In this document: positions 1 through 64,000 of the stretch, in pieces
Layout: each line of letters starts with the position of its first letter
Numbering within the stretch: position 1 is the stretch's first letter
NCBI GenBank assembly: GCA_036012755.1
Contig: DASCPX010000070.1
Location: 32,001 to 96,000 of the forward strand
Source of the DNA: Myxococcota bacterium
GTDB taxonomy: Bacteria > Myxococcota_A > UBA796 > CAJQPC01
Length of the DNA: 64,000 bases
Reading direction: 5' to 3'
Program-made: the position numbers and the translations under genes
Notes under the pieces: generated by a model
Told to the model about the DNA's origin: nothing
Databases searched by the model: none
The model's input: only the letters and a program-made list of their open reading frames with translations

Positions 1-1278
1 ATCGACATGGTCGGGGGCTAACTTCATCAGCTTCTCGAGCCTGTTCCAGCTCCGCAGCAGGTCGCCTTCGAGGAACTCGATCCGGGCCATCAGGAAGATG
101 GGGTCCGGGAGGAACTCCGCCGAGCTCACGGCCATCTCGACGAGGTCGCGCCCCTTGCGGCGGCGGTCGCCACGCGGCCTCGACGGGTCGTTGTAGATCA
201 TCCAACCCAGCCACGCCTGGGCGATGGGGGAGCCCGTGTCCTGCCGGGCCTTGGCGAAGCACTTCAGCGCGAGGTCGATGCGGCCCTCGCGGAAGAGGCG
301 CTGCCCCTCCTCGAGGGGATCGCCCATGACCACTGTGCTGGCTGCTTCCGCTTTTCCATCCTGGATCCGCCCGACCGCGAGCAGGACGCGGGCGTGGATC
401 TCCTGGGCGAGATCGCGGACGTGGCCGGGCAGCCGATCGTCGTCCATCAGCTTCGCGTAGCGCGAGGTCATGCGCTCACAGGCCCGCTCGATGTTCTCTC
501 GGGGCATGCGGGCGTTGGCCCCGATGACCGTCCAGTCGTCGGCGGCGTTCACGAGGTCGAGCTCGCGCAGCAGCCGGGCGTTGAGCTGCTGGATCTTCTT
601 TCGGGAGGCCTCCGATGGCCGACGGACCGCGCGCTCGGGCTTCGCCTTGGGCGGTGGTCGGCGAGGCGGTGGCTTGCTCTCTGGCCTGGTGCCTTTCTTC
701 AGGGACCAGCTCGAGCGCCTCGGACGGGCCCCGCCGCCAGCCGGTTGCCGCAGTCGAAGCGCGCCGAGGGTGACGAGGGTGGCGAGGTCCTCCGCGATCC
801 CCGACAGGCGCAGGTCCGCCTGCGTGATCAGGTCCCCGAGGCTCTCGCGCGGGTCGTGGCGCACGGCGAGCAGCTTCCGTGTCATCGGCGCCAGCGGGAA
901 CAGCCCGACCGCCTGGATGGCAGGTCCGTCGACCAGGGTGGCGTCCAGGCTGTCACCGTCGATGACCTGCTCACCGGAGTTGCTCCTGGCGGCGTGCCAG
1001 AGGTGCGGGGCCAGGCTGGGCTCCGGGCGGTTGGAGAAGGCGTCGCCCTCCTTGAACTGGATTCCGCTGGAGTAGAGCGACTGCACGATGAAGGCGAGGC
1101 TCTCTGCGTCCCGGGGCTCTCCGTGCAGGAGCAGCCCCCGGCCGGAGAGGTGCTCGCATCGCACGACCCCGCTCTTCCGCCCTCCCCAGGCGCGGGCCAC
1201 CACCGCCAGCGCCTCGGCGTTCGCCACGCCGCCGGTTGGATGCAGCGCCGCCTCGGCGGGATCGCGGAAGTCCGACAT
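1..1278 (-). CDS. Partial CDS (3' end outside window): N-terminal DUF4388-like region, degenerate J-like domain, C-terminal TPR-like helices
   Basis: Absent from the ORF track because it has no stop in the window. Manual translation from ATG 1278, which overlaps the upstream stop (TGATG): MSDFRDPAEAALHPTGG...DDWTVIGANARMPRENIERACERMTSRY...LEEGQRLFREGRIDLALKCFAKA. Clear paralog of 26494..27354. Confidence 0.7.
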   Translation of the reverse strand, partial: MSDFRDPAEAALHPTGGVANAEALAVVARAWGGRKSGVVRCEHLSGRGLLLHGEPRDAESLAFIVQSLYSSGIQFKEGDAFSNRPEPSLAPHLWHAARSNSGEQVIDGDSLDATLVDGPAIQAVGLFPLAPMTRKLLAVRHDPRESLGDLITQADLRLSGIAEDLATLVTLGALRLRQPAGGGARPRRSSWSLKKGTRPESKPPPRRPPPKAKPERAVRRPSEASRKKIQQLNARLLRELDLVNAADDWTVIGANARMPRENIERACERMTSRYAKLMDDDRLPGHVRDLAQEIHARVLLAVGRIQDGKAEAASTVVMGDPLEEGQRLFREGRIDLALKCFAKARQDTGSPIAQAWLGWMIYNDPSRPRGDRRRKGRDLVEMAVSSAEFLPDPIFLMARIEFLEGDLLRSWNRLEKLMKLAPDHVD

Positions 1279-1697
1279 CAGCCGCCGCGGGCCGGGGAGG
1301 GGATCTCCGAGAGCTCGAACCAGTACTGTACGAGCCCTCGCGCCGTGTCCATGAGCTCGTCATAGAGCACCGGCTTGATGATGAAGCTGTTTGCGCCCAG
1401 CTGGTAGCTGGCGGCGACGTCGTCCTCTGACCAGCTCGTCGTCATCACCACCACCGGCACGGCTGGATGACGGGCACGGAGCTGCTTCAGCGCGTCGAGG
1501 CCGTGGAGGCGGGGCATGTGGAGATCGAGCACGACCAGGTGGGGCATGGAGGACGCCAGCTGCTCGAGCATGGCTTCACCGTCCTCGACACCCACGACTT
1601 CGCCCTCGAAGCCGATGTCCGAGAAGGCCTCGCGCAAGAGATCCAGGTCGTCTGGGTCGTCGTCGACGACGAGGATGACAGGCGTCATGAACTCCAT
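1278..1697 (-). CDS. Single-domain response regulator (receiver, Rcp1-like)
   Basis: ILVVDDDPDD, LDLHMP phospho-Asp, VMTTS, GANSFIIKP. Start could be 1688. Confidence 0.92.
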   Translation of the reverse strand: MEFMTPVILVVDDDPDDLDLLREAFSDIGFEGEVVGVEDGEAMLEQLASSMPHLVVLDLHMPRLHGLDALKQLRARHPAVPVVVMTTSWSEDDVAASYQLGANSFIIKPVLYDELMDTARGLVQYWFELSEIPSPARGG

Positions 1698-2461
1698 CCT
1701 GAGTAGCTGTAGACCACGTTCCGGCTACTCCGAGCAGCCAGCCATCGCTTCAAGTCCCTCACATCATCGCGCGGTGTGGACCATTTTCGCTGGCGCGACA
1801 TCGAAAAGCCGTGAGACGCGGTGGGCACGGGGACGTCGACAGCGATCGGATCATCGACCCGAACGGGACCCCGGCCGCGGCTCGCGCGCGAGAGGACCGC
1901 GCTGATCCAGGGGCCGCTGCCCTCGTGCAACACGGGGCCGATCTCTCCACGGACGAGCTCGACGAGCTCGAGCTCCTCGAGCTCGCGGAGCAGACGCCAG
2001 GCCTCCGCGACGGGGCGCTCGCCCAGCAGGTCGCGGAGCTGGATCAGCTCGGGGGGATCGCCGTCGAGGTCGAGGCGCAGCGTCCAGCGGACGAAGCTCG
2101 GCAGGGCGAGCTCCACGCGGTCGATGACGAACTCCCAGCGCGCTGGTGGTCCCGGGTCGACCAGGGCGGCGTGCGGTGGCGGGACCACCAGGGGCTCGAT
2201 CTCGCGGATCGCCCTGAGGTAGCGGGCCTTTTCGGCGACGGCCTCGCCGAGGTGCGCCATGCGCTGCAGCAGGTCATCGGCCAGGTCGTGGTCCACTCGC
2301 ACCCGCAGCCACTCGTCGGCGTGGGGCCACCCGCTGTCCGGGCAGAGCCGCAGCCTCGTGTGGGGAGGGCGGATCGCGATCGCCTCCTGGTGTCGCGCGA
2401 TGTCCCTCCACGAGGGGAAGAAGAGGTTCAGCCTCAGGGCGCGGAGGGCGCGGGCGCTCAC
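1685..2461 (-). CDS. Hypothetical protein
   Basis: Protein-like 3' part of ORF 1685..2917; GTG 2461 overlaps the upstream stop (GTGA). Confidence 0.55.
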   Translation of the reverse strand: MSARALRALRLNLFFPSWRDIARHQEAIAIRPPHTRLRLCPDSGWPHADEWLRVRVDHDLADDLLQRMAHLGEAVAEKARYLRAIREIEPLVVPPPHAALVDPGPPARWEFVIDRVELALPSFVRWTLRLDLDGDPPELIQLRDLLGERPVAEAWRLLRELEELELVELVRGEIGPVLHEGSGPWISAVLSRASRGRGPVRVDDPIAVDVPVPTASHGFSMSRQRKWSTPRDDVRDLKRWLAARSSRNVVYSYSGWSS

Positions 2462-2955
2462 GACAGGAGGTCCTCGACCTCGCGCAGGGCCGCCCTGCGC
2501 TCTGCGGCCTCCTCGTCCAGCTCGCGCATGCGGAGGTCGAGCTTGTCGATGTGCTCGCTCACGAAGCGCGCGCTTTCGTCGGCGAGGGTGCATGCCCACT
2601 CCATCCCCTGCCTGAGCTCGGCGCGGGCCTTCGGGTCGATGCCCGCGGCCTTGCGGGTCCAGTCCATCTCCACCCCGTAGCCGTCGAGGGCGAAGCGGCC
2701 GGCCTCTCGTAGGCCCCGAAGGTCGTCCCGACAACGAAGGAAGCCTGCTCGGAGCTCTCGCAGGAGGCTGTCGTCGGGGCTGACGGCGAGCTCCTCGGTC
2801 AACAGCTCCAGGTCGGCCTCCACGAGGTCCAGGTGGTGCTCGATCGCGCGCACTCGGGCGAAGGTGCGCTCGTAGCGTGACCAGGTGGTGCCTGGCTCCT
2901 CTGCGAGCGCTGCCCACATCTCGTCACGGAAGCGGCGCTCTGCTCGGGCGACCAT
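2458..2955 (-). CDS. Hypothetical helical/coiled-coil protein
   Basis: MVARAERRF...AAERRAALREVEDLLS; GGAG just upstream of ATG 2955. Confidence 0.6.
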   Translation of the reverse strand: MVARAERRFRDEMWAALAEEPGTTWSRYERTFARVRAIEHHLDLVEADLELLTEELAVSPDDSLLRELRAGFLRCRDDLRGLREAGRFALDGYGVEMDWTRKAAGIDPKARAELRQGMEWACTLADESARFVSEHIDKLDLRMRELDEEAAERRAALREVEDLLS

Positions 2956-2966
2956 CTCCAGGGCTA

Positions 2967-4025
2967 CTAGTCGGACCCGGGACACTCTTCGACGACCTCG
3001 CGATCCCGCTCTTTGAGCGTGATGTAGTCTTGGTGCTCTGCCGTGATGTCCTCGCCCTTGAGGAACAGGCAAAGGGGCTCGCCGTCGCTCGGGCAGGGCT
3101 CGCACTCCACGCCGGAGCCGGACACGAGCTCGCAGACGTAGTTCGGGTCGTCCGCTTCGTCGAACATCGGCGCCATGTTGCGAGTGTCTCCAAGACCCCA
3201 GAGCTTCGCGCCGCCGAAGCTCTCTCCGTCGGGTGAGAAGGTGCCCTCGATGTGGAAGTCGTGGACCGGGATCTCGGCGCCGTCGTAGCGGATCGTCACC
3301 AGCTCGGCGGTGCCGGAGAAGAAGGGGTCGTTGAAGCTCACCTCTTGGAAGGGCCACGTGGCGACGGTGTACTTCACGTCGTCGACGGTCTCCGTGCACT
3401 TCTGGATGTAGGTGCCGTCGTTCTTGAGCCGCCCCTGGGCGCCGAGCATGTCGAAGGTGGTGCCGTCCGGGCTGAGCTCCTGCACGCCGATGAGGATGGG
3501 CACGTCCAGGTAGAGCCCCAGGAAGGAGCCGAAGCCGGCGGGCTCCGTGAAGTCCACGTCATCGAGCTCGACGACGTAGGCCCGGCCCTCCAGATCGGTG
3601 GCCTCGATGTCGAGGGCGTCCCCGTAGGAGTCGGTCGAGAAGGTGGAGGTGTAGGTCACGTCGCAGACGGTGATGTCCAGCGCGTAGTCCGTGTCCGCGT
3701 GCAGGTAGCCCTGGGGTGTGAGATCCACGATCTGGTCGGTCACGTTCCAGGACTCGATGAGCGCGGGCTCGTGGACGGCGACGCCGGTGTCGGTGGGGGT
3801 GCTGCGGAGGGCGAAGGCGGTGTCCTCGACGGGCTCGGTGAAGGTCACTCGCAGGCTGTCTCGCCAGTAGACGCCCGAGCCCCCGTCCTTCGGCGAGATC
3901 TCCTCCGGCACCGTCATGCAGTCATCGAGGACCTCTGAGTCGTCCCCGGCGCTGTCGTTGGTGGTGATCGTCGAGTCGGTGATGGGGGTGGTCTTGTTGC
4001 AGGCCAACAGACAGAGGAGTGTCAT
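2967..4025 (-). CDS. Lipoprotein with Ig-like (Big_5-type) domain
   Basis: MTLLCLLAC lipobox, ATGA-coupled to the upstream gene; SP.DG...LRVTFTEPV...LTPQGYLHADTDY pattern. Confidence 0.7.
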   Translation of the reverse strand: MTLLCLLACNKTTPITDSTITTNDSAGDDSEVLDDCMTVPEEISPKDGGSGVYWRDSLRVTFTEPVEDTAFALRSTPTDTGVAVHEPALIESWNVTDQIVDLTPQGYLHADTDYALDITVCDVTYTSTFSTDSYGDALDIEATDLEGRAYVVELDDVDFTEPAGFGSFLGLYLDVPILIGVQELSPDGTTFDMLGAQGRLKNDGTYIQKCTETVDDVKYTVATWPFQEVSFNDPFFSGTAELVTIRYDGAEIPVHDFHIEGTFSPDGESFGGAKLWGLGDTRNMAPMFDEADDPNYVCELVSGSGVECEPCPSDGEPLCLFLKGEDITAEHQDYITLKERDREVVEECPGSD

Positions 4026-4960
4026 TCGCTCACCTCGTTGACGGTGATGGTGTACCAGTAGAGTTCTCCGGTGCCATTGCGAGCCTCGAGGACCTGCAGG
4101 TACCAGACCTCGCCTCCTCCGCCTGTGCGCTCGAAGGCCGGATCGTTGCCGACATCGAAGGGGTTGGTGTCGGCCCACTCCTCCCAGCTGCTCTTCAGGG
4201 AGTCCCCTTCCTTGGTCGTCTTCCACATCACGAGCCTGGTGTCCAGCGGCGAGCCGAGGCGGTGGGCCACGATCTCGGCGCGGAGCTGCACCTTGGCGTC
4301 GGGGGTCGTCAGCACGTACCAGTCGCGCTCGTCTCCTTCGACGAGGGTGGCGTAGACCACCTCGCCGAGAACGATGGGCTGTGCGAGGTCCCAGCTGCCG
4401 TGGTCCTCGACCTCGACGCTGTCCGGGGTGATGGGGGACTTCGCTTCGCTGACGTGGAAGAAGTACTCGTAGCCCTCGTCGGCTCCCTGCCCGGGGTCCT
4501 GCTCGGCCATGGCGAGCCGCCAGGTGTCGGCCCCCGGGACCGGGACGAGGATGTAGGGGTCGGAGCTCTGGGCGCCCTTTCCGGCCAACAGCGCGTGGCC
4601 CCCCTCAGAGCCCAGGCCGAAGACGAGGTCCGCCGCGCTCCCGCGCTCCGCCGCGTCGACGTCGATCTCGATCCAGCCGGCGGTGCGCGTCTCGAACTCG
4701 TAGTAGTCGAGGTCGAAGCTCTGGGAGATCTCGCCGCAGGCCTCTCTCTCTCGGGCGATGAAGGTCGGCTCGGTGTCGTTGTTGTTCGGCTCCTGCTCGG
4801 GCTGCGCGCACATCGGCGGCGGCGCGGTGTCGCGCGAGTCGACGGAGTCCGCGGACTCCTTGCCCGCCGAGTCGGGCGAGGTGTCGAACCTCGGTGGCGT
4901 CACCTGCGGATTGCAGGCCTTGCACGAGGCCCAGCAGGCCAGGACCGACAACAGACCCAT
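4022..4960 (-). CDS. Secreted/lipoprotein with PPC-like (pre-peptidase C-terminal) domains
   Basis: MGLLSVLAC; EQEPNNN, DLDYYEF, GSPLDTRL motifs typical of PPC repeats. Confidence 0.7.
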   Translation of the reverse strand: MGLLSVLACWASCKACNPQVTPPRFDTSPDSAGKESADSVDSRDTAPPPMCAQPEQEPNNNDTEPTFIAREREACGEISQSFDLDYYEFETRTAGWIEIDVDAAERGSAADLVFGLGSEGGHALLAGKGAQSSDPYILVPVPGADTWRLAMAEQDPGQGADEGYEYFFHVSEAKSPITPDSVEVEDHGSWDLAQPIVLGEVVYATLVEGDERDWYVLTTPDAKVQLRAEIVAHRLGSPLDTRLVMWKTTKEGDSLKSSWEEWADTNPFDVGNDPAFERTGGGGEVWYLQVLEARNGTGELYWYTITVNEVSE

Positions 4961-4961
4961 G

Positions 4962-6395
4962 TCAGTCGCAGCCCCGCGCTTCGAGCTCGTAGGGGGCGTC
5001 GTCCTCTGCCTCCACGGTGGCCGCTGGCCAGTGGATGATGCCGGCGTTCCAGACCTCGTTGCGGGACAGCACCATCGAGTCCTCCTCGAAGAGCTCGCCG
5101 TCGAGGTAGAAGCGCACCGTCGCGGTGAGGGCCCCGTCGCCGTTGTGGTCGAAGTAGTGGACGCGCACGGGGTAGTCGCCGTCTGCGGGGGTCTGGATGT
5201 TGATGTTCTCGGGCCCGTAGCCGCCGATGTCGTCGAGGTCGAGGGTCGGGTCGTCCTCTGTCCCGGAGCTACCCCAGCTGGGGCTGGGGTTGCAGTAGCA
5301 GACGTCGCCGGGGCGCTCGAAGAGGGAGGCGTCCTCTGACTCGAGCATGTGGAGATCGACATCAGCGGCGGCGGCGTCCCAGATCATCTCGACGTGGATG
5401 GCGTCCGTCGGGACGGCGTCGATCGAGTACTTCGCCGGCGCGCTCACGACGCCGAGCTCGTTCTCGACGACGAGCTGCACTTCGTAGCGACCCGCGATGT
5501 CGAAGTAGGCCTCCGTCGCGTCCCCGACGGTGTCCTGGAGCTTGCCGCCGGAGCCGGTGGGGGTGACGACCAGGGACCACTCGTAGTCCGTGATCTCCCA
5601 GCCGCCGGGGTCGTACGAGTCCGAGCCGTCGAGCCCGATGGTCTCGGGCGGGTCGACGGAGTCGGGGCCGTCGATGACCGCGACCGGGTAGTCGAAGTCG
5701 CCGCCGCCGTTGCCGAGGAGGGTGACGATGACCTCCGGCTCGTCGGGGTCGTTGCTGGTGATGGCCAGGGAGCCGTTGTCGCCGTCGATGGTCGTCGGCG
5801 AGTACAGCACGATGACCTGCGTGGAGCCGTCGGGCGGGATCGTCTGGAAGGCCGGGTCTCCGAGGATGGAGAAGGTGCCGCTGCCCCCCTGGGAGGTGGT
5901 GCCGATGAGCAGGTCTCCGTCGCCCTGGTTCTTCAGCGTGAACCACATGGTGTCGGCGTCCCCTGGCGCGACGACGTCGAAGTCGACGCTGCTGGGGTCG
6001 AGGTGGATGTCCGGGGTCGGGCCGTCGCCGCCGAGGCCGGTGATTGAGAGTCCGAGCTCGGGGCTGTCCTCGATGTTGGTCGTGAAGACCAGCTCGGTGT
6101 CGTAGTCCTTGTAGGTCGCGGGGGTGAACTGGACGATGATCTCGGCGCGCTCGCCGCGAGGCAGCTCGAGGGTCTCGGGGTCGACGGAGTAGACACCGCC
6201 GAACTCGGCGAAGGCGAGCTCCGCCGTCAGCGGCGCCTGGCCGGTGTTGATGACCTCGACGACGGCCTCCTCCGTGAAGTCGACGACGACTTCACCGAAG
6301 TGGAGGGCCTCCGGGCTGAGGGTCAGCTCGGGGACGAGGACGTTGATCTGCTGGTCCTGCTCACATGAGAGCAGGAGGCCCACAGTGACCCACAT
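4962..6395 (-). CDS. Lipoprotein with two choice-of-anchor D/ASH Ig-like domains, a PKD-like domain and a YfaP/DUF2135-like C-terminus
   Basis: MWVTVGLLLSC; LHFGEV..NTGQAPL; SNDPDEP; LDGSDSYDP; DVDLH...LDLDDIGGYGPENINI. Confidence 0.78.
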   Translation of the reverse strand: MWVTVGLLLSCEQDQQINVLVPELTLSPEALHFGEVVVDFTEEAVVEVINTGQAPLTAELAFAEFGGVYSVDPETLELPRGERAEIIVQFTPATYKDYDTELVFTTNIEDSPELGLSITGLGGDGPTPDIHLDPSSVDFDVVAPGDADTMWFTLKNQGDGDLLIGTTSQGGSGTFSILGDPAFQTIPPDGSTQVIVLYSPTTIDGDNGSLAITSNDPDEPEVIVTLLGNGGGDFDYPVAVIDGPDSVDPPETIGLDGSDSYDPGGWEITDYEWSLVVTPTGSGGKLQDTVGDATEAYFDIAGRYEVQLVVENELGVVSAPAKYSIDAVPTDAIHVEMIWDAAAADVDLHMLESEDASLFERPGDVCYCNPSPSWGSSGTEDDPTLDLDDIGGYGPENINIQTPADGDYPVRVHYFDHNGDGALTATVRFYLDGELFEEDSMVLSRNEVWNAGIIHWPAATVEAEDDAPYELEARGCD

Positions 6396-6469
6396 GGCGC
6401 GTTCTCCTCATGGTCTTCGAGGGTAACCGGCCGCTCGGGAGGTCGGAAATGGCTGCATCGGGATCGGCA

Positions 6470-6594
6470 GCGGGGAGCGGTCGCGGAGGCGGAAGCGGTC
6501 GCGGAAGCGGAAGCGGGAGCGAGAGCGGAAGCGGAAGCGGGAGCGGAGAGCGGGAGCGGGAGCGGAGAGCGGGAGCGGGAGCGGGGAGCGGGAG
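6470..6594 (+). repeat. Intergenic purine-rich tandem hexamer array (GCGGGA/GCGGAA/GCGGTC variants, about 20 units)
   Basis: Directly visible: gcggaagcggaagcgggagcgagagcggaagcggaagcgggagcggagagcgggagcggga... Confidence 0.95.
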
Positions 6595-6637
6595 TGCACG
6601 TGCCGAAGTCGCTCAGGCTGCGTAGCTGTCCCGCGCC

Positions 6638-6734
6638 GGGTCTCTCCAGTGGGGCCTCCGGGGCATCGTCGGCGGCCCCGCCGGGGGCGAGGGGCCGCCT
6701 CCTCAACCCCTGCGGCCCCCCCATGGAGAGACCC
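6638..6734 (+). promoter_or_regulatory. Long nested stem-loop in the 5' leader of the four-helix-bundle gene, enclosing its RBS
   Basis: GGGTCTCTCCA (6638-6648) is the exact reverse complement of TGGAGAGACCC (6724-6734). Inner GGCGGCCCC (6671-6679) pairs with GGGGCCGCC (6691-6699). Confidence 0.65.
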
Positions 6735-6736
6735 TC

Positions 6737-7066
6737 ATGCGCAGCACGACCAACTACTTCCCCTTCGAGCGGACCGACGTCTACACACTCTCGGTGAGCG
6801 TGAACCGCCGGGTGGCCAAGCTCCGGTGGCCGACCGGCCGAGGACACCTGAAGGACCAGGCAATCCGGGCGGCGGACTCGATGGTGCTGAACCTGGCCGA
6901 AGGGTGGGAGCGGGGCCACCAGACAGGCGCCGCGCGGAACCACTTCCGTATCGCAAAGGGCAGCGCGGCCGAGGTGTTCGCAGTGCTGGACATCCTCGAG
7001 GTCGAGACGGAGCTTCGAGACGACCTCCGGAGGGTCGGGGCGATGCTCGCCCGGCTCGCTCGGTGA
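6737..7066 (+). CDS. Four helix bundle protein (23S rRNA intervening sequence protein / Avd-like family)
   Basis: FERTDVY..S, LKDQAIRAADSMVLNLAEG, HFRIAKGSAAE family motifs. Confidence 0.9.
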   Translation: MRSTTNYFPFERTDVYTLSVSVNRRVAKLRWPTGRGHLKDQAIRAADSMVLNLAEGWERGHQTGAARNHFRIAKGSAAEVFAVLDILEVETELRDDLRRVGAMLARLAR

Positions 7067-7327
7067 GCCCTCGCCCGCCAAGCGGCCCGCCGGTCGAGGA
7101 TCGAAACTGGAAGTTCTTTTCCAATCTGGTCGGCCAGCTCAGAGGCGACCTCGGGCCGGGCAGGCCGAACACTCCCCGTGCGACGCCGGGAGCTGTAACA
7201 ACGCTGATACAGCCACCCGGTCCTCCAGCAGCCCACACGCCCGGTACAACGTCAGATGTCGAGCGCCGTCCCCATCGCCCGCCTCGCGCCGCTTCGAAGC
7301 ACGGCCCAGATTCACTGATTCACCGAG

Positions 7328-9382
7328 TCACTGGAACCCCAACAGCCCCATCCCCTGGTACGTCAGGAAGCTCGCGACCCACGCCAGCGCTGTCATGTAG
7401 GTGAACAAGAACCCCGTCCATCCCCAGCTCTTCGTCTCTCGCTTCACCGCCGCCAGGGTCGACATGCACTGACAGGCCAGGGCGATGAAGACCATCAGTG
7501 ACAGACCCACGCGCGGTGTCCACACGGGCTGGCCGGAGGCATCGAGCTCGGCCTTCATCTGCTCGCGGAGCGTGGTCGGGTCGTCCTCGTCGAGCTCCTC
7601 GATGGCGTAGACCACGCCCATCGTGCCGACGAAGACCTCGCGGGCGGCGAAGGCTCCGACCAGCCCGACGCCGATCTTCCAGTCGTAGCCCAAGGGCTCG
7701 ATGACGGGCTCCATCGCCTTGCCCATGCGACCGGCGTAGCTGTGCTCGATCTGGTGAGCCGCGGCGACACCCTCGTCCGCTCCATCGAGGTCGGCCTGGG
7801 GGAAGCTCAACAGCACCCACATGCCGATGGTGCAGGCGAAGATGATGGTGCCAGCGTCCTTGAGGAAGCGGCTGGTCTGGCGCCACACGTGGCGGAGCAC
7901 GTCGGGGGGCCGGGGCAGGCGATAGGGCGGCAGCTCCAACAGCAGCGGCGCCGGCGGCGCCCGGAGCATGGTCTTGGACAGGACCAGCCCGGCGGCCAAG
8001 GCGATGAACACCGAGAAGAGGTAGATGCCCATCATCATCAGGCCCTGGGTCGTGAAGAAGCCCAGGACCTTCCTCGGCGGGAACAGGGCCGCGATGATCA
8101 AGGTGTAGACCGGCAGCCTGGCCGAGCAGGTCATCAGCGGGACGACCATCATCGTCAGGATGCGGTCCCGCTTCCGTGACATGGTCCGGGTGGCCATCAC
8201 CGCCGGCACGGCGCAGGCGAAGCCCGACAGCATCGGCACGAAGGCCCGCCCGTGGAGGCCCAGGGGCTTCATCACCCGGTCCATCAGGTAGGCGACCCGA
8301 GCCATGTACCCGGTGTCCTCCATCACCCCGATCAGCAGGAACAAGAGGACGATCTGCGGCAAGAAGACCAGCACGCTGCCGAGCCCGCCGATGACCCCCT
8401 CGACCAGGAAGTCAGTGAACAACCCCGGGGCGAGGTGGCCCGCGACCAGCTCGCCGAGGACACCAAAGAGGCCCTCGATGGCCGTGATCGCCGGGTCCGA
8501 CCAGGTGAAGAGCCCCTGGAAGACCAGGAGCATCACGACCACGAAGATCGCCATGCCGAAGACCGGGTGCAAGAGCACGCGGTCGACCCGCTCGGTGCGT
8601 TCCCGGCTGGCCTCGCCAGGGATTAGAGGCGCGATCTCGCGGTCCAGCCAGTCGTAGCGGGCCCTCACGATCTCCTCGTCGAAGCGCCCCTGTTGCTCCT
8701 CGATCCTGGCCCGAGCCCCGGGCGGGATGCCGCTGAGCTCGTCCTCCTCTCCGACGCTTGACAGCGCCCACAAAGCCAGAGCCCGTTCACCACCGAAATC
8801 TCCTGCGAGCTCGTCGAGGAGCTCGGAGAGCTCGGCCCGGGGGCTCCAGCGCCACCTGGGCTCTTGCTCCCGGTGCTCCAGGGCGTGGGCGATCACCTCG
8901 CGCAGGTCGTCCACACCCTCTCCCGTCCGCGGCACGCAGCCGACCACCGAGCACTGCAGGGCGGTCCCGAGAGCCTCGCTGTCCGGCATGGCCGCGCCGG
9001 CCTCGTCGATCATCGTGAGCGCGACGACGACGTCCAGCCCGAGCTCCTGGATCTGCAGCACCAGGTAGAGGTTGCGCAAGAGGTTCGTGGCGTCGCAACA
9101 GACCACGACGAGGTCAGCTCGAGGCTCCCCGTTGCGGCCGGCGATCCAGTCGATGGCGAGCTGCTCCTCGAGGGAGTGGGCCACCAGCGAATACGTGCCC
9201 GGCAGGTCCCGCAGCTCCAGGGTCCGATCGTCCAGGACGAGCTCGCCGACGAGGGGCTCGACCGTGACGCCTGGGTAGTTGCCCGTGCGAGCCCTGCCGC
9301 CGGTCAGGCGGTTGAACAGGGTGCTCTTGCCCGTGTTCGGGTTGCCCGCGACCAGGACACGAGGTCGCGCTCCCGAGTTCAC
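7328..9382 (-). CDS. feoB: Ferrous iron transport protein B
   Basis: GNPNTGKS, NYPGVTVE, DLPGTYSL, GFACAVPA, CSARLPVY. GTG 9382 overlaps the feoA stop. Confidence 0.97.
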   Translation of the reverse strand: MNSGARPRVLVAGNPNTGKSTLFNRLTGGRARTGNYPGVTVEPLVGELVLDDRTLELRDLPGTYSLVAHSLEEQLAIDWIAGRNGEPRADLVVVCCDATNLLRNLYLVLQIQELGLDVVVALTMIDEAGAAMPDSEALGTALQCSVVGCVPRTGEGVDDLREVIAHALEHREQEPRWRWSPRAELSELLDELAGDFGGERALALWALSSVGEEDELSGIPPGARARIEEQQGRFDEEIVRARYDWLDREIAPLIPGEASRERTERVDRVLLHPVFGMAIFVVVMLLVFQGLFTWSDPAITAIEGLFGVLGELVAGHLAPGLFTDFLVEGVIGGLGSVLVFLPQIVLLFLLIGVMEDTGYMARVAYLMDRVMKPLGLHGRAFVPMLSGFACAVPAVMATRTMSRKRDRILTMMVVPLMTCSARLPVYTLIIAALFPPRKVLGFFTTQGLMMMGIYLFSVFIALAAGLVLSKTMLRAPPAPLLLELPPYRLPRPPDVLRHVWRQTSRFLKDAGTIIFACTIGMWVLLSFPQADLDGADEGVAAAHQIEHSYAGRMGKAMEPVIEPLGYDWKIGVGLVGAFAAREVFVGTMGVVYAIEELDEDDPTTLREQMKAELDASGQPVWTPRVGLSLMVFIALACQCMSTLAAVKRETKSWGWTGFLFTYMTALAWVASFLTYQGMGLLGFQ

Positions 9383-9600
9383 CGGCTGACCTGGATCGCC
9401 TCGGCCTCGGCCTTGCGGATGGAGAGGCATCCACCTCGCACGGCGATCTCGAGGGGGTCACCGAGGGGTGCCACGCGCAGGGTCCGGATCGTGGTCCCGG
9501 GCACCAGGCCCAGCTCGAGCAGGCGGAGGCGAAAAGCCCTGCTGCCGTCGAGTCCTTCGACGGTGGCTTCGTGGCCGATGGGGAGCTGGCGAAGAGTCAT
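9379..9600 (-). CDS. feoA: Ferrous iron transport protein A
   Basis: RLLELGLVPGT...APLGDPLEIAVRG; adjacent to feoB. Confidence 0.95.
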   Translation of the reverse strand: MTLRQLPIGHEATVEGLDGSRAFRLRLLELGLVPGTTIRTLRVAPLGDPLEIAVRGGCLSIRKAEAEAIQVSR

Positions 9601-9661
9601 ATTGAAAAACCGTTTTCAATTAGGCACTGAACGTATAGCCTTATTGAAAACCGTTTTCAAG
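9601..9661. promoter_or_regulatory. Two Fur-box-like palindromes overlapping the feoAB promoter
   Basis: ATTGAAAAACCGTTTTCAAT (9601-9620) and ATTGAAAACCGTTTTCAAG (9643-9661) in an AT-rich island. Minus strand reads TTGAAA-17 nt-TATACG. Confidence 0.8.
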
Positions 9662-9665
9662 AAGA

Positions 9666-9863
9666 TCAGTAGTGGGGCGGGACCTCGTCCTCGAGCTTGT
9701 TCGCCTGCCCCCCCGCGGCCACCACCTGGTCCCGGACTTCAGCCAGGTCTCGCCTGAGCTGTTGGACCTCGCGGTTCAGCACCTGGACCACACCGTCGAG
9801 CTCGGCGATGAGCTGGTCCTGGTAGGCGCACTTGATCTCCAGCTCCTCGATGCGCTTGTCCAT
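9666..9863 (-). CDS. slyX: SlyX family protein
   Basis: RIEELEIKCAYQDQLIAELD...EDEVPPHY. Confidence 0.93.
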   Translation of the reverse strand: MDKRIEELEIKCAYQDQLIAELDGVVQVLNREVQQLRRDLAEVRDQVVAAGGQANKLEDEVPPHY

Positions 9864-10489
9864 CACTCGCCGCCGACGAAAGCGCGGAGCTTTCGGCGAG
9901 TCGGGGCGTCGACGTCGACGAACTCGAAGGCCACCCCGTCGCTGTCGCGGCGGGCTACCCGGCCGGAGACCACCAGGTGGGTCTTGCTGTCGGGCTCCAC
10001 GATCACCAACTCGACGGTTGAGGTGTCCGAGATCGGCAGGTGCGTCGTGACGTAGACGCCGCCGGCGGACAGGTCGTGGGTGTCGAAGCACTCGCCGTCG
10101 AGCCCCCCGATGCGGCAGACGACCGCGACCTGCGCTCGCGGGAAGGTGCGCCGCTCGTCCGCCTCACCCCGCTGACCCTGCTCCAGAGAGGCGATGAAGC
10201 GCTCCCAGTAGCGCCGGCTGCCGTGGACGAAGACCGAGAACGACAGGCCGCAGCCGCTGGTGTCCTCTGGGGCCGGGCGGGCGATCATCGTGGCCTCGAC
10301 GATGTTCGTGTCGGGCAGCTGGAGCCGCAGCCAGACGAGGTCGCCGGTCTTGCAGCCCGGGTGGCTGTCGATGTGGAGGCCGAACCGGGAGACGTTCGTC
10401 GTCTCGCAGGTCAGGCGAGTCTCGAAGACGCCGATGTCCACCGGAAGCTGGACTTCGAAGCGCGGAGCGCGGCGGCCTTGGTCCGACAC
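9863..10489 (-). CDS. Tandem PilZ-domain protein
   Basis: RRAPR...NVSRFG and RRTFPR...DLSAGG. GTG start at 10489. Confidence 0.85.
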   Translation of the reverse strand: MSDQGRRAPRFEVQLPVDIGVFETRLTCETTNVSRFGLHIDSHPGCKTGDLVWLRLQLPDTNIVEATMIARPAPEDTSGCGLSFSVFVHGSRRYWERFIASLEQGQRGEADERRTFPRAQVAVVCRIGGLDGECFDTHDLSAGGVYVTTHLPISDTSTVELVIVEPDSKTHLVVSGRVARRDSDGVAFEFVDVDAPTRRKLRAFVGGE

Positions 10490-10491
10490 GC

Positions 10492-11283
10492 TCAGAGCAT
10501 ACCGAGGAGGCCCTCGCAGGCCTCTCTCATGGCTCTGACCTGCTCCGGACTCATGGGGTCCGAGGCGGTGTAGGTCTTCATCAGCTGGAGGTTCATCTCG
10601 AGTGGCTCCAGCACGCCGCTGGGGATGACGTCGCCCCCGACCGTCGCAGCGTAGGTCGCGAAGTAGTCGCCAATCGGCGGTTTGTGGAACAGCGCGTGGC
10701 CCGCCTCGTAGCGCTCCGTGTCCTCCATCGCGCCTGCCAACAGTGCGAAGGCCTGGAGCCATGCCCCCGCCGCCATCAGCGGGATGATCTCTTCCCCACC
10801 GTGGTCCTCGACGAGATCGAGGGCGTGCATCCGGCCATTGTCCAGCCGCGCGAGGACCTCTTCTGGAAGGGGTCCGGTGCGCAGGAAGGCCTCCATGTCT
10901 TGCGCGGCAGCGGAGGCTGGTCCGTCCACCTTGATGGCGTCCAGGCCGGTCTGGATGCGCGCCATGCGTTCGGCCACGAGATCCGGGTCTGCGACTCCGA
11001 CCTCGATCGCGAAGGCTCCGATCTCTGCGCCGGTGCGCGCCGCCGCGATGTTCGCCACCACCACATCCGGCTTGTGCTCGACAGCGCGTGCCCGCACCAC
11101 TGCGGCTTCCTGGAGGCCAGCCGCGGTCATCGCGGCGTGGAGTTCGACGAGGCTCGGCACGAGCTCCACGCCCTCTGGCCGGTACTCGAAGGCCATCTCG
11201 CGCCCTGGCGCCGAGCCCTCGACCGGGGCGGGCTCCGGCGGCTCCGGCTCCTCGACGGAGCATGCCAAGAGGAGGAAGATCAC
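10492..11283 (-). CDS. Helical lipoprotein of unknown function
   Basis: MIFLLLAC; start overlaps the upstream stop. Confidence 0.7.
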   Translation of the reverse strand: MIFLLLACSVEEPEPPEPAPVEGSAPGREMAFEYRPEGVELVPSLVELHAAMTAAGLQEAAVVRARAVEHKPDVVVANIAAARTGAEIGAFAIEVGVADPDLVAERMARIQTGLDAIKVDGPASAAAQDMEAFLRTGPLPEEVLARLDNGRMHALDLVEDHGGEEIIPLMAAGAWLQAFALLAGAMEDTERYEAGHALFHKPPIGDYFATYAATVGGDVIPSGVLEPLEMNLQLMKTYTASDPMSPEQVRAMREACEGLLGML

Positions 11284-12512
11284 TACTCGGGCAGGAGTCC
11301 GACGACGGATGCCTGGGAGGCGATGGCCGCCTCACCCCAGAGCTCCTCGCTGGACAGCAAGTTCGGTGTCATCCAGATCTGGCCCGTGTGGTTGATGACC
11401 ACGAGCCCCCAGGTTCCGGTCGGGACCTCGTCTCCGACGAGCTCTTCGCCGTAGCTGCCGTCCTCGAGCACTGGGACGGCGGTTCCGGTCCATAGCAGCG
11501 GCAGGCGCGAGCTCGAGTAGGGCGCATTCGGCACCATCGCCGCGGGCAGGACCCAGTCGTCCGAGTGGGTCAGGGCACGCTGGAAGGGAGTGGCTCCGCC
11601 GTCGTCCGGGTTCGGCCGGAAGTCGATGAGCGCCTGGGAGATGGTGGCCTGCTCCGGGGGGTTGCCGTCTTCGTCCAAGAGGTGCCGCATCACCACGACC
11701 GGCCACATGTCGATGGCGCCGAGCCCCGCCGCCGCTTCGACCGGGTGGGGGTCTGCAACGCCGTCGCCGTCCTTGTCCCGCGCGATGACCGTGAAGGTCG
11801 TCGGGCAGTCCTCTGCGGTGGGGTCCTCGAGCTCCAGGAGGGGGTGCGAGATGCCAGTCGAGTCCAGGTCGAACTCGTGGTCGTGCACGTTGAAGACGTT
11901 GTTCTCGAGGTTGCGGTGGGGCAGGGTCTCCAGCGCCATCGCTCCGAGGCCGTATGCGGGACGCTCCCAGGGCAGGGGATCACCGACGAGGATGGTGATG
12001 CCGTCGACGTGGTCCGGGGCCTCGACCGACAGCGGCAGGATCTCGCCGCTGGCCGCGTCGAGCACGTAGGCGCCCAGCTGATCGCCGCAGGTCGCGCCGC
12101 CCGCGAAGTCGGTGAAGAAGGGGTTGAAGTCGTCGTCGTTGTCGATCAGCGCAGAGACGACGTAGTCGCCGGAGGCCAGGCCGGTGACCCCCCATGGCGC
12201 GCTCACCACGCCCTCTGCATAGGTCCCCAGCCGCTCGCCGGAGCCAGCGCCCCACTCGTTCGAGCCGATGGTCGCCAGGGCGATCGGCGAGCCGAAGCCG
12301 TTGGGCGGCGGGAGGTCGTCAGCCTCGTAGATGAGCACGTGCCCGACGCGCCGGTCGAGGAGCTCTCCACCGCTGTCGATGCTCTGGGTGGACGCCGAGC
12401 CGCTGGTCAACACGACGTCTCCGGAGAGCACGACCGTCTCCGGGTAGTCGCCGTAGTCGACGAAGGGGGCTTCGTAAGCGCAGCCGAGGAGGAGGGATCC
12501 GGTGAGGGTCAT
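11283..12512 (-). CDS. Acidic beta-rich lipoprotein of unknown function
   Basis: MTLTGSLLLGC; starts 2 nt after the TBDR stop; GDYVVSALIDNDDDF. Confidence 0.7.
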   Translation of the reverse strand: MTLTGSLLLGCAYEAPFVDYGDYPETVVLSGDVVLTSGSASTQSIDSGGELLDRRVGHVLIYEADDLPPPNGFGSPIALATIGSNEWGAGSGERLGTYAEGVVSAPWGVTGLASGDYVVSALIDNDDDFNPFFTDFAGGATCGDQLGAYVLDAASGEILPLSVEAPDHVDGITILVGDPLPWERPAYGLGAMALETLPHRNLENNVFNVHDHEFDLDSTGISHPLLELEDPTAEDCPTTFTVIARDKDGDGVADPHPVEAAAGLGAIDMWPVVVMRHLLDEDGNPPEQATISQALIDFRPNPDDGGATPFQRALTHSDDWVLPAAMVPNAPYSSSRLPLLWTGTAVPVLEDGSYGEELVGDEVPTGTWGLVVINHTGQIWMTPNLLSSEELWGEAAIASQASVVGLLPE

Positions 12513-12514
12513 GA

Positions 12515-15004
12515 TCAGAACCGGTACTGGACGGAGCCGTGGTAGCGGGAGCCGATGGGCTGCCCGAGGGGATGCTGGACCGTGTCGCCTTGGATGTCCG
12601 CGAGCCAGTTCCAGGCGTTCAGGGACAGATCCATGCGCTCCTCGCCGAGGGGCACGTGCCACACGAGCTTGTTCGACAGCACGATGCGACCCGGGCTGTC
12701 GGTGTCGACCGAGATGAACCGGCCCTCTTCGTCGAAGCCGCGGATCGGCCAGACCTGCCGGTCGACCCAGTTCGCCTGCATGCCGATGTCGAGGGTCCAC
12801 GGGCTGCGCCAGGCCACCCCGGCGTTGACCTTGTGGCGCGGGGTGGCGCGCAGGACGGTCTTCTCCTGGCCGACCTCGGCGATGCGCTCGTAGGCGTAGT
12901 TGGCGTAGGCGTCGACTCCCTCGATGCCGAAGTACTCGGCGCTGGCCTCGGCACCCACTGCCCGGAAGATCTCCCCCTCGTTGGCGAAGCTGGCCTGGCC
13001 CGCGACGTAGGCGCCGATGTCTTCGTCGAAGCCCCCCGCCGGCGCGGTAGAGGAGTCGAGGTCTGTGAGGTCGATGAGGTTGTCGACCTGGAAGCCATAG
13101 ACGGCCAGCTCGGCGCGGAAGACATCGGTGGAGTGGTCGAGGTAGCCGATCTCGAGCGACGCGATGCGCTCGGGTGCGAGCTCTGGATCGCCGACGGTGT
13201 TGACGCGGACGCCGTCGATGCCGCTGTCCAGGTAGAGGTTCGAGTAGGACTCCATGAAGGTCGGGGTCCGGAAGGCGGTGCCGGCGTTCACACGCACCGC
13301 GCGGCCCTCGCCCACCCTCGTGACCACCGACAGGCGCGGTGAGGGGATCGGGTTGGCGATCAGGGGGTGCTTGTCCACCCGGACGGCGCCGGAGAGCAGC
13401 ACCGGCCCGAAGCGCGACTCGTCCTGGATGAAGCCCGAGAAGTGATGCTGGACGTGGTCCGCGTCGAGGAAGCCCCAGACGATGCTCTTGTAGCGGTAGT
13501 TCACGCCGACGAGCAGCGTGTGGCGGTCATCTGCTCCGAAGTGGAAGTTGCCGTCCGCGGTCGCGTCGAAGACGTCGGAGAGCAGCTGCGAGGTGAGCGC
13601 GTAGCCCTCGGTCGGGTGGTACCAGCTGCCGGTGTCACCGTTGAGGCGGTTGTAGAAGGCGCGCACATGCAGCGGCCCGTAGCCGGCGTCGCCGCGCACA
13701 TAGCTGTTGCGCTGGTCCAGGTAGAAGTCGCGGAGCGCGCCGAGGCTCATGAACTCGATGAGGCCCACGGCCGAGCCACCGGAGACCGAGACGAAGCCCC
13801 TGTCCCCGACTCGCCAGTCGACCTGCCCGTTGGCCTTGGTCATCTCCAGCGCCGTGTCCTGGTCCTCGACGTCCGAGTAGAGGTCCGGACGGGTCGACAG
13901 GTCGACCGGCTGGGCCCAGCGGCCGTAGGTCGTGTAGCCGGCGGAGACGCGCCACCCCATGTTGTCCTGCCTGCCGCTCATCATGGCCGAGCCGTCGGCG
14001 TAGCCCCCCGTGCCGCCGCCGACGCGCAGCACGTTGTCGTTGGCGGGATCGCCAGGGGTCTTCGTGATGATGTTGACGACGCCGGCGAAGGCGTTGGCGC
14101 CGTAGATCGCCGAGCCGGGACCGCGGATGACCTCGATGCGGTCGATCTCGGCGAGGGTGATCGGAAGGGCCTCCCACAGGGTCGCGCCGATGAAGTCGAG
14201 GTAGACGCTGCGCCCGTCGACGAGGACGAGGAGCTTGTTGGACAGGCGCTTGTTGAAGCCACGCACCGACAGGTCGGACTGCCCGGCGGTCAGCGACAAG
14301 GCGTCCACGCCGGGGATCCGCGCGAGCAGCTCCGGCACGGACGTCGCCGAGCTCATCGCGATGTCCTCTGCCGTGAGGATCGTGATCGCGGCGGGTGCCT
14401 CCAGCGGGTCCTGGCCGTAGCGTGACGCCGTGACGACCACCCGGGCATAGAGGTCCTCGACCAGCGCGCCCTCCAGGGCGAGGGACTCGGGCTCGACGGT
14501 GGTGGGCTCCTCGATCTCGACCGCGACCACCTCGCCTGCTGCCTGCTCTCGTGCCGCCAGCTTCTCGGCGAGGGCCTGGAGCTCCTCTGCGTGGCGCCGC
14601 AGCTCGGCGAGCTCGTCCGCTGTCGCGACCGGGCCGGTGGAGGTGGTCTCGGGGACCTCGACCGGTGCCAGTGCGGCCATGCGGGTCCGCAGGGTCGCGA
14701 TGAAGCCCTCGACCGCTGCGCGGTCGATCGGCTCTGTGGCCAGGTAGAGCTCGAAGGTCTGGATCGCTTCTTCGTAGTGTCCCGCGTCGGCGTAGGCGCG
14801 GGCGATGTTGTAGAGCACGGCTGGGTGGGGGACGAGGTCGTAGGCCTTCTCGAACTTCTCGATGCCGCCGATGTAGTCACCGGTGGCGATGAGCTCGAGG
14901 CCCTCGTTGAAGGCTCGTCGCGCCTCGTCCTTCGGGGCCGCGAGGGCAGTCGAGGACCAGAGCAGGGACAGTCCCAGCAGGCAGCGCGAAAAGGAGTTCT
15001 TCAT
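12515..15004 (-). CDS. TonB-dependent receptor with N-terminal TPR domain
   Basis: Signal peptide; TPR (FEKAYDLVPHPAVLYNIARAY); VVVTASR TonB-box-like segment; plug RIEVIRGPGSAIYGANAFAGVVNIITK; terminal QYRF. Confidence 0.93.
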   Translation of the reverse strand: MKNSFSRCLLGLSLLWSSTALAAPKDEARRAFNEGLELIATGDYIGGIEKFEKAYDLVPHPAVLYNIARAYADAGHYEEAIQTFELYLATEPIDRAAVEGFIATLRTRMAALAPVEVPETTSTGPVATADELAELRRHAEELQALAEKLAAREQAAGEVVAVEIEEPTTVEPESLALEGALVEDLYARVVVTASRYGQDPLEAPAAITILTAEDIAMSSATSVPELLARIPGVDALSLTAGQSDLSVRGFNKRLSNKLLVLVDGRSVYLDFIGATLWEALPITLAEIDRIEVIRGPGSAIYGANAFAGVVNIITKTPGDPANDNVLRVGGGTGGYADGSAMMSGRQDNMGWRVSAGYTTYGRWAQPVDLSTRPDLYSDVEDQDTALEMTKANGQVDWRVGDRGFVSVSGGSAVGLIEFMSLGALRDFYLDQRNSYVRGDAGYGPLHVRAFYNRLNGDTGSWYHPTEGYALTSQLLSDVFDATADGNFHFGADDRHTLLVGVNYRYKSIVWGFLDADHVQHHFSGFIQDESRFGPVLLSGAVRVDKHPLIANPIPSPRLSVVTRVGEGRAVRVNAGTAFRTPTFMESYSNLYLDSGIDGVRVNTVGDPELAPERIASLEIGYLDHSTDVFRAELAVYGFQVDNLIDLTDLDSSTAPAGGFDEDIGAYVAGQASFANEGEIFRAVGAEASAEYFGIEGVDAYANYAYERIAEVGQEKTVLRATPRHKVNAGVAWRSPWTLDIGMQANWVDRQVWPIRGFDEEGRFISVDTDSPGRIVLSNKLVWHVPLGEERMDLSLNAWNWLADIQGDTVQHPLGQPIGSRYHGSVQYRF

Positions 15005-15022
15005 GGCCTCAGCAGCAGCAGA

Positions 15023-16576
15023 TCAGTCGTCGAAGGGGTTGGCCTTGTACCCGGCGGGAGCTTCTTTGGTCTCGGATTCGGTCGTCGTCTCGGGTTCGCT
15101 CCCGGAGCCAGCGTCCTCCGTCTCGGTGGCGACGACCTCGACGGTCGGGGTCGTCTTGACGGGGACAGGTCGTCTCGGCTCGGGCTCGAAGTCGAGATCG
15201 GGGTCTGGCGGGAGCTCGAGGACCGCCGGCGCTTCGAGTCGCTCCAGCGTCGCGTCGATCTCGAGCTCGCTGGAGGTCGAGAGGTCACGCTCGATGCGCG
15301 CCGAGACATAGCCGGGCAGGCTGAACTCGAAGCTGCGCAGGTCGGGCGACGCCGTCGACTCCAGGGTCAGGTTCATCGGCGTGTGGCCGAGGACCCGCTC
15401 CTGGCTGCGGACCTCGGCCCCCAGCGGTGTCGAGCGCAGGCTCAGCTCCACGCTGCGCGCCGCGGGGGTGGTCGTCCGGGTGGTCGCCGTCTCGGTGTCT
15501 TCGCCCATGAGCAGGGCGCCGCCGACGATGAGGGCTGCGAGAAGGACAGCAGCGGCGATGAGCAGGGGCCGCTTCTGCGATGGCCGTGGCTCTACGATCG
15601 TGGAGAGCGCCGTGAGGTCCTCTGGTGGGATCTCGCCGCAGGCTGCGAGGCCCTTGATGACGCTGCCCATGTCCGAGAAACGGCCGCTCGGGTCCTTTGC
15701 CAGGCAGCACTCGATGAGCCTCTCGAGGCCCTCTGGCAGCTCCAGGTCCGGGTAGCGCTCGGTGAGGCGCGGGATCGGCTCGTTGACGTGGGCGAGCATG
15801 GTCGACGTGGTCGTCTGGCCGTGGAAGGGGTACTCGCCGGCGATGCAGCGGTAGAGCAGGACGCCCAGGGCGTAGATGTCAGCGCGCTCGTCGAGGTCGG
15901 CCCCCTGGACCTGCTCAGGGGCCATGCAGTGCGGGCTGCCGAGGATCATGCCGGTGACCGTGATCGACTGGTCGCCCTCTGTGAGCTTGGCGAGGCCGAA
16001 GTCGACGACCTTGATGTGGTCAGCGCCATCCTCTTGCGCGATCAGCAGGTTGCCAGGCTTGAGATCGCGGTGCACCACCCCGTGGCGATGGGCGTGCTTG
16101 AGCGCCCGTGCGACCTGGATCATCAAGGTGATCGTGCGCATCGGCGCCAGCGGCCCCTCCGCCTGGAGCAGGCGGGACAGGGTGCGCCCGCGGACGTACT
16201 CCATGACCAGGTAGTAGGTGCCGTCCTGGGTCTGCCCGTAGTCGTGCAGCGTGACGGTATGGGGGTGGCTCAGGCGGGCGAGGGTCGAGGCCTCGAGGAA
16301 GAAGCGCCGCTCGAAGCTCGCTGAGTCGTTGGAGTTGGGCGGCTCCAGCAGGATCTTGATCGCCACGCGACGCCCCAGCGGAACCTGCTCCGCCTCATAC
16401 ACCGACCCCATGCCGCCTTTCGCGATGCGACGAAGGACGCGGTAGCGGCCCGCCAGCTCCCTTCCGACGAGGGGGTCCTGCTTGGGGGTGCGCTCGGTGC
16501 GCTTCTCCTGAATGTGTCGGTCTCCAGCCTGAGAATCGGAACGGGCATCGCTGATATGCGACGGTAATCGTAGCAC
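15023..16576 (-). CDS. Membrane Ser/Thr protein kinase with periplasmic PEGA-like domain
   Basis: IAKGGMGSVY, VAIK, HRDLKPGN, DFG, APE; one TM helix; STPLGAEV...LGHTPM...LPGY; ends YKANPFDD. Start uncertain. Confidence 0.92.
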   Translation of the reverse strand: MLRLPSHISDARSDSQAGDRHIQEKRTERTPKQDPLVGRELAGRYRVLRRIAKGGMGSVYEAEQVPLGRRVAIKILLEPPNSNDSASFERRFFLEASTLARLSHPHTVTLHDYGQTQDGTYYLVMEYVRGRTLSRLLQAEGPLAPMRTITLMIQVARALKHAHRHGVVHRDLKPGNLLIAQEDGADHIKVVDFGLAKLTEGDQSITVTGMILGSPHCMAPEQVQGADLDERADIYALGVLLYRCIAGEYPFHGQTTTSTMLAHVNEPIPRLTERYPDLELPEGLERLIECCLAKDPSGRFSDMGSVIKGLAACGEIPPEDLTALSTIVEPRPSQKRPLLIAAAVLLAALIVGGALLMGEDTETATTRTTTPAARSVELSLRSTPLGAEVRSQERVLGHTPMNLTLESTASPDLRSFEFSLPGYVSARIERDLSTSSELEIDATLERLEAPAVLELPPDPDLDFEPEPRRPVPVKTTPTVEVVATETEDAGSGSEPETTTESETKEAPAGYKANPFDD

Positions 16577-16585
16577 TTGGAACCA

Positions 16586-16675
16586 GCGTCAGCGGCGAGG
16601 GCCGCGGTATCGACGGCGGCAGCGGGAGCGGGAGCGGCCAACGTCAGCTCCTCGAGCACGCCAGCGGCTCCCGCT
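16586..16675. repeat. Degenerate NCGNNN/GCGGGA hexamer tract with inverted repeat
   Basis: gcgtca gcggcg agggcc gcggta tcgacg gcggca gcggga gcggga gcggcc; AGCGGGAGC (16621-16629) pairs with GCTCCCGCT (16667-16675). Confidence 0.55.
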
Positions 16676-16681
16676 AATCGC

Positions 16682-17700
16682 TCACCGCCTCCGCAGGACG
16701 TCCAGCGCGATGTCCCCCTGCGAAAAGGCCATGTCGAGCACGTGGGACGCGTTGTTCCCCGTGAGCGCCCCCGAGTCCCACGGCACCGGGTTGTCGCGGT
16801 CGTCCTCCCCACGCCAGGCCACCTCGAGGGCCGCGGGGGAGCCCGTGCACCCAGCCGTGTAGGCCTCGCGGTAGACCACGAACTCGGCGTCGGTCTGAGG
16901 GTGGGCGTAGAAGTCGTCGTTGTGGAACATCGAGGCCGCCAGGACCTCGTCGGCCTTGGGCTCCACGCAGACCATCTCGTCTCCCTCCAGGAAGGCCTGC
17001 CCGGGGCTGTCGTGGCCGGAGAGGAAGGTCTTGAAGGCCACGATGCAGCCGCGCTCGTCCTCGCTCGTGCAGACCGGCACCTCCTCGCTCGAGCCCCCGG
17101 TGGTCGAGCCGCTCGCCACGCCGATGCCCCAGCCGATGGGGTAGGCGGCGACCAGCCGCTCGCGCAAGGCGGGATCCTCGTCGAAGCGCTCGCTCAACAG
17201 CCTGGAGGTGATCTGTGCTCCCTGGCTGTGACCGACGAGGACGAAGTCCCCGTCGACCTCTGAGAGGAAATGGTCGAAGGCGGCCTCGACGTCCGCGTAG
17301 GCAGCGTCGAAGCAGGGCTCTGCCTTTCTCTCCTTCTTGAGGTAGGTGCCGAAGGTCACCTGTCTGTATGCCGGAGCCCAGACGCGACAGACCTCTGAGA
17401 GCCTGGCCGCTTGTGCCTGGACCGCCGTGGTCTCGTCTTCGAGGTCCTCGATGTCGGCCAGGCCACGAGCGAGCCGCAGGTCCATCGTCGGGTAGACGTA
17501 GAAGCAGTCCGTTTCGGGCTCCGCGGGGACCTGAGCTCCAGGTCGACCACGCTCCCGTCCGCGAGCACCTCCGCCATCGAGAGCTCGGAGGTGCAGACCT
17601 CGTCGTGACCGGGGCGGCAGAGCCAGCTGTCGTCCTTTGCGTAGTCGACGTCGGTTCGTGTGCGGCAGGGGTTTCCAGAGGACAGCAGGAGCAACATCAT
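16682..17700 (-). pseudogene. DUF3089-family alpha/beta hydrolase, frameshifted (pseudogene or sequencing error)
   Basis: N-part (WLCRPGHDEVC...ADGSVVDLE) is in one frame; DCFYVYPT, APAYRQ, GHSQG are in another. The shift is near 17533. Confidence 0.75.
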
Positions 17701-18698
17701 GCCGAGGCGGCCTCCCTCGAGTCGGCGACGATCTTCCGGAGGCTGATGCCCTCCTTGAAGAGGTAGCTGCCACCTAGCCCGACGATGAAGAGGAACTGTG
17801 TCAGGTGAAAGACCAGCGCAAAGGTCGTGGCGACCTCGCGGTCCACCCCCCAGAGGAGCAGGGACGCGGTACAGAATGCCTCGTAGCTGCCGAAGAAACC
17901 GGGCGTCGGGGCCACGGTCATGCCCGTGATCGTGATGGTCCAGGTCGTCATGGCGGTGTCCCAGCGCGCAGGCAGGTCCTCGAAGCCGAGCATCACGAAC
18001 CACGTCCCGATACAGATTCCGGTCCACATCAATGCGCTCATCGCCAGGGTGGCCGCGGCCTGCAACGGACGCCGGACCAGCGAGACGAGCCCACCGTGGA
18101 AGGCCCGCATCAGCCCCTCGATGCGAGCCGCCGGGACCAGGCGCGCGACGAGTCGGATGAGGGGCTCTCCGACCACCAGGAGCAGGACCAGGCCCGCGAG
18201 GCCAACGGCGATGAGGGTGCCGACGACGCGCTGGCCGACCGCGAAGACGTCGATGCCCTCTACGACCACTCCCTGTGCGGGCAGATCGACGAAGAAGCCC
18301 ACCGCCAGCAGCAGGCCCATCAGGCACAACAGGTCGAGGAGACGCTCGACGAAGATGGCAGCCAGGGACTGGCCGAAGGGCACCTCGTCGCGCTCGAGCA
18401 GCATGTAGGGGCGGACGAACTCGCCCAGCCTCAGCGGGACCACGTTGATGGCGAGGAAGCCCACCGCGGTGACGGCGAACATCTCCGAGAACGGGATGTC
18501 CGGACGGTCCAGCAGGATCCGCAGGCGCAGGCTGCGGATGCAGTGGCTGAAGAGGTAGACGCCGAAGACCGGGACCACGTAGATCCACTGGGCGTCCGAC
18601 AGCGAGACCTGCATCTCGGACCACTCGATGCCCCAGAGCACCCAGAGCAGGCAGGCCGCCGTGACGAGGAGGACGATCCCGAGCTTCAGCGCCTTCAA
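17697..18698 (-). CDS. Lysylphosphatidylglycerol synthase TM-region (UPF0104/YbhN/AglD2-like) putative flippase
   Basis: INVVPLRLGEFVR, ERLLD, PTPGFFGSYE; multi-TM. Confidence 0.88.
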   Translation of the reverse strand: MKALKLGIVLLVTAACLLWVLWGIEWSEMQVSLSDAQWIYVVPVFGVYLFSHCIRSLRLRILLDRPDIPFSEMFAVTAVGFLAINVVPLRLGEFVRPYMLLERDEVPFGQSLAAIFVERLLDLLCLMGLLLAVGFFVDLPAQGVVVEGIDVFAVGQRVVGTLIAVGLAGLVLLLVVGEPLIRLVARLVPAARIEGLMRAFHGGLVSLVRRPLQAAATLAMSALMWTGICIGTWFVMLGFEDLPARWDTAMTTWTITITGMTVAPTPGFFGSYEAFCTASLLLWGVDREVATTFALVFHLTQFLFIVGLGGSYLFKEGISLRKIVADSREAASA

Positions 18699-18706
18699 GC
18701 CACCAC

Positions 18707-19684
18707 TCAGTCGACCAACTCGATCGCCAGGACCTGGATGTTGAGGCCGAGCTCGGAGCTCACGTTCGCGACCTCGTCGCTCCCGTCGGCGATCGCGCCG
18801 CCCTGGATCAAGATGCCGGACTCGTCGACCTCGAGGCCGGAGCCGGACAGCGTGTTGCCCTCAAGGGTCGCCGCCACACCGTCGAGCAGCACACCGGCTC
18901 GCGCGGAGTCGGTGACGGTGCTGTCGCTCATGGTGAAGGAGAAGGTCTCCGGTGCGGAGCCGCTGTCCCTGCCGGTCACGACGAGGCCGTCCCCGGTCTC
19001 GTCTCCCTCCTCCGTCAGGCCGGTGGAGGTCGTGTCGATGTGGAGGTTGTCCACGACCACCTGGCCGCCCTGGACGGCGAGGCCGTAGCCGATGTCCTCG
19101 TCGGGCACGACTCCGGTCACCTGCACGTCGACCAGCTCGGCGCTCGTCCCGCTGCCGTCGATGATGATCCCTGTGCGCCTCGAGTCCGTGATCGAGACCT
19201 CCTCGACACGCACTTCAGCGCCCCCGCGCACGACGAGCCCCCGGCCGCCTTCCCGCAAGGCGAGGCCGGCGACGGTCATCTCCAGGTCCGAGATCCAGAT
19301 GGTGGCCTCCTCCGTGCTCCCGACGAGCTCGGACTCCGCCCCGCAGCCGCAGAGCGCGAAGCCGTCCAGGTCCCCGGACGAGGTCGAGAACCGCAGCCCT
19401 TCGACGTCGTGGGTGCCGGGCCAGATCATCACCGCGGGGGCGCCCACTTCTCGGGCCAGCTCCAGCGCCGGGGGCAGGCTGCCGAAGGGGGCCTCCATCG
19501 AGCCGTCGCCGACCGCGGAGAGCTCCGCCACGTGGATCACCTCGAGGGGGTCCAGCCGCCCGTCCATCCATCCCCACGTGCCGTCGCATGGTGGCTGGAT
19601 TCCGGCGCCGCCGGAGTCGCTGTCCGTCGGGAGCAGGCTGGAGTCATCCGACGGGCCACACGCGAACAGGACGAGCAAGAGCAT
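18707..19684 (-). CDS. Lipoprotein with right-handed parallel beta-helix repeats
   Basis: MLLLVLFAC; GDGSMEAPFGSL; repeated ITDS.RTGIII.G / VTDSARAGVLL.G. Confidence 0.75.
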   Translation of the reverse strand: MLLLVLFACGPSDDSSLLPTDSDSGGAGIQPPCDGTWGWMDGRLDPLEVIHVAELSAVGDGSMEAPFGSLPPALELAREVGAPAVMIWPGTHDVEGLRFSTSSGDLDGFALCGCGAESELVGSTEEATIWISDLEMTVAGLALREGGRGLVVRGGAEVRVEEVSITDSRRTGIIIDGSGTSAELVDVQVTGVVPDEDIGYGLAVQGGQVVVDNLHIDTTSTGLTEEGDETGDGLVVTGRDSGSAPETFSFTMSDSTVTDSARAGVLLDGVAATLEGNTLSGSGLEVDESGILIQGGAIADGSDEVANVSSELGLNIQVLAIELVD

Positions 19685-19693
19685 GGAGGGATC

Positions 19694-21352
19694 TTAGCGG
19701 CCCGGAGAGGCCCTCACCGGGACGTCCAGGGGGGCGTCGGTCCCGACCGGCCGGTGGAGGCCCGCGAGGGGATGGTCCACACCCTCGAGGAAGGCCCCTG
19801 TGGGGAACACCTCGGCCAGCGCGTTCCGCTCGAGGGCATCCAGTGGCCCCACGGCCAGGCCGTAGCCGAAGGCCAGCTCCTCTGGCTCCTCGGCGTCTTC
19901 CAGGGCGCGCGCGAGGCAGTCCCGGCGCTTGCCGCAGCGCGCCAGGAGCGCCGCCCCACCGGCCGAGGCCAGCCAACCTTCCGCAGGCGCCTCGGGTCCG
20001 AGGTGAGCGACGAGGTTCGCCGCCATTCCCCGTCCGATCGCCGCGTCCTCGGGGGGCTCCCAGTCCCCGAAGGGCTCCCTGGCCTCGTGCAGTCCGACGC
20101 CGAAGCGGATCGATGGATCGGAGCTCGTCCCGCCCTCACGAGCGATCGCGATGCCCTCGAGCAGCCGCAGGAGCAGCTCCTCGCGGAGGCCGTCGCCGCG
20201 GGCCTCGTGGAGGTCTTCGAGGTCCAGGCGATGGCTGGCCTCTGCGGCGAAGAAGACGAGCTCGGTGGCTCGTGGCATCGGGGTGGGGTCCGGAGCCCAT
20301 GGTCGCGTCACCAGCGCGGCGATCACCATCGGCAGGGCGAGCAGGCCACGGTGGCGCTCGGCGGTCGCGGCGACGAGCAGCATGAGGCCGAGGACCCAGG
20401 GGCCCCAGTAGCGCCCGTTCATCAAGACTGTGACGCCGGGGTCCTCTGGGAGGGCGACTCCGGAGAGCGCGAACCCGGCGGCGAAGGTCAGGGGCAGCGC
20501 CACGAGGATCGAGCGCCGCGACAGCAGGGCGGACACCAGCCCGCCGATGAGCAGCGGCGCCGCCGCCCAGGCTCCCGAGAGGAAGACGCGCTCACCGACC
20601 ACGACCGGATCGATGAGCTGTATGAGCCGCGACAGCGGGGCGCTGGAGAGCTCGGTGAAGCTGTAGCCGATGGAGTCCCCGCCGGCGCTGGGGATCAGGA
20701 TCCAGCTGACTCCGAGTGCCCACGACACCGCCAGTTTGGCCAGCTCCTTCGGGGAGCGCCGATGGGTCCAGGCGGCGGCGAGCAACAGGGGCAACCCGAA
20801 CACGGCGGTGCGGCAGAAGGCCAGGCCGAAGCCCAGGGCTCCACCGACGAGCCAGCTGCGCCGGGTCGCGTAGCCCCACAGGGCGAGCATCACGAAGAGC
20901 TGCACCTCGTGGTGGTTGCCGAAGATCACGAGCCCCTGGGCGGACAGCGCCGCCGGAGGGGCTGCGTTCAACAGCGCCCATGTGCAGGCGGCCCAGGACC
21001 CGCACATGCGGCGAAGCGCCAGCCAGCCGAAGACCGTCGTAGCGGCGGTCCAGGCGAAGCCCTGGAGCTTCCATGCCCACAGGGTGTCGCCGAAGACCGA
21101 CAGCGGCCCGGCTCCGATGACGCTGACGACCGTGCAGCCGCCGCAGAACTCCTTGTAGCGGAGGTCCAGGAGCGCCCCGCCGAGGTCGCCGTGCACGAGC
21201 ATCCAGGCGACCGTGGCGTTCCAGGCCTCCTCCACCTCGGAGAGGGAGGCCGGATCGATGAAGAGCCAGTGCGCGTCGAGCAGGATCCGCACCGCCAGCG
21301 CCGCGGCGAGGACGGCGAGGTCCCGTTTCTCAGTCCAGGCGAGAGAGCGCAA
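19694..21352 (-). CDS. Polytopic membrane protein, GT-C-fold glycosyltransferase-like
   Basis: About 10 TM segments; EE pair in the first loop (SEVEEAWNA); GNHHE; soluble C-terminus. TTG start approximate. Confidence 0.55.
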   Translation of the reverse strand: MRSLAWTEKRDLAVLAAALAVRILLDAHWLFIDPASLSEVEEAWNATVAWMLVHGDLGGALLDLRYKEFCGGCTVVSVIGAGPLSVFGDTLWAWKLQGFAWTAATTVFGWLALRRMCGSWAACTWALLNAAPPAALSAQGLVIFGNHHEVQLFVMLALWGYATRRSWLVGGALGFGLAFCRTAVFGLPLLLAAAWTHRRSPKELAKLAVSWALGVSWILIPSAGGDSIGYSFTELSSAPLSRLIQLIDPVVVGERVFLSGAWAAAPLLIGGLVSALLSRRSILVALPLTFAAGFALSGVALPEDPGVTVLMNGRYWGPWVLGLMLLVAATAERHRGLLALPMVIAALVTRPWAPDPTPMPRATELVFFAAEASHRLDLEDLHEARGDGLREELLLRLLEGIAIAREGGTSSDPSIRFGVGLHEAREPFGDWEPPEDAAIGRGMAANLVAHLGPEAPAEGWLASAGGAALLARCGKRRDCLARALEDAEEPEELAFGYGLAVGPLDALERNALAEVFPTGAFLEGVDHPLAGLHRPVGTDAPLDVPVRASPGR

Positions 21353-24300
21353 TGCGAGTCGCCTCGATCTGGTCGGGCTGGCCGATGCCCTTCCACTGCT
21401 CCAGGGCCAGCTCCAGGACGACGCGAGCGCGAGATGGGGCGGCTCGCCCGGCCAGGGCCCCGGCCAGCTGCAGGGCCCGCGCCACGTCCCCGTCGACGAT
21501 GCCGGTGCCGAGGAGATCGCGCTGGATGCCCGCCATGTGTTCGTCCCAGGACTGCCAGTCCGCCAGCGCCGCAGAGGTGGGCAACAGCAGCGCGTGCGCG
21601 ATCCCGGCCCAGGCTCTGCGGCCACCCCGCTCGGCGAGCTGCAGGCCGGTCCGCAGCGCCTCGAGGGCACCCTCGTAGTGTGCTCTCTCGAGGCGGACGA
21701 TGCCCAGGTTGAGGCAGGGCTCCAGCGTGTCGGGGTTTCCCAGCTTCCGCAGCAGGTCGAGCGCCTCGAGGTAGCCCTCCTCTGCGGCGACGAGGTTGCC
21801 GCGCCGGCGCTCCCAGTCCGCGTGGCTGTTGAGCGCGGAGGCGCGGCCCAAGAGGCTGCCCACCTGCTCGTACCCGGCCCTGGCCTCCAGGGTGAGTGCG
21901 ACGGCCTCGTCGAGCTCGCCGAGCTCGCCGTGGGCTTGCCCGAGCAGCAGTTTGACCTCTGCCAGGCGGCGGATGTCCGACTCGGCCCTGGCGATGTCGG
22001 CCGCCCGCCGACCCAGGGAGATGGCCTGGCGATAGCGTCCCTTGAGGCTGGCGCTGCGCGCCATCTGGCAGATGCCCAGGGCCTCGAGCTTGCGGTCTCC
22101 GAGGACCCGCGCCAGGGCTACGGCGCGGCGTGTCCTCAACTCGTGGACCTCGAGCGCCCCACGCTTGAAGGCGGCGATGGCGGCCTCGCAGAGCGCGGAG
22201 GCGCCGATCGTTGAGGAGCCGTGGAGCTCGACCAGCTGCTCGGCGAGGGTCTCTCCGTCCACAAGCCGGCCTCGACCGATGAGCACCCGCACCCGGACCA
22301 GGAGCGCCTGGCCGACCTCGTCGTCGGCGGGCTCCAGGTCCAGCTCCTTGCAGCAGCGGGCGTGCAGCCGCAGCAGGCTCATGGCGCCCGGGTAGTCGGT
22401 CCCTTCGTAGCGCTGGGTCGCCCCGAGGCGCAGGGGCTCCAGCGCGTCTCGCAGTCTTCCGGCGGCCACCAGGTGCTTGCCGAGACGGGAGGCGATCCCT
22501 CGCTCTTCGACGCCGTGGAGGCTGGCCAGCATGCGCGCGCAGGCCCCGTGGAGCTCCGACCAGCGTCGCTCGTCTCGCACGGATCGCTCCAGGCTCTCCC
22601 GCAGCATGGGGTGGGACCAGCTCCAGCCTCCGGGCTCCAGGCGCACCAGGCGCCGGGCGACCAGCGCCTCGGCCAGCGCCGCTGGCCAGTCCAAGCCCGC
22701 TTCCTTCAGCGCCAGCCTCCACTCCTGCTCGTCGATGACGCCGCCGAGGAGGGCGGCGAGCTCCAGCGCGATGCGCTCGTCCTCGCTCTGGAGCAGCTCG
22801 GAGACCCGGCCATCCCAGAGGCTGTGGAGGTCGTCCGGGATCTCGGCTCTGGCGCCGGCCTTGAGGCGGAAGCCCCCTCGACCGACCTCGAGGAGCTCCC
22901 GGCGGACCCAGTCCTCCACGAGCTGCACGGCGAACATCGGGTTTCCGTGGGCGCGGCTCCGCACCTCTCTCGCCAGCTTGCGGTCGAGCAGCAGGAGCTC
23001 CTCGATGAGGCGCCGGAATGTCTCCACCGGAAGCGGCTCCAGGCTCAGCGTCCGGCACTTGGGGTCTCTCGAGAGCCCCCCGAGCGCCTCCGCCGTCTCC
23101 GCGTCGAGGCCCTCGTCGCGGGCCGACAGCAGGAGCAGCACCGGGCTGGGTGTCTGGTCCTGGGCGTCGAGCACCCAGCGCGCGAAGTCCAGGGCGTCGC
23201 GACCCCACTGGAGGTCGTCGAGCAAGACGATCGCTGGCCGATCGAGGCGGCCCAGGTGCCGGCTGAGCATCGCGTAGCGCTCCTCTGGGGAGGAGGTGTG
23301 CATCTCCGGCGAGGGGCTCATCCAGTCCGCGAGCGCTCGCCACTCCCAGCTCTCCGCCACCCCTTGGCGCCGCAGGATGCGCTCCAGCCGGTTCTGGGTG
23401 TCCTCGTTGGAGAGACCCTCGCAGCCCGTGTGGCGCGCGAGCATGCGGCCGAGGCCCCGAGACCCGGCTCCAGGAGAGTGGGTCGCCGCCAGGATGCGCG
23501 CCGCGCCCAGCTCCGCCGCGCGCTCGGTGGCCCACTGGGCGAGGCGTGACTTGCCCACGCCGGGCGCTCCCCTGAGCAGCACGGCTCGAGCCCGAGAGGT
23601 GAGCGCCACGTCCCGAAGGGCATCCCAGATCTGGTCCCGTCCCTGCTCCCGTCCCACCAGCGCGACCGTGCGCAGTCCCCACAGGCCGAGTCCGGCGCCG
23701 ACGAGCCTGGGGGAAGGAGGAGGGGCCTCTGGATGACGCCAGGTCGGGGGAAGCGGCGGGGGCCGGGTCGGGGCGAGCTTGACCGGGGGCGGAGCTGCGA
23801 GGGCGTCGTCGTCCGCGATGTCCTCGTCGAAGCCGGCGGCGCCGTAGCCCTCCGCGAGCCAGGCCTGCGTCGGGAGGGAGCGTCCGTGGCCGACGAGGGA
23901 CAGGGGCACGGTGAGGTTCGCCGCGGCGCGCTTGCGCGGGATGGCCAGGGGAGTGGCCGAGCCGGGAGGGTCCGGCAGGCGGGTGAGCGCGAAGGCGGCG
24001 TCGGCGGCGCAAGCGAAGCGGCAGTGCGGGTCCTTCTCGAGGAGCCGGTGGAGCCAGCCGTCGAAGGTGACCGGCAGGCCCTCGCTGTAGGCGAAGGGCT
24101 CCGGCTCGTCGTAGAGGTGGGCTTGCCTCAAGACGGCGTAGTCCGTCTCTGGAAAGGGGCTGACCCCGGCTGCCATCTCCCAGGCCATGCAGCCCAGCGC
24201 GTAGAGGTCGGTCCAGGGCCCGTAGTCGCGCCAGCGCCCGTGGAACTGCTCGGGGGCCATGTAGCGCGGGGTTCCGCTGGCGCCCCGGTAGCGCTTGCCC

Positions 24301-24821
24301 AGGGCGTCGCCGGCGTGGGCGAGGCCGAAGTCCGCGAGCTTCAGCCCCGGTCGGGTGTCATCTGGACCCGAGACGAGCACGTTGCCCGGCTTCAGATCCC
24401 GGTGGACGACGCCGCGGGCGTGGGCGTGGGCCAGCGCGTCCAGCAGATCCAGGAGCGCGCCCTTGAGATCCGCCCACGTCCGGATGAGGTTGCTGGTCGA
24501 CATGCTGCCGCCGCTGGCCAGCTCCATCACGAGGTAGGGGCTGCCCGCCAGCATGCGCCCGCCGCTGAGCCGCTCGGCCTCCAGCGGGACCTCGCCGTGG
24601 TCGAAGACCAGCACGACGCCTGGGTGATCGAGGCCAGCGACGGCGCGCACCTCGTCGCGGAAGGAGGCCAGGTAGGTCGCGCGTCTGGCCAGGGCGTTCG
24701 TGATCACCTTGACCGCGACGGGCACGCCCTGCTCGGGGTGCACACCTCGCCACACCTCCCCCATACCGCCAACTGCCAGGGGTGAGTCGATTCGAAAGGG
24801 TCCCAGCAGGATCGCAGCCAT
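21330..24821 (-). CDS. Ser/Thr kinase - AAA/STAND ATPase - TPR protein
   Basis: HRDLKPGN, DFG, APE; GAPGVGKS; LLDDLQW; GNPMFA; TPR-like C-terminal helices. Confidence 0.92.
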   Translation of the reverse strand: MAAILLGPFRIDSPLAVGGMGEVWRGVHPEQGVPVAVKVITNALARRATYLASFRDEVRAVAGLDHPGVVLVFDHGEVPLEAERLSGGRMLAGSPYLVMELASGGSMSTSNLIRTWADLKGALLDLLDALAHAHARGVVHRDLKPGNVLVSGPDDTRPGLKLADFGLAHAGDALGKRYRGASGTPRYMAPEQFHGRWRDYGPWTDLYALGCMAWEMAAGVSPFPETDYAVLRQAHLYDEPEPFAYSEGLPVTFDGWLHRLLEKDPHCRFACAADAAFALTRLPDPPGSATPLAIPRKRAAANLTVPLSLVGHGRSLPTQAWLAEGYGAAGFDEDIADDDALAAPPPVKLAPTRPPPLPPTWRHPEAPPPSPRLVGAGLGLWGLRTVALVGREQGRDQIWDALRDVALTSRARAVLLRGAPGVGKSRLAQWATERAAELGAARILAATHSPGAGSRGLGRMLARHTGCEGLSNEDTQNRLERILRRQGVAESWEWRALADWMSPSPEMHTSSPEERYAMLSRHLGRLDRPAIVLLDDLQWGRDALDFARWVLDAQDQTPSPVLLLLSARDEGLDAETAEALGGLSRDPKCRTLSLEPLPVETFRRLIEELLLLDRKLAREVRSRAHGNPMFAVQLVEDWVRRELLEVGRGGFRLKAGARAEIPDDLHSLWDGRVSELLQSEDERIALELAALLGGVIDEQEWRLALKEAGLDWPAALAEALVARRLVRLEPGGWSWSHPMLRESLERSVRDERRWSELHGACARMLASLHGVEERGIASRLGKHLVAAGRLRDALEPLRLGATQRYEGTDYPGAMSLLRLHARCCKELDLEPADDEVGQALLVRVRVLIGRGRLVDGETLAEQLVELHGSSTIGASALCEAAIAAFKRGALEVHELRTRRAVALARVLGDRKLEALGICQMARSASLKGRYRQAISLGRRAADIARAESDIRRLAEVKLLLGQAHGELGELDEAVALTLEARAGYEQVGSLLGRASALNSHADWERRRGNLVAAEEGYLEALDLLRKLGNPDTLEPCLNLGIVRLERAHYEGALEALRTGLQLAERGGRRAWAGIAHALLLPTSAALADWQSWDEHMAGIQRDLLGTGIVDGDVARALQLAGALAGRAAPSRARVVLELALEQWKGIGQPDQIEATRIALSRLD

Positions 24822-24944
24822 CGCGCCGGTGCATCGTAATGCTCCGGGGCCTTCTGCCGTAAGACACCCCAGGGTCGGAGCGTTGTCCCATCCCTGGACA
24901 GGTTCTGCACGAACCCTGCTCTACGGACCGAGGTCACACCGTCC

Positions 24945-25586
24945 ATGTTCGGATTCGCGCTCAAGGCCGACGGCTTCTTCTCGAGGACCCGACCGGGCTG
25001 GGTGGGGCTCGGCCAGCTCGCCGTCGCGGCCCTCGGCGTCCACCTCGCCGCCGACCGGCTCGACGATCACGTCCTGCAAGGACTGCTCAGGCTCAACGAG
25101 CACCTCTTCAGCACCATCGCCGTGAAGCTCAGCCTCGGTGGCATCGAGCCGGACGCCTTCGTCAGTCCCGCCGTGTGGCTGGCCTTGCTGATCGAGCTCG
25201 CTGTCGATCTCTACATGTTCTTCGCGATCGCGCTCACCGCCCAGGATCCGGAGCTGGACTGGAAGGGCTACCGGCGCAAGCTCTCGGTCGAGGCGGTCGT
25301 GCTCCCGCTGTTCTGGGCACCAGTCGCCCTCGCCGGGAGCTGGGTCGTCGGCATGGCGGTCGAGGACAAGCTCGCCGCCTGGCACCCCGGCGCGGCCATG
25401 GTGCTGGGCTGGACGATCGCGGGCCTGGTCGGCTGGCGCCTCGCATGGACCGGCTGGAAGCGCATCGTCGGAGGCCTCGACGTGCCCAAGCGCCGCACCA
25501 AGGGCATCGTCTGGGCTCCGGCGCTCCTGCTCTTCGCGGCCCTCGCCGCCTGGCACGGCCTGCCCGTGCACGGGGTGCTGCCATGA
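24945..25586 (+). CDS. Membrane protein of unknown function
   Basis: About 5 TM helices; ATGA-coupled to the M23 gene. Confidence 0.7.
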   Translation: MFGFALKADGFFSRTRPGWVGLGQLAVAALGVHLAADRLDDHVLQGLLRLNEHLFSTIAVKLSLGGIEPDAFVSPAVWLALLIELAVDLYMFFAIALTAQDPELDWKGYRRKLSVEAVVLPLFWAPVALAGSWVVGMAVEDKLAAWHPGAAMVLGWTIAGLVGWRLAWTGWKRIVGGLDVPKRRTKGIVWAPALLLFAALAAWHGLPVHGVLP

Positions 25587-26515
25587 GAGCGAAGAAGCGA
25601 GTGGCGAGAGGAGGCAGCTTCGACCTGCTCCTGGTCGCCATCGTGGTGGTGGCCCTCTTCGTGCGCACCCCGATCGGTGGGGTCGGCGAGTGGGCGATGT
25701 CCAAGGCCACCGGCGAGGCCTACGAGACCAGCCTCATCGCCTCCTTCTCCACCGGGATCTCGGACGAGTTCGCCACGCGCATCGAGGCGATCGTCGAGGC
25801 CCCGGACGCTCATGCCATCGGCGAGGGCCCCTTCCCCGAGCCCTACCGCACCGCCGCCGCCGTCGTGCTCGGCTCGAACTCCCTGAAGGAGCTGGACGCG
25901 CTCCACGTCGGCACCAACCCGGAGGCCACGCTGGAGATCATGGCCATCGGCGAGGAGGCTCGAGATCGGGCGGTCCAGCGGGCCGTCGCCTCGGGTGAGA
26001 CGGATCCAGAGGCCTACAGCAGCCACCGGCGGTACCTGCCGGGGTCCGACCAGCGCGAGGGGGACCGCGTCGTGGCCTCGACGATCGGCGCAGCGCGGAT
26101 GTTGTCGCTGGCGTGGCCGGTCGAGGACAGCTGGCGGGTGAGCAGCGGCTACGGCTACCGGACCCACCCGGTGCTCGGGACGCGCAAGCTGCACAACGGT
26201 GTCGACCTCGCTGTGCCCGAGGGCACGGCCATCGTCGCCGCTCAGGACGCCACCGTCTCGGTCGCGGGAGAGGACGCCGTCAACGGCAAGTACCTGGTGC
26301 TGGACCACGGCTACGGCGTGAAGACGAGCTACTGCCACCTCTCCCAGCTCTACGTCGAGGACGGCGACGAGCTCGACAAGGGGGTGGAGATCGGCCTGTC
26401 GGGGAACACCGGACGCAGCACGGGGCCGCACCTCCACTTCGTCCTGCGTATCGGCAAGGACACTGTCGACCCCGAGCGCTTCCGCCCGGAAGATCAGGGG
26501 CTGGCTCTCCTCTGA
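25583..26515 (+). CDS. M23 family metallopeptidase, membrane-anchored
   Basis: SSGYGYRTHPV, HNGVD, YCHLS, GNTGRSTGPHLHF. Confidence 0.92.
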   Translation: MRAKKRVARGGSFDLLLVAIVVVALFVRTPIGGVGEWAMSKATGEAYETSLIASFSTGISDEFATRIEAIVEAPDAHAIGEGPFPEPYRTAAAVVLGSNSLKELDALHVGTNPEATLEIMAIGEEARDRAVQRAVASGETDPEAYSSHRRYLPGSDQREGDRVVASTIGAARMLSLAWPVEDSWRVSSGYGYRTHPVLGTRKLHNGVDLAVPEGTAIVAAQDATVSVAGEDAVNGKYLVLDHGYGVKTSYCHLSQLYVEDGDELDKGVEIGLSGNTGRSTGPHLHFVLRIGKDTVDPERFRPEDQGLALL

Positions 26516-27354
26516 GTCGTCCTCGGGCGGATGCGGGCGACCGCAGAGGAGACCCGTTGGTGGAGGATGCGGGCAAGGTCACGGGCGTCGTTCGGGACGC
26601 TGGCGTCCGCGACGAGGTGGCCGTAGCGACCGAGCATCTTGCTGCACGCGCGGCTGATGGCTTCGTCGCTCATCATCGGGTTCACGCCGACGATCCTCCA
26701 GTCGTCCGCGCCGTCGAAGCGGTCGAGGTCCCGCCTCAAGCGACGAGCGAGGAGATCCGTCCGCTTGCGCGGGGGCGGCATCGCATCCGGCACCGTGATG
26801 CGCGGGCTGGCCGGCCGGACTCCGGCGCGGAAGCGGAACAGCCCCAGGGCCAGCAGCACCGAGAGGTCCTCGATGACGGTGTCCCTGTCCACCGGGAACA
26901 TCGCCAGGAGGCTGCTCAGGGGCACGTTCGGGGTCTCTCGCCGCCGCATCATCAGGGCGCGGGTGGTCGGACGGAGGGGCAGGCGCTGAGCCGCGGGCGC
27001 GCCTGGAGCGTCGGTGAGCACGTGGTGGGCCCTGGCCACGATCGCCGACTGGTCCGCCAGGCGTCTGCCGGCTTCGTAGATGTGGGGGCCCAGGCTGTAG
27101 TGTCCCGGCCGCTCGAGTCGGGGGCCCTCGCGGAAGACCATGCCGTCGTTGTAGAGCCCCTCCACCATGCAGATGAGTCCGTCGGTATCGGCGGGCCGCC
27201 CGAGGATGACCAGCGCCTCTGCGTGCGGTCCGTGCAGGATGCCGCTGCGGCGACGGATCCACACGCTCGCCAGGAGGGACAGCGCGGGTCCGTTCGGCTC
27301 GAGCCCATCCGGGTGGATGAGGGCGTCAGAGCTCTTTCGGAAGGGGTGACTCAT
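26494..27354 (-). CDS. DUF4388-like + degenerate J-like domain protein (paralog of 1..1278)
   Basis: DDWRIVGVNPMMSDEAISRACSKMLGRY...ARDLARILHQRV aligns with the gene at 1..1278. Confidence 0.65.
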   Translation of the reverse strand: MSHPFRKSSDALIHPDGLEPNGPALSLLASVWIRRRSGILHGPHAEALVILGRPADTDGLICMVEGLYNDGMVFREGPRLERPGHYSLGPHIYEAGRRLADQSAIVARAHHVLTDAPGAPAAQRLPLRPTTRALMMRRRETPNVPLSSLLAMFPVDRDTVIEDLSVLLALGLFRFRAGVRPASPRITVPDAMPPPRKRTDLLARRLRRDLDRFDGADDWRIVGVNPMMSDEAISRACSKMLGRYGHLVADASVPNDARDLARILHQRVSSAVARIRPRTTQRRASP

Positions 27355-27380
27355 CTTGGAAGAGGGGAGAGTACGGGGAG

Positions 27381-28469
27381 TCAGCGGGTCTGACCAATGA
27401 AAAGAGACACCGAGATGCCCCCGTTCGAGAACCGCGCGATCGCCTCCACATTCCGACCGAGGCGACCCGCGAGGGCGGCGTCCGCACACACTACGGCCAC
27501 CCGCCAGCCCTGAACCTGCTGCCCGAGGGCGTCTCCGGCCCGTCGGTAGAGCGGGGCCAGCTTCACGTTCTCCGCGACCCTCCGGCCATAGGGCGGGTTG
27601 ATCATGACCAGTCCCGGACCTGTCAGTTTCCTGTCGAGGCTGGCCGAGATGTCCTTCTGCAGGATCGGCAAGGCGACGCCAGCGCGCTCTGCGTTGGCAC
27701 GGGCTGCCCGGACGGCGCCGACGTCGCGGTCGGCGGCCAGGACCTCGGTCGGCTCCGGACGGCTCGCGCGGGCCTCGTCCAGCATGCGCTTCCAGGTCCT
27801 GGGCGGGAAGGCAGGCAGGGTCGTCACCGGCGGCGTCTGTCCGATTCCCGGAGCGGCCCCCCAGCGAAGGGCCTCGATCGCGAAGGTGCCGGAGCCGCAG
27901 AAGGGGTCATACAGCGGCACTCCCGGTTGCCAGCCGGCGGCGACGAGGCAGGCGGAGGCGAGGTTCTCGCGAATGGGGGCCCTGGCGGTCGCCCTGCGCC
28001 AGCCGCGCTTGTGCAGCCCCGTGGCTGCGACGATGGACACGACGGCTCGCTTGCCGAGGAGGCGGACCCGGACTCCGACGGCGTGCGTCGGTGGCCGCTT
28101 TGCTCGGCGTGGTCCACGGAGCGCGTCGCGGACGGTGTGGACCACTTTCTTCGCGACCACGTCGGTGCGCCCCAGGCGTCCGCCGTACACCCGCACGTCG
28201 GTGGGCTGTCCCGGGTGGACGAAGTCCTTCCAGGGCAGGCGCGACAGCTCCTTCCTGAAGTGCTCGAGGGAGGGGGCGTGGATCTCTCCGACGCGTATGA
28301 GCACCTCTCCGGCGCAGCGGCTCCACAGGGCCAGGCCCGCTGCGTCCACGAGGTCCCCGTCGAGCTCCACGCCTCCCTCGACGGGCACGACCTGCCGCTC
28401 CGACAGCGCGCGGACCTCTTCGGCCAGGGCCTCCTCGAGCCCCGGGGCGATGCCACAGAAGAGCCTCAT
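27381..28469 (-). CDS. THUMP-domain RNA methyltransferase (RlmL-like)
   Basis: GIAPGLEEAL, LHKRGWR...APIRENLA, DPFCGSGT, NPPYG. Confidence 0.9.
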   Translation of the reverse strand: MRLFCGIAPGLEEALAEEVRALSERQVVPVEGGVELDGDLVDAAGLALWSRCAGEVLIRVGEIHAPSLEHFRKELSRLPWKDFVHPGQPTDVRVYGGRLGRTDVVAKKVVHTVRDALRGPRRAKRPPTHAVGVRVRLLGKRAVVSIVAATGLHKRGWRRATARAPIRENLASACLVAAGWQPGVPLYDPFCGSGTFAIEALRWGAAPGIGQTPPVTTLPAFPPRTWKRMLDEARASRPEPTEVLAADRDVGAVRAARANAERAGVALPILQKDISASLDRKLTGPGLVMINPPYGRRVAENVKLAPLYRRAGDALGQQVQGWRVAVVCADAALAGRLGRNVEAIARFSNGGISVSLFIGQTR

Positions 28470-31400
28470 CGGAGGGACTCTTCGTGTTCCGTGGCGAACA
28501 TGGACAGCGCGTCGGCGAGCTCGTCCTCTCCGCCTTCTCGGGCGAAGAGGGCTGCGAGGTTGCCCGCCTGCACACAGTCGAGGTGGGCGAAGCCGGTTCG
28601 GGCGAGGGCCTCGCGCGCACTCACGAGGGACCCGCGCGCCTCCTCGTAGCGTCCCAGCGCGACCAGGCTGGGCAGCTTCAGGGCCCCGATGCTGGACTCG
28701 AGGTAGGTCCAGGTGGCCCTGGAGAGCCCAGCGCTGGAGGCCTCGAACCACTCCAGCGCCTCTCCGTGGCGCCCCAGCATCGCGCAGGTCTGGCCGAGGT
28801 TGAGCTCGGCGACGTGCTCGTCGGTGCTGCAGGCGGCGTGGAAGCGCTGCCGGGCCTGGCGGTAGCGCATCTCGGCGCGGTCCAGGTCGCCTCGCTGTCG
28901 CGCCACCTCTCCGAGCGAGTTGTAGCTGCCGCCCTCTCCGTGGAGCACGTGCTCCCGAGCGAAGAGACCCAGGGCCTCGCGGGAGGCGTTCTCCGAGGCG
29001 TCCAGGCGCCCGCTCTGGCAGAAGACATCGGCCAGGGCGAGCTGCGAGCCTGCCTCGCAGAGGGTGTCGCCGCAGACCCGCGAGAAGCGCACGGCCCGAG
29101 CCAGGACCTCTCCGGCTTGGGTGAGATCCCCGCGGCGCTGCAGCGCGAGCCCGAGGTTCCACCAGCAGCGCGCGGCCTCCCTCTCGTCGTCGAGCTCCAG
29201 GGCGATGTCGAGGGCCTCGTTCATCAGCGCGATGCCCTCCTCGTGTCGTCCTCGCTTTGCGTAGACGGTGCCGAGCTCGCGGAGGGCGAAGACCTCGTGG
29301 ACCCGCCAGCCGTGTGTCCTGGCCTGCTCGAGCAGCGCGAGGTTGGAGCGCTCCTCGACCTGGGTCGCTCCGCGGACGAGGGCCTGGCGGCTGCGCTCCC
29401 GGGCGAGGTTGCCCCAGCGCGCGTCCTGTGGAGGGATGTCTGCCGCTGTCAGGGCCTCCTCGTAGAGCCGGAGGAGCTCGACCGCTCGCTCCAGATCGCC
29501 CTGGGCGCGGCAGGCTCGGACCGCGATCATCGTGGGGACGAGGGCCTCTTCGGGGCGGCCGGCCTTCACGAGGTGCTCGGCGTAGCGGGCGTCGATGCCT
29601 GCGCCCAGGCGGCCGCCCAGGGCATCGGCGCATGCCCCGTGGTGGCCGGCCAGTCGCTTGCCCCGGCGCGCCGCCAGCACGAGCGACTCGCGCAGCATGC
29701 CGTGGACGAAGGTGAGCGCGCCCTCGTCGGGTGCTGTGAGGTTGGCCTGGATGAGGACCTCGATGAGGTCATCAGAGGGGGACAGTCCGCGGATCTGGCA
29801 GGCGTCCTGCCACTCGTCGAGCTCGGACCCGGCGCCGAGCACCGCGCCGATCTCCAGGGCCTGCATGTCATCTGGTGGTCTACCGCCCAGGATGCGCTCG
29901 AGGGCGCCGCGCCAGATGCCGTAGAGGTCGCTGGGCAGATCCGGCTCGGAGATCGACAGCAGCCAGCCATCGGGACCACGCTCGAGAAGCCCGCGCTGCA
30001 CCCAGTCTCCGACCAGCTCCACGGCGAAGAGGGGGATCCCGCCGGCGCGGGCCTGGAGCTGCTCTGCCAGGGTCGGGTCCAGGCCGAGCAGGCCCTGGAC
30101 CAGCGCCGCGCTCTCCTCCGCGTCGAGTGGGCCGACCTCGACCAGCACCGTCTCCGGCTGGGCGATCAGGTCCTCCAGCAGGGCCTCGGCCCGCTTGGGG
30201 ATCGGGCCGTCGCGCACGGTCAGCACCAACAGACCCGGGATCCGGCGCTGCAGGTACCAGCGCGAGTAGCCCAGGGCGTCCGGCCCCCACTGGACGTCAT
30301 CGAGCCAGGTCACGACGAGCTCCGACAGGGCCCGCTGGACGACCCCGTAGCGCTCGGCAGGCCTCAGCCGGGTGCGGCCGTCCAGCCAGTCGGCGAGGAG
30401 CTGCTCTCCGCCGAGCTGGGCCAGGGCTTGACCTTCGAGCCCTTCCGCGGCCAGCTGCCGGCGGACCAGCCCCGGGAGACCCTGGCGGGGTCCGGGGGTG
30501 GGGCTGTGGAAGGCCCGGCCCGCGCGCAGGCCTCCCAGCTCGTGGGCTCGGGCGCAGAGCCAGGCGGCGAGGCGGGACTTGCCCACACCCGCGGGGCCGC
30601 GCAGGACCACGCAGCGTGTGCGCCCTTCGACGGCCTCGCCGAGGAGCTCCCAGAGTCGGGTGCGGTGTGCCACTCGACCGATGAGGGGGGGTGGCCGGAG
30701 CGCGTAGAGGCCGAGGCCCGCGTAGATCAGCTCCGTGCGCTCCTCTGTCTTGGGTCGAGCCCACTCATCCGGGAGGATCACGGTCGTGTGTGTCTCGCCG
30801 AGGTCCAGGAGCATCGCGGCTGCGTGCGCGGCGCTGGGGGGTCGGCCTCGGCGCTCCTTGGCCATGAGGCAGGCGATCCAGCGATCGACGCCCGTCGCTG
30901 GCTCCACCGGGAGCGGTGGCACGGGCTGCTCGAGGTGGCCGGAGACAGCGGGGCCCAGGCCACGTCCGAAGGGGGGCTCCCCCGCGATGAGGGTGTAGGC
31001 GGCGGCGCCGACGGCGTAGAGATCGGTCTCGACGCCGAAGCTGCGCCACTCGCCGCGGAGCTGCTCCGGGCTCATGTAGGCCGGGGTCCCGGCCGAGGGC
31101 TTCGCGGCGCCGGGCTCGAGCAGGCCTTCTGCGAGGCCGAAGTCCGTGAGCACGAGGTCGTCGCCGTCGAGCATCAGGTTTCCGGGCTTGACGTCCCGGT
31201 GGACGAGGCCGTTGGCGTGGGCGTGACCAAGGGCGTCGAGCAGCTGGAGCAGGAGGCGCTTGAGGTGGGCCCAGGGGAGGGCGCCCCGGTGCTTCGTGAG
31301 GGTGCCGTCGGGGCAGAGCTGCATGGCGAGCCAGGGGGCGCCTGTCTGGAAGCGACCCTTGAAGGCCTTTGCTTCTCGCGGGCTCACCACTCCGAGCTCG

Positions 31401-31612
31401 AAGAGCTGGACCACGTTGGGGTGGTCGAGGCGGGCCACTGCGCGGACCTCGTTCCGGAAGCTCCGGACGAGCTCCGGTGAGGCGGCGTCCTCGTGCGTGA
31501 GGACCTTCACCGCGACCTCCAGCCCGCTGGCGTGCACGCCGCGGTAGACCTCGGCCGCGGCGCCCCTGCCGAGGGGCCCTGTGAGGGTGAAGGGTCCGAG
31601 CGAGAAGGACAT
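28466..31612 (-). CDS. Ser/Thr kinase - AAA/STAND ATPase - TPR protein (second paralog)
   Basis: HRDVKPGN, DFG, SPE; GPAGVGKS; WLDDVQW; TPR helices. ATG 31612 (MSFSLGPF). Confidence 0.92.
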   Translation of the reverse strand: MSFSLGPFTLTGPLGRGAAAEVYRGVHASGLEVAVKVLTHEDAASPELVRSFRNEVRAVARLDHPNVVQLFELGVVSPREAKAFKGRFQTGAPWLAMQLCPDGTLTKHRGALPWAHLKRLLLQLLDALGHAHANGLVHRDVKPGNLMLDGDDLVLTDFGLAEGLLEPGAAKPSAGTPAYMSPEQLRGEWRSFGVETDLYAVGAAAYTLIAGEPPFGRGLGPAVSGHLEQPVPPLPVEPATGVDRWIACLMAKERRGRPPSAAHAAAMLLDLGETHTTVILPDEWARPKTEERTELIYAGLGLYALRPPPLIGRVAHRTRLWELLGEAVEGRTRCVVLRGPAGVGKSRLAAWLCARAHELGGLRAGRAFHSPTPGPRQGLPGLVRRQLAAEGLEGQALAQLGGEQLLADWLDGRTRLRPAERYGVVQRALSELVVTWLDDVQWGPDALGYSRWYLQRRIPGLLVLTVRDGPIPKRAEALLEDLIAQPETVLVEVGPLDAEESAALVQGLLGLDPTLAEQLQARAGGIPLFAVELVGDWVQRGLLERGPDGWLLSISEPDLPSDLYGIWRGALERILGGRPPDDMQALEIGAVLGAGSELDEWQDACQIRGLSPSDDLIEVLIQANLTAPDEGALTFVHGMLRESLVLAARRGKRLAGHHGACADALGGRLGAGIDARYAEHLVKAGRPEEALVPTMIAVRACRAQGDLERAVELLRLYEEALTAADIPPQDARWGNLARERSRQALVRGATQVEERSNLALLEQARTHGWRVHEVFALRELGTVYAKRGRHEEGIALMNEALDIALELDDEREAARCWWNLGLALQRRGDLTQAGEVLARAVRFSRVCGDTLCEAGSQLALADVFCQSGRLDASENASREALGLFAREHVLHGEGGSYNSLGEVARQRGDLDRAEMRYRQARQRFHAACSTDEHVAELNLGQTCAMLGRHGEALEWFEASSAGLSRATWTYLESSIGALKLPSLVALGRYEEARGSLVSAREALARTGFAHLDCVQAGNLAALFAREGGEDELADALSMFATEHEESLR

Positions 31613-31636
31613 TGTTAGGAGCCCTTGGAGGTCGCC

Positions 31637-32413
31637 TTGGGCTATCACGCCATCATCACTGGAGCGTCCGCCGGCATCGGCGCGGCGCTGGCACACGAGC
31701 TCAGCAGGAGCGGCTACAGCGTGGGGCTGATCGCCCGCCGCGAGGCGAAGCTGGCGGAGGTCGTGGACTCGGTCCGGGGCTCCGGTGGGGTCGCCGAGTA
31801 CGCCGTCGCCGACGTGACCGATCGAGAAGCTCTCACGGCGGCGGTGCGCCAGCTCGAGGACAAGCTCGGTCCTTGCGAGCTCATGGTGGCCAACGCCGGG
31901 GTCATCGGCATGCAGTTCGCGGACGAGTTCAAGGCGACGGACGTCACCTGGATCATGGACGTCAACTTCAACGGAGTCGTCCACAGCGTCGAGGCCGTGC
32001 TGCAGGGCATGCTCTCCCGGGGCCGCGGCCAGCTCGTGGCCATCTCGAGTGTGGCCGGCTTCCGCGGCCTGCCGACCTGGGGGGCCTATTCGGCGTCGAA
32101 GGCGGCGGTCAGCACCTTCATGGAGTCCCTGCGCGTCGAGCTGAAGCCCCGCGGCATCACGGTGACGACGGTCCAGCCAGGCTTCATCGACACGGACATG
32201 ACCGCCGGGAGCAAGAACCCCATGCCGTTCCTGCTCTCCAGCGATGACCTCGCCCACCGGGTCGCCGGCGCCATCGCGCGCAGGGCAGGGGAGTACACGG
32301 TCCCCTGGCAGATGGGGGCCCTGATGTGGGTGACACGGCGCTTGCCGAACTGGCTCTACGACAAGGTGCTCTACAGCAACGTCCCGAAGTCGAAGAGGGG
32401 CCCCGCCCGCTGA
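31637..32413 (+). CDS. Short-chain dehydrogenase/reductase
   Basis: TGASAGIG, ANAG, YSASK; GGAGG precedes TTG 31637. Confidence 0.93.
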   Translation: MGYHAIITGASAGIGAALAHELSRSGYSVGLIARREAKLAEVVDSVRGSGGVAEYAVADVTDREALTAAVRQLEDKLGPCELMVANAGVIGMQFADEFKATDVTWIMDVNFNGVVHSVEAVLQGMLSRGRGQLVAISSVAGFRGLPTWGAYSASKAAVSTFMESLRVELKPRGITVTTVQPGFIDTDMTAGSKNPMPFLLSSDDLAHRVAGAIARRAGEYTVPWQMGALMWVTRRLPNWLYDKVLYSNVPKSKRGPAR

Positions 32414-32477
32414 GCGCCCACCTTGGGTGCACGAGGCCTTCTGGTTAGGGGCCTCCACCTGCATTTGGAGCCGCCCG

Positions 32478-34736
32478 ATGATCGACATCTCCGCCATCGA
32501 GAAGGTCTACGCCCGCGCCGGTGAGCGCGCTGCTATCGGTCGTCGCCGGCTCGGCCGTGCGCTCACCCTCGGCGAGAAGATCCTCTTCAACCACCTCGTC
32601 GAGCCCGAGACCGCCTCCTTCGATCGCAAGACGAGCTTCCTCGATCTCCAGGTCGACCGCGTCGCCATGCAGGACGCCACGGCCCAGATGGCCCTGCTCC
32701 AGTTCGTGGTCGCCGACAGGTCAGCGGTCGCCGTGCCCAGCACGGTCCACTGCGACCACCTGATCCGCGCCTACGAGGGCGGCGACTCCGACCTCGCCGT
32801 GGCCAACGCCGAGAACTGCGAGGTCTACGACTTCCTGCGCTCGGTCAGCGCCCGCTACGGGCTCGGCTTCTGGAAGCCCGGAGCGGGCATCATCCACCAG
32901 GTCGTGCTCGAGAACTACGCCTTCCCCGGCGGCCTGATGATCGGCACGGACTCCCACACCGTGAACGCTGGCGGCCTTGGCATGATCGCTGTCGGAGTGG
33001 GCGGCGCCGACGCGGTCGACGCCATGGTCGGCATGCCCTGGGAGGTCCTCAACCCCGGCTACATCGGCGTTCGCCTCACGGGCGAGCTCAGCGGATGGGC
33101 CAGCGCAAAGGACGTCATCCTCAAGGTCTGCGAGATCCTCACGGTCAAGGGCGGCACCAACCACATCGTCGAGTACTTCGGCCCTGGCGCCAGCAGTCTC
33201 TCCGCCACCGGCAAGGGCACCATCTGCAACATGGGCGCAGAGCACGGCGCGACCACCAGCACCTTCCCCTACGACCAGCGCATGGGCGACTACCTGCGGG
33301 CCACCGGTCGCGCCCGGATCGCCGAGCTGGCCGACCGCTACGCCGAGCACCTCCGGGCCGATCCCGAGGTGCTGGCCGAGCCGGAGCGCTACTACGACCG
33401 CGTCGTCGAGATCGACCTGTCCACGCTGGAGCCCCACGTCGTCGGGCCCCACACCCCAGACCGGGCTCGGCCCATCTCCGCCATGGCGGCCGAGTGCGAG
33501 GCCGAGGGCTGGCCGCGAGAGCTGAAGTTCGCGCTCATCGGCAGCTGCACCAACTCCTCCTACGAGGACATCGATCGCTCCGCCCACATCGCCCGCCAGG
33601 CCCGCGACAAGGGGCTCAGCGCCAAGAGCGGCTTCATGATCAGCCCCGGCTCCGACCAGGTCATGGCCACGATCCAGCGGGACGGGCAGGCCTTCGACTT
33701 CGCCGACGTCGGCGGCGTCGTGCTCGCCAACGCCTGCGGCCCCTGCATCGGCCAGTGGCAACGGGTGGACATCGACAAGGGCGACGTCAACACCATCATC
33801 AACAGCTTCAACCGCAACTTCCGTGGCCGCAACGACGCCAACCCCGCCACCTTGGGCTTCATCGGCAGCCCAGAGCTCGTCACGGCGCTGGCCATCGCTG
33901 GTGACATCGGCTTCAACCCGCTCACCGACACCCTCACCGACGCCGACGGCAACACCTTCTTGCTCCAGCCCCCCCAGGGCGAGGAGCTCCCCCCGGAGGG
34001 CTTCGTCGCCAAGCTCGACGGCTTCGTGGCGCCCCTGCCCGTGGAGCAGCGCGGATCGGTCGAGGTCGTCATCAACGAGGGCAGCGACCGCATCGAGCGT
34101 CTCACGCCTTTCGCACGCTGGAACGGCCGGGACATCTCGGGCCTGCGCGTGCTGGTGAAGGCCGCCGGAAAGTGCACCACCGACCACATCTCGGCAGCGG
34201 GACCCTGGCTGAAGTACCGGGGTCACCTCACGAACATCAGCGGCAACCTGATGCTCGGGGCCAACAACGCCTACACGGGCGACTTCGGTGTCGGAATGAA
34301 CTTCCTCACCGGGGAGAAGGCGTCTCACCCGGACCTCGCCAAGCAGTACAAGGCCGCCGGGCAGGCCTGGGTCATCTTCGGCGACGAGAACTACGGCGAG
34401 GGCTCGAGCCGCGAGCACGCCGCGATGGAGCCTCGCCACATGGGCTGCAAGGCCGTCATCGTGCGCTCCTTCGCTCGCATCCACGAGACCAACCTCAAGA
34501 AGCAGGGGGTCCTGCCCCTGACCTTCGCGAACCACGACGACTACGACCTGGTGCGCGGCGACGACCTCGTCTCCATAGAGGGCATCGGCTCCATCGCCGA
34601 CGGGGGCTCGCCAAGGCTGGTGCTCTCTCACAGCGACGGCACCACCGACACCATCGAGACCGACAACACGGTCTCCCGCGAGCAGTTCGAGTGGTACGTG
34701 GCCGGCTCGGCGCTCAACAAGATCCGCGGCGCCTGA
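32478..34736 (+). CDS. Aconitate hydratase (mitochondrial-type)
   Basis: DRVAMQDATAQMA, HCDHLI, GSCTNSSYED, NACGPCIGQW, GEGSSREHAA. Confidence 0.96.
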   Translation: MIDISAIEKVYARAGERAAIGRRRLGRALTLGEKILFNHLVEPETASFDRKTSFLDLQVDRVAMQDATAQMALLQFVVADRSAVAVPSTVHCDHLIRAYEGGDSDLAVANAENCEVYDFLRSVSARYGLGFWKPGAGIIHQVVLENYAFPGGLMIGTDSHTVNAGGLGMIAVGVGGADAVDAMVGMPWEVLNPGYIGVRLTGELSGWASAKDVILKVCEILTVKGGTNHIVEYFGPGASSLSATGKGTICNMGAEHGATTSTFPYDQRMGDYLRATGRARIAELADRYAEHLRADPEVLAEPERYYDRVVEIDLSTLEPHVVGPHTPDRARPISAMAAECEAEGWPRELKFALIGSCTNSSYEDIDRSAHIARQARDKGLSAKSGFMISPGSDQVMATIQRDGQAFDFADVGGVVLANACGPCIGQWQRVDIDKGDVNTIINSFNRNFRGRNDANPATLGFIGSPELVTALAIAGDIGFNPLTDTLTDADGNTFLLQPPQGEELPPEGFVAKLDGFVAPLPVEQRGSVEVVINEGSDRIERLTPFARWNGRDISGLRVLVKAAGKCTTDHISAAGPWLKYRGHLTNISGNLMLGANNAYTGDFGVGMNFLTGEKASHPDLAKQYKAAGQAWVIFGDENYGEGSSREHAAMEPRHMGCKAVIVRSFARIHETNLKKQGVLPLTFANHDDYDLVRGDDLVSIEGIGSIADGGSPRLVLSHSDGTTDTIETDNTVSREQFEWYVAGSALNKIRGA

Positions 34737-34801
34737 TGCTGTGGCAGAGGACCTGATCGCGGCTGAACCCCGGCGACCGCGTCGCCGCAGTAGGCTTCGG
34801 C

Positions 34802-35545
34802 ATGCATCTTCTCGCTTCAGTCGCCCTCGCCACGCCGCTGATCACCTTCATCGAGGCGCCGGGTCTCGGGACCTCCGAACAGGCCGAAGCGACCCACCTT
34901 TTGAGCCAGGCCCACGAGGCGTGTCCTGGGGACACGAGTAGAACGGTGACCTTCGGCGCCGAGGACGGGGAACTGAGCGGCCTGAGCGTCGAGACGTGTC
35001 CTGGGGACACGAGTAGAACGGTGACCTTCGACGCCGAGGACGGGGAACTGAGCGGCCTGAGCGTCAAGCCCACGGAGCCTTGCTTCGAGCAGGCTCTTCG
35101 GAGTCTGGACGCGTCTTCCGTCCCCTCCGGCCACTACGTCGTCGAGCTCCTGGAGATGGAGTCCGCACTGCTCCTGTCCATCATCGGCACCACGGGCGAC
35201 GAACCCGGGGTCGAGGACATCTTCTCGGATCCCGTGGACATGGCGGCCCTCGACGCAGCGTTCGCGGCCTCCACAGGTGTCGTCGTCGCCGCTTCCCCGT
35301 CGGTCACCCCCGTGTCCGCACCGCCGGGTCTGAGCTTCCCGCCGACTCCGGCCCAGAAGTGCGACGGCAAGGAGGGCTCGAACACCTCGCATCGAGCGGA
35401 GCTCCTGTTCCAGAACGGCCACGCGATGGTGATGTCGATCTCACCCGAGGACGACTTCTCCAAGTGCCTCGAGACCGAGCTCACCACGCTCCGAGCCGAC
35501 ACCATGGACGGCTCGGTCGTGGTCGACGTCATCGGCACGCACTGA
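34802..35545 (+). CDS. Secreted protein with AgmX/PglI-C-like Cys-paired modules and an internal 25-aa duplication
   Basis: MHLLASVALA signal; LLSIIGTTGD...DIF...LDAAFA segment; paired Cys. Confidence 0.5.
   Translation: MHLLASVALATPLITFIEAPGLGTSEQAEATHLLSQAHEACPGDTSRTVTFGAEDGELSGLSVETCPGDTSRTVTFDAEDGELSGLSVKPTEPCFEQALRSLDASSVPSGHYVVELLEMESALLLSIIGTTGDEPGVEDIFSDPVDMAALDAAFAASTGVVVAASPSVTPVSAPPGLSFPPTPAQKCDGKEGSNTSHRAELLFQNGHAMVMSISPEDDFSKCLETELTTLRADTMDGSVVVDVIGTH
34920..35069 (+). repeat. Near-perfect 75-bp tandem duplication (2 copies, in frame)
   Basis: cgtgtcctggggacacgagtagaacggtgaccttcg[g/a]cgccgaggacggggaactgagcggcctgagcgtc at 34920 and 34995. Confidence 0.95.
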
Positions 35546-35601
35546 TGCTCCTGCTCGCGTCGCTGGCCCTCGGCGCCTCCCGATTCGGTTAGTCCAACCC
35601 C

Positions 35602-35922
35602 ATGATTCCCATCCTCACCATCGCGCTCTCGAACCCCAGTGGCGACGAACTCCCCTTCCGAGAGCTGGCCGAGCACGTGAGTCCTGCGGCCTACACCTGC
35701 CTCGTCGAGGCCAACGCCGACGGCCCGGTCCTGGTGGACGTGTCGTCGCGTGGCGGCAACCTGTCCGTGAAGCCCGCCAGCGCCCACGAGGGCGACCTCG
35801 AGATCTGCGTGGTCGCTGCGGTCCTCGACGCCAAGCGCCCCGAGCTGCCGGATGGCTCAGCCCAGCTGTCCTTTGGCCTGGAGCGTGGCGAGCCCGAGCC
35901 CGAGGTCGACCCCATCGAGTGA
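35602..35922 (+). CDS. Small secreted protein, possible AgmX/PglI-C-like fold
   Basis: MIPILTIALS; C...GPVLVDV...LEICVVAAV. Confidence 0.5.
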   Translation: MIPILTIALSNPSGDELPFRELAEHVSPAAYTCLVEANADGPVLVDVSSRGGNLSVKPASAHEGDLEICVVAAVLDAKRPELPDGSAQLSFGLERGEPEPEVDPIE

Positions 35923-35936
35923 GGCGACGCAGCGGC

Positions 35937-37541
35937 TCACTGGAGCCCCCACCAGAGAAGCTCTGAGCTCCCCCCGGTCGGCTCGCCCAAGACCCTCTCG
36001 AGGGCAGGAAGCAGCTTCCTCTTCGTCGCGTCATCCGGCGTATCGAGGGCCACGATGGCGAATCCGGCACCCCTCAATCGCTGCACCTCGTCCCCCTCGC
36101 AGCGCCCCTCGTAGCGCTCGATGCACTCGACGAAGGCGTCGAGGTCCGGATCCTGCGGTCGCGAGTTCATCTGGGGCAGGTCTCGCACAGGACGCCCGTG
36201 GACCTCGTGTCCCGCGAGCCGAATCGGGTTGTTCGGCAGGAGCTTCGGGCCGGAAAGCGGCATGTGCAGCACTGCGCCCTCCGTCTCGTAGCGCTCCCAA
36301 GCCCTCCACTCGGCGACGGGGAGCTCCATCGTCGGCCAGGGCAGGCCGTAGCTGGCCACGCTGCGGATCGCGTCGGCGGCCCCGAGGACCAACACCAGCC
36401 ACAGCCACCTCGATCGCGACACCGCCAGCATGCCGGCGAGGGCCAGGTGGGCCACGACCAGCCCGCGGTAGTAGTGGCCGCCGTGGGCCAGCGACAGGTC
36501 CAGCCACTGGAAGACCACGGCAGGCAGCGGGATGTCGTAGACGGGCTCTCCGGCGAAGGCCAGCACCGGCCCCATCGCGACGAGCACGCCCAGGGCCAGC
36601 GGGTAGATCCACAGCCGCCGCTTCCCTCCCAGGACCAGCGCCCCGACCAGCCACACCGCCCCGAGGTAGGGGTTGTGGAGCAGCACCGAGTCGACCTGTT
36701 GCTCGGGCGCTCCCCACAGCAGGGTGTCGAGGTCCGCGATGGGCATCGGGTGGCCGAACAGGGGCGGGAAGCCGTCCGGGTTGTAGGCGGGGGTGAAGAT
36801 CGGGTCCAGCTCGCCTGCCCCGACCGGGTCGAGGTAGGCCCGGGCCAGCAGCAGCGCCACGGGCACCAGGGCGCTGGCGGCGACGAAGCGCTTCCACTCC
36901 GCTCGGCGCAGCCACAAGAGCCAGGGCAACGACAGCGCCGCGAACATCGCCAGGTAGGGCGAGGTGCAGGCCCCCAGGAGCCAGATCGGCAGCACGACGG
37001 CCACTCGCCACAGCGGCCCGCGCGATGCCCACAGGACCACGGCCAGGCACAGGGGCAGCACGTATGACTGGGCTTTCTCGACCTGCCCGGACAGGGCCAT
37101 CGCCAGCTCTGTCGGGGACAGGGCGTAGAGCACCGCGCCGACGAACACGCCCAGCGGCGAGGGCTCCTCGAAGAGCTGCCAGGCGAGCACGACGAAGGCC
37201 GCGGCGCCCAGGGCGGGACCCACCCAGGCCGCCAGGTTGATGAGCGCCGTGACGCTCACCAGCGGCGTCAGCGGGGTCAACACCAGGTGATAGGCCCAGC
37301 CCATGAAGGCGGGGGCGCGCTCCTCGGGGAAGCCGGCCTCAGAGGTCGGCGAGGGCCACTCCAGGCTCCAGAAGGCCTGGGAGATCACGTCGGTGGACCA
37401 GATGTGCACGCCGTGGAAGGCGTTTGCGATGGTCCTGCCGGCCGGATCGACCAGCCAGCCCGCGTGGAGGGGCAGCTGGATCGCGAGCGCCACCAGGAAG
37501 GCCCCCAGGGCCAGGGTCGCGGGCCGCTGCAGGTGTCTCAC
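35937..37541 (-). CDS. Polytopic membrane protein, GT-C/YfhO-like
   Basis: About 11 TM segments; GFPE, LYALSP, NPYLG, MGP motifs. GTG 37541 overlaps the upstream stop. Confidence 0.6.
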   Translation of the reverse strand: MRHLQRPATLALGAFLVALAIQLPLHAGWLVDPAGRTIANAFHGVHIWSTDVISQAFWSLEWPSPTSEAGFPEERAPAFMGWAYHLVLTPLTPLVSVTALINLAAWVGPALGAAAFVVLAWQLFEEPSPLGVFVGAVLYALSPTELAMALSGQVEKAQSYVLPLCLAVVLWASRGPLWRVAVVLPIWLLGACTSPYLAMFAALSLPWLLWLRRAEWKRFVAASALVPVALLLARAYLDPVGAGELDPIFTPAYNPDGFPPLFGHPMPIADLDTLLWGAPEQQVDSVLLHNPYLGAVWLVGALVLGGKRRLWIYPLALGVLVAMGPVLAFAGEPVYDIPLPAVVFQWLDLSLAHGGHYYRGLVVAHLALAGMLAVSRSRWLWLVLVLGAADAIRSVASYGLPWPTMELPVAEWRAWERYETEGAVLHMPLSGPKLLPNNPIRLAGHEVHGRPVRDLPQMNSRPQDPDLDAFVECIERYEGRCEGDEVQRLRGAGFAIVALDTPDDATKRKLLPALERVLGEPTGGSSELLWWGLQ

Positions 37542-38527
37542 GGCTTGCCCCGAATGAGCTCCCCTATGCGACCCATCCTGCGGAGCGCCGGGATGAAGCC
37601 GACGATGAAGGGTGGGCCGCTGGCGACGATCCACGTCAGCGCGGTGTAGGCGAGGGCGTCGGCCTCGCTCACCCCGAAGGCGCCGAGCACGAACACGGCG
37701 GTCGCTGCCGTGCCGGCGGCGGTCGAGGGTGGCAGGACGATCGCCGCCATGCTGCCCAGTGCGATGACGCCACAGACGGCGAGCACGGGGAAGTCGAGCT
37801 CCAGCCCCAGGGCCGGGAGCAGGGTCCAGAAGGCCACCACCACCGCGGCGACCTGGGCGAAGGCCAGGACCACGTTCCCTGCCACCGGGCCCCAGGCGGT
37901 CATCCCCGTGCCTGCCTGCACCACCGTCTCGCGCACCAGGGCGACCACGCCCTTTTTCTCTGGCTCGGGCTCGCCCTTGCGCAGGCGCCTGGAGACCAGG
38001 ACCAGTCCGACGCTGCCAAAGACGGCTCCGAAGATGGCGAGGGTGAGCCAACCCTGGGCCTGGGCCGTGCGCGCGGCGCCGACGAGCTCCTCCCACTCGC
38101 TGGCTCCGAAGGCGATGACGGCGAGCAGGAAGAGGCCAAAGACCGCGGCCTCGATGAAGGCCGTGATGCCCACGGCGGCGACCGCGGCGGGAGCGGGCAC
38201 GTCCAGCTCCCTCTGCAAGAGCCCCATCGCGATGAGGTCTCCACCACGGATCGGCAACAGCGCGTTCATCAGGCCGGAGAGGAAGCCGATGCTCATCACG
38301 TGGAAGAAGGGTGTTCGCCTCCAGGCCAGCAGCGTGACCCAGAGGCGGACCTCGTGGAGGAACAAGCCAACGAGCTTGATGCACATGCCGGCGAGGACCC
38401 AGCGCATGTCCGCCTGTCGCACGGCGGCGAGGACCTCTCCGGGCTCGGCGGAGTACAAGAGCGCGCCGACGATCAGGGCCGAAGCCAGGATCTGCACGGG
38501 CAGCTTCCAGCGTCGGCGCTCGCTCAT
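37538..38527 (-). CDS. Second LPG-synthase-TM (UPF0104) putative flippase
   Basis: NALLPIRGGDL, multi-TM. ATG 38527 is ATGA-coupled. Confidence 0.85.
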   Translation of the reverse strand: MSERRRWKLPVQILASALIVGALLYSAEPGEVLAAVRQADMRWVLAGMCIKLVGLFLHEVRLWVTLLAWRRTPFFHVMSIGFLSGLMNALLPIRGGDLIAMGLLQRELDVPAPAAVAAVGITAFIEAAVFGLFLLAVIAFGASEWEELVGAARTAQAQGWLTLAIFGAVFGSVGLVLVSRRLRKGEPEPEKKGVVALVRETVVQAGTGMTAWGPVAGNVVLAFAQVAAVVVAFWTLLPALGLELDFPVLAVCGVIALGSMAAIVLPPSTAAGTAATAVFVLGAFGVSEADALAYTALTWIVASGPPFIVGFIPALRRMGRIGELIRGKP

Positions 38528-39066
38528 CGGTCCACGCACTCCACGGACAGCGTGAAGGCCCCGGTCACCCCGAGCTTCCCGTCCACTCCGAGGAGCCATG
38601 TCTGGGGGTTGTCCTGGGTCACGAGCCGGAACTCGCCGTCGCCCTCGAGCACGTCCGCCTCGCAGGCGGTGACGCTGTGTTCGAGATCCGGGCAGCCCTC
38701 GTGTGGCCAGCTGGCGGCGAAGAGATCGAGGTCCTCGCAGGGGCTCTCCAGCGTCACGGTGGCGACCATCATCGGCTCCATGCGGAAGCTGTAGACGCGC
38801 TCGGGGCCGTCCCAGTCGTGGTGGATGGGTGCGCAGAACTTCTCCATGTAGAAGTCGTTGCTCCAGGCCGAGCGCCCCCCGCGCGTGTGTCCGTCCAAGC
38901 TCGATCCGCAGTGGACCTCGGCGGTGACGCAGCCCTCTTGCGGGGTGCCGTCTCCCTCTGGGCAGGGAGGGTCGTCCTCGACCACCGGGTGCTCCTCGAC
39001 GACGGGCTCGACGGGCTCGAAGAAGTCCACGACAGCGAGGTCGCAGGCGACCTGGAGCAGGATCAC
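38524..39066 (-). CDS. Cys-rich lipoprotein with PPC-like beta-sandwich
   Basis: (M)ILLQVAC; GPERVYSF, CEDLDLF, LGVDG...FTLSVEC. Confidence 0.65.
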   Translation of the reverse strand: MILLQVACDLAVVDFFEPVEPVVEEHPVVEDDPPCPEGDGTPQEGCVTAEVHCGSSLDGHTRGGRSAWSNDFYMEKFCAPIHHDWDGPERVYSFRMEPMMVATVTLESPCEDLDLFAASWPHEGCPDLEHSVTACEADVLEGDGEFRLVTQDNPQTWLLGVDGKLGVTGAFTLSVECVDR

Positions 39067-39524
39067 TCGATCCGACCCCCGGCCCTCTCCCAGGCGACGA
39101 CTCCTCCGCGCAGGGCGACCACCTCGTCGAAGCCTCGCCGGCGCAGGAAGCGCGTGACGCGCATCGCCGAGGGGCCGTCCTCGTCGTAGGCGACGATGCG
39201 CACGTCCGGGGGCAGCTCGGCGAGCTGGATCATCACGTCGATCTCGCGCATGTGCTCCGCACCCGGGAGGTGTCCCGCGGTGAAGTCCTCTGCAGCGCGG
39301 ACATCGAGGAACCAGGCGCCCTCGATCACGGCGTCCGGGTCGATCCACCACTCCGGCTGCTCCGGGTCGAGCTCGTGCTCGGGGATCCGCTCCTTGTCCA
39401 CTTCCCTGGCAGCTGGCGCGCTGCGAGCCAGCTCCTCGGCCCGCTGCTTCATCTCCGCCTCCGAGATGCGCTTGCCGACCGCCTTGGCCAGCCGGAGAGG
39501 GAGCTTCGCGAGCTTGCCGATCAT
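39063..39524 (-). CDS. Rhodanese-like domain protein (catalytic Cys replaced by Asp)
   Basis: LDVRAAEDFTAGHLPGA, IVAYDEDG, LRGGVVAW. Confidence 0.85.
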   Translation of the reverse strand: MIGKLAKLPLRLAKAVGKRISEAEMKQRAEELARSAPAAREVDKERIPEHELDPEQPEWWIDPDAVIEGAWFLDVRAAEDFTAGHLPGAEHMREIDVMIQLAELPPDVRIVAYDEDGPSAMRVTRFLRRRGFDEVVALRGGVVAWERAGGRIE

Positions 39525-40834
39525 GGCGTCGAGCTTAACCGCCCCGTGACCCAGGTCAGCTCGCGGAGGCGCTCGGCGAGGGCTGCGGAGGGGGGCTCGG
39601 AGAGGCGCCAGCCCCAGTTCCCCTCGCAGGTGCCGGGCACGTTCATGCGGGCCTCGTTGCCCAGACCGAGCAGGTCCTGCATGGGCGCGATGGCGTCGCT
39701 GGCGATGCTGGACCAGGCGAGTCGAACCAGCTCCCAGGCCTCGCCAGAGGACCGGGTGCAGACCCGGAAGCGGTGCCTGACCTCCTCGGGCGCGGACTCG
39801 TACCAGCCTGACGCCGTGTCGTTGTCGTGGGTGCCGGTGTAGGCCACGCAGTTGGTCGTCTCGAAGTCGTGGGGCAGGAAGGCATGCCGCATCTTCTCCG
39901 AGCCGAACGCGAACTGCAGCACCTTCATGCCTGGGGCGCCGAGGGCGTCTCGGAGCTCCTCGACCTCAGGCGTGATGAGCCCCAGGTCCTCTGCGATCAG
40001 CTGCTTCCTGGCGTCGAGTCCGAGCCTCGAGAAGAGCTTCATCCCCGGGCCATCGATCCACTCGCCGATCATCGCGGTCTCGGCGGACAGGGGCACGGCC
40101 CAGGCCGCGGCGAAGCCACGGAAGTGGTCGATGCGCACGCGGTGGACGTGCTCCAACACCCGCTCGAAGCGTGCCCTCCACCAGTTGTAGACCGCCTCGC
40201 TGTCCCAGTCGTAGTGGGGGTTGCCCCAGAGCTGGCCGGTGGGGCTGAAGTAGTCCGGTGGCACGCCGGCGCGCTTGTCGAAGTCGAAGATGCCGGGCTT
40301 GGCTCGGGCGTCGCAGCCATCACCGCTCACGAAGATGGGCACATCACCGATGAGCTGCACGCCGCGGGACTCGGCGTGGGCTCGCAGGCCACGAAGCTGT
40401 CGGTCGCAGAGGAGCTGGAGCGCGACGGCGTCGTCACCAGCGAAGGCTCCCCAGGCCTCGAGCCACTCCGGGATCGGCTCCGAGCGACCGTGGGCCCGCG
40501 CGGCCTTCCGCAGCAGCGGCTCCTTCTCGCGCCACACCGCCTCCCAGTCCACGGTGGAGTTCGGGTAGCGCGCAGCTGGAAGATCGGAGGCATCGAGCAG
40601 GCCGTCGTCGACGAGGTCCTCGAGGCTCAAGAGCGCCGGCTCGACCGCGAAGGCCGAGGGGGAGGCATAGGGCGAGTTGCCGGGCCCCACGGGGTTCAGC
40701 GGGAGCCACTGCCAGCGGGTCTGACCTGCCGAGGCGAGCCAGTCGACGAAGTCGCGAGCGGCGGGCCCGAGGTCGCCGATCGGCCCGCGCGAGGGCAGGG
40801 AGGTGATGTGGAGGAGGACGCCGGAGCCGCGCAT
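39521..40834 (-). CDS. malQ: 4-alpha-glucanotransferase
   Basis: SGVLLHITSLP, AGVPPDYFSPTGQLWGNP, RIDHFRG, IAEDLG, YTGTHDNDT. Confidence 0.96.
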   Translation of the reverse strand: MRGSGVLLHITSLPSRGPIGDLGPAARDFVDWLASAGQTRWQWLPLNPVGPGNSPYASPSAFAVEPALLSLEDLVDDGLLDASDLPAARYPNSTVDWEAVWREKEPLLRKAARAHGRSEPIPEWLEAWGAFAGDDAVALQLLCDRQLRGLRAHAESRGVQLIGDVPIFVSGDGCDARAKPGIFDFDKRAGVPPDYFSPTGQLWGNPHYDWDSEAVYNWWRARFERVLEHVHRVRIDHFRGFAAAWAVPLSAETAMIGEWIDGPGMKLFSRLGLDARKQLIAEDLGLITPEVEELRDALGAPGMKVLQFAFGSEKMRHAFLPHDFETTNCVAYTGTHDNDTASGWYESAPEEVRHRFRVCTRSSGEAWELVRLAWSSIASDAIAPMQDLLGLGNEARMNVPGTCEGNWGWRLSEPPSAALAERLRELTWVTGRLSSTP

Positions 40835-40910
40835 CGAAGGTGTTCCGTCAATCGGAGGTCAAGGTCCTATCGACCGGGAACCCGACCTGCGATCACAGGT
40901 CGGACCTTCC

Positions 40911-41351
40911 ATGCGACGCCTCGCACGCCCCCACGTCCGACCACAGCAGCTGGCCATCCCCGTCATGAGCCTCTGTGCGGCGCTGGTGCCGGTGTTGGTG
41001 GCGGGCGCTCAGTTCGTGGACCTCGCGGTCATCGAGTCGAGCCTGCCTGCCATGTGCTGTTGCCCGGACGCGGAGCCCTTCCACCTCACGGTCTACGTGC
41101 ACGACTGGGGCTGGGAGATCGACGGCAGCGACGAGGCCCTCTACGGCCGCGCCACGGTCGAGGACCTCTCGGCTCTGCGCGAGGTGCTCGTCGACGTGAA
41201 GTCACGCCATCCCCACGAGGGCCAGATCGTGATCGTGCCCGACTCCGGCATCTCCTTCGGCCGAGTCGTTCGCACCCTTGACACCACCCGCTCCTTCGAG
41301 GGGCAGGAACTCTTCCCCTGGCCCGTGTTCGCGGGCGGCATCATGGAGTAG
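40911..41351 (+). CDS. ExbD/TolR family protein (divergent)
   Basis: TM then AQFVDLAVIESSLP; IVIVPDSGISFGRVVRTLD; LFP. Confidence 0.75.
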   Translation: MRRLARPHVRPQQLAIPVMSLCAALVPVLVAGAQFVDLAVIESSLPAMCCCPDAEPFHLTVYVHDWGWEIDGSDEALYGRATVEDLSALREVLVDVKSRHPHEGQIVIVPDSGISFGRVVRTLDTTRSFEGQELFPWPVFAGGIME

Positions 41352-41353
41352 GC

Positions 41354-41833
41354 ATGCGACGTCGAGACAACACCCCGGGAGAGCTCAACCTGGTTCCGAT
41401 CATGAACCTCGTGAGCATCCTCATCCCCTTCCTGCTCGTGGCGGCGCAGTTCGTGAACCTCGCGGTCGTGGACACCTCGCTCCCGGGCATCCAGAAGGAC
41501 TCTGACGTCCCGGAGCCGCCGGAGCGCCAGCTCAGCGTCGCCATCACGGAGAGCCAGCTGATGGTGCTCGGCGCCAACGACGTCCTCGGAGTCGAGGACA
41601 CCGGCGGCTACGCCATCCCCAGCGAGGGGCAGGATCTCGACACCGCCGAGCTCACCCGCGTCCTCGGCCTGGTCAAGGACGAAGCCCCGCAGATCGAGGA
41701 CCTCGTGCTCGTCCCCGATGGCAGCATCTCCTACGAGCAGCTCATCGACGTCATGGACGCCGCCCGCAGCGAGTCGATGGACGAAGGCGGCCGCCTGCTG
41801 TTCCCGAACCAGGTCATCGCTGGGGGGACTTGA
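41354..41833 (+). CDS. ExbD/TolR (AglQ/AglS-like) family protein
   Basis: ELNLVPIMNLVSILIPFLL; LVPDGSISYEQLIDVMDAAR; LFP. Confidence 0.88.
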   Translation: MRRRDNTPGELNLVPIMNLVSILIPFLLVAAQFVNLAVVDTSLPGIQKDSDVPEPPERQLSVAITESQLMVLGANDVLGVEDTGGYAIPSEGQDLDTAELTRVLGLVKDEAPQIEDLVLVPDGSISYEQLIDVMDAARSESMDEGGRLLFPNQVIAGGT

Positions 41834-41846
41834 TTATCGGTGACTG

Positions 41847-43718
41847 ATGTGGCTCCTCCTCCTCGCCGTCGCCCTCGCCGAAGTCCGCCTCGAAGGCACT
41901 CCAGAGGTCCCGGCTGACCTCGCAGAGAGGCTCAGGCCCTACCTCAGTCCGCGCAGCGCAGCGCTCGTCGATCTCTCACCTGATGGGAGCGAGGTGCTCG
42001 TCAGCACGCGCTTCGGCGAGACCAGCCAGATCCACCGGGTGTCGACCCCGCTCGGCATGCGCGAGCAGCTCACCTTCCTCGAGGAGCCGGTCAGCGGCGT
42101 CGAGCCGATCCCAGGCTCGGAAGACCTCTTGTTGCGAGCTGACATCGGCGGGGACGAGCAGTGGCAGGTGCTCCAGTGGTCCGATGGGCGCACGACGCTG
42201 CTGAGCGACGGAGAGCATCGCCACGGCGGGCTCCTCTACGACCGCTCGGGCGAGGTCCTGGCCTTCACGAGCAACGCCCGGAACGGCCGCGACACGGACG
42301 TCTACGTGAGCGGGCCGCGCATGGAGGAGCCCCGGCGGGTCACGGAGTTCGAGGGCGCCTGGCACGCTCGCGGCTTCAGCGCTGACGGCCAGTGGCTGCT
42401 CGTCGGTCACTACGAGAAGGTCGATCGCACCGAGCTCTGGCGCGTCCATCTAGCCAGCGGCGAGGCCGAGCGCCTGACCCCAGAGGACCACCCTGCCGCC
42501 TACCACGGCATCTTCTCGTCGGATCCCCAGGTGCTCTACGTGCTCACGGACCGCTTCGGCGAGTTCCGCCAGCTCTACCGCCTGGACCTCGAGGTGCGTC
42601 GAGAGTCGAGAAGGTGGACGCTCTTGAGCGAGCAGATCCCCTGGAACGTCGAGGACCTCGAGCTCTCCCCCGATGGCCAGACGCTGGCCTTCGTCGTCAA
42701 CGAAGAGGGCTACCGCAGCCTCCGCCTCATGGACACGGAGACAGAGGTGATAAGCGAGCCGGCTGGCCTCGACGCCGGGCTGGTGACCGGGTTGAGGTTC
42801 GCCCGGGACGCCAACGTGCTGGGGCTCACGATGTCCGGCCCGACCATGCCCGGGGACGCCTTCACCCTGGACCTCGACAGCGGTGAGCTGACGCGCTGGA
42901 CCCGGAGCGAGCTCGGAGGCCTCGACGAGGGCGACCTCGTCAGCCCCTCCCTGGTGCGCGTGGAGAGCTTCGACGGTCTCGAGATCCCCGCCTTCGTCTA
43001 CCGCCCGAGCACGCCGGGGCCCCATCCGGTGGTGATCTTCATCCACGGCGGGCCAGAGGCCCAGGCGCGACCGAAGTTCTCGGGCCTCGCCCAATACCTC
43101 GTCCGCGAGGAGGGCATGGCGGTCGTGATCCCCAATGTCCGCGGCAGCAACGGCTACGGAAGGACCTACCTCGGCCTGGACGATGGCTACGATCGCGAGG
43201 ACAGCGTGCGCGACATCGGCGCCGTGCTCGACTGGATCGCCGAGGATCCGGAGCTCGACGAGTCCCGCGTGGCGGTCCGCGGTGGCAGCTACGGGGGCTA
43301 CATGGTCCTCGCCTCGCTGGTCATGCACGGCGATCGTCTGAAGGCCGGCATCGACAACGTCGGCATCTCGAGCTTCGTGACCTTCCTCGAGAACACGAAG
43401 CCCTACCGGCAGGATCTCCGGCGGGTGGAGTACGGCGACGAGCGGGACCCGGAGATGCGGGCCTTCCTGGAGGAGATCAGCCCGGTCGCCCACGCGGACG
43501 AGATCACCAGCGCCCTGTTCGTCGTGCACGGGGCCAACGATCCCCGGGTTCCGGTGGGCGAGGCCGAGCAGATCGTCGCCGCCGTGCGCGGCTCTGGCCA
43601 GGAGGTCTGGCTGATGGTGGCGCTGGACGAAGGCCACGGCTTTCGCAAGAGATCCAACCGGGACCTCTTCTACGAGCTGACGGTGTTGTTCCTCCGCCAT
43701 CAGCTGATACCGAATTGA
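41847..43718 (+). CDS. S9 family serine peptidase (beta-propeller + hydrolase)
   Basis: IHGGPE, GGSYGG, GANDPRV, DEGHGF. Confidence 0.94.
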   Translation: MWLLLLAVALAEVRLEGTPEVPADLAERLRPYLSPRSAALVDLSPDGSEVLVSTRFGETSQIHRVSTPLGMREQLTFLEEPVSGVEPIPGSEDLLLRADIGGDEQWQVLQWSDGRTTLLSDGEHRHGGLLYDRSGEVLAFTSNARNGRDTDVYVSGPRMEEPRRVTEFEGAWHARGFSADGQWLLVGHYEKVDRTELWRVHLASGEAERLTPEDHPAAYHGIFSSDPQVLYVLTDRFGEFRQLYRLDLEVRRESRRWTLLSEQIPWNVEDLELSPDGQTLAFVVNEEGYRSLRLMDTETEVISEPAGLDAGLVTGLRFARDANVLGLTMSGPTMPGDAFTLDLDSGELTRWTRSELGGLDEGDLVSPSLVRVESFDGLEIPAFVYRPSTPGPHPVVIFIHGGPEAQARPKFSGLAQYLVREEGMAVVIPNVRGSNGYGRTYLGLDDGYDREDSVRDIGAVLDWIAEDPELDESRVAVRGGSYGGYMVLASLVMHGDRLKAGIDNVGISSFVTFLENTKPYRQDLRRVEYGDERDPEMRAFLEEISPVAHADEITSALFVVHGANDPRVPVGEAEQIVAAVRGSGQEVWLMVALDEGHGFRKRSNRDLFYELTVLFLRHQLIPN

Positions 43719-43777
43719 AAGCGACGGAGAACGGGCTAATTCCATATGTTCACCCCTCGATCCCCCAGGAGTCCGCC

Positions 43778-45307
43778 GTGTCCGTCCTCGTCTTGTTGCT
43801 GAGTGGTTGTGAAACCACCTCCGATGTCGATGCCCAGCAAGCTTGGGTCGATGTGGACACCGGGCTCTATGACGACCTGGATCCCTCCGAAGGAATCGCC
43901 TGGGACGACCCGAACTATCGGCCAGAGATCGACCGCTGGGCCCCCTACGGCGTGCCCATCGACCTCCCGCTCGGGACCTCGAACGCCGAGAACGTCGCGG
44001 ACGCTCAGTGGAAGGGCGAGGGGGAGGACGCCAAGCTCGGCATCAGCGTGCGGAACGCTGGCGACGTCAACGGCGACGGCCTCAACGACATGATCATGGG
44101 ATCGCTGAACGATTCGACCGGCTCGAGCATCGACGGCGCGGCCTACATGAACCGGGCCAAGTTCGACACGGCCGGCTCCAACAAGCGCGCGGACGCTTCG
44201 AAGGGACGCTGGTACGGGAGCCCGGCGGAGAAGGCGGGCGAGCAGGTCAACGGCGGCGGCGACATGGACGCCGATGGCCTGGACGACTGGATCATCGGCG
44301 CCCGTTCCTGGGACGACTCGGTCGACACCTGGAAGGTCAACTCCGGCGCTGCCTATGTCGTCTTCGGCTACCACCGAGGCAACAACACCCTCCCCGCGAG
44401 CGAGTACCGGATCGACGGAAACGCCGCGAACCAGTTCTTCGGCGCGGGCATGGACATCATCGGCGACGTCGACGGCGACGGCTACGACGACCTCGGCATC
44501 GGCGCCACGGGCGCGGACACCAACGGTACGAACAGCGGCGCGGTCCATGTCTTCCTCGGTCCGGTCACCGCGGCCACGGACGCCTCCGCCGCCAGCGCGA
44601 GCATCGGCGGCGAGAGCGCGGGCGACGCGGTGGGCACCCGGATCTTCGGGCTCGGCGACGTCGACGGCGATGGCGCAGACGACTTCGGTGTCGGCAACCG
44701 GGCAGAGGACACCAACGGCACCGACGCTGGGGCTGTCTACATCATCACGGCCAGCACGATGCCGACCGACCTGGGCGACGCCGACTTCATCTACCGGGGC
44801 AACACGGCGAGCTTCGAGGCGGGGAACTCCCTGAAGCACGCCGGCGACCTCGATGGCGACGGCAAGCAGGACTTCGTCGCTGGCGCCCTGGGCCACGGCG
44901 GCACCCTCGGTGGCGCCTACGTCGTGCCCGGCGACACGGCGAGCGGAAAGCTCGGCGCTGTCGCGACCGCGAAGGTCTATGGCCAGCTCGCCGGCGATCA
45001 GCTCGGCTCGGACGTCGCCGTCGGGGACATCAACGCGGACGACATCGACGATCTCCTGGTCGCGTCGAATCGCCAGGGCTCCACGGACCGTGGCGCCTTC
45101 TACGGCTTCTACGGTCCGGTCACCGGGACCATCGCCGCCTACAGCGCGGACGTGAAGGTGGTCGGCGTGGCCAGCTCCGACAAGTTCGGCTCCTCCCTCG
45201 ACTACATCCCGAACACGACGGTGGACGGCAAGAACACCGTGGTCGCCGGGGCCAGCTCACGCGGCACGAACAACAAGGGTGCCGTGTACCTCTTCCACGT
45301 GGACTGA
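43778..45307 (+). CDS. FG-GAP/integrin-alpha repeat lipoprotein
   Basis: AGGAG + GTG, LLLSGC; repeated GDVNGDG..D, GAVY. Confidence 0.9.
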   Translation: MSVLVLLLSGCETTSDVDAQQAWVDVDTGLYDDLDPSEGIAWDDPNYRPEIDRWAPYGVPIDLPLGTSNAENVADAQWKGEGEDAKLGISVRNAGDVNGDGLNDMIMGSLNDSTGSSIDGAAYMNRAKFDTAGSNKRADASKGRWYGSPAEKAGEQVNGGGDMDADGLDDWIIGARSWDDSVDTWKVNSGAAYVVFGYHRGNNTLPASEYRIDGNAANQFFGAGMDIIGDVDGDGYDDLGIGATGADTNGTNSGAVHVFLGPVTAATDASAASASIGGESAGDAVGTRIFGLGDVDGDGADDFGVGNRAEDTNGTDAGAVYIITASTMPTDLGDADFIYRGNTASFEAGNSLKHAGDLDGDGKQDFVAGALGHGGTLGGAYVVPGDTASGKLGAVATAKVYGQLAGDQLGSDVAVGDINADDIDDLLVASNRQGSTDRGAFYGFYGPVTGTIAAYSADVKVVGVASSDKFGSSLDYIPNTTVDGKNTVVAGASSRGTNNKGAVYLFHVD

Positions 45308-45314
45308 TCCTCGA

Positions 45315-45340
45315 AGGGGCGACCTCTGCAGGTCGCCCCT
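45315..45340. terminator. Perfect 11-bp hairpin between convergent genes
   Basis: AGGGGCGACCT-CTGC-AGGTCGCCCCT; no U tract. Confidence 0.6.
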
Positions 45341-45372
45341 GGCCGTGAGCGGGCAATCCCCCCGGGAATCCC

Positions 45373-46926
45373 TCAATCCACCCTGAACAGGTAGACCGCG
45401 CCCTTGTCGCCGCTTCCGCGCTTGGAGGCGCCGACGACGACCATGTTCCGGCCGGCGAAGTCCGCGTCCTCGACGTAGTCGACCCAGCTCCCGAAGTAGT
45501 CCCCGGCGCCGACACCGACGATCTTGGCGTCCGAAGCGTAGGCCTGGATCGTTCCGCCGCCGCTGAAGGGGCCGTAGAAGCCGTAGACCGCGCCGCGATC
45601 GTTGGTCGCCTGGCGGTTGGCCGCGACGAGGACGTCCGCGACCGCGTCGCCGTTGATGTCGCCGACCGCCACCGAGCTCCCGAACTGGTCGCTGGTGAGC
45701 TGGCCGGAGAACTTGACCGTGGCCACCGCGCCCAGCTTCGCGCCGCTGGTGACGCTGTCGCCCTCGAGGTAGTAGGCCGCACCGGTTCCACCGTGGCCGA
45801 GCGCGCCGACGACGATGTCTGCGAAGCCGTCTCCGTTCATGTCGCCGCCGTCTGCCACGCCCGTTCCGGCCTGGCTGCTGGCGAGGTTGCCGCGCACGAT
45901 GATGTCGGCGTCGCTGAGGTCTGCGGGCATCGTCGAGGACGTGATGATGTAGACCGCGCCGGCGTCCGTGCCCGTGGTGTCCTCGAAGCGCACGCCGAGG
46001 GCGAAGTCGTCGAAGCCGTCGCCGTCCCAGTCGCCGATGCCGCGGATGCGGGCACCTGCGCCGTCTCCAGCGCTCTCTCCGCCGATCGTGGCGTCGGCGC
46101 TGGCCGAGCTCGTGTCGGAGGTGACCGGTCCGTAGAAGAGGTAGGCCGCGCCTGAGCTGGCGCCGTTGTCGTCCGCGCCGGTGGCGCCGATGACGATGTC
46201 GTCGTAGCCGTCGCCGTCGATGTCACCGACGATGTCGGCGCCAGCGCCGAAGTAGTCGTAGGCCTTGTCGCCGTCGATAGAGGCCTCGGCTCCGGTCGGG
46301 AGGTCGTTTGCGCCGCGGGTGAAGCCGTGGACCACGTGCACGATGCCGTTGTTGACCTTCCAGGTCTCGACCGTGTCGTCGTAGTAGCGGCCACCGACCA
46401 CGAAGTCGTCGCTGCCGTCGCCGTTGAGGTCGCCCCCAGCCCCGAGCGCTTCGCCTGCACCGCTGCCGGAGAGGCCGTAGTAGCGACCCTTGGCGCTGCC
46501 GATGTTGGCGTCGGTGGTGGAGAACGCGCCCTTCTGCATGTAGGCCGCGCCGTCGCCGCCGCCGCTGCCCGACTTGTAGAGCGAGCCGGCGATGATCTCC
46601 TGCACGCCGTCACCGTTGAGGTCGCCGCCCGCAGCCACCGAGATGCCGAAGCGGTCGCCGTCGCTCTCACCCTTCCAGGTGACGTGATCGATGGTGTCCG
46701 CGCGGCTGGTGCCAAGGGGGATGTCGATCGGGTAGCCGTCGGGGGCGGTGCGGTCGATCCAGGGCTTGTAGCTGGGATCGTCCCACTGCACGTCGTACTC
46801 GGGCTCGGCGAACTCGCCGGTGTCGGCCTCGAGCTCGAGCTCGCCCTCGGTCGCACAGCCGCTGGTCAGGGTGGCACTGATGAGACCCGCGCCAGCGAGC
46901 GCGAGGATGGAGAACCGTTTCGTCAT
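45373..46926 (-). CDS. FG-GAP/integrin-alpha repeat lipoprotein (paralog of 43778..45307)
   Basis: MTKRFSILALAGAGLISATLTSGC; same repeat layout as its partner. Confidence 0.9.
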   Translation of the reverse strand: MTKRFSILALAGAGLISATLTSGCATEGELELEADTGEFAEPEYDVQWDDPSYKPWIDRTAPDGYPIDIPLGTSRADTIDHVTWKGESDGDRFGISVAAGGDLNGDGVQEIIAGSLYKSGSGGGDGAAYMQKGAFSTTDANIGSAKGRYYGLSGSGAGEALGAGGDLNGDGSDDFVVGGRYYDDTVETWKVNNGIVHVVHGFTRGANDLPTGAEASIDGDKAYDYFGAGADIVGDIDGDGYDDIVIGATGADDNGASSGAAYLFYGPVTSDTSSASADATIGGESAGDGAGARIRGIGDWDGDGFDDFALGVRFEDTTGTDAGAVYIITSSTMPADLSDADIIVRGNLASSQAGTGVADGGDMNGDGFADIVVGALGHGGTGAAYYLEGDSVTSGAKLGAVATVKFSGQLTSDQFGSSVAVGDINGDAVADVLVAANRQATNDRGAVYGFYGPFSGGGTIQAYASDAKIVGVGAGDYFGSWVDYVEDADFAGRNMVVVGASKRGSGDKGAVYLFRVD

Positions 46927-47014
46927 GGGGGGCACCCTGTTTGCAGATGTACAAGGACTTCCTCGGACCGGGATCCCCCTGGCTTTCGGCTTTTTTCCGA
47001 TAGGCTCCGCAGCC

Positions 47015-47848
47015 ATGGGAGAGATGTCCGTCCGCCGCAAGCTCGCGATCGCCTCCTGGGAGGCCCCTCGCGAGGGGAACATCTACGGCAAGCTCACGGT
47101 CGACGCGACCCAGGCGGTTGCCTACATCGACTGGGCGCGGGAGCGGACCGGTGAGAAGGTCACCATCACCCACCTCGTGGGCCGCGCCGTGGGCGAAGCG
47201 CTGAAGCAGACCCCCTCGCTCAACGGGCGCATCGCCTGGGGTGCCTACCACCCGCACGAGACCGTCGACGTGAGCTTCCTGGTCGTGCTGGAGGGGGGCA
47301 AGAACCTCGCCAAGGCCAAGATCGAGCGGATCGACGAGAAGTCCTGCGCAGACATCGCCGCAGAGGTCCGCGAGCTGGCGACTCGGCTTCGCGAAGGGCG
47401 GGACGATGCCTTCAAGAAGTCCCAGGGTCCGCTCGCGATGCTGCCGACCTGGATCATTCGCCCCCTGGTCCACTTCACGGGCTGGCTGACGTCATCCCTG
47501 GGCGTCGAGGTCGGCTCCCTGGGGCTCGAGCGCTACCCCTTCGGCAGCTGCATCATCACCAGCGTAGGCATGTTCGGCATCGACGAGGGCTTCGTCCCGC
47601 CGACCCCCTGGGCGCGGGTGCCGGTCTACGTGCTCATCGGTGCCATCTCGGAACGACCGGCGGTCGTCGACAGCGAGCTCGTCGTGCTGCCTCAGCTGAC
47701 GATCACCGCGACGATCGACCACCGCTTCATCGACGGCTTCCAGGGCGGCGTGCTCGCGAAGGTCATCCGCAGCGTGCTCGAGAATCCCTGGCAGCTCGAG
47801 GGCATGGACGGCCCCCCCGGAACTCAGTCCTCGTCTTCCGAGGAGTAG
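47015..47848 (+). CDS. Stand-alone 2-oxoacid dehydrogenase E2 acyltransferase catalytic domain
   Basis: ITSVGMFG, TIDHRFIDG; no lipoyl domain. Confidence 0.87.
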   Translation: MGEMSVRRKLAIASWEAPREGNIYGKLTVDATQAVAYIDWARERTGEKVTITHLVGRAVGEALKQTPSLNGRIAWGAYHPHETVDVSFLVVLEGGKNLAKAKIERIDEKSCADIAAEVRELATRLREGRDDAFKKSQGPLAMLPTWIIRPLVHFTGWLTSSLGVEVGSLGLERYPFGSCIITSVGMFGIDEGFVPPTPWARVPVYVLIGAISERPAVVDSELVVLPQLTITATIDHRFIDGFQGGVLAKVIRSVLENPWQLEGMDGPPGTQSSSSEE

Positions 47849-48435
47849 TCAGGCAGCTCCTGCCCAGCCAGGGTCAGGAGTGTCTCGTCGTAGAAGTCGA
47901 CGACGTAGACGACGAGGGGCTCGGGGTCTCGTCGCATGGCGGCCAGGTGCTCGATGTAGGACCAGTGAGTCGTGTCGTCGTCGAGCTTCACCAGGTGAAG
48001 GCTTCCGACCATGCGCTCGATGACGTCGGTGCCGTCGATCTTCTCGAAGCGGATCGCGACGAGCTCCATGTCGTCCTCGGTCCCCCAGACGAGCGCCTCT
48101 CGCCAGGCGGTGACCCACTCGATCGTGATGACGTCGTGGACCGTGTTGTCGAGCACGCAGCTCTCGTCGTACTCGGGCTCCGTGTCCCAGGTGATGTCCC
48201 ACTCGTCGACCTGTCGGCGGTCGATGAAGACGTCCTCGACGAGGATCGCCGTCCACACCTCCGAGAGCGGAGCGTCGATGCGGCCCGCAGCGTGGACCCA
48301 GTCGTAGTCGTCCTCCTGCCCGCTGAGGACGTTGAGGGACTCGGTCTCCGGGAAGCTCGCCGTGTTGTCTTCCAGCGCCCTGAGCCCCTCGGGTATCGGG
48401 GGGAGTTCGTCGGCACAGGCGAGGAAGAGCAGCAT
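47824..48435 (-). CDS. Lipoprotein, possible START/SRPBCC-like fold
   Basis: MLLFLAC; GRIDAPLSEVWTAI. Confidence 0.65.
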   Translation of the reverse strand: MLLFLACADELPPIPEGLRALEDNTASFPETESLNVLSGQEDDYDWVHAAGRIDAPLSEVWTAILVEDVFIDRRQVDEWDITWDTEPEYDESCVLDNTVHDVITIEWVTAWREALVWGTEDDMELVAIRFEKIDGTDVIERMVGSLHLVKLDDDTTHWSYIEHLAAMRRDPEPLVVYVVDFYDETLLTLAGQELPDYSSEDED

Positions 48436-48443
48436 GGGCGAGC

Positions 48444-49565
48444 TTAGCGCTCCGTGGCGTCCATGGTCATTCGCCGCGTGAAGTCGTCCCAGTGCACCGG
48501 GCGAGCCTCGATGGTGATCCGGTGGCCGAAGCGGTAGGCCTCGATGTCGGGATTCCGGGCGGGCGGGAAGCGCACGACCAGCTTCTTGAGCGGGTGACCC
48601 GGTGGGTGCCCCTGGACCGTGCGGCCGCGCTTGAGGTCCTCTGGCAGGTCGCCGCTGGACCGCGAGACGCCGTCGACCTCGATGACGAAGGACAGGGGCC
48701 CGATAGCGGCGAGGATGTTCTCCTTCGCGGCCTCCGACAGGCTCCGTTCGAGCAGCGTCTCCATGATCTCGACCAGCGGGATCGAGAAGTCAGGGAGGGG
48801 GGCGGTGTCTTCCTCGGTGGCGGGGTCGACAGGAGCATCCGGGATGGGCTCGGGGGGCTCCTCGGTCCAGACCGGCGCGATGATGTCCTCCGTCCTCGGC
48901 GGCGGGGGAGGCGAGACCTCGGGGTCCGTGATCTCCTCGGCGGTGTCGACCATGCCGAGGGTCGAGCCCGTCAGGTCGCGGTTGGCGCGGTCGAGGGCGT
49001 CGGCGGCATTGGTCAGGGCGTCCAGCAGCGCCACGAGGTCTTCTGGCGGGCGGGTCGTGCGCTTGCGAACCATCGACACCGAGTCCTTCTCTACGAGGGC
49101 GCCGGGGTAGCGGCTGAAGAGCTGGCCGAGGCGGCGGGCGACGGTCTTGTTGGAGAGCAGCGCGATGATGTGGCGCTCGCCGATCCCCTGGATGCGGAGC
49201 AGGTCGTCCAGGGCCTCGTTGCCTACTTGGATGTCCTGGAGTCCCGCATACTTGCCCATGGCCGCTGCGCCCTCCTCACGGCGCAGGACCAGGCCGGTGG
49301 CCAGCAAGGTGTCCGTGGGGACCTCGATGTGCAAGAGGCCGATCGGCGCGGGACCGCGCTCGATCTCGACGGCGCGTCCCTTCCAGTTCCCGGCCACCTG
49401 GGCGGGCCGCACGAGGTCGCCAGCGTCGAAAGACAGGTCGTTGGCCTTCGCGAAGTCCTCCCAGAGCTGCAGGCTCGGGTCTCCGGCCTTGCCCAGAGCG
49501 CTCCGTAGTTTGAGGCCGATGACCACGAGCGCGAGCAAGGCAACAGCGGCGGCGATCCAGTTCAT
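48444..49565 (-). CDS. Membrane-anchored hypothetical protein
   Basis: N-terminal TM (MNWIAAAVALLALVV), Pro/Glu-rich linker. Confidence 0.65.
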   Translation of the reverse strand: MNWIAAAVALLALVVIGLKLRSALGKAGDPSLQLWEDFAKANDLSFDAGDLVRPAQVAGNWKGRAVEIERGPAPIGLLHIEVPTDTLLATGLVLRREEGAAAMGKYAGLQDIQVGNEALDDLLRIQGIGERHIIALLSNKTVARRLGQLFSRYPGALVEKDSVSMVRKRTTRPPEDLVALLDALTNAADALDRANRDLTGSTLGMVDTAEEITDPEVSPPPPPRTEDIIAPVWTEEPPEPIPDAPVDPATEEDTAPLPDFSIPLVEIMETLLERSLSEAAKENILAAIGPLSFVIEVDGVSRSSGDLPEDLKRGRTVQGHPPGHPLKKLVVRFPPARNPDIEAYRFGHRITIEARPVHWDDFTRRMTMDATER

Positions 49566-49581
49566 CAGTTGGATCATAGTA

Positions 49582-49595
49582 CTTGACACGTCAAG
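49582..49595. promoter_or_regulatory. Palindrome CTTGAC-AC-GTCAAG in an AT-rich divergent promoter region
   Basis: Seen directly between the divergent genes; contains TTGACA. Confidence 0.45.
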
Positions 49596-49638
49596 AAAAG
49601 GTTGATCTCATCGATAGGACGCAGCGAGCAGGGTTGCA

Positions 49639-50607
49639 GTGCGAAAGCGGATGTTGGTGAGAGTGGCGTCGACGGCCATCGTCTTGGCGATGGGCCTGTT
49701 CTGTACGGACATCGCTCTGGACGGCACGGCCCAGGCGGACCTCGGGCAGCCTGGCGTCGAGGAGCCCGAGCCGGACTGGGCGCCGCCTGACTGGCACCCC
49801 GACAGCGAGACCCTCCTGGGGCTCTCTGACCTGGACGCCGTGGGTCCGCGCGAGGGGCTGCGCTTGAGATCGCAGGCTGCCTTCGTCTACGACGTCGACT
49901 CGGGAGAGGTGCTCTACGAGAGAGCGGCGGACGATCGGCGACCGGTCGCTTCGCTGACCAAGCTGGTGACGGCGCTGGCGGTGTCCAGCGAAGAGGTCGA
50001 TCTCGACGCCGAGACCTGCGTCTCCGAGCTCTTCTGGCCCTCGAGGTCAGGGGCGCGCAGCCGGATGTCGACGGGGGAGTGCTACACGGGCTGGGACCTG
50101 CTGGGCGCGGCGCTGGTCGCCAGTGACAACCGGGCAGCCTACGGGCTCGGGGTCAGCTCCGGGCTGAGCTACTACGACTTCATCGCACGCATGGACGCCG
50201 TGAGCGTGGACCTCGGCATGACCCAGTCCACCTGGGCCGACCCCAGCGGGCTCGAGGACGACAACCTCTCTACTGCCCGGGACATGACCCGGGCGTCCCT
50301 GGCGGTGGCGGTCCACCCGGTCCTGTCGATTCCGGCATCAGCGCGGAGTTGGACCACGGAGAAGACAGTCGAGGTGGGCATCGGGCCGCGCGTCCGCTCG
50401 CTGCACACGACGAACCGGGCCTCTGGGCGCGACGACATCGAGTGGCTCTCGGCGAAGACCGGCTACACCGACACGGCGCGCTACTGCTTCTCGGGGGTCT
50501 TCCGGACCATGGAGGGACGGACCATCGCGGTGACGCTGCTGGGAGCGAACCGCGGGCACCACCGCTGGACGGACCTGGACCGGGTCATCCGGAGTGTTTG
50601 GGACTGA
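49639..50607 (+). CDS. D-Ala-D-Ala carboxypeptidase/endopeptidase (peptidase S11, PBP7-like)
   Basis: ASLTK, SDN, KTGYT. Confidence 0.9.
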   Translation: MRKRMLVRVASTAIVLAMGLFCTDIALDGTAQADLGQPGVEEPEPDWAPPDWHPDSETLLGLSDLDAVGPREGLRLRSQAAFVYDVDSGEVLYERAADDRRPVASLTKLVTALAVSSEEVDLDAETCVSELFWPSRSGARSRMSTGECYTGWDLLGAALVASDNRAAYGLGVSSGLSYYDFIARMDAVSVDLGMTQSTWADPSGLEDDNLSTARDMTRASLAVAVHPVLSIPASARSWTTEKTVEVGIGPRVRSLHTTNRASGRDDIEWLSAKTGYTDTARYCFSGVFRTMEGRTIAVTLLGANRGHHRWTDLDRVIRSVWD

Positions 50608-51799
50608 AGCGGGCGACGAACTCCGCCATGCGCCGGATGCCGTCGAGGGTCGGCGCGCACACCTCTTCCAGGTCCGCGCCCTCGGCCAGTGCCGCGGCGC
50701 CGTCGAAGTCCACGTAGGCCAGGCGGAAGCTGAGCTCGCCGGCGGGTCGCATGAAGTCGGCGCCGGGGAGCACGGCCACCCCGGCTCCCTCGAGCAGCTC
50801 TTCGCAGAAGGCCCCTGCGTCGCCGCCGCCGGGGATCAAGCCGACGAAGTAGAAGGCGCCGGTGGGCTCATGGATCTGCACGCCGGCCGAGCGCAGCGGC
50901 CCGGTGCAGCGGGGTACGAGCCACCTCAGCACGGCGCGCTGTCGCTCCAGGAAGCCAGTCAGATCCTCGTTGAAGGCAGTGACTGCGGCGTACTGCGTGG
51001 GGGCGGAGACCGCCGAGAAGGTCTCGCTGGCGACCACTGACATGGCTCGGTGGATCCAGGAGAGCTCCTGTGGGACGCGCAGGGTCCCTACGCGCCAGCC
51101 GCCTGCGCCGCACCACTTGGACAGTCCCCCGGAGACCAGGGTGCCCTCCGGGTAGAACTCTGCGAGGCTCCGGTGGTCGCCGTCGTGGGCCATCGGCCCG
51201 TAGATCTCGTCGCTCACCACGAGCACGCGGTGCCGCCGCAGCACCTCGGTCAGCGCCCGGAGCTCGGCGGGGGTGTAGGAGAGCCCGTCGGGGTTGCCCG
51301 GGTAGTTGAGGATCAGGAGTCGCGCTCGGTGTCGTGTGGAGCAGTGCCGGTCCAGCACCTCCGGCGTGAGCCGCCAGCGACCCGAGAACGAGGTCGGCAG
51401 CAGGGTGCAGGGGCGACCCGCGATGCGGGCCTGGGGCGCGTAGCTGACCCAGCAGGGCGATGGCACCAACAGCTCGGCGTCGCAGACGAGCTGCACAGTG
51501 AACAGGAGCTCCTTGGAGCCGGGGCCGACGAAGATCTCGTTGGCTCGGGTCCGGAGCCCACCGCGTTCGTACCAGCTCGCGACGGCCTCGCGCAGGGCGG
51601 GCAGTCCGGCGACGTGCAGGTAGTCCTTCTCGTGGGCGTGGCTGCGGAGGGCTTCGACGACGACCTCTGGCACCGGGAAGGGCGACTGACCCAGCCCGAA
51701 GCGGGTGACGACCCGGCCCTCCGCGATCAGGCGCTTGCTGTCCTCGTTGATGGCGAGGGTCGCGCTCGGGCGCATTCCCTCGAGAAACGGAGCCCTCAC
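50585..51799 (-). CDS. Class I/II PLP-dependent aminotransferase
   Basis: NYPGNPDG, SDEIY, GLSKWCGAGGWRVG. Confidence 0.92.
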   Translation of the reverse strand: MRAPFLEGMRPSATLAINEDSKRLIAEGRVVTRFGLGQSPFPVPEVVVEALRSHAHEKDYLHVAGLPALREAVASWYERGGLRTRANEIFVGPGSKELLFTVQLVCDAELLVPSPCWVSYAPQARIAGRPCTLLPTSFSGRWRLTPEVLDRHCSTRHRARLLILNYPGNPDGLSYTPAELRALTEVLRRHRVLVVSDEIYGPMAHDGDHRSLAEFYPEGTLVSGGLSKWCGAGGWRVGTLRVPQELSWIHRAMSVVASETFSAVSAPTQYAAVTAFNEDLTGFLERQRAVLRWLVPRCTGPLRSAGVQIHEPTGAFYFVGLIPGGGDAGAFCEELLEGAGVAVLPGADFMRPAGELSFRLAYVDFDGAAALAEGADLEEVCAPTLDGIRRMAEFVARFSPKHSG

Positions 51800-53490
51800 T
51801 CCTCGATGCCAGGGTCGGTCGGCGACTCGGCCTGTTCTCTCTCTACCTCTTCGGTGTGCTCCTTCTCCGTCGCCGTGGACTCCACCGTGCGGGCCTCCAG
51901 GCTGTCGGTCCGGCCTTCCATGCCGTGCTTCGGATCTGCTGCGTCCGCTTCGTCGGTGACGATGCCGATGTCGTCGCCCTCGAGCCTCGCCATCATCGCG
52001 GTCACGCTGGAGTCACCGGCGATGTTGGTGGCGGTGCGGAACATGTCGAGGATGCGGTCGACACCGATGACCAGCGCGATGCCCTCGGCCGGCACGCCGA
52101 TGGCGGTGAGCACCATCGCCAGGGTGACCATGCCCGCCCCGGGCACCCCGGCGGCGCCGACGCTGGCCAGGGTGGCGGTGCCGACGATGGCGGCCTGGTC
52201 GCCGAGCGTCAGGTCCATGCCGTAGATCTGCGCGATGAAGATGGCGGCGACGCCCTGGTAGAGCGCCGTGCCGTCCATGTTGACCGTCGCGCCGAGGGGC
52301 AGGACGAAGCTGGTGACGGCAGGGCTGACCCGGAGCTTGTCTTCGCAACACTCCATCGTGACCGGCAGCGTGGCAGAGGAAGACGAGGTCGAGAAGCCGA
52401 CCAGCAGCGCCTCCTTCATGGCGCTCAGGAAGCCGAAAAACGGCAGCTTTGCGCCGAAGCGGATGATCAGCCCGTAGGTGATGCACAGGTGGAGCAGCAG
52501 GCCCAAGAGGACCACTCCGCCGTAGGCCATCACGGCCAGGAGCACCGATATGCCGGTGTTCCCGACCACGTCGAAGAGCAGGGTCGCCACACCGATCGGC
52601 GCGATCTTCATGACGAGGTGGACGACCATGACCATGGCCTGGTTGATGCCGTCGAGCATGTCGACGACGGGCTTGGCGCGAGCCACCTGCAACAGCGTGA
52701 GCGCGACTCCCAGCATCACCGCGAAGAAGATGATGGCGAGCATGTCGCCGTCGGCCGCCGCGGCGACCGGGTTGGTCGGTACGATGCCTACGATCTGCTC
52801 CCCGATGGTCGGGGCCTCTGCCGCGCCCTCGACGTAGTCCCCCGCCTTGTTCGAGTAGCTCGATAAGAGCAGCCGCTTGTCGGCGTCGCTGACCAGGGAG
52901 CCAGGATCCAGCAGGTTCGCGAGGGTGACGCCGATGATCAGCGCGACCACGGTCGTGCCCGTGAAGGTGAGCAGGGTTCGCCCACCGATGCGTCCCAGCT
53001 TGCGGAAGTCGCCCAGGGAGGCGAGGCCCACCACCAGCGAGCAGAACACCAGCGGCACGACGACCATCTTGATGAGCTGGAGGAAGAGCTTGCCGATCCA
53101 GACCGTCCACGCCACGAGCGAGTCGCCCAGGGGCGAGTAGGTCCGGTAGGTCTCTCGCCCGCTGTCCACCCAGCCCGTCGCGCTGTCTCCCTCTGGGACC
53201 TCGACGCCGTCCGCGGCCAGCCGGAGCTTGTCGGCGTTGGAGAGATCCCACTGGACCTGGACCCAGGCGCGCCCATCGTCGCTCCATGTGGCGCCGGTGA
53301 GCTCCGCCTTGGCCTCGCCGGCGGCGAGCCCCTCTTCTACGCCCTGGGGCGCGCCGTCCTGGTCCGCATAGACCGGCAGATCGCCCAGTCGAACGCCATC
53401 CTGGGGCATCAGCGAGCTGTTGGGTCCGAGGAGAAAGCCAGCCAGGATGCCGATGAACATCCCGATGAGGATCTTGGTGTAGAGCTTCAC
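51796..53490 (-). CDS. Dicarboxylate/amino acid:cation symporter (DAACS, GltP-like) with extracytoplasmic insertion
   Basis: FSTSSSSATLP, GATVNMDGTALY, DRILDMFRT. Confidence 0.95.
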   Translation of the reverse strand: MKLYTKILIGMFIGILAGFLLGPNSSLMPQDGVRLGDLPVYADQDGAPQGVEEGLAAGEAKAELTGATWSDDGRAWVQVQWDLSNADKLRLAADGVEVPEGDSATGWVDSGRETYRTYSPLGDSLVAWTVWIGKLFLQLIKMVVVPLVFCSLVVGLASLGDFRKLGRIGGRTLLTFTGTTVVALIIGVTLANLLDPGSLVSDADKRLLLSSYSNKAGDYVEGAAEAPTIGEQIVGIVPTNPVAAAADGDMLAIIFFAVMLGVALTLLQVARAKPVVDMLDGINQAMVMVVHLVMKIAPIGVATLLFDVVGNTGISVLLAVMAYGGVVLLGLLLHLCITYGLIIRFGAKLPFFGFLSAMKEALLVGFSTSSSSATLPVTMECCEDKLRVSPAVTSFVLPLGATVNMDGTALYQGVAAIFIAQIYGMDLTLGDQAAIVGTATLASVGAAGVPGAGMVTLAMVLTAIGVPAEGIALVIGVDRILDMFRTATNIAGDSSVTAMMARLEGDDIGIVTDEADAADPKHGMEGRTDSLEARTVESTATEKEHTEEVEREQAESPTDPGIEE

Positions 53491-53531
53491 GTCACCACCA
53501 CTGAGCAGCGGGCGAGGCTACCATCGCCGTC

Positions 53532-54758
53532 GTGATCCCCACCCATGTCGTCACCGGCTTCCTGGGCGCAGGAAAGACGACCTTCCTCTTGGACCAGGTC
53601 CGTCGTAGGCCCGAGCGCTGCGCCGTCGTCGTCAACGACTTCGGCGAGGCCCGCATCGACGCAGGCGACTTCAGCGGCGAGGTCCCGGTCATCGACATCC
53701 CCGGTGGCTGTGTCTGTTGCACCGCGCCGGAGAACCTCGTGCCCTCGCTGCGGCTGTTGATCCAACAGGCGCGACCCGACCGGATCTTCATCGAGGCCAC
53801 CGGGCTGGCGCGCCCCGCGGACATCGTCGACACGCTCGCCCGGAGTGATCTCGACCTGTCCCTGGCGCCGGTGATCTGCGTGGTCGATCCTCGCCGCGTG
53901 GACCCCTCTCGCCCCCTGCTCATGGAGCAGATCGACGCCTCGGACATCGTGCTCGCCAACCACGCGGGCGACTGCACCGAAGGGGACTTCACCGCGTTGG
54001 AGAACGCGCTCCAGGGGCGCTACCCGCCGATCCTCGCCGTGGAGCGCTGCGATCGAGGTGTCGTCGACCTCGACGTGCTCGAGCGGCGTCCAGAGGTCCT
54101 GTTCATGCGCGGCGCATCGGGGGCAGCGGCGTCGACCAGCGGCTATGTCGCCGCGAGCCGCGTGTGGCCTGCCGACAAGCTCTTCGACAGGGAGAGGTTG
54201 GTCGCCACCCTGCGCGAGTCCGACGCCGAGCGCGTCAAGGGCCTGTTCCGCACGGACCTTGGTTGGTTCCGCGTCGACCGCGCTGGCGGCGAGGTCCACG
54301 TCCTGGAGAGCCCTCTGCGCAGCGCCTCCGCTGTCGACGTCATCGCGGAGCGGGGGGCCGAGGAGCTGGTCGACCTGCTCGATCAGCTCGACGCCGTCGT
54401 GCTCGACGACGAAGAGGGCATCCGCCTCGGCGAGCACGTCTTGAACCGCTGGGCGCTGGCGGCCCTGCCCGGGCAGGTAGATGACGTCGGGGTCCTCGTG
54501 CCTGGAAAGGAGGGTCGCGGGGTGCGCTTGGTCGAGGTCCTCGATCTGGCCGACGGCGAGCACTTCATAGTCGTGGCCAGCGACGGGATGACCACGCAGC
54601 CGGTGCCCGTCGCGGCCGCCGGAGTCGCCGTCCTGGTCCACAGCCTGTCGGGGGACCTGCCGCTGCCAGAGGACCTCGGCGGGCCCTTCCGATTGCTCGC
54701 GCCGAAGGGCGGGACCTGCTCCAACGTGAAAGGCGTCGTACGCATCGAGGTCCTATGA
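53532..54758 (+). CDS. CobW/COG0523 metallochaperone GTPase with C-terminal Oxidored_molyb-like domain
   Basis: GFLGAGKTT, NDFG, GCVCC, EATGLA, RVKG; C-terminal ASDG...GGPFRL...CSNVKGVVRIE. Confidence 0.85.
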   Translation: MIPTHVVTGFLGAGKTTFLLDQVRRRPERCAVVVNDFGEARIDAGDFSGEVPVIDIPGGCVCCTAPENLVPSLRLLIQQARPDRIFIEATGLARPADIVDTLARSDLDLSLAPVICVVDPRRVDPSRPLLMEQIDASDIVLANHAGDCTEGDFTALENALQGRYPPILAVERCDRGVVDLDVLERRPEVLFMRGASGAAASTSGYVAASRVWPADKLFDRERLVATLRESDAERVKGLFRTDLGWFRVDRAGGEVHVLESPLRSASAVDVIAERGAEELVDLLDQLDAVVLDDEEGIRLGEHVLNRWALAALPGQVDDVGVLVPGKEGRGVRLVEVLDLADGEHFIVVASDGMTTQPVPVAAAGVAVLVHSLSGDLPLPEDLGGPFRLLAPKGGTCSNVKGVVRIEVL

Positions 54759-56065
54759 GGTGGCGAGGTTGTGGAATCACCCTGGACGTGCGCCGGATGG
54801 GCCTCGTCGCGCTCGACTCGGGGAGGCGCGAGGCGGCCCTGGAGGCGATGCGCAAGCTCGAGGCAGGCGCGATCGCGAACCCCGACGAGGGGCGACGGGT
54901 CGGTCACTACTGGCTGCGCGCCCCTGGTCGAAGCCCGGAGGGGCCCGCGATCGCCGCGGAGTGGGAGGCCATCGAGGCGCTGGCGCGGAAGGCCGAGGAC
55001 TATGACCACCTCGTCCTCTGCGGCATCGGCGGCTCCGCCCTCGGTCCCCAGCTGCTGGCCTCGGCGCTCCCGCGCTTCGGCCTGCGGCCTGTCTTCCTCG
55101 ACAACACGGATCCTGTGGGCGTCGCAGATGCCCTCGACGACCTCGAGCTCTCTCGTGCGCTGATCCTCGTCGTCAGCAAGTCCGGGGGGACCAAGGAGAC
55201 GAAGAACAACCTCGCAGAGGTGCGAGCGCGCTGTCCAGACCTCGCCGAGCGCGCAGTCGCCATCACCTGTGAGGGCTCTCCTTTGTGGGACGAGGCCGAA
55301 GGCTGGCTCGCCCGCCTGCGCATCTGGGACTGGGTCGGCGGACGGACCAGCGTCACCTCCGCGGTCGGGCTGTTGCCGATGGCCCTGATGGGCCAGGACT
55401 GGCGGGGCTTGCTCAGAGGCGCGGCCGCGATGGACGAGGCCACCCGCGCGCCAGAGGACAACCCAGCGCTCATGCTGGCCGAGGCCTGGTGGCAGGCCCG
55501 CCCCCGAGCGATGGTGGTGTTGCCCTACCGCGACCGCCTGGCGCTGCTCGGCCGCTACCTCCAGCAGCTCGTGAGCGAGTCCCTCGGCAAGGAGGGTCAG
55601 GGGATCACTGTCTACGGGAACAAGGGCAGCACGGACCAGCACGCCTACGTCCAGCAGCTGCGCGACGGCCCGGACGACTTCTTCGCCACCTTCGTCCACG
55701 GCCACGGTCGCACCCTCGGGGTCGAGGTCGAGCCGGGCGTCCACTCGGCTGACTACCTGGTGGGCTTCCTCATCGGGACTCGCAAGGCGCTGTCCGAGGC
55801 GGGCCGGAGGAGCTTGACCATCATCCTCGACGACCTCACGGCCGTGCACCTCGGGGCCCTCATCGCGCTGCATGAGCGAGCCGTCGGTTTCTACGCGAGC
55901 TTTGCTGGCATCAACGCCTACCACCAGCCTGGAGTAGAGGCCGGGAAGCGAGGCGCCGCAGAGGCCCTCCGGCTCATAGCGCGCTTGAAGCTCGGCGAGG
56001 ATCTCGACCACACCGATGATGTGGAGCTGCTGGCGGATCACCTCAGACGCACTCGGAGGCTCTGA
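54755..56065 (+). CDS. pgi: Glucose-6-phosphate isomerase
   Basis: GIGGSALG, SKSGGTKET, VGGRTS, QQLVSESLGK, DQH, QPGVEAGK. Confidence 0.95.
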   Translation: MRWRGCGITLDVRRMGLVALDSGRREAALEAMRKLEAGAIANPDEGRRVGHYWLRAPGRSPEGPAIAAEWEAIEALARKAEDYDHLVLCGIGGSALGPQLLASALPRFGLRPVFLDNTDPVGVADALDDLELSRALILVVSKSGGTKETKNNLAEVRARCPDLAERAVAITCEGSPLWDEAEGWLARLRIWDWVGGRTSVTSAVGLLPMALMGQDWRGLLRGAAAMDEATRAPEDNPALMLAEAWWQARPRAMVVLPYRDRLALLGRYLQQLVSESLGKEGQGITVYGNKGSTDQHAYVQQLRDGPDDFFATFVHGHGRTLGVEVEPGVHSADYLVGFLIGTRKALSEAGRRSLTIILDDLTAVHLGALIALHERAVGFYASFAGINAYHQPGVEAGKRGAAEALRLIARLKLGEDLDHTDDVELLADHLRRTRRL

Positions 56066-56124
56066 GGCGGTGCACCAAGCGCTGGTGACCCTCGTGTGAG
56101 GGATCCAGGCCCCGATTCACCGAT

Positions 56125-57495
56125 TCACTCCGCCAGGAGCTCCTCGGCGGCCTCGTGCATCTCCTCCACCTGGGGGAACAGGATCTCCTCCAGCGAGCCC
56201 TCGAAAGCCGCCGTCGAGCTCAGGGTCGTGTAGGGCTCCTGCTCCTCCAGCGCGTAGGGCTCGACCAGGTCGTGGTAGCGGGTCATGCGCTGTCTTTGTG
56301 TCTCGAGCTCGAAGGGCGTCTCGACCATCTCCGCCATGTGCTCCAGGTAGCGCTCGCGGTAGACCGGGTCGTCTGCCAGGTAGCGGATCAGGGGCCAGTC
56401 GTCGTCCACCTCGTCCATGCCCAGGGTCAGGGGCGCTGCGTGGCCCTCCCAGCCGTAGCTCATGTTGAAGTCCCAGGGGATCCACACCAGCCGGCCGTCC
56501 TCTTCGGGGTCGCCGTAGAGGTAGTAGTTGTGGGACATGTTGCCGTAGCTGTCCCAGTTCTCCAGCAGGTTGTTCAGGGCCAGGTAGCGCAGGAAGGCGT
56601 CGACCTCGAAGGTGGCCTCGAGCCCCTCTCTCCAGGCCTCGGCGTCGCTGCGGTCGGCGTTGAGGGCATCCACGAAGGCCTCGACGTCGCCGAAGTCGTC
56701 CTCGGCCTCGTTGGTCTTCTTCTCGAAGCCGGTCGCGTCGAACTCCATCAGCTGGGCGGGACCCCCCTCGGGCTTGTAGGCGTTGCCGCTGTCGCCTCCG
56801 AACCAGTCGTCCAGCATCTCCCCCGCGGGGTCCTCGAAGGCGGTGTAGAGCCCCCAGAAGACCGGCCCGTCCCCGACATCGACGTAGACGCGCATGAAGC
56901 CACCCCGTGCCGCGGGCACGCCCGCATCTCGGAAGGTCTCCGCGGTCGCCTTGTCCCGGATCAGGCTGTCGTCCTTGAATCCGCTGGAGAACTTCAGGAC
57001 CTTGAAGCCCCAGAAGCGCTGGTCCTCGATCTCCGGGATGTCGTCCTCGAACTGGTCGAACTCCAGGCGGAAGGGCAGCTTGCCGGAGCCCTCCATGTAA
57101 GCCTGCATCAGGCTGGAGTTCCCCTTGAAGCGCATGCCCACGCTCGGCCAGGTGCGGTCGTCGAAGGAGACGTCGACCGGCACGTAGACCGGGTCAGCCA
57201 GCGCTTCTGGCGGCTCGCCCCCGGGTCCTCCTCCTCCCGGCCCGCCTCCTCCGGGTCCTCCGTCCATGTCCCCGTAGAGCGCATCGAGGTCATCCACCAT
57301 GACCTGCCACCTCGCATCGCAGATGCTGATGTCGAGGCGAGGCACGGCATCCTCTGGCAAGACGAGGTCGGCCTGGCCGTCGACCCCCTTGGCGTGAGAG
57401 GTCTCGGACCAGCCGACGGCTTCCATGCTCGTGCAGTCGTCGTCGGAGTTGGTGGTGGTTTCAGGGCTGCAGGCGAGTACAAGGTAGAGAAGCAA
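56125..57495 (-). CDS. CotH kinase family lipoprotein
   Basis: MLLYLVLAC; VGMRFKGNSS, NWDSY...HNYYLY, WIPWDFN. Confidence 0.9.
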   Translation of the reverse strand: MLLYLVLACSPETTTNSDDDCTSMEAVGWSETSHAKGVDGQADLVLPEDAVPRLDISICDARWQVMVDDLDALYGDMDGGPGGGGPGGGGPGGEPPEALADPVYVPVDVSFDDRTWPSVGMRFKGNSSLMQAYMEGSGKLPFRLEFDQFEDDIPEIEDQRFWGFKVLKFSSGFKDDSLIRDKATAETFRDAGVPAARGGFMRVYVDVGDGPVFWGLYTAFEDPAGEMLDDWFGGDSGNAYKPEGGPAQLMEFDATGFEKKTNEAEDDFGDVEAFVDALNADRSDAEAWREGLEATFEVDAFLRYLALNNLLENWDSYGNMSHNYYLYGDPEEDGRLVWIPWDFNMSYGWEGHAAPLTLGMDEVDDDWPLIRYLADDPVYRERYLEHMAEMVETPFELETQRQRMTRYHDLVEPYALEEQEPYTTLSSTAAFEGSLEEILFPQVEEMHEAAEELLAE

Positions 57496-57562
57496 CGCGC
57501 ACTCGTGACAGGGGTCACCAGGTAAACGCAGCAGGGCGGAAAACCTGTGCCGGATACTCCTA

Positions 57563-59233
57563 TTACTTCAGCGCCTCCTCCGCGTAGGCCTCCAGCTGGC
57601 TCCAGTCCCCGGTCCAGGTCGTGTACATCATCCCGGCGAGCTCGATCCCGGCGGCCTCCTCCTTTTCCGAGGCCGCGGAGGCCGCGCCGTCGCCGCTGTC
57701 GTAGAAGCCGGCGATGACCTGGTCGTGGCCGAGGCCGTCGAAGTGGGCCAGGGACTCCGGGCTGTGGAGCCAGTTCACCAGCAGCACGTCCTGCTCCAGC
57801 CCCTCCCAGCTCCCGGAGATGTCTCCGTCGACGAGGTAGTAGTCGTCGTGGGCGTTGTGGTTGGGGTCGAACATGTCCGACCAGACCAACAGCCGGGACC
57901 CCGGCCGCGCGGTCTCCACCGCGGCCTGGATCGAGACCATGTGGTCGGCCAGGAGTTCGCCGGCGCTCTGGCCAGTTCCGGCGCAGGCCCCGCAGGTGTT
58001 CATGTGGCGCATCTCGTCGTGCATCGAGAACACCGCCGGGGCCTCCGGGAAGCGCTCCGCGACCGCAGCGAGGTTGTCCGCCACCCAGGTGTGGACCGCG
58101 GGCTCGGTCAGGCAGGCGCCGACCTGGTAGCCGTAGACCGGCGCGACCGCGTAGTAGTCGAGTTCGACACGGTCTCCGACCGACAAGGAGCTCCCCTCCG
58201 GCACCGTGATCACGACCGGCTCGTGCCACTCGTCGAAGGTGCCGTCGTCCCTCAGTCGCGTGTCGACGAGGTCGTCGAGGTCCACCCCCTCGATCAGCTC
58301 GCGGCCATCCGAGCGGGCGTCGATGGGAGCCCCGTCCCGGCGGATCAGGTTCACCGGGGCGGTCTCGGTCACGCTCACGTCGTCGAACCACGCAGTGCCC
58401 GAGTGGTTGCCCCAGACGCCCAGGTAGAGCGAGACGGTCTGCGCCTCTGCCGTGTTGACCGTGATGTCGTAGCGGGTCCAGTCCTGGGTCGAGGACATCT
58501 CCCAGGTGGTGCTGTTCAGCGAGCGCCCGGCGTCGGTGTCGTAGAGCATCACGTTGAACCAGTCCGCCGAGAAGTCCTGGGTCTTCAGGCGGAACGAGAC
58601 GTGGAGCTGGCGGTGGGGCTCGACGTCCAGGGTCTGGACCAGGCGGGCGTTGTCCGAGCCCTCCTCGACACGGGCCGCGCCGTCGTCCGCGCTGACTCCG
58701 TCGTCCCACCAGGTCCAGCCGGCGAGGCCCGAGCTGAAGTCGCCGCCGGGCAGGGACACCTCGGAGTCCACCTCGAGCACCCCGGCGCTGCCCACGACGA
58801 AGGGCTGGGCGACCACCGCCTGGCCCTCCGCGAGGTTGGCGTCGCTTCGCAGGATGCCCTCGCTGTAGCCGAAGGGCAGCACCGCGGGGATGGCCACCAT
58901 GCCGTGCTCCTCGATCCGCGCGAGCAGCGCGGCGAGGTGCTCGTCGTAGGTCTCGTCCAGGGCGCCGGTGTGCAGCAGGTGGACCTTGAAGTCCGCCACC
59001 ACGACCCCGGTGTAGCCAGCGGCTGCGGCCCTATCGACGATGGACAGGGCCTCGTCGAGGTTCTCGTCCACGAGGAGGTTGTGGCGCAGGTAGATCCAGA
59101 GCTGGAAGCCCTCTGGCCAGTCGGCCTCCGGAGGCTCGCTCTCGAGAGGCTCGCTCTCCGAGACGAGTCGGCTGTCGTCTTGGGGCTCGGGGGTGCTCGA
59201 GGGAGAAGGGCAGGCGAGCAAGGCGAAGAGCAT
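57563..59233 (-). CDS. Lipoprotein, putative glycoside hydrolase (TIM barrel) with CBM-like insertion
   Basis: MLFALLAC; AAAAGYTGVV, HDEMR, WSDMFDP, GMMYTTW; jelly-roll segment ending GTAWFDDVSV. Confidence 0.6.
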   Translation of the reverse strand: MLFALLACPSPSSTPEPQDDSRLVSESEPLESEPPEADWPEGFQLWIYLRHNLLVDENLDEALSIVDRAAAAGYTGVVVADFKVHLLHTGALDETYDEHLAALLARIEEHGMVAIPAVLPFGYSEGILRSDANLAEGQAVVAQPFVVGSAGVLEVDSEVSLPGGDFSSGLAGWTWWDDGVSADDGAARVEEGSDNARLVQTLDVEPHRQLHVSFRLKTQDFSADWFNVMLYDTDAGRSLNSTTWEMSSTQDWTRYDITVNTAEAQTVSLYLGVWGNHSGTAWFDDVSVTETAPVNLIRRDGAPIDARSDGRELIEGVDLDDLVDTRLRDDGTFDEWHEPVVITVPEGSSLSVGDRVELDYYAVAPVYGYQVGACLTEPAVHTWVADNLAAVAERFPEAPAVFSMHDEMRHMNTCGACAGTGQSAGELLADHMVSIQAAVETARPGSRLLVWSDMFDPNHNAHDDYYLVDGDISGSWEGLEQDVLLVNWLHSPESLAHFDGLGHDQVIAGFYDSGDGAASAASEKEEAAGIELAGMMYTTWTGDWSQLEAYAEEALK

Positions 59234-59363
59234 GGAGCGGTCTAACTCGCGTCCCGATGGCCTCGGTGTGGTTTCTGGCATCTGCGCGCTCCTCGGGCCC
59301 TGGCTCCTGGCGCTGGTCCTGCTCCGACGACGCCCCGTCTTCCGAGCGGACGACCTCGGCTGA
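59232..59363 (+). CDS. Possible 43-aa membrane peptide or gene remnant
   Basis: MERSNSRPDGLGVVSGICALLGPWLLALVLLRRRPVFRADDLG; start overlaps the divergent gene's ATG. Confidence 0.25.
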   Translation: MERSNSRPDGLGVVSGICALLGPWLLALVLLRRRPVFRADDLG

Positions 59364-59480
59364 ACCCAGCGCTCACGACGTTTCGAGCGCGACGACTCCA
59401 GGAGCAACGTGATCGTCACGACCCGGGCCCGATTCGCCTGATAGACCGGCGTCAATCGAGATCCACTGCCCGAGGAGCCC

Positions 59481-61664
59481 ATGTCCGCCACCGCCCGTTT
59501 CGCTGCGATCCAGACCGCCAACTCCCGCACCCCCCGCAAGATGCAGCGCATCCAGGGAGAGGACGGGCGTCCCCTGACCGCAGCCGAGCTCTACGGCCGG
59601 AACACCTTCTCCCTCGAGTTGATGGGGAACAAGCTCCCCAAGGCGGTCTTCAAGCGCGTCGAGGCGAGCATCCTCAGGGGAGCCACCCTCGAGGCGGCTG
59701 ACGCCGATGTCATCGCCCACGCCGTGAAGGAGTGGGCGCTGGATTGCGGCTGCACGCACTTCACGCACTGGTTCCAGCCGATGACCGGCTCCACCGCCGA
59801 GAAGCACGACGCCTTCCTCACCTTCGACGGCGAGGGCCGGGCCATCGAGCGCTTCAGCGGCTCCATGCTCATCCAGTCCGAGCCGGACGCCTCCAGCTTC
59901 CCCTCGGGCGGCATGCGCTCGACCTTCGAGGCCCGCGGCTACACGGCCTGGGATCCCTCCAGCCCGATGTTCATCATGGAGGGCGACAACGGCAAGACGC
60001 TCTGCATCCCCTCGGCCTTCATCAGCTACACCGGCGAGGCCCTGGACAAGAAGACGCCGCTGTTGCGGTCCATGCAGGCCATCAACGCCGCGGCCAACAC
60101 GCTGTTGGCCAGCCTCGGCATGGAGCCCACCCACGTCACGCCCACGCTGGGCTGCGAGCAGGAGTACTTCCTCGTCGACAGCGCTTACTGGGCCCTGCGC
60201 CCCGACCTCGCCATCGGCGGACGGACCGTCACGGGCGCCGCGCCCCCGAAGGGCCAGAGCCTGGACGACCACTACTTCGGCAGCATCAACGCCCGCGTGC
60301 AGGCCTACATGCAGGAGGTCGAGCAGGAGCTCTACAAGCTCGGCGTCCCGGCCAAGACCCGCCACAACGAGGTCGCTCCCTGCCAGTTCGAGCTGGCTCC
60401 GGTCTACCGCGAGGCCAACGTCGGGGTCGATCACAACCAGCTGACGATGGAGGTCCTCCGCCGCGTCGCGCTGCGCCACGACTTCCGCGTGCTGCTCCAC
60501 GAGAAGCCCTACGCCGACATCAACGGCTCCGGCAAGCACAACAACTGGTCACTGTCGGACTCCAGCGGCGACAACTGGCTCGAGCCCACCGACAGCCCCA
60601 ACGACAACATCCGCTTCCTCGCGGTGCTCGGCGCCGTGCTGCTCGGCGTCCAGCGCTACGGCGGCCTGCTGCGTGCCTCGGTGGCCAGCTACGAGAACGA
60701 CTTCCGGCTCGGCGCGAACGAGGCGCCCCCTGCCATCATGAGCTGCTTCCTGGGCGAGATGCTGACGCGCATCTGCAATGCCCTGGCGGAGGGCGGCAAC
60801 CTCCCGGCCGAGCCGGAGGCTGCGGTCATCGAGCTCGGCGTGAAGAACCTGCCCCACGTCGCAAAGGACAGCACCGACCGGAACCGCACCAGCCCCGTCG
60901 CCTTCACGGGCAACAAGTTCGAGTTCCGCGCGGTCGGCTCCAGCCAGAACCCCGCGTGGCCAGTCACGGTGCTCAACACCATCGTGGCCGAGGGCATGCT
61001 CCAGATCGCCGCCTGGGCCGACGATGCAGGCGGCGGCGCCCTCGGGGCCATGGACGCGATTTCTCGCGCCATGAAGGAGTCCGTCGCCGTCCGGTTCGAG
61101 GGCGACGGCTACAGCGATGAGTGGCTGGCGGAGGCCGAGAAGATCGGGCTCAAGAACCTGCGCAAGACGCCAGAGGCCCTCGACGAGCTCCGCCACGACG
61201 ACGTCGTCAAGGTCTTCGTCAAGCACGGCGTGCTCAGCCCCGCAGAGGTCGAGAGTCGCTACAACGTTCTCTCCGAGCAGTACGTCACGGCGGTCGCCAT
61301 CGAGGCCGACGCGCTTGAGATCGTGGTCGACGAGATGGTCCTCCCGGCAGCCATGGCCGACCGCGCATCCCTGGCCGATGGTCTGAGGGCGCTCTTGGAC
61401 CTGCAGGCTCGCGGCGTGACCGTCGACACCACGCCAGAGGTCGCCCGCCTGGACGCCCTCGGCGGCGCCCTGGCTTCCCTGACCTCGGCCAGGGCCCGGC
61501 TGGACGTGGCGCTGGAGACGGCTGGCCACGACGCCCACGCCAACGTGCGCGAGGTGCTCCCGGTGATGGAGGAGATCCGCGTGGCCGTCGATACCCTCGA
61601 GGGTGTCGTGGCGGACGGCCTGTGGCCGCTCCCGAAGTACCGCGAGATGCTCTTCCTGGTCTGA
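59481..61664 (+). CDS. glnA: Glutamine synthetase type III
   Basis: THFTHWFQP, EPDASSFPSGG, TRHNEVAP, NGSGKHNNWS, DRNRTSP; GAGGAG RBS. Confidence 0.96.
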   Translation: MSATARFAAIQTANSRTPRKMQRIQGEDGRPLTAAELYGRNTFSLELMGNKLPKAVFKRVEASILRGATLEAADADVIAHAVKEWALDCGCTHFTHWFQPMTGSTAEKHDAFLTFDGEGRAIERFSGSMLIQSEPDASSFPSGGMRSTFEARGYTAWDPSSPMFIMEGDNGKTLCIPSAFISYTGEALDKKTPLLRSMQAINAAANTLLASLGMEPTHVTPTLGCEQEYFLVDSAYWALRPDLAIGGRTVTGAAPPKGQSLDDHYFGSINARVQAYMQEVEQELYKLGVPAKTRHNEVAPCQFELAPVYREANVGVDHNQLTMEVLRRVALRHDFRVLLHEKPYADINGSGKHNNWSLSDSSGDNWLEPTDSPNDNIRFLAVLGAVLLGVQRYGGLLRASVASYENDFRLGANEAPPAIMSCFLGEMLTRICNALAEGGNLPAEPEAAVIELGVKNLPHVAKDSTDRNRTSPVAFTGNKFEFRAVGSSQNPAWPVTVLNTIVAEGMLQIAAWADDAGGGALGAMDAISRAMKESVAVRFEGDGYSDEWLAEAEKIGLKNLRKTPEALDELRHDDVVKVFVKHGVLSPAEVESRYNVLSEQYVTAVAIEADALEIVVDEMVLPAAMADRASLADGLRALLDLQARGVTVDTTPEVARLDALGGALASLTSARARLDVALETAGHDAHANVREVLPVMEEIRVAVDTLEGVVADGLWPLPKYREMLFLV

Positions 61665-61695
61665 GGCCGCGCCGGAGAGCCGGTACCCTGCGAGC

Positions 61696-63087
61696 GTGAA
61701 GCCCACCGACTGGCTCGGCCTGTCCCTAGCAGTGGCTTCCGGGGTGATCCTCGTCATGGTCACCCTGAACACCCCTGTCCCCGCCTCGGATCTGCCTGGC
61801 TACCTGGCCATGGCCCGGGACGGGGTCCTCGACGTCGACGTCGGCACGTGGGCCGAGGGCCGGGAGTTCGTCAACGGCAGCTGGCTCTACCAGCGAGCGG
61901 CCTGGGAGCTCTTCCAGCTCGGCGGGTGGGAGCTCCTCGTCGCCCTCAACGCGCTGGCGGTAGCTGGTGCCCTGGTCCTGGTCGGGCGCGTGGGCTGGGA
62001 GCGTGGCCGGGGAGTCGGCGCTGGCGTCGCCGTGCTCATCGCCTCTCTGCTCATGATGCAGAACACGGCCATGCGGCCCCAGACCGCGGCCTTCCTGCTC
62101 GCGGCGCTCGTGCTGTGGGCGCCTCGGACCTGGCACGTCGGCGTCTTGACGATCCTGTGGGCCAACGTGCACGGCAGCTTCGTGCTCGCTCCCGCCCTCG
62201 CCGGGATCCGCGCGCGGGATCCCTGGCGTGTGGGCGTGGCGGCGCTGGCCTGGCTCGCCAACCCCTTCGGCTGGGAGCTGTTGTCCTACGTCTTCGACAA
62301 CTCCTCGCTCCCTGCGGAGAGGGGGCTCGACGAGTGGTCCGCGACCCCCCTGTTGTCTCCGATCGGCTTGCGCCTGTTCTGCGCTCTGGCTGTCGGCCTC
62401 GGCCTCGCCATCAAGCGCCGGCCTCCGGTCTTCGAGGTCATCGTCGCTGGCGTGCTCGCCGTGCTCGCGCTCACCGCGGTGCGGCACGTGGCCTGGCTCG
62501 GCCTGGTGCTCGGGCCTCTCGTCGCCGGGTGGCTTCCGCGCGCTCCCGCTGGCCAGAGCCGCTTCGCTCGGGTCGTCTTCCTGGCTGTCGCCGCGGTCGC
62601 CTTGTGCGGGATCGTCCGCTTCCTGCCCTGGCTTCGAGCGCCGCCCACCTCGCGCGCAGAGGACGCCTGGCTCGAGCCCCAGGCCCCCGTAGAGGTCCTC
62701 TCTGCGCTCGATCAGCTCGATCCTGGCGAGGTCCTCGTGCCCTTCGCCGTCGGCGGGCTGGTGCGCTGGCGGCACCCTCGCTGGCGGGTGCCTGTCGATG
62801 TCCGTGTCTGGCTCTACAGCGACGCGGAGTGGGCCGCCTACGAGCGCACGAGGAGCAGCCCAGCGGCGCTCGTCCTCGTGGACCGCCACCGCGAGAGCGG
62901 CCTGGACCGCCACACGGGCCACTGGGTCGTGCTCGCCGAGGACGGTCGCTGGAGCCTGCGCTCACCCCCCGAAGAGGTCCCGGTTCCTGAGGTGCCGCTC
63001 CCGGACGAGCCCCTCCCCGCGGAGCTGCTCGAGCGCCTCGATGACCTCGACGACATCAGAGGGCTCGCTGCGCCCACCCCGCCTTGA
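61696..63087 (+). CDS. Polytopic membrane protein, GT-C-like
   Basis: D in the first loop, SWLYQ, RPQ, LWANVHGSF, NPFG, EW. The 3' end overlaps tatD antisense. Confidence 0.6.
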   Translation: MKPTDWLGLSLAVASGVILVMVTLNTPVPASDLPGYLAMARDGVLDVDVGTWAEGREFVNGSWLYQRAAWELFQLGGWELLVALNALAVAGALVLVGRVGWERGRGVGAGVAVLIASLLMMQNTAMRPQTAAFLLAALVLWAPRTWHVGVLTILWANVHGSFVLAPALAGIRARDPWRVGVAALAWLANPFGWELLSYVFDNSSLPAERGLDEWSATPLLSPIGLRLFCALAVGLGLAIKRRPPVFEVIVAGVLAVLALTAVRHVAWLGLVLGPLVAGWLPRAPAGQSRFARVVFLAVAAVALCGIVRFLPWLRAPPTSRAEDAWLEPQAPVEVLSALDQLDPGEVLVPFAVGGLVRWRHPRWRVPVDVRVWLYSDAEWAAYERTRSSPAALVLVDRHRESGLDRHTGHWVVLAEDGRWSLRSPPEEVPVPEVPLPDEPLPAELLERLDDLDDIRGLAAPTPP

Positions 63088-63675
63088 CTGGGGGGCCTGA
63101 CCGGGCCCGTCGGACTCCACGAAGAGCCGTTCGAGCGGCACGACCGCGGCTGCTCGTCTGGGTCTCCTGGCCTCCGTCCAGGTCACGGCCCCACCGAAGC
63201 TGAAGCACAGCCCGAGCTCTGAGAAGGCGGGCACCAGCTCCGCCGAGCCCGAGTAGCTGTGCATCAACCCGCTCAGCGGCGCGAAGGGTCGGAGCATCTC
63301 GAGGAGCGCCACATGGGCGCGAACGCAGTGGAGCAGCACTGGCAGGCCCCAGTCCTTCGCGAGCTCGAGCTGGCGCCTCAGGACGGCCCGCTGCCGCTGC
63401 ATCCGGGGTCGAGTCCCGTCCAGACCGCACTCCCCGACGGCGCAGGCCCCCTGAAGCGGGATGTCATCGAAGTCCGCCAGGAACCAGGGGTGCACACCGA
63501 GGGCCCAGGACAGGCCGTGCTCCTCTGCGCACGCCCGGGTGCGCGCCCAGGTCGACGGATGGGTGCCCGGGATCAGGACGCCGTCGACCCCCGCGGCGCG
63601 CGCCCGCGCCACAACCGCGTCGCGGTCTTCGTCGAACTCGGGGAAGTCGAGGTGGCAGTGGGTGTCGAGCGAAGC
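62962..63675 (-). CDS. tatD: TatD family DNase; no canonical start codon upstream of the HxH motif
   Basis: DTHCHLD, LGVHP, VGECGLD, LHCVRA, HSYSG, ESD. Confidence 0.88.
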   Translation of the reverse strand, partial: ASLDTHCHLDFPEFDEDRDAVVARARAAGVDGVLIPGTHPSTWARTRACAEEHGLSWALGVHPWFLADFDDIPLQGACAVGECGLDGTRPRMQRQRAVLRRQLELAKDWGLPVLLHCVRAHVALLEMLRPFAPLSGLMHSYSGSAELVPAFSELGLCFSFGGAVTWTEARRPRRAAAVVPLERLFVESDGPGQAPQSRRGGRSEPSDVVEVIEALEQLRGEGLVRERHLRNRDLFGG

Positions 63676-64000
63676 TCAGTCCGTGGACGACTTGACCGCG
63701 CCGTTGCCACCCCAGGTGACGATGAACTCGGCTCGCCTGTTCTGCGACCAGGCGCGCTCGTTGGAGTCGCCGGTGAGCGGGGCCTCTTCGCCGTAGCTGA
63801 TGACCGCCAGCCGAGAGGGCGCCACCCCAGAGCTGATCATGTAGTCCTTGACCGCGTTGGCGCGCCTGTCGCCAAGGGCCAGGTTGTACTCGGTCGCCCC
63901 GCGCTCGTCGGCGTGACCCTGCACCTGCACCTTGACGTTCGGATGGACCTGCAGGATCTGGATGTTCGCGTCCAGCGCTGCGCGGGACTCCGGCGAGAGC
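63676..64000 (-). CDS. pal: Peptidoglycan-associated lipoprotein / OmpA domain (5' end outside window)
   Basis: GHADERGATEYNLALGDRRA, SYGEE, NRRAEF. Confidence 0.88.
   Translation of the reverse strand, partial: LSPESRAALDANIQILQVHPNVKVQVQGHADERGATEYNLALGDRRANAVKDYMISSGVAPSRLAVISYGEEAPLTGDSNERAWSQNRRAEFIVTWGGNGAVKSSTD

Follow-up and report, generated by a model that had tools for sequence, protein, structure and literature searches.

Uncharged leaders of about half the textbook signal length on predicted envelope proteins of a Myxococcota bacterium and its relatives

Can a protein that begins with methionine, a handful of hydrophobic residues and a processing box, devoid of any basic n-region, be exported to the bacterial envelope? 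The question is raised by the window, a stretch of 64,000 nt of DNA from an uncultured Myxococcota bacterium in which an earlier note had listed 14 such N-termini (11 with a lipobox and three SPI-like), whereas canonical lipoprotein signals comprise 15-30 aa with an h-region of 7-15 aa (reviewed in PMC12190922). As read from their genes, our analysis confirms that hundreds of envelope-bound proteins in this bacterium and its relatives start with roughly half the textbook signal length.

Short leaders in the window and across the genome

All 14 quoted N-termini translate as given at their coordinates, and for the eight starts claimed to be the most upstream no ATG, GTG or TTG is found between the start and the 5' in-frame stop. 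Five of these belong to predicted lipoproteins on the minus strand: a protein with HYDIN/ASH Ig-like and PKD domains (4962..6395; MWVTVGLLLS-C, Cys11; in-frame stop 4 codons 5'), a GTG-initiated protein whose start overlaps the TAG of the upstream gene (10492..11283; MIFLLLA-C, Cys8), a beta-helix protein (18707..19684; MLLLVLFA-C, Cys9; in-frame stop 3 codons 5'), a protein preceded by the -10-like TAAGCT at 48446-48441 (47824..48435; MLLFLA-C, Cys7) and a TTG-initiated CotH-kinase protein (56125..57495; MLLYLVLA-C, Cys9). The beta-helix gene may be transcribed as a leaderless mRNA, to judge from the -10-like TAAGAT at 19696-19691. The remaining three, on the plus strand, carry the SPI-like leaders MHLLASVALA (34802..35545; -10-like TAGGCT at 34791-34796), MIPILTIALS (35602..35922; in-frame stop 3 codons 5') and, on an S9 peptidase, the 11-aa MWLLLLAVALA (41847..43718; in-frame stop 1 codon 5').

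The other six starts had been taken as fixed by overlaps or a ribosome-binding site, which holds for four predicted lipoproteins on the minus strand that adjoin or overlap the stop of the upstream gene: a Big_5 Ig-like protein (2967..4025; MTLLCLLA-C, Cys9), with an ATGA overlap with the stop of the 4960-4022 gene and GAGG 5' of its start; a protein assigned to no Pfam family that starts 2 nt past the upstream stop (4022..4960; MGLLSVLA-C, Cys9); a protein starting after the stop of the 15004-12515 gene (11283..12512; MTLTGSLLLG-C, Cys11); and a GTG-initiated protein with a GTGA overlap (38524..39066; MILLQVA-C, Cys8). The leader of the Big_5 protein has an additional Cys at residue 5. Weakest are the starts of an FG-GAP repeat lipoprotein (43778..45307, plus strand; MSVLVLLLSG-C, Cys11, GTG) and of a predicted lipoprotein (57563..59233, minus strand; MLFALLA-C, Cys8), because canonical in-frame starts exist upstream of both: the former has an AGGAG 5' of its start and an alternative TTG 21 codons 5', and the latter, with four in-frame starts upstream, has as its only support a -10-like TAGACC 11 nt 5'. 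Normal leaders coexist in the window, as had been stated, and serve as internal controls: a TPR and TonB-dependent receptor protein has a canonical SPI leader with Lys/Arg (12515..15004, minus strand), and a further FG-GAP repeat lipoprotein has a canonical long Lys/Arg leader (45373..46926, minus strand).

A genome-wide count of the Cys position bore out the pattern far above chance. Among 5737 genes from a purpose-made hexamer gene caller, scored at the most upstream start only, 414 (7.2%) place a lipobox Cys at residue 6-11 (mode 8), compared with 21 of 34094 shadow ORFs (0.06%) and 77 of 61892 internal in-frame starts; short SPI-like leaders are found in 136 genes as against 14 shadow ORFs and 85 internal starts from the same sets. 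The 414 proteins form 307 clusters on 76 contigs, and the leader DNA differs in every cluster, so that neither an expanded family of paralogues nor a mobile cassette carrying the leader was retained as the source.

It is barely credible that these leaders are artefacts, that is, that translation really begins further 5' at non-canonical codons and yields normal leaders. A near-cognate upstream codon that would place the Cys at 15-30 does exist in 110/414 cases (68 of these 110 with K/R), and to these may be added the canonical starts upstream of 59233 and 43778. However, an in-frame stop lies 13 codons or fewer from the Cys in 128/414 genes, so that a longer leader is impossible there and the artefact reading is refuted for these. 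Furthermore, a TANNNT peak at -12 (70/414) and a Shine-Dalgarno peak at -8 to -11 stand at the spacing expected from the short starts, and the short start is kept in close homologues. Where a -10-like box or coupling fixes the start of a lipobox protein, the Cys falls at residue 11 or earlier in 309 of 368.

Composition, cargo and distribution of the leaders

The leaders share with canonical Sec/SPII signals (lipobox L-A/S-G/A-C) an invariant lipobox Cys after a hydrophobic run, a small side chain at position -1 (A 300, G 58 and S 56 of 414, partly imposed by the search filter) and a polar linker after the Cys; they differ in the position of that Cys, in lacking the basic n-region, the 15-30 aa length and the 7-15 aa h-region, and in having a bulky hydrophobic side chain at position -2 (L 268, I 40 and F 31 of 414). 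Large hydrophobic residues number 3-5.3 per leader on average. The claimed absence of a Lys/Arg n-region is upheld, with K/R in only 8/374 short leaders versus 13/51 shadow ORFs of the same class. For long leaders the corresponding figures (57/59 versus 51/57) are no stronger than the control, and the informative result is therefore the scarcity of K/R in short leaders alone. The SPI-like leaders likewise present an A-x-A box ahead of a hydrophilic mature domain on proteins that need export, as in Sec/SPI, but are 8-13 aa long, short of the usual 15-30 aa, hydrophobic from residue 2 and without Lys/Arg. Neither a Tat twin-arginine motif nor the basic leader of Sec/SPIII (pilin) proteins, which is cut ahead of the hydrophobic run, is found among the short leaders, which are hydrophobic from residue 2 and without K/R.

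The nature of the cargo is of key importance. BamA (811 aa) begins with MIHLLLAFWIALA, and in all six Omp85-family matches, BamA included, the leader is uncharged and some 10-15 aa long, as it is in three of four interpretable OEP/TolC loci and three TonB receptors. Homologues of two window proteins, the CotH kinase and the S9 peptidase, mostly have a canonical signal at the matching place: a lipobox is present in 74/120 CotH homologues, 42 of them with the Cys at 15-30 and K/R and 10 short and uncharged, and K/R is present in 58/62 lipobox leaders of S9 homologues, the homologues of the 41847 peptidase mostly having canonical Arg/Lys-bearing leaders, SPII or SPI. Because the starts are fixed, and because short leaders occur on outer-membrane barrels and on proteins homologous to exported ones, the reading of these sequences as real, lineage-specific ultra-short export signals is supported. 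BamD was discarded as an orthologous lipoprotein test, since by eye nearly all 30 loci have an SPI-type leader without lipobox (one locus was read out of frame); BamD leaders in the order, likewise read by eye, are mostly of normal length with Arg.

Matches to the short-lipobox pattern number 0-4 per genome in 257 same-phylum genomes outside the order to which the bacterium belongs, up to 90 inside it, and three or fewer in 40 further genomes reached through named loci. Judged by these matches, the trait is order-wide and graded. The short-SPI rule separates the order (26/558 genes) only weakly from sister orders (6/245) on the stretches compared. Our literature search, mainly of openly accessible papers, found no prior description of such ultra-short uncharged leaders.

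Export machinery and the SecY TM5 change

The earlier note had proposed a distinct export route or a modified Sec/Lgt/LspA specificity. The former finds no support: the genome encodes one SecY, one SecA and one Ffh, and since it has the full set of Sec, SRP, Lgt, LspA, Lnt and SPase I, a separate route is unnecessary. That short leaders are served by a dedicated non-Sec route, or by a dedicated Lgt or LspA paralogue, is quite improbable in our view. The genome does encode five Lgt, two LspA and three S26 peptidases, with an lspA-lspA-lgt-lgt cluster. However, sister orders, which largely lack the trait, carry 2-7 Lgt (3-5 in the order) and 1-2 LspA, the LspA catalytic motifs are ordinary in appearance, long and short leaders interchange between homologous proteins, and export of BamA and TonB receptors by Sec is established. 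The same copy numbers led us to reject an expansion of Lgt as the cause.

Inspection of the machinery yielded one candidate for a modified Sec specificity. In SecY TM5, I187A/S together with F192T/S/A/V is found in 25/25 order genomes, the canonical residues in 4/4 genomes of sister orders (29 SecY rows), and the remaining five ring positions are canonical in the order; I187 we take to belong to the pore ring, for which published papers name I86, I191, I278 and I408. Alignments of SecA, Ffh and LspA revealed no clear order-specific functional change, with 16/403 and 13/259 outgroup-conserved columns differing. The SecY change is diagnostic of the order within its class, but it also occurs in other bacteria: 28 of 147 diverse SecY representatives have a small residue at 187 and 9/147 have both changes, and six genomes outside the order combine a small residue at 187 with zero short-lipobox matches. 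Since a single evolutionary event is involved, the correlation between SecY and the trait is not statistical. Compensation of a small residue at 187 by A79V is unsupported, with Ala kept in 12/16 small-187 rows (107/150 rows parsed). Our search for literature on I187, again mainly among openly accessible papers, found nothing relevant.

It is nonetheless tempting to ask whether the TM5 change loosens proof-reading in a prlA-like manner and thereby enabled the trait, which we consider possible though doubtful. In E. coli, defective signals are exported by prlA variants of SecY altered in the ring, the plug or the gate (PMC7530735). Such alleles (e.g., prlA4 F286Y/I408N) would have in common with the SecY of the order that bulky side chains close to the constriction of the pore are lost and that defective-looking signals are exported; in the order the positions are different ones, I187 and F192, the change is natural and fixed, and its effect is predicted. 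In one E. coli study, F192S raised translocation by only 0.28 log2, versus 3.0 for I408G.

Weighing explanations of short-leader export

We think it likely that the short leaders are genuine Sec signal peptides, minimal and without n-region. Each would consist of Met, some 4-5 large hydrophobic residues and a processing box (L-L/I/F-A/G/S-C or A-x-A), and established pathways would take them through SecYEG and then to Lgt, LspA and Lnt (lipobox) or SPase I (A-x-A). As for mechanism, we would give slightly less than even credence to co-translational SRP capture with the formyl group perhaps kept. The leucine-rich leader would be captured by SRP during translation; SRP blocks deformylation (PMC5454389), and a retained formyl group would leave the leader without any charge. 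Lacking a basic anchor at the cytoplasmic face, the N-terminus could then slip into the lateral gate or the bilayer, where 6-10 residues might be enough for the Cys or A-x-A box to reach the periplasmic-side enzymes, so that shortness and absence of charge would depend on each other. Loss of deformylase was rejected, as two copies are encoded; these two were counted against the retained-formyl explanation.

A more specific proposal, namely a minimal export code of fMet, about five hydrophobic residues and a box, enabled by a prl-like SecY (I187A/S and F192T) together with SRP capture, appears on balance unlikely; if true, the leaders should fail in ordinary bacteria and work with the translocon of the order. 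A substantial, if minority, share of our belief goes to the same Sec route without adaptation, where ordinary Sec, SRP, Lgt and LspA accept very hydrophobic leaders of 6-10 residues, the order having drifted or been selected towards them with the SecY change as a neutral marker. The absence of a striking order-specific change in SecA, Ffh and LspA would fit, as would the commonness elsewhere of a small residue at 187 and a trait that is graded while SecY is uniform, order members poor in short leaders having the same TM5 change as the rest. Hydrophobicity can also make up for absent charge; however, the compensation reportedly described by Hikita and Mizushima in 1992 came from a longer hydrophobic stretch, and here the stretch is shorter. 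Moreover, universal tolerance predicts scattered use, whereas the genomes outside the order hold next to no matches, as counted above. We regard it as improbable that the proteins are exported and lipidated but keep their leaders, these being too short to be cleaved by LspA or SPase I, or that the short N-terminus is a shallow N-out membrane anchor. As a helix, a leader of 6-7 residues is indeed too short to span the bilayer, and SRP-protected N-out proteins retain fMet (PMC5454389). Against this stand the strict small residue at -1 (in part set by the filter, as noted), the A-x-A leaders on beta-barrels that need release to the periplasm, and the two intact LspA and one Lnt.

Parts of the leader design have precedents. 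The spirochaetal lipobox shares the L-I/L-A-C box with its large hydrophobic -2 residue, but spirochaetal leaders are of normal length with a basic n-region; uncharged eukaryotic ER signals are, as here, leucine-rich and free of basic residues, but of normal length. If the proteins with short leaders are indeed exported and lipidated, the lower size limit for signal peptides in bacteria would fall by roughly half, and an entire envelope proteome, with BamA among its members, could dispense with the basic n-region. The many natural leaders, in their hundreds, and a two-residue SecY difference render the role of the n-region and proof-reading by SecY directly testable in E. coli. Prediction rules based on length or charge probably miss a large part of the envelope proteome in about 150 genomes, and one public gene call (P0121), for the CotH kinase starting at 57495, already begins at an internal Met, with the leader lost.

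Short leaders in the genome and their start codons

The short-leader trait, i.e. predicted uncharged export signals of 7–11 residues ending in a lipobox Cys or an SPI-like A-x-A motif, is real, beyond chance and lineage-wide. The window, G000:C70:32001-96000, lies in a genome of 6.73 Mb (68% GC, 96% complete), in which 5871 genes were called with a custom hexamer model. When only the most upstream ATG/GTG/TTG of the 5737 closed genes was used, a lipobox lay within 41 residues in 618, and the count of Cys positions proposed in the earlier note placed the Cys at residue 6–11 in 414 (mode 8); the same criterion picked out 21 among 34094 shadow ORFs and 77 among 61892 internal in-frame starts. Short A-x-A leaders were found in 136 genes versus 14 and 85, respectively, in these control sets; a crude rule yielded 67 canonical-like A-x-A leaders. 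With a relaxed filter, 8 of 374 short leaders contain Lys/Arg, versus 13 of 51 shadow ORFs; for long leaders the figure is 57 of 59, no different from shadow ORFs (51 of 57). Since the 414 proteins form 307 clusters, differ throughout in leader DNA and are spread over 76 contigs, a single expanded family as their source is ruled out.

The short starts are real. A near-cognate upstream codon at canonical distance, present in 110 of the 414 genes, counts against them; however, 128 have an in-frame stop within 13 codons of the Cys, and it is most improbable that the true starts lie elsewhere. A −10-like box (TANNNT) is located 11–14 nt upstream of the short start in 102 genes (exactly at −12 in 70), 115 starts are translationally coupled, 154 have a Shine-Dalgarno (SD) sequence, and 97 have none of the three. 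Of the 368 lipobox proteins with a start set solely by a −10-like box or by coupling, 309 have a short leader. Within the window, the translations quoted earlier hold for each of the 14 short N-termini and for the two normal ones, and eight short starts are indeed the most upstream possible. The remainder had been taken as fixed by stop/start overlap or ribosome-binding site: coupling to a preceding stop applies to four, while less confidence attaches to 43778, which has an SD but also a TTG 21 codons farther upstream, and to 59233, which has a −10-like box and four in-frame starts upstream of it.

A hexamer of this kind, with consensus G-n-T-A-G-R-n-T, begins 11–13 nt before the start codon in many genes genome-wide, which points to widespread leaderless mRNAs; in the window it occurs at 19696-19691, 48446-48441 and 34791-34796. 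At 12515-15004 (minus strand), a TPR domain is fused to a TonB-dependent receptor and translationally coupled to two downstream short-leader lipoproteins. Acidic Asp/Ser/Thr/Gly repeat linkers often follow short lipoprotein leaders (G000:C59:95118-96715 of this genome, and genome-wide); positions +2 to +16 have a mean net charge of −2.1, and few of the proteins (13 of 414) have Asp at +2.

Proteins and lineages carrying short leaders

Short leaders are carried by proteins that are obligately exported. BamA has the N-terminus MIHLLLAFWIALA, and uncharged leaders of about 10–15 residues are present in all six Omp85 matches of the genome, in three of the four OEP loci that could be interpreted (one more mapped to an unrelated long ORF) and in three of eight TonB-receptor matches (two canonical, three uninterpretable). 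Canonical leaders coexist with short ones, which counts against a blanket claim. N-termini were compared across homologues, as suggested in the earlier note. The S9 peptidase at 41847 shares short uncharged leaders with its closest homologues, while a lipobox is present in 62 of its 120 homologues, 58 of the 62 with Lys/Arg. For CotH (57495), whose public gene call begins at an internal Met, 74 of 120 homologues have a lipobox, 42 at residues 15–30 with Lys/Arg and 10 short and uncharged. Hence, where one protein has a long leader, its homologue may have a short one instead. Leaders of BamD in the order, which by eye mostly have normal length and an Arg, also speak against a blanket claim. In other bacteria BamD is usually a lipoprotein; nearly all of 30 loci from the order (L090–L119, including L093, G000:C149:39926-40537) have an apparent SPI-type leader devoid of the lipobox Cys, likewise by eye. 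A TonB-receptor barrel at G000:C127:59330-60229 (minus strand) ends a 1014-residue ORF that opens with membrane-like segments, not a signal peptide.

The trait extends across the order and peaks in family f6 and two genera of this genome's family. A DNA pattern for Met, five hydrophobic residues and Ala-Cys has 42 matches here and at least five in 15 of 44 order genomes (up to 90); outside the order, across 257 genomes, no genome exceeds four. By LspA or protein similarity, the nearest named relatives are MAGs filed under Myxococcota or wrongly under Alpha- or Deltaproteobacteria. At most three matches per genome occur in 40 genomes reached via named loci. A Cys-9 pattern, run on the order only, is present in 147 of its 154 genomes, with counts per genome from 0 to 65. 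On sampled stretches, 22 of 558 genes from ten order genomes have short lipoboxes versus 1 of 245 from seven sister-order genomes.

Proposed export route and encoded machinery

We classify the short leaders, on sequence grounds, as a probable variant of Sec/SPII and Sec/SPI signals which would work in the same manner, set apart from canonical members by lacking a basic n-region and by falling below the textbook 15–30 residues with a 7–15-residue h-region (passages of PMC12190922 and PMC5427057). The trait is apparently undescribed: no earlier description was found in the literature searched, though subscription papers or bioRxiv supplements could hold one, and the searched passages of a secretome study (PMC11495043) that includes a MAG from UBA796, presumably the class concerned here, do not mention short signals.

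Judging from established pathways, short-leader proteins would pass through SecYEG and be processed by Lgt, LspA and Lnt, or else by SPase I. SRP may capture the leucine-rich leader and shield its fMet against deformylase, an effect of SRP described in PMC5454389; the N-terminus, thus left uncharged, could sink into the membrane, so that 6–10 residues would suffice for reaching the periplasmic-side enzymes. Help may also come from a loosened SecY, for which E. coli prlA alleles provide precedent (passages of PMC7530735, PMC3101351 and PMC8082313).

The genome encodes one SecY, SecA, Ffh and Lnt each, five Lgt, two LspA, three S26 peptidases and two deformylases. For the modified Sec/Lgt/LspA specificity suggested earlier there is one lead, in SecY. 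Lgt copy number does not track the trait, and LspA motifs are intact. SecA and Ffh have few order-specific changes. That unmodified machinery suffices is a serious possibility, falling somewhat short of even chances; because it shares its route with the preferred explanation, our confidence figures do not sum to one. It is unlikely that the leaders remain uncleaved, and slightly less likely still that a dedicated route or paralogue serves them, a paralogue being disfavoured by the Lgt copy numbers.

The SecY change would be the candidate enabler of the preferred SecYEG route. With I187 and F192 of E. coli (NGISIIIF) placed via the 5abb alignment, residue 187 is Ala/Ser and 192 Thr/Ser/Ala/Val in 25 of 25 order genomes, versus Ile and Phe in 4 of 4 sister-order genomes. 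A pattern for a small residue 187 matches 36 of the 44 order genomes; elsewhere in the class the count is 0 of 14, and in the remaining phylum it is 6 of 243, with F192 kept in the four of these six that could be read. Of 147 diverse SecY representatives, 28 have a small residue at 187 and 9 have both changes. In this genome I82, I86, I191, I278 and I408 are canonical. The rows consulted of a cell-free E. coli SecY screen (PMC13537251), which did not include I187A/S, list I187M at +0.47 log2, F192S at +0.28, F192L at +1.31 and I408G at +3.0.

At SecY position A79 (E. coli numbering; L125, G000:C80:13424-14641), 19 of 23 members of the order have Val, which none of 150 diverse representatives has there. 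The class as a whole has multiple Lgt copies, and a tandem lspA-lspA-lgt-lgt cluster is located at G000:C59:99967-102591 (L005, L001, L003). Judged by eye, most members of the order have an Ffh M-domain finger-loop region (here in L241, G000:C27:286755-288056) that exceeds that of sister orders by about two residues.

Follow-up and report, generated by a model that had tools for sequence, protein, structure and literature searches.

A conserved myxobacterial gene cassette joining a transmembrane Ser/Thr kinase, a TPR-fused TonB-dependent receptor and a lipoprotein

Which of the closely packed genes in this Myxococcota locus belong together, and could they carry a signal across the cell envelope? 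The window, a 64,000-nucleotide stretch of DNA, contains eight genes in series, all on the minus strand. A first-pass annotation had grouped the kinase, receptor, two lipoprotein, PilZ and slyX genes into a six-gene signaling system that was possibly linked to iron uptake and c-di-GMP.

The conserved unit and its local neighbors

The locus has the following features.

15023–16576, minus strand: kinase gene (Hanks-type Ser/Thr), core gene 1
12515–15004, minus strand: TPR-fused TonB-dependent receptor, core gene 2
11283–12512, minus strand: LP1 lipoprotein, core gene 3
10492–11283, minus strand: LP2 lipoprotein, local passenger
9863–10489, minus strand: tandem PilZ protein, local passenger
9666–9863, minus strand: slyX, not conserved as a neighbor
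9644–9660, no strand: perfect palindrome TTGAAAACCGTTTTCAA, Fur-like operator of feoAB (imperfect second copy at 9601–9620)
9379–9600, minus strand: feoA
7328–9382, minus strand: feoB

The arrangement described in the first-pass annotation was confirmed. Gaps from the kinase gene to slyX are 18, 2, −1, 2, and −1 nt, and a further 65 nt lead to feoA; a scan of the locus for sigma-70 promoters and terminators gave no match. The kinase gene lies upstream of the TPR-receptor in 71 of 83 assessable loci, as compared with 0 of 40 loci of TPR-less relatives, which bears out the proposed adjacency. In 61 of these 71 loci the kinase ends less than 400 nt from the TPR, and the 71 include one unrelated kinase, at L055; at the remaining 12 of the 83 loci no kinase is nearby. 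LP1 is directly 3' of the receptor in 81 of 91 loci. Among close relatives collected later, a tail-bearing kinase occurs in 19/19 loci with the TPR in view and LP1 in 20/20. The kinase, TPR-fused receptor, and LP1 thus constitute a conserved myxobacterial cassette, for which a literature search found no published description. The six-gene system contracts accordingly to these three genes: slyX and feoAB occur at none of 96 other loci, and LP2 and a PilZ homologue at three of 96 each, all within the window's own family, and the proposed c-di-GMP link finds no support.

Unrelated neighbors held together by genome inertia would also give linked genes, and both the kinase and receptor trees (built with FastTree) broadly track taxonomy. 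However, the trio is conserved down to ~33–35% receptor identity while flanking genes vary between lineages, and the kinase keeps its C-terminal tail after its gene has moved away, leaving inertia barely credible. None of the flanking genes examined was an output gene conserved beside the cassette. A scan of 111 of the 176 flanking proteins called (E up to 1e-8) found FecR or an ECF sigma factor in 0/111, agreeing with the earlier claim that no sigma/anti-sigma pair is adjacent; the genome's two FecR matches are on other contigs.

The counterpart in Myxococcus xanthus is MXAN_6043/6044/6045, matched by length, order, and annotation rather than by sequence. MXAN_6043 is 1638 nt, and the M. xanthus kinase ABF89024.1 has 545 amino acids and terminates in PYKDDPYN; MXAN_6044 is annotated with TPR repeat, plug, and barrel, and its coding sequence shares 4 nt with that of MXAN_6045. 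Differing kinase lengths led us to reject MXAN_4557/4559 and MXAN_6545/6547 as counterparts. No functional study of MXAN_6043–6045 was found in a literature search.

The tight packing and the Fur-like palindrome could mean that the entire stretch forms a single system for iron uptake and c-di-GMP, with a siderophore-importing receptor that acts together with PilZ and FeoAB; generic database labels ('iron complex receptor' and the like) point the same way. The palindrome TTGAAAACCGTTTTCAA occurs nowhere else in the genome, for which 0.008 such sites would be expected. It has no match to the 19-bp Escherichia coli Fur consensus at up to three mismatches and fits what we take to be the delta-proteobacterial Fur box, which makes the 'Fur-boxed' description of feoAB plausible. 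With this operator of its own, feoA likely starts a transcription unit separate from slyX and the upstream genes. Of 97 cassette loci, only the one in this window has a Fur-like site (before feoA), vs. 6 of 40 TPR-less receptor loci, and none of the 97 has one upstream of the kinase or receptor. In the supplementary data of PMC9548883, expression of MXAN_6044 hardly changes (31/28 to 29/33 FPKM at 2 h), in contrast to that of the Fur-boxed receptor MXAN_6911, which rises from 10/16 to 127/128. Together with the absence of feoAB and slyX and the rarity of PilZ at other loci, these observations argue against the suggested iron link and make the single-system reading very improbable. The cassette receptor does not have the features of a Fur-regulated iron receptor, and a ferric siderophore is an unlikely ligand.

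Domain architecture of the kinase, receptor, and lipoproteins

The kinase has four recognizable regions.

15674–16444, minus strand: Pkinase domain, aa 45–301, predicted cytoplasmic, HRDLKPGN and DFG intact
15503–15565, minus strand: predicted transmembrane helix, aa ~338–358, from hydrophobicity in the sequence
15239–15451, minus strand: PEGA-like domain, aa 376–446, predicted periplasmic (E 0.008, under the Pfam cut-off)
15026–15052, minus strand: C-terminal motif GYKANPFDD (family consensus G[YF]KxxP[YF])

By its sequence, the protein is classified as a Hanks-type transmembrane Ser/Thr kinase (PF00069, E 8e-52), with catalytic motifs and one transmembrane helix. Its homologues retain DFG (72/73) and HRD[LIV]KPxN (67/73), have a single hydropathy peak (69/73), and in many cases are annotated with PF08308. 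No PASTA repeats, sought as a test for Stk1/PknB, were matched, and NF033483 scored 299 bits, under its cut-off of 450 and over the kinase domain only. Neither the kinase nor the receptor, LP1, or LP2 scored above cut-off for any NCBIfam family. The true start of the kinase may be 3' of the first GTG.

The PEGA-like region is followed by a 71-amino acid tail, rich in E, P, and T, that terminates in GYKANPFDD. Conservation of this terminus, anticipated in the first-pass annotation, was seen across homologues as G[YF]KxxP[YF], although its count (63/83 loci) is circular because the pattern was derived from these same loci. The motif is encoded by varying synonymous codons and is kept in kinases displaced 0.6–3.3 kb from the receptor; we therefore rejected a DNA-level reading of it as a ribosome site or promoter. 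Such a motif terminates only two of the 65 complete kinases in this genome, and these two precede the two best TPR matches.

Three segments precede the plug of the receptor.

14669–14935, minus strand: TPR region of two repeats and a capping helix, aa 24–112
14531–14620, minus strand: helical linker, aa 129–158, from the AlphaFold model
14420–14449, minus strand: TonB-box-like segment YARVVVTASR, aa 186–195, from family conservation

Plug (PF07715) and β-barrel (PF00593) both score above cut-off and identify the receptor as a TonB-dependent transporter. Profile matches place the TPR at aa 33–98 and the plug at aa 201–309, followed by the barrel, and there is a candidate signal peptide. The AlphaFold model (mean pLDDT 84.9) has five helices in the TPR region and a disordered stretch (aa 158–185) between the linker helix and the plug and barrel; in fold it comes closest to BtuB and Cir. 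The segment [ED]xxVV[TS]A[ST], conserved before the plug in the receptor family and of low pLDDT, is a candidate TonB box, and the genome has 13 TonB_C matches. An STN domain (PF07660), sought at E up to 0.05, was not matched; the TPR is in its place.

We assumed the TPR register from the general TPR consensus. Conserved groove residues are R29, F32, H60, N66 (68/69 TPRs), R69, D73, and D94, and the groove positions as a set are conserved in cassette TPRs (0.68 vs. 0.45). According to PMC1261162, the groove consists of positions 2, 5, 6, 9, 12, and 13, which are variable among TPRs in general, and Asn at position 6 contacts the ligand backbone. Related TPRs are also found on many plug-less proteins that have a C-terminal hydrophobic hairpin and a terminal Phe, often behind kinases.

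LP1 and LP2 have lipobox-like sequences (LLGC and LLAC, respectively) and are putative lipoproteins. Neither matched a Pfam or NCBIfam family, and the best matches in Atlas searches were only unnamed clusters; LP2 belongs to a Myxococcota hypothetical family. LP1 has two predicted β-sandwich domains and a DxDGDG acidic motif. Fold comparisons relate it only weakly to pilotins and to type V fimbrial proteins: the best match had Z 7.5 (rmsd 3.1, 105 aligned), none reached Z 8, and Foldseek gave TMq 0.22. The N-terminal domain compares middlingly with pilotins (Z 7.5 and 7.2). LP1 probably acts as an accessory lipoprotein of the receptor.

The kinase tail and the receptor TPR as partners

A reverse search of 401 genomes for G[YF]KxxPY followed by a stop gave 24 exact matches, every one in a genome with the cassette TPR type. 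Twenty terminate the gene upstream of the receptor, two end kinases elsewhere, and two form the C-terminus of non-kinase TM-PEGA proteins, both from genomes that have tandem receptors. Seven G[YF]KxxPF-stop matches in short or non-coding frames were discarded, as were 18 pattern matches ending in TGG with no stop. Where class-A genomes have no cassette kinase beside the receptor, a tail-bearing kinase was present elsewhere in 4/4 tested. Four clade-B genomes have such a receptor, with TPRs that score 0.49–0.64, yet no tail-bearing protein was among the matches listed for them.

Tail and TPR also change together. In a clade with the tail GY[ML]xLPDD[FL], 12 of 77 TPR columns have switched vs. 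5 of 138 in the plug and 7 of 509 in the barrel, and D94 (49/50) has become K, R, or Q (19/19) where K+1 of the tail is lost; this is one evolutionary event in one clade, whose members are not independent. At three loci with decayed tails, the TPR has decayed as well (identity 0.31–0.42 vs. 0.51–0.69), with near-normal plug and barrel. The partnership suggested at the outset thus has several independent genomic signs: displaced kinases, grafted tails, joint switching, and joint decay. Because the tail is kept when displaced or grafted and switches and decays along with the TPR, docking between the two is likely, and we consider direct binding probable from these sequence patterns.

How such binding might be used is less certain, with a signaling role modestly favored. 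The kinase domain would be inside and the PEGA-like domain and tail in the periplasm, so that ~140 periplasmic residues could span to the outer-membrane receptor. The G[YF]KxxP[YF] peptide would dock in the TPR groove, and ligand binding or TonB-driven motion at the receptor N-terminus would then switch kinase activity. An outside-in direction and activation by clustering are suggested by analogy to PpkA.

The contact might instead be a tether that positions the kinase, aids assembly, or controls the transporter from inside, reporting no ligand. Grafting of the same tail onto non-kinase TM-PEGA proteins is consistent with this, as are the TPRs of the plug-less hairpin proteins and the middling pilotin likeness of LP1. 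The retained catalytic motifs speak against a tether, as does the position of the TPR just before the candidate TonB box, where FecA-type transducers have their signaling domain; we consider a tether unlikely, if a serious contender. Proteases and PDZ domains are known to recognize aromatic C-termini, and another periplasmic factor, such as a tail-specific protease or chaperone, could read the tail while the TPR binds LP1, TonB, or the like, the linkage reflecting a common pathway. LP1 is linked as tightly as the kinase, in keeping with such an arrangement. However, the TPR, rather than the plug or barrel, switches and decays along with the tail, and the groove is intact with a kinase, LP1 not being nearby, at L025, L026, L046, L090, L095, and L107. 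A separate reader therefore appears improbable.

If signaling through tail–TPR docking is correct, it would be an undescribed route for signals between the inner and outer membranes. More tentatively, and with somewhat less than even confidence, a tail-to-TPR address code may be general across the myxobacterial periplasm, with the short tails of many inner-membrane kinases and of some non-kinase membrane proteins each read by a TPR on the matching envelope protein: G[YF]KxxPY and GYMxLPDDF by this receptor, D-x3-4-R by TPR-3xPEGA receptors, and [DN]P[WFY] by TPR-hairpin proteins. What activates many myxobacterial membrane Ser/Thr kinases is a long-standing question. Such a code would constitute an undescribed class of trans-envelope signaling and assign inputs to part of this kinome. 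MXAN_6043–6045 offers a specific and inexpensive test in a model organism, requiring one peptide and one 90-residue domain. The predicted charge-swap pair is K+1 of the tail and D94 of the TPR, and one clade provides a natural specificity switch.

Comparison with known systems

The TPRs of HOP (Hsp70/90) and PEX5 (PTS1) share the groove positions and the position-6 Asn (here N66), whereas the cassette receptor has only two repeats and a capping helix. A strict carboxylate clamp is doubtful, since zero to four residues may trail the last aromatic of the tail. As in SusC/SusD and BtuB/BtuG, a lipoprotein gene immediately follows the receptor gene; however, SusD is helical and BtuG a propeller, whereas LP1 is predicted to be two β-sandwiches.

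A Pfam survey of 34,893 TonB-dependent transporters described five N-terminal architectures from CarboxypepD_reg, STN, and AMIN, and 'TPR' does not occur in its main text (PMC6434023). In TagQ/TagR-PpkA (Pseudomonas aeruginosa H1-T6SS) and TssW-PpkA (Acidovorax), a Hanks kinase in the inner membrane likewise receives its input from across the periplasm, through a lipoprotein of the envelope or a protein of the outer membrane, with output to Fha and T6SS assembly; neither a TonB-dependent barrel nor a TPR or tail motif is mentioned in the abstracts of these reports (PMC13713981, PMC12607579). Neither TagQ/TagR nor T6SS/Fha genes recur as cassette neighbors, with one FHA protein among the 111.

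In FecA-FecR-FecI, FpvA-FpvR, and PupB-PupR, an N-terminal periplasmic extension of the receptor signals to a single-pass inner-membrane protein, and known TonB-dependent transducers work through sigma/anti-sigma pairs. The cassette shares this pairing of genes for an N-terminally extended TonB-dependent receptor and a single-pass protein of the inner membrane, but has a TPR in place of STN, a Ser/Thr kinase in place of the anti-sigma factor, and no ECF sigma or FecR among the flanking proteins scanned. Lying outside FecA-type surface signaling by its lack of STN, FecR, and ECF, the cassette nonetheless resembles it in design.

Composition of the cassette

The genes, domains, and intergenic gaps that the first-pass annotation described for the window were borne out. 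The cassette is real and conserved, and its conserved unit consists of three genes:

15023–16576 (−), Ser/Thr kinase
12515–15004 (−), TPR-fused TonB-dependent receptor
11283–12512 (−), lipoprotein LP1

In the receptor model, TPR helices are followed by a linker helix, a disordered stretch, the plug, and the barrel. Receptor matches occur in 76 of 401 genomes sampled from the phylum, with homologues named mostly from myxobacteria (e.g., Corallococcus, Stigmatella, Archangium, and Hyalangium); the window's own genome is 6.7 Mb. We fetched 72 of the receptor-matching loci, 7 weaker ones, and 78 from a collection scan, which after removal of six duplicates gave 96 loci with TPR and receptor and 55 without a TPR in view.

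Kinase linkage was counted only where 2.5 kb or more of upstream sequence was in view. A kinase lies upstream in 71 of 83 TPR loci versus none of 40 TPR-less loci, in agreement with the proposed adjacency, and its end is at most 400 nt away in 61 of the 83. One of the 71, at L055, is unrelated by kinase tree. LP1 was found behind the receptor in 81 of 91 loci by profile search. An extra set of twenty loci, drawn from the relatives of a single named genome and including a repeat of L102, had a kinase bearing the C-terminal tail described below in 19/19 loci with TPR in view, and LP1 in 20/20. That kinase and receptor are kept together by genome history alone is highly improbable.

The proposed six-gene system thus contracts to three, since slyX, feoA, and feoB occur in 0/96 TPR-receptor loci, and PilZ protein and the second lipoprotein LP2 in 3/96 each, all of the window's own family. 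We scanned 111 of the 176 called flanking proteins (at most the first 330 amino acids each) and found neither an ECF sigma factor nor a member of the FecR or iron-uptake families, as expected from the suggestion that a sigma/anti-sigma partner is lacking.

Tandem duplicated TPR receptors follow one kinase in L037, L041, L060, and L061; in L061 one receptor frame has two TPR units and the upstream kinase frame is without a tail. Kinase or receptor is divided between two frames in L003, L007, L058, and L114 (frameshift or assembly error). The FAD synthetase gene ribF is near the cassette in 13 Polyangia-like loci (L044, L050, L057, L064, and others), apparently through lineage synteny. Other features of the window are as follows:

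4965–6395 (−), probable lipoprotein carrying a PKD domain as well as Ig domains of the HYDIN/ASH type
6737–7066 (+), member of the 23S rRNA intervening-sequence family (PF05635), a four-helix bundle, encoded downstream of feoB in the opposite orientation
21330–24821 (−), large protein of kinase-AAA-TPR architecture, counted among the genome's 69 kinase-domain frames

The kinase tail and the TPR groove

The kinase ends in a peptide, GYKANPFDD in the window, whose conservation had been predicted. All 69 paired tails are of class A (G[YF]KxxP[YF], 50) or class B (GY[ML]x[LM]P[DE][DE][FL], 19), a pattern derived from these same loci; we therefore carried out a reverse search of 401 genomes with the exact DNA pattern of the tail. 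The 49 matches comprised 24 PY-stop, 18 ending in TGG, and 7 PF-stop, the last all in short or non-coding frames. Every PY-stop match was in a genome possessing this TPR type. Twenty of them close the gene that precedes a receptor (contig ends cut two of these). Another two are the C-termini of kinases encoded elsewhere, one of which (L162) falls outside the cassette kinase clade. The last two belong to non-kinase proteins that combine cytoplasmic TPRs, a single helix, and PEGA and occur in genomes with tandem receptors:

L159:2840–4024, non-kinase membrane protein ending GYKAEPY
L160:2540–4024, non-kinase membrane protein ending GFKNQPY

Synonymous codons of the motif vary. Where a class-A genome has a receptor lacking an adjacent cassette kinase, a tail-bearing kinase occurs elsewhere (4/4); four clade-B genomes with such receptors had none among the loci returned. 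Two further such receptors are second copies.

Groove positions were taken from PMC1261162, and the TPR register was set by us from the TPR consensus. Conservation is 0.68 in groove columns versus 0.45 in other non-core columns; because the sequences are related, the p-value of this difference is too favourable. Class B is a single clade, sister to the window's clade, and columns switched across the A/B split number 12/77 in the TPR, 5/138 in the plug, and 7/509 in the barrel. Loss of groove residue D94 coincides exactly with loss of tail K+1. In L017, L023, and L029, tail and TPR have both decayed and plug and barrel are near-normal; two of these three lie near each other in the kinase tree, and the joint decay therefore represents about two events. 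These joint changes are correlations, from which we infer that the tail probably binds the TPR. It is unlikely that tail and TPR instead have other partners.

The TPR profile has 3–50 matches per genome (five genomes), with dozens in each Polyangia-like genome. A kinase is directly upstream of a TPR protein in 18 of 49 further loci, and 9 of 17 kinases preceding non-receptor TPR proteins end in P[WFY] plus 0–3 residues, including the second pair of the window's genome. There, only 2 of 65 complete kinases have such ends, and these two precede the two best TPR matches. Four kinases preceding TPR-PEGA proteins end in D-x3-4-R; a plug or barrel is confirmed for two of these TPR-PEGA proteins.

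L080:5989–8402 (G000 C193), second pair of the window's genome: kinase ending LKDPWAD, directly followed by a 241-codon frame with signal peptide and TPR and no barrel
L216, L221, L226, L227, second TPR type: TPR and PEGA repeats (and plug or barrel where in view), after kinases ending D-x3-4-R

At L171–L217 there is a large secreted TPR family whose members have, at the C-terminus, a hydrophobic helical hairpin followed by a last β-strand with Phe.

Iron, c-di-GMP, and the M. xanthus counterpart

A link to iron and c-di-GMP had also been suggested. A Fur-like palindrome lies between slyX and feoA (9644–9660), its strict form unique in the genome, which has one Fur gene; a second (9601–9620) abuts the feoA start codon. 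Such sites are absent from the other 96 cassette loci but present in 6 of 40 TPR-less receptor loci. The M. xanthus counterpart is MXAN_6043–6045, matched on length, order, and annotation (PMC6791715, PMC9548883); these genes are expressed in growth and in development. According to PMC9548883 and PMC11388931, iron-uptake genes rise in co-culture with prey. In this co-culture (PMC9548883), MXAN_6911 is up about tenfold but MXAN_6044 is unchanged, and MXAN_6043 is down (log2 −1.76 at 6 h). With this, and the absence of feoAB and slyX from the other loci, an iron system is very unlikely, and the proposed extension to iron and c-di-GMP is best abandoned.

Proposed mechanism and known systems

We consider it somewhat probable that the kinase's periplasmic arm of roughly 140 residues (median 139) reaches the receptor TPR, on which its last residues would dock. 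Ligand binding and TonB engagement would then move the receptor N-terminus and change how the kinase clusters and autophosphorylates; LP1 would serve as an accessory lipoprotein. A tether, in which tail and TPR touch without outside-in signalling, is a less likely possibility.

The cassette is undescribed as far as could be searched: no paper describing it or the tail was found in searches of openly accessible literature, judged mostly on title and abstract start and with few supplements, so that it may be mentioned elsewhere. Passages of PMC3222651, PMC8963815, PMC4158809, and PMC12204202 and a term search of PMC7694542 gave nothing on it except MXAN_6044 in a table. Of the systems described in that literature, FecA-type signalling and TagQR-PpkA come nearest. 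The cassette would work like cell-surface signalling, yet it falls outside that family.
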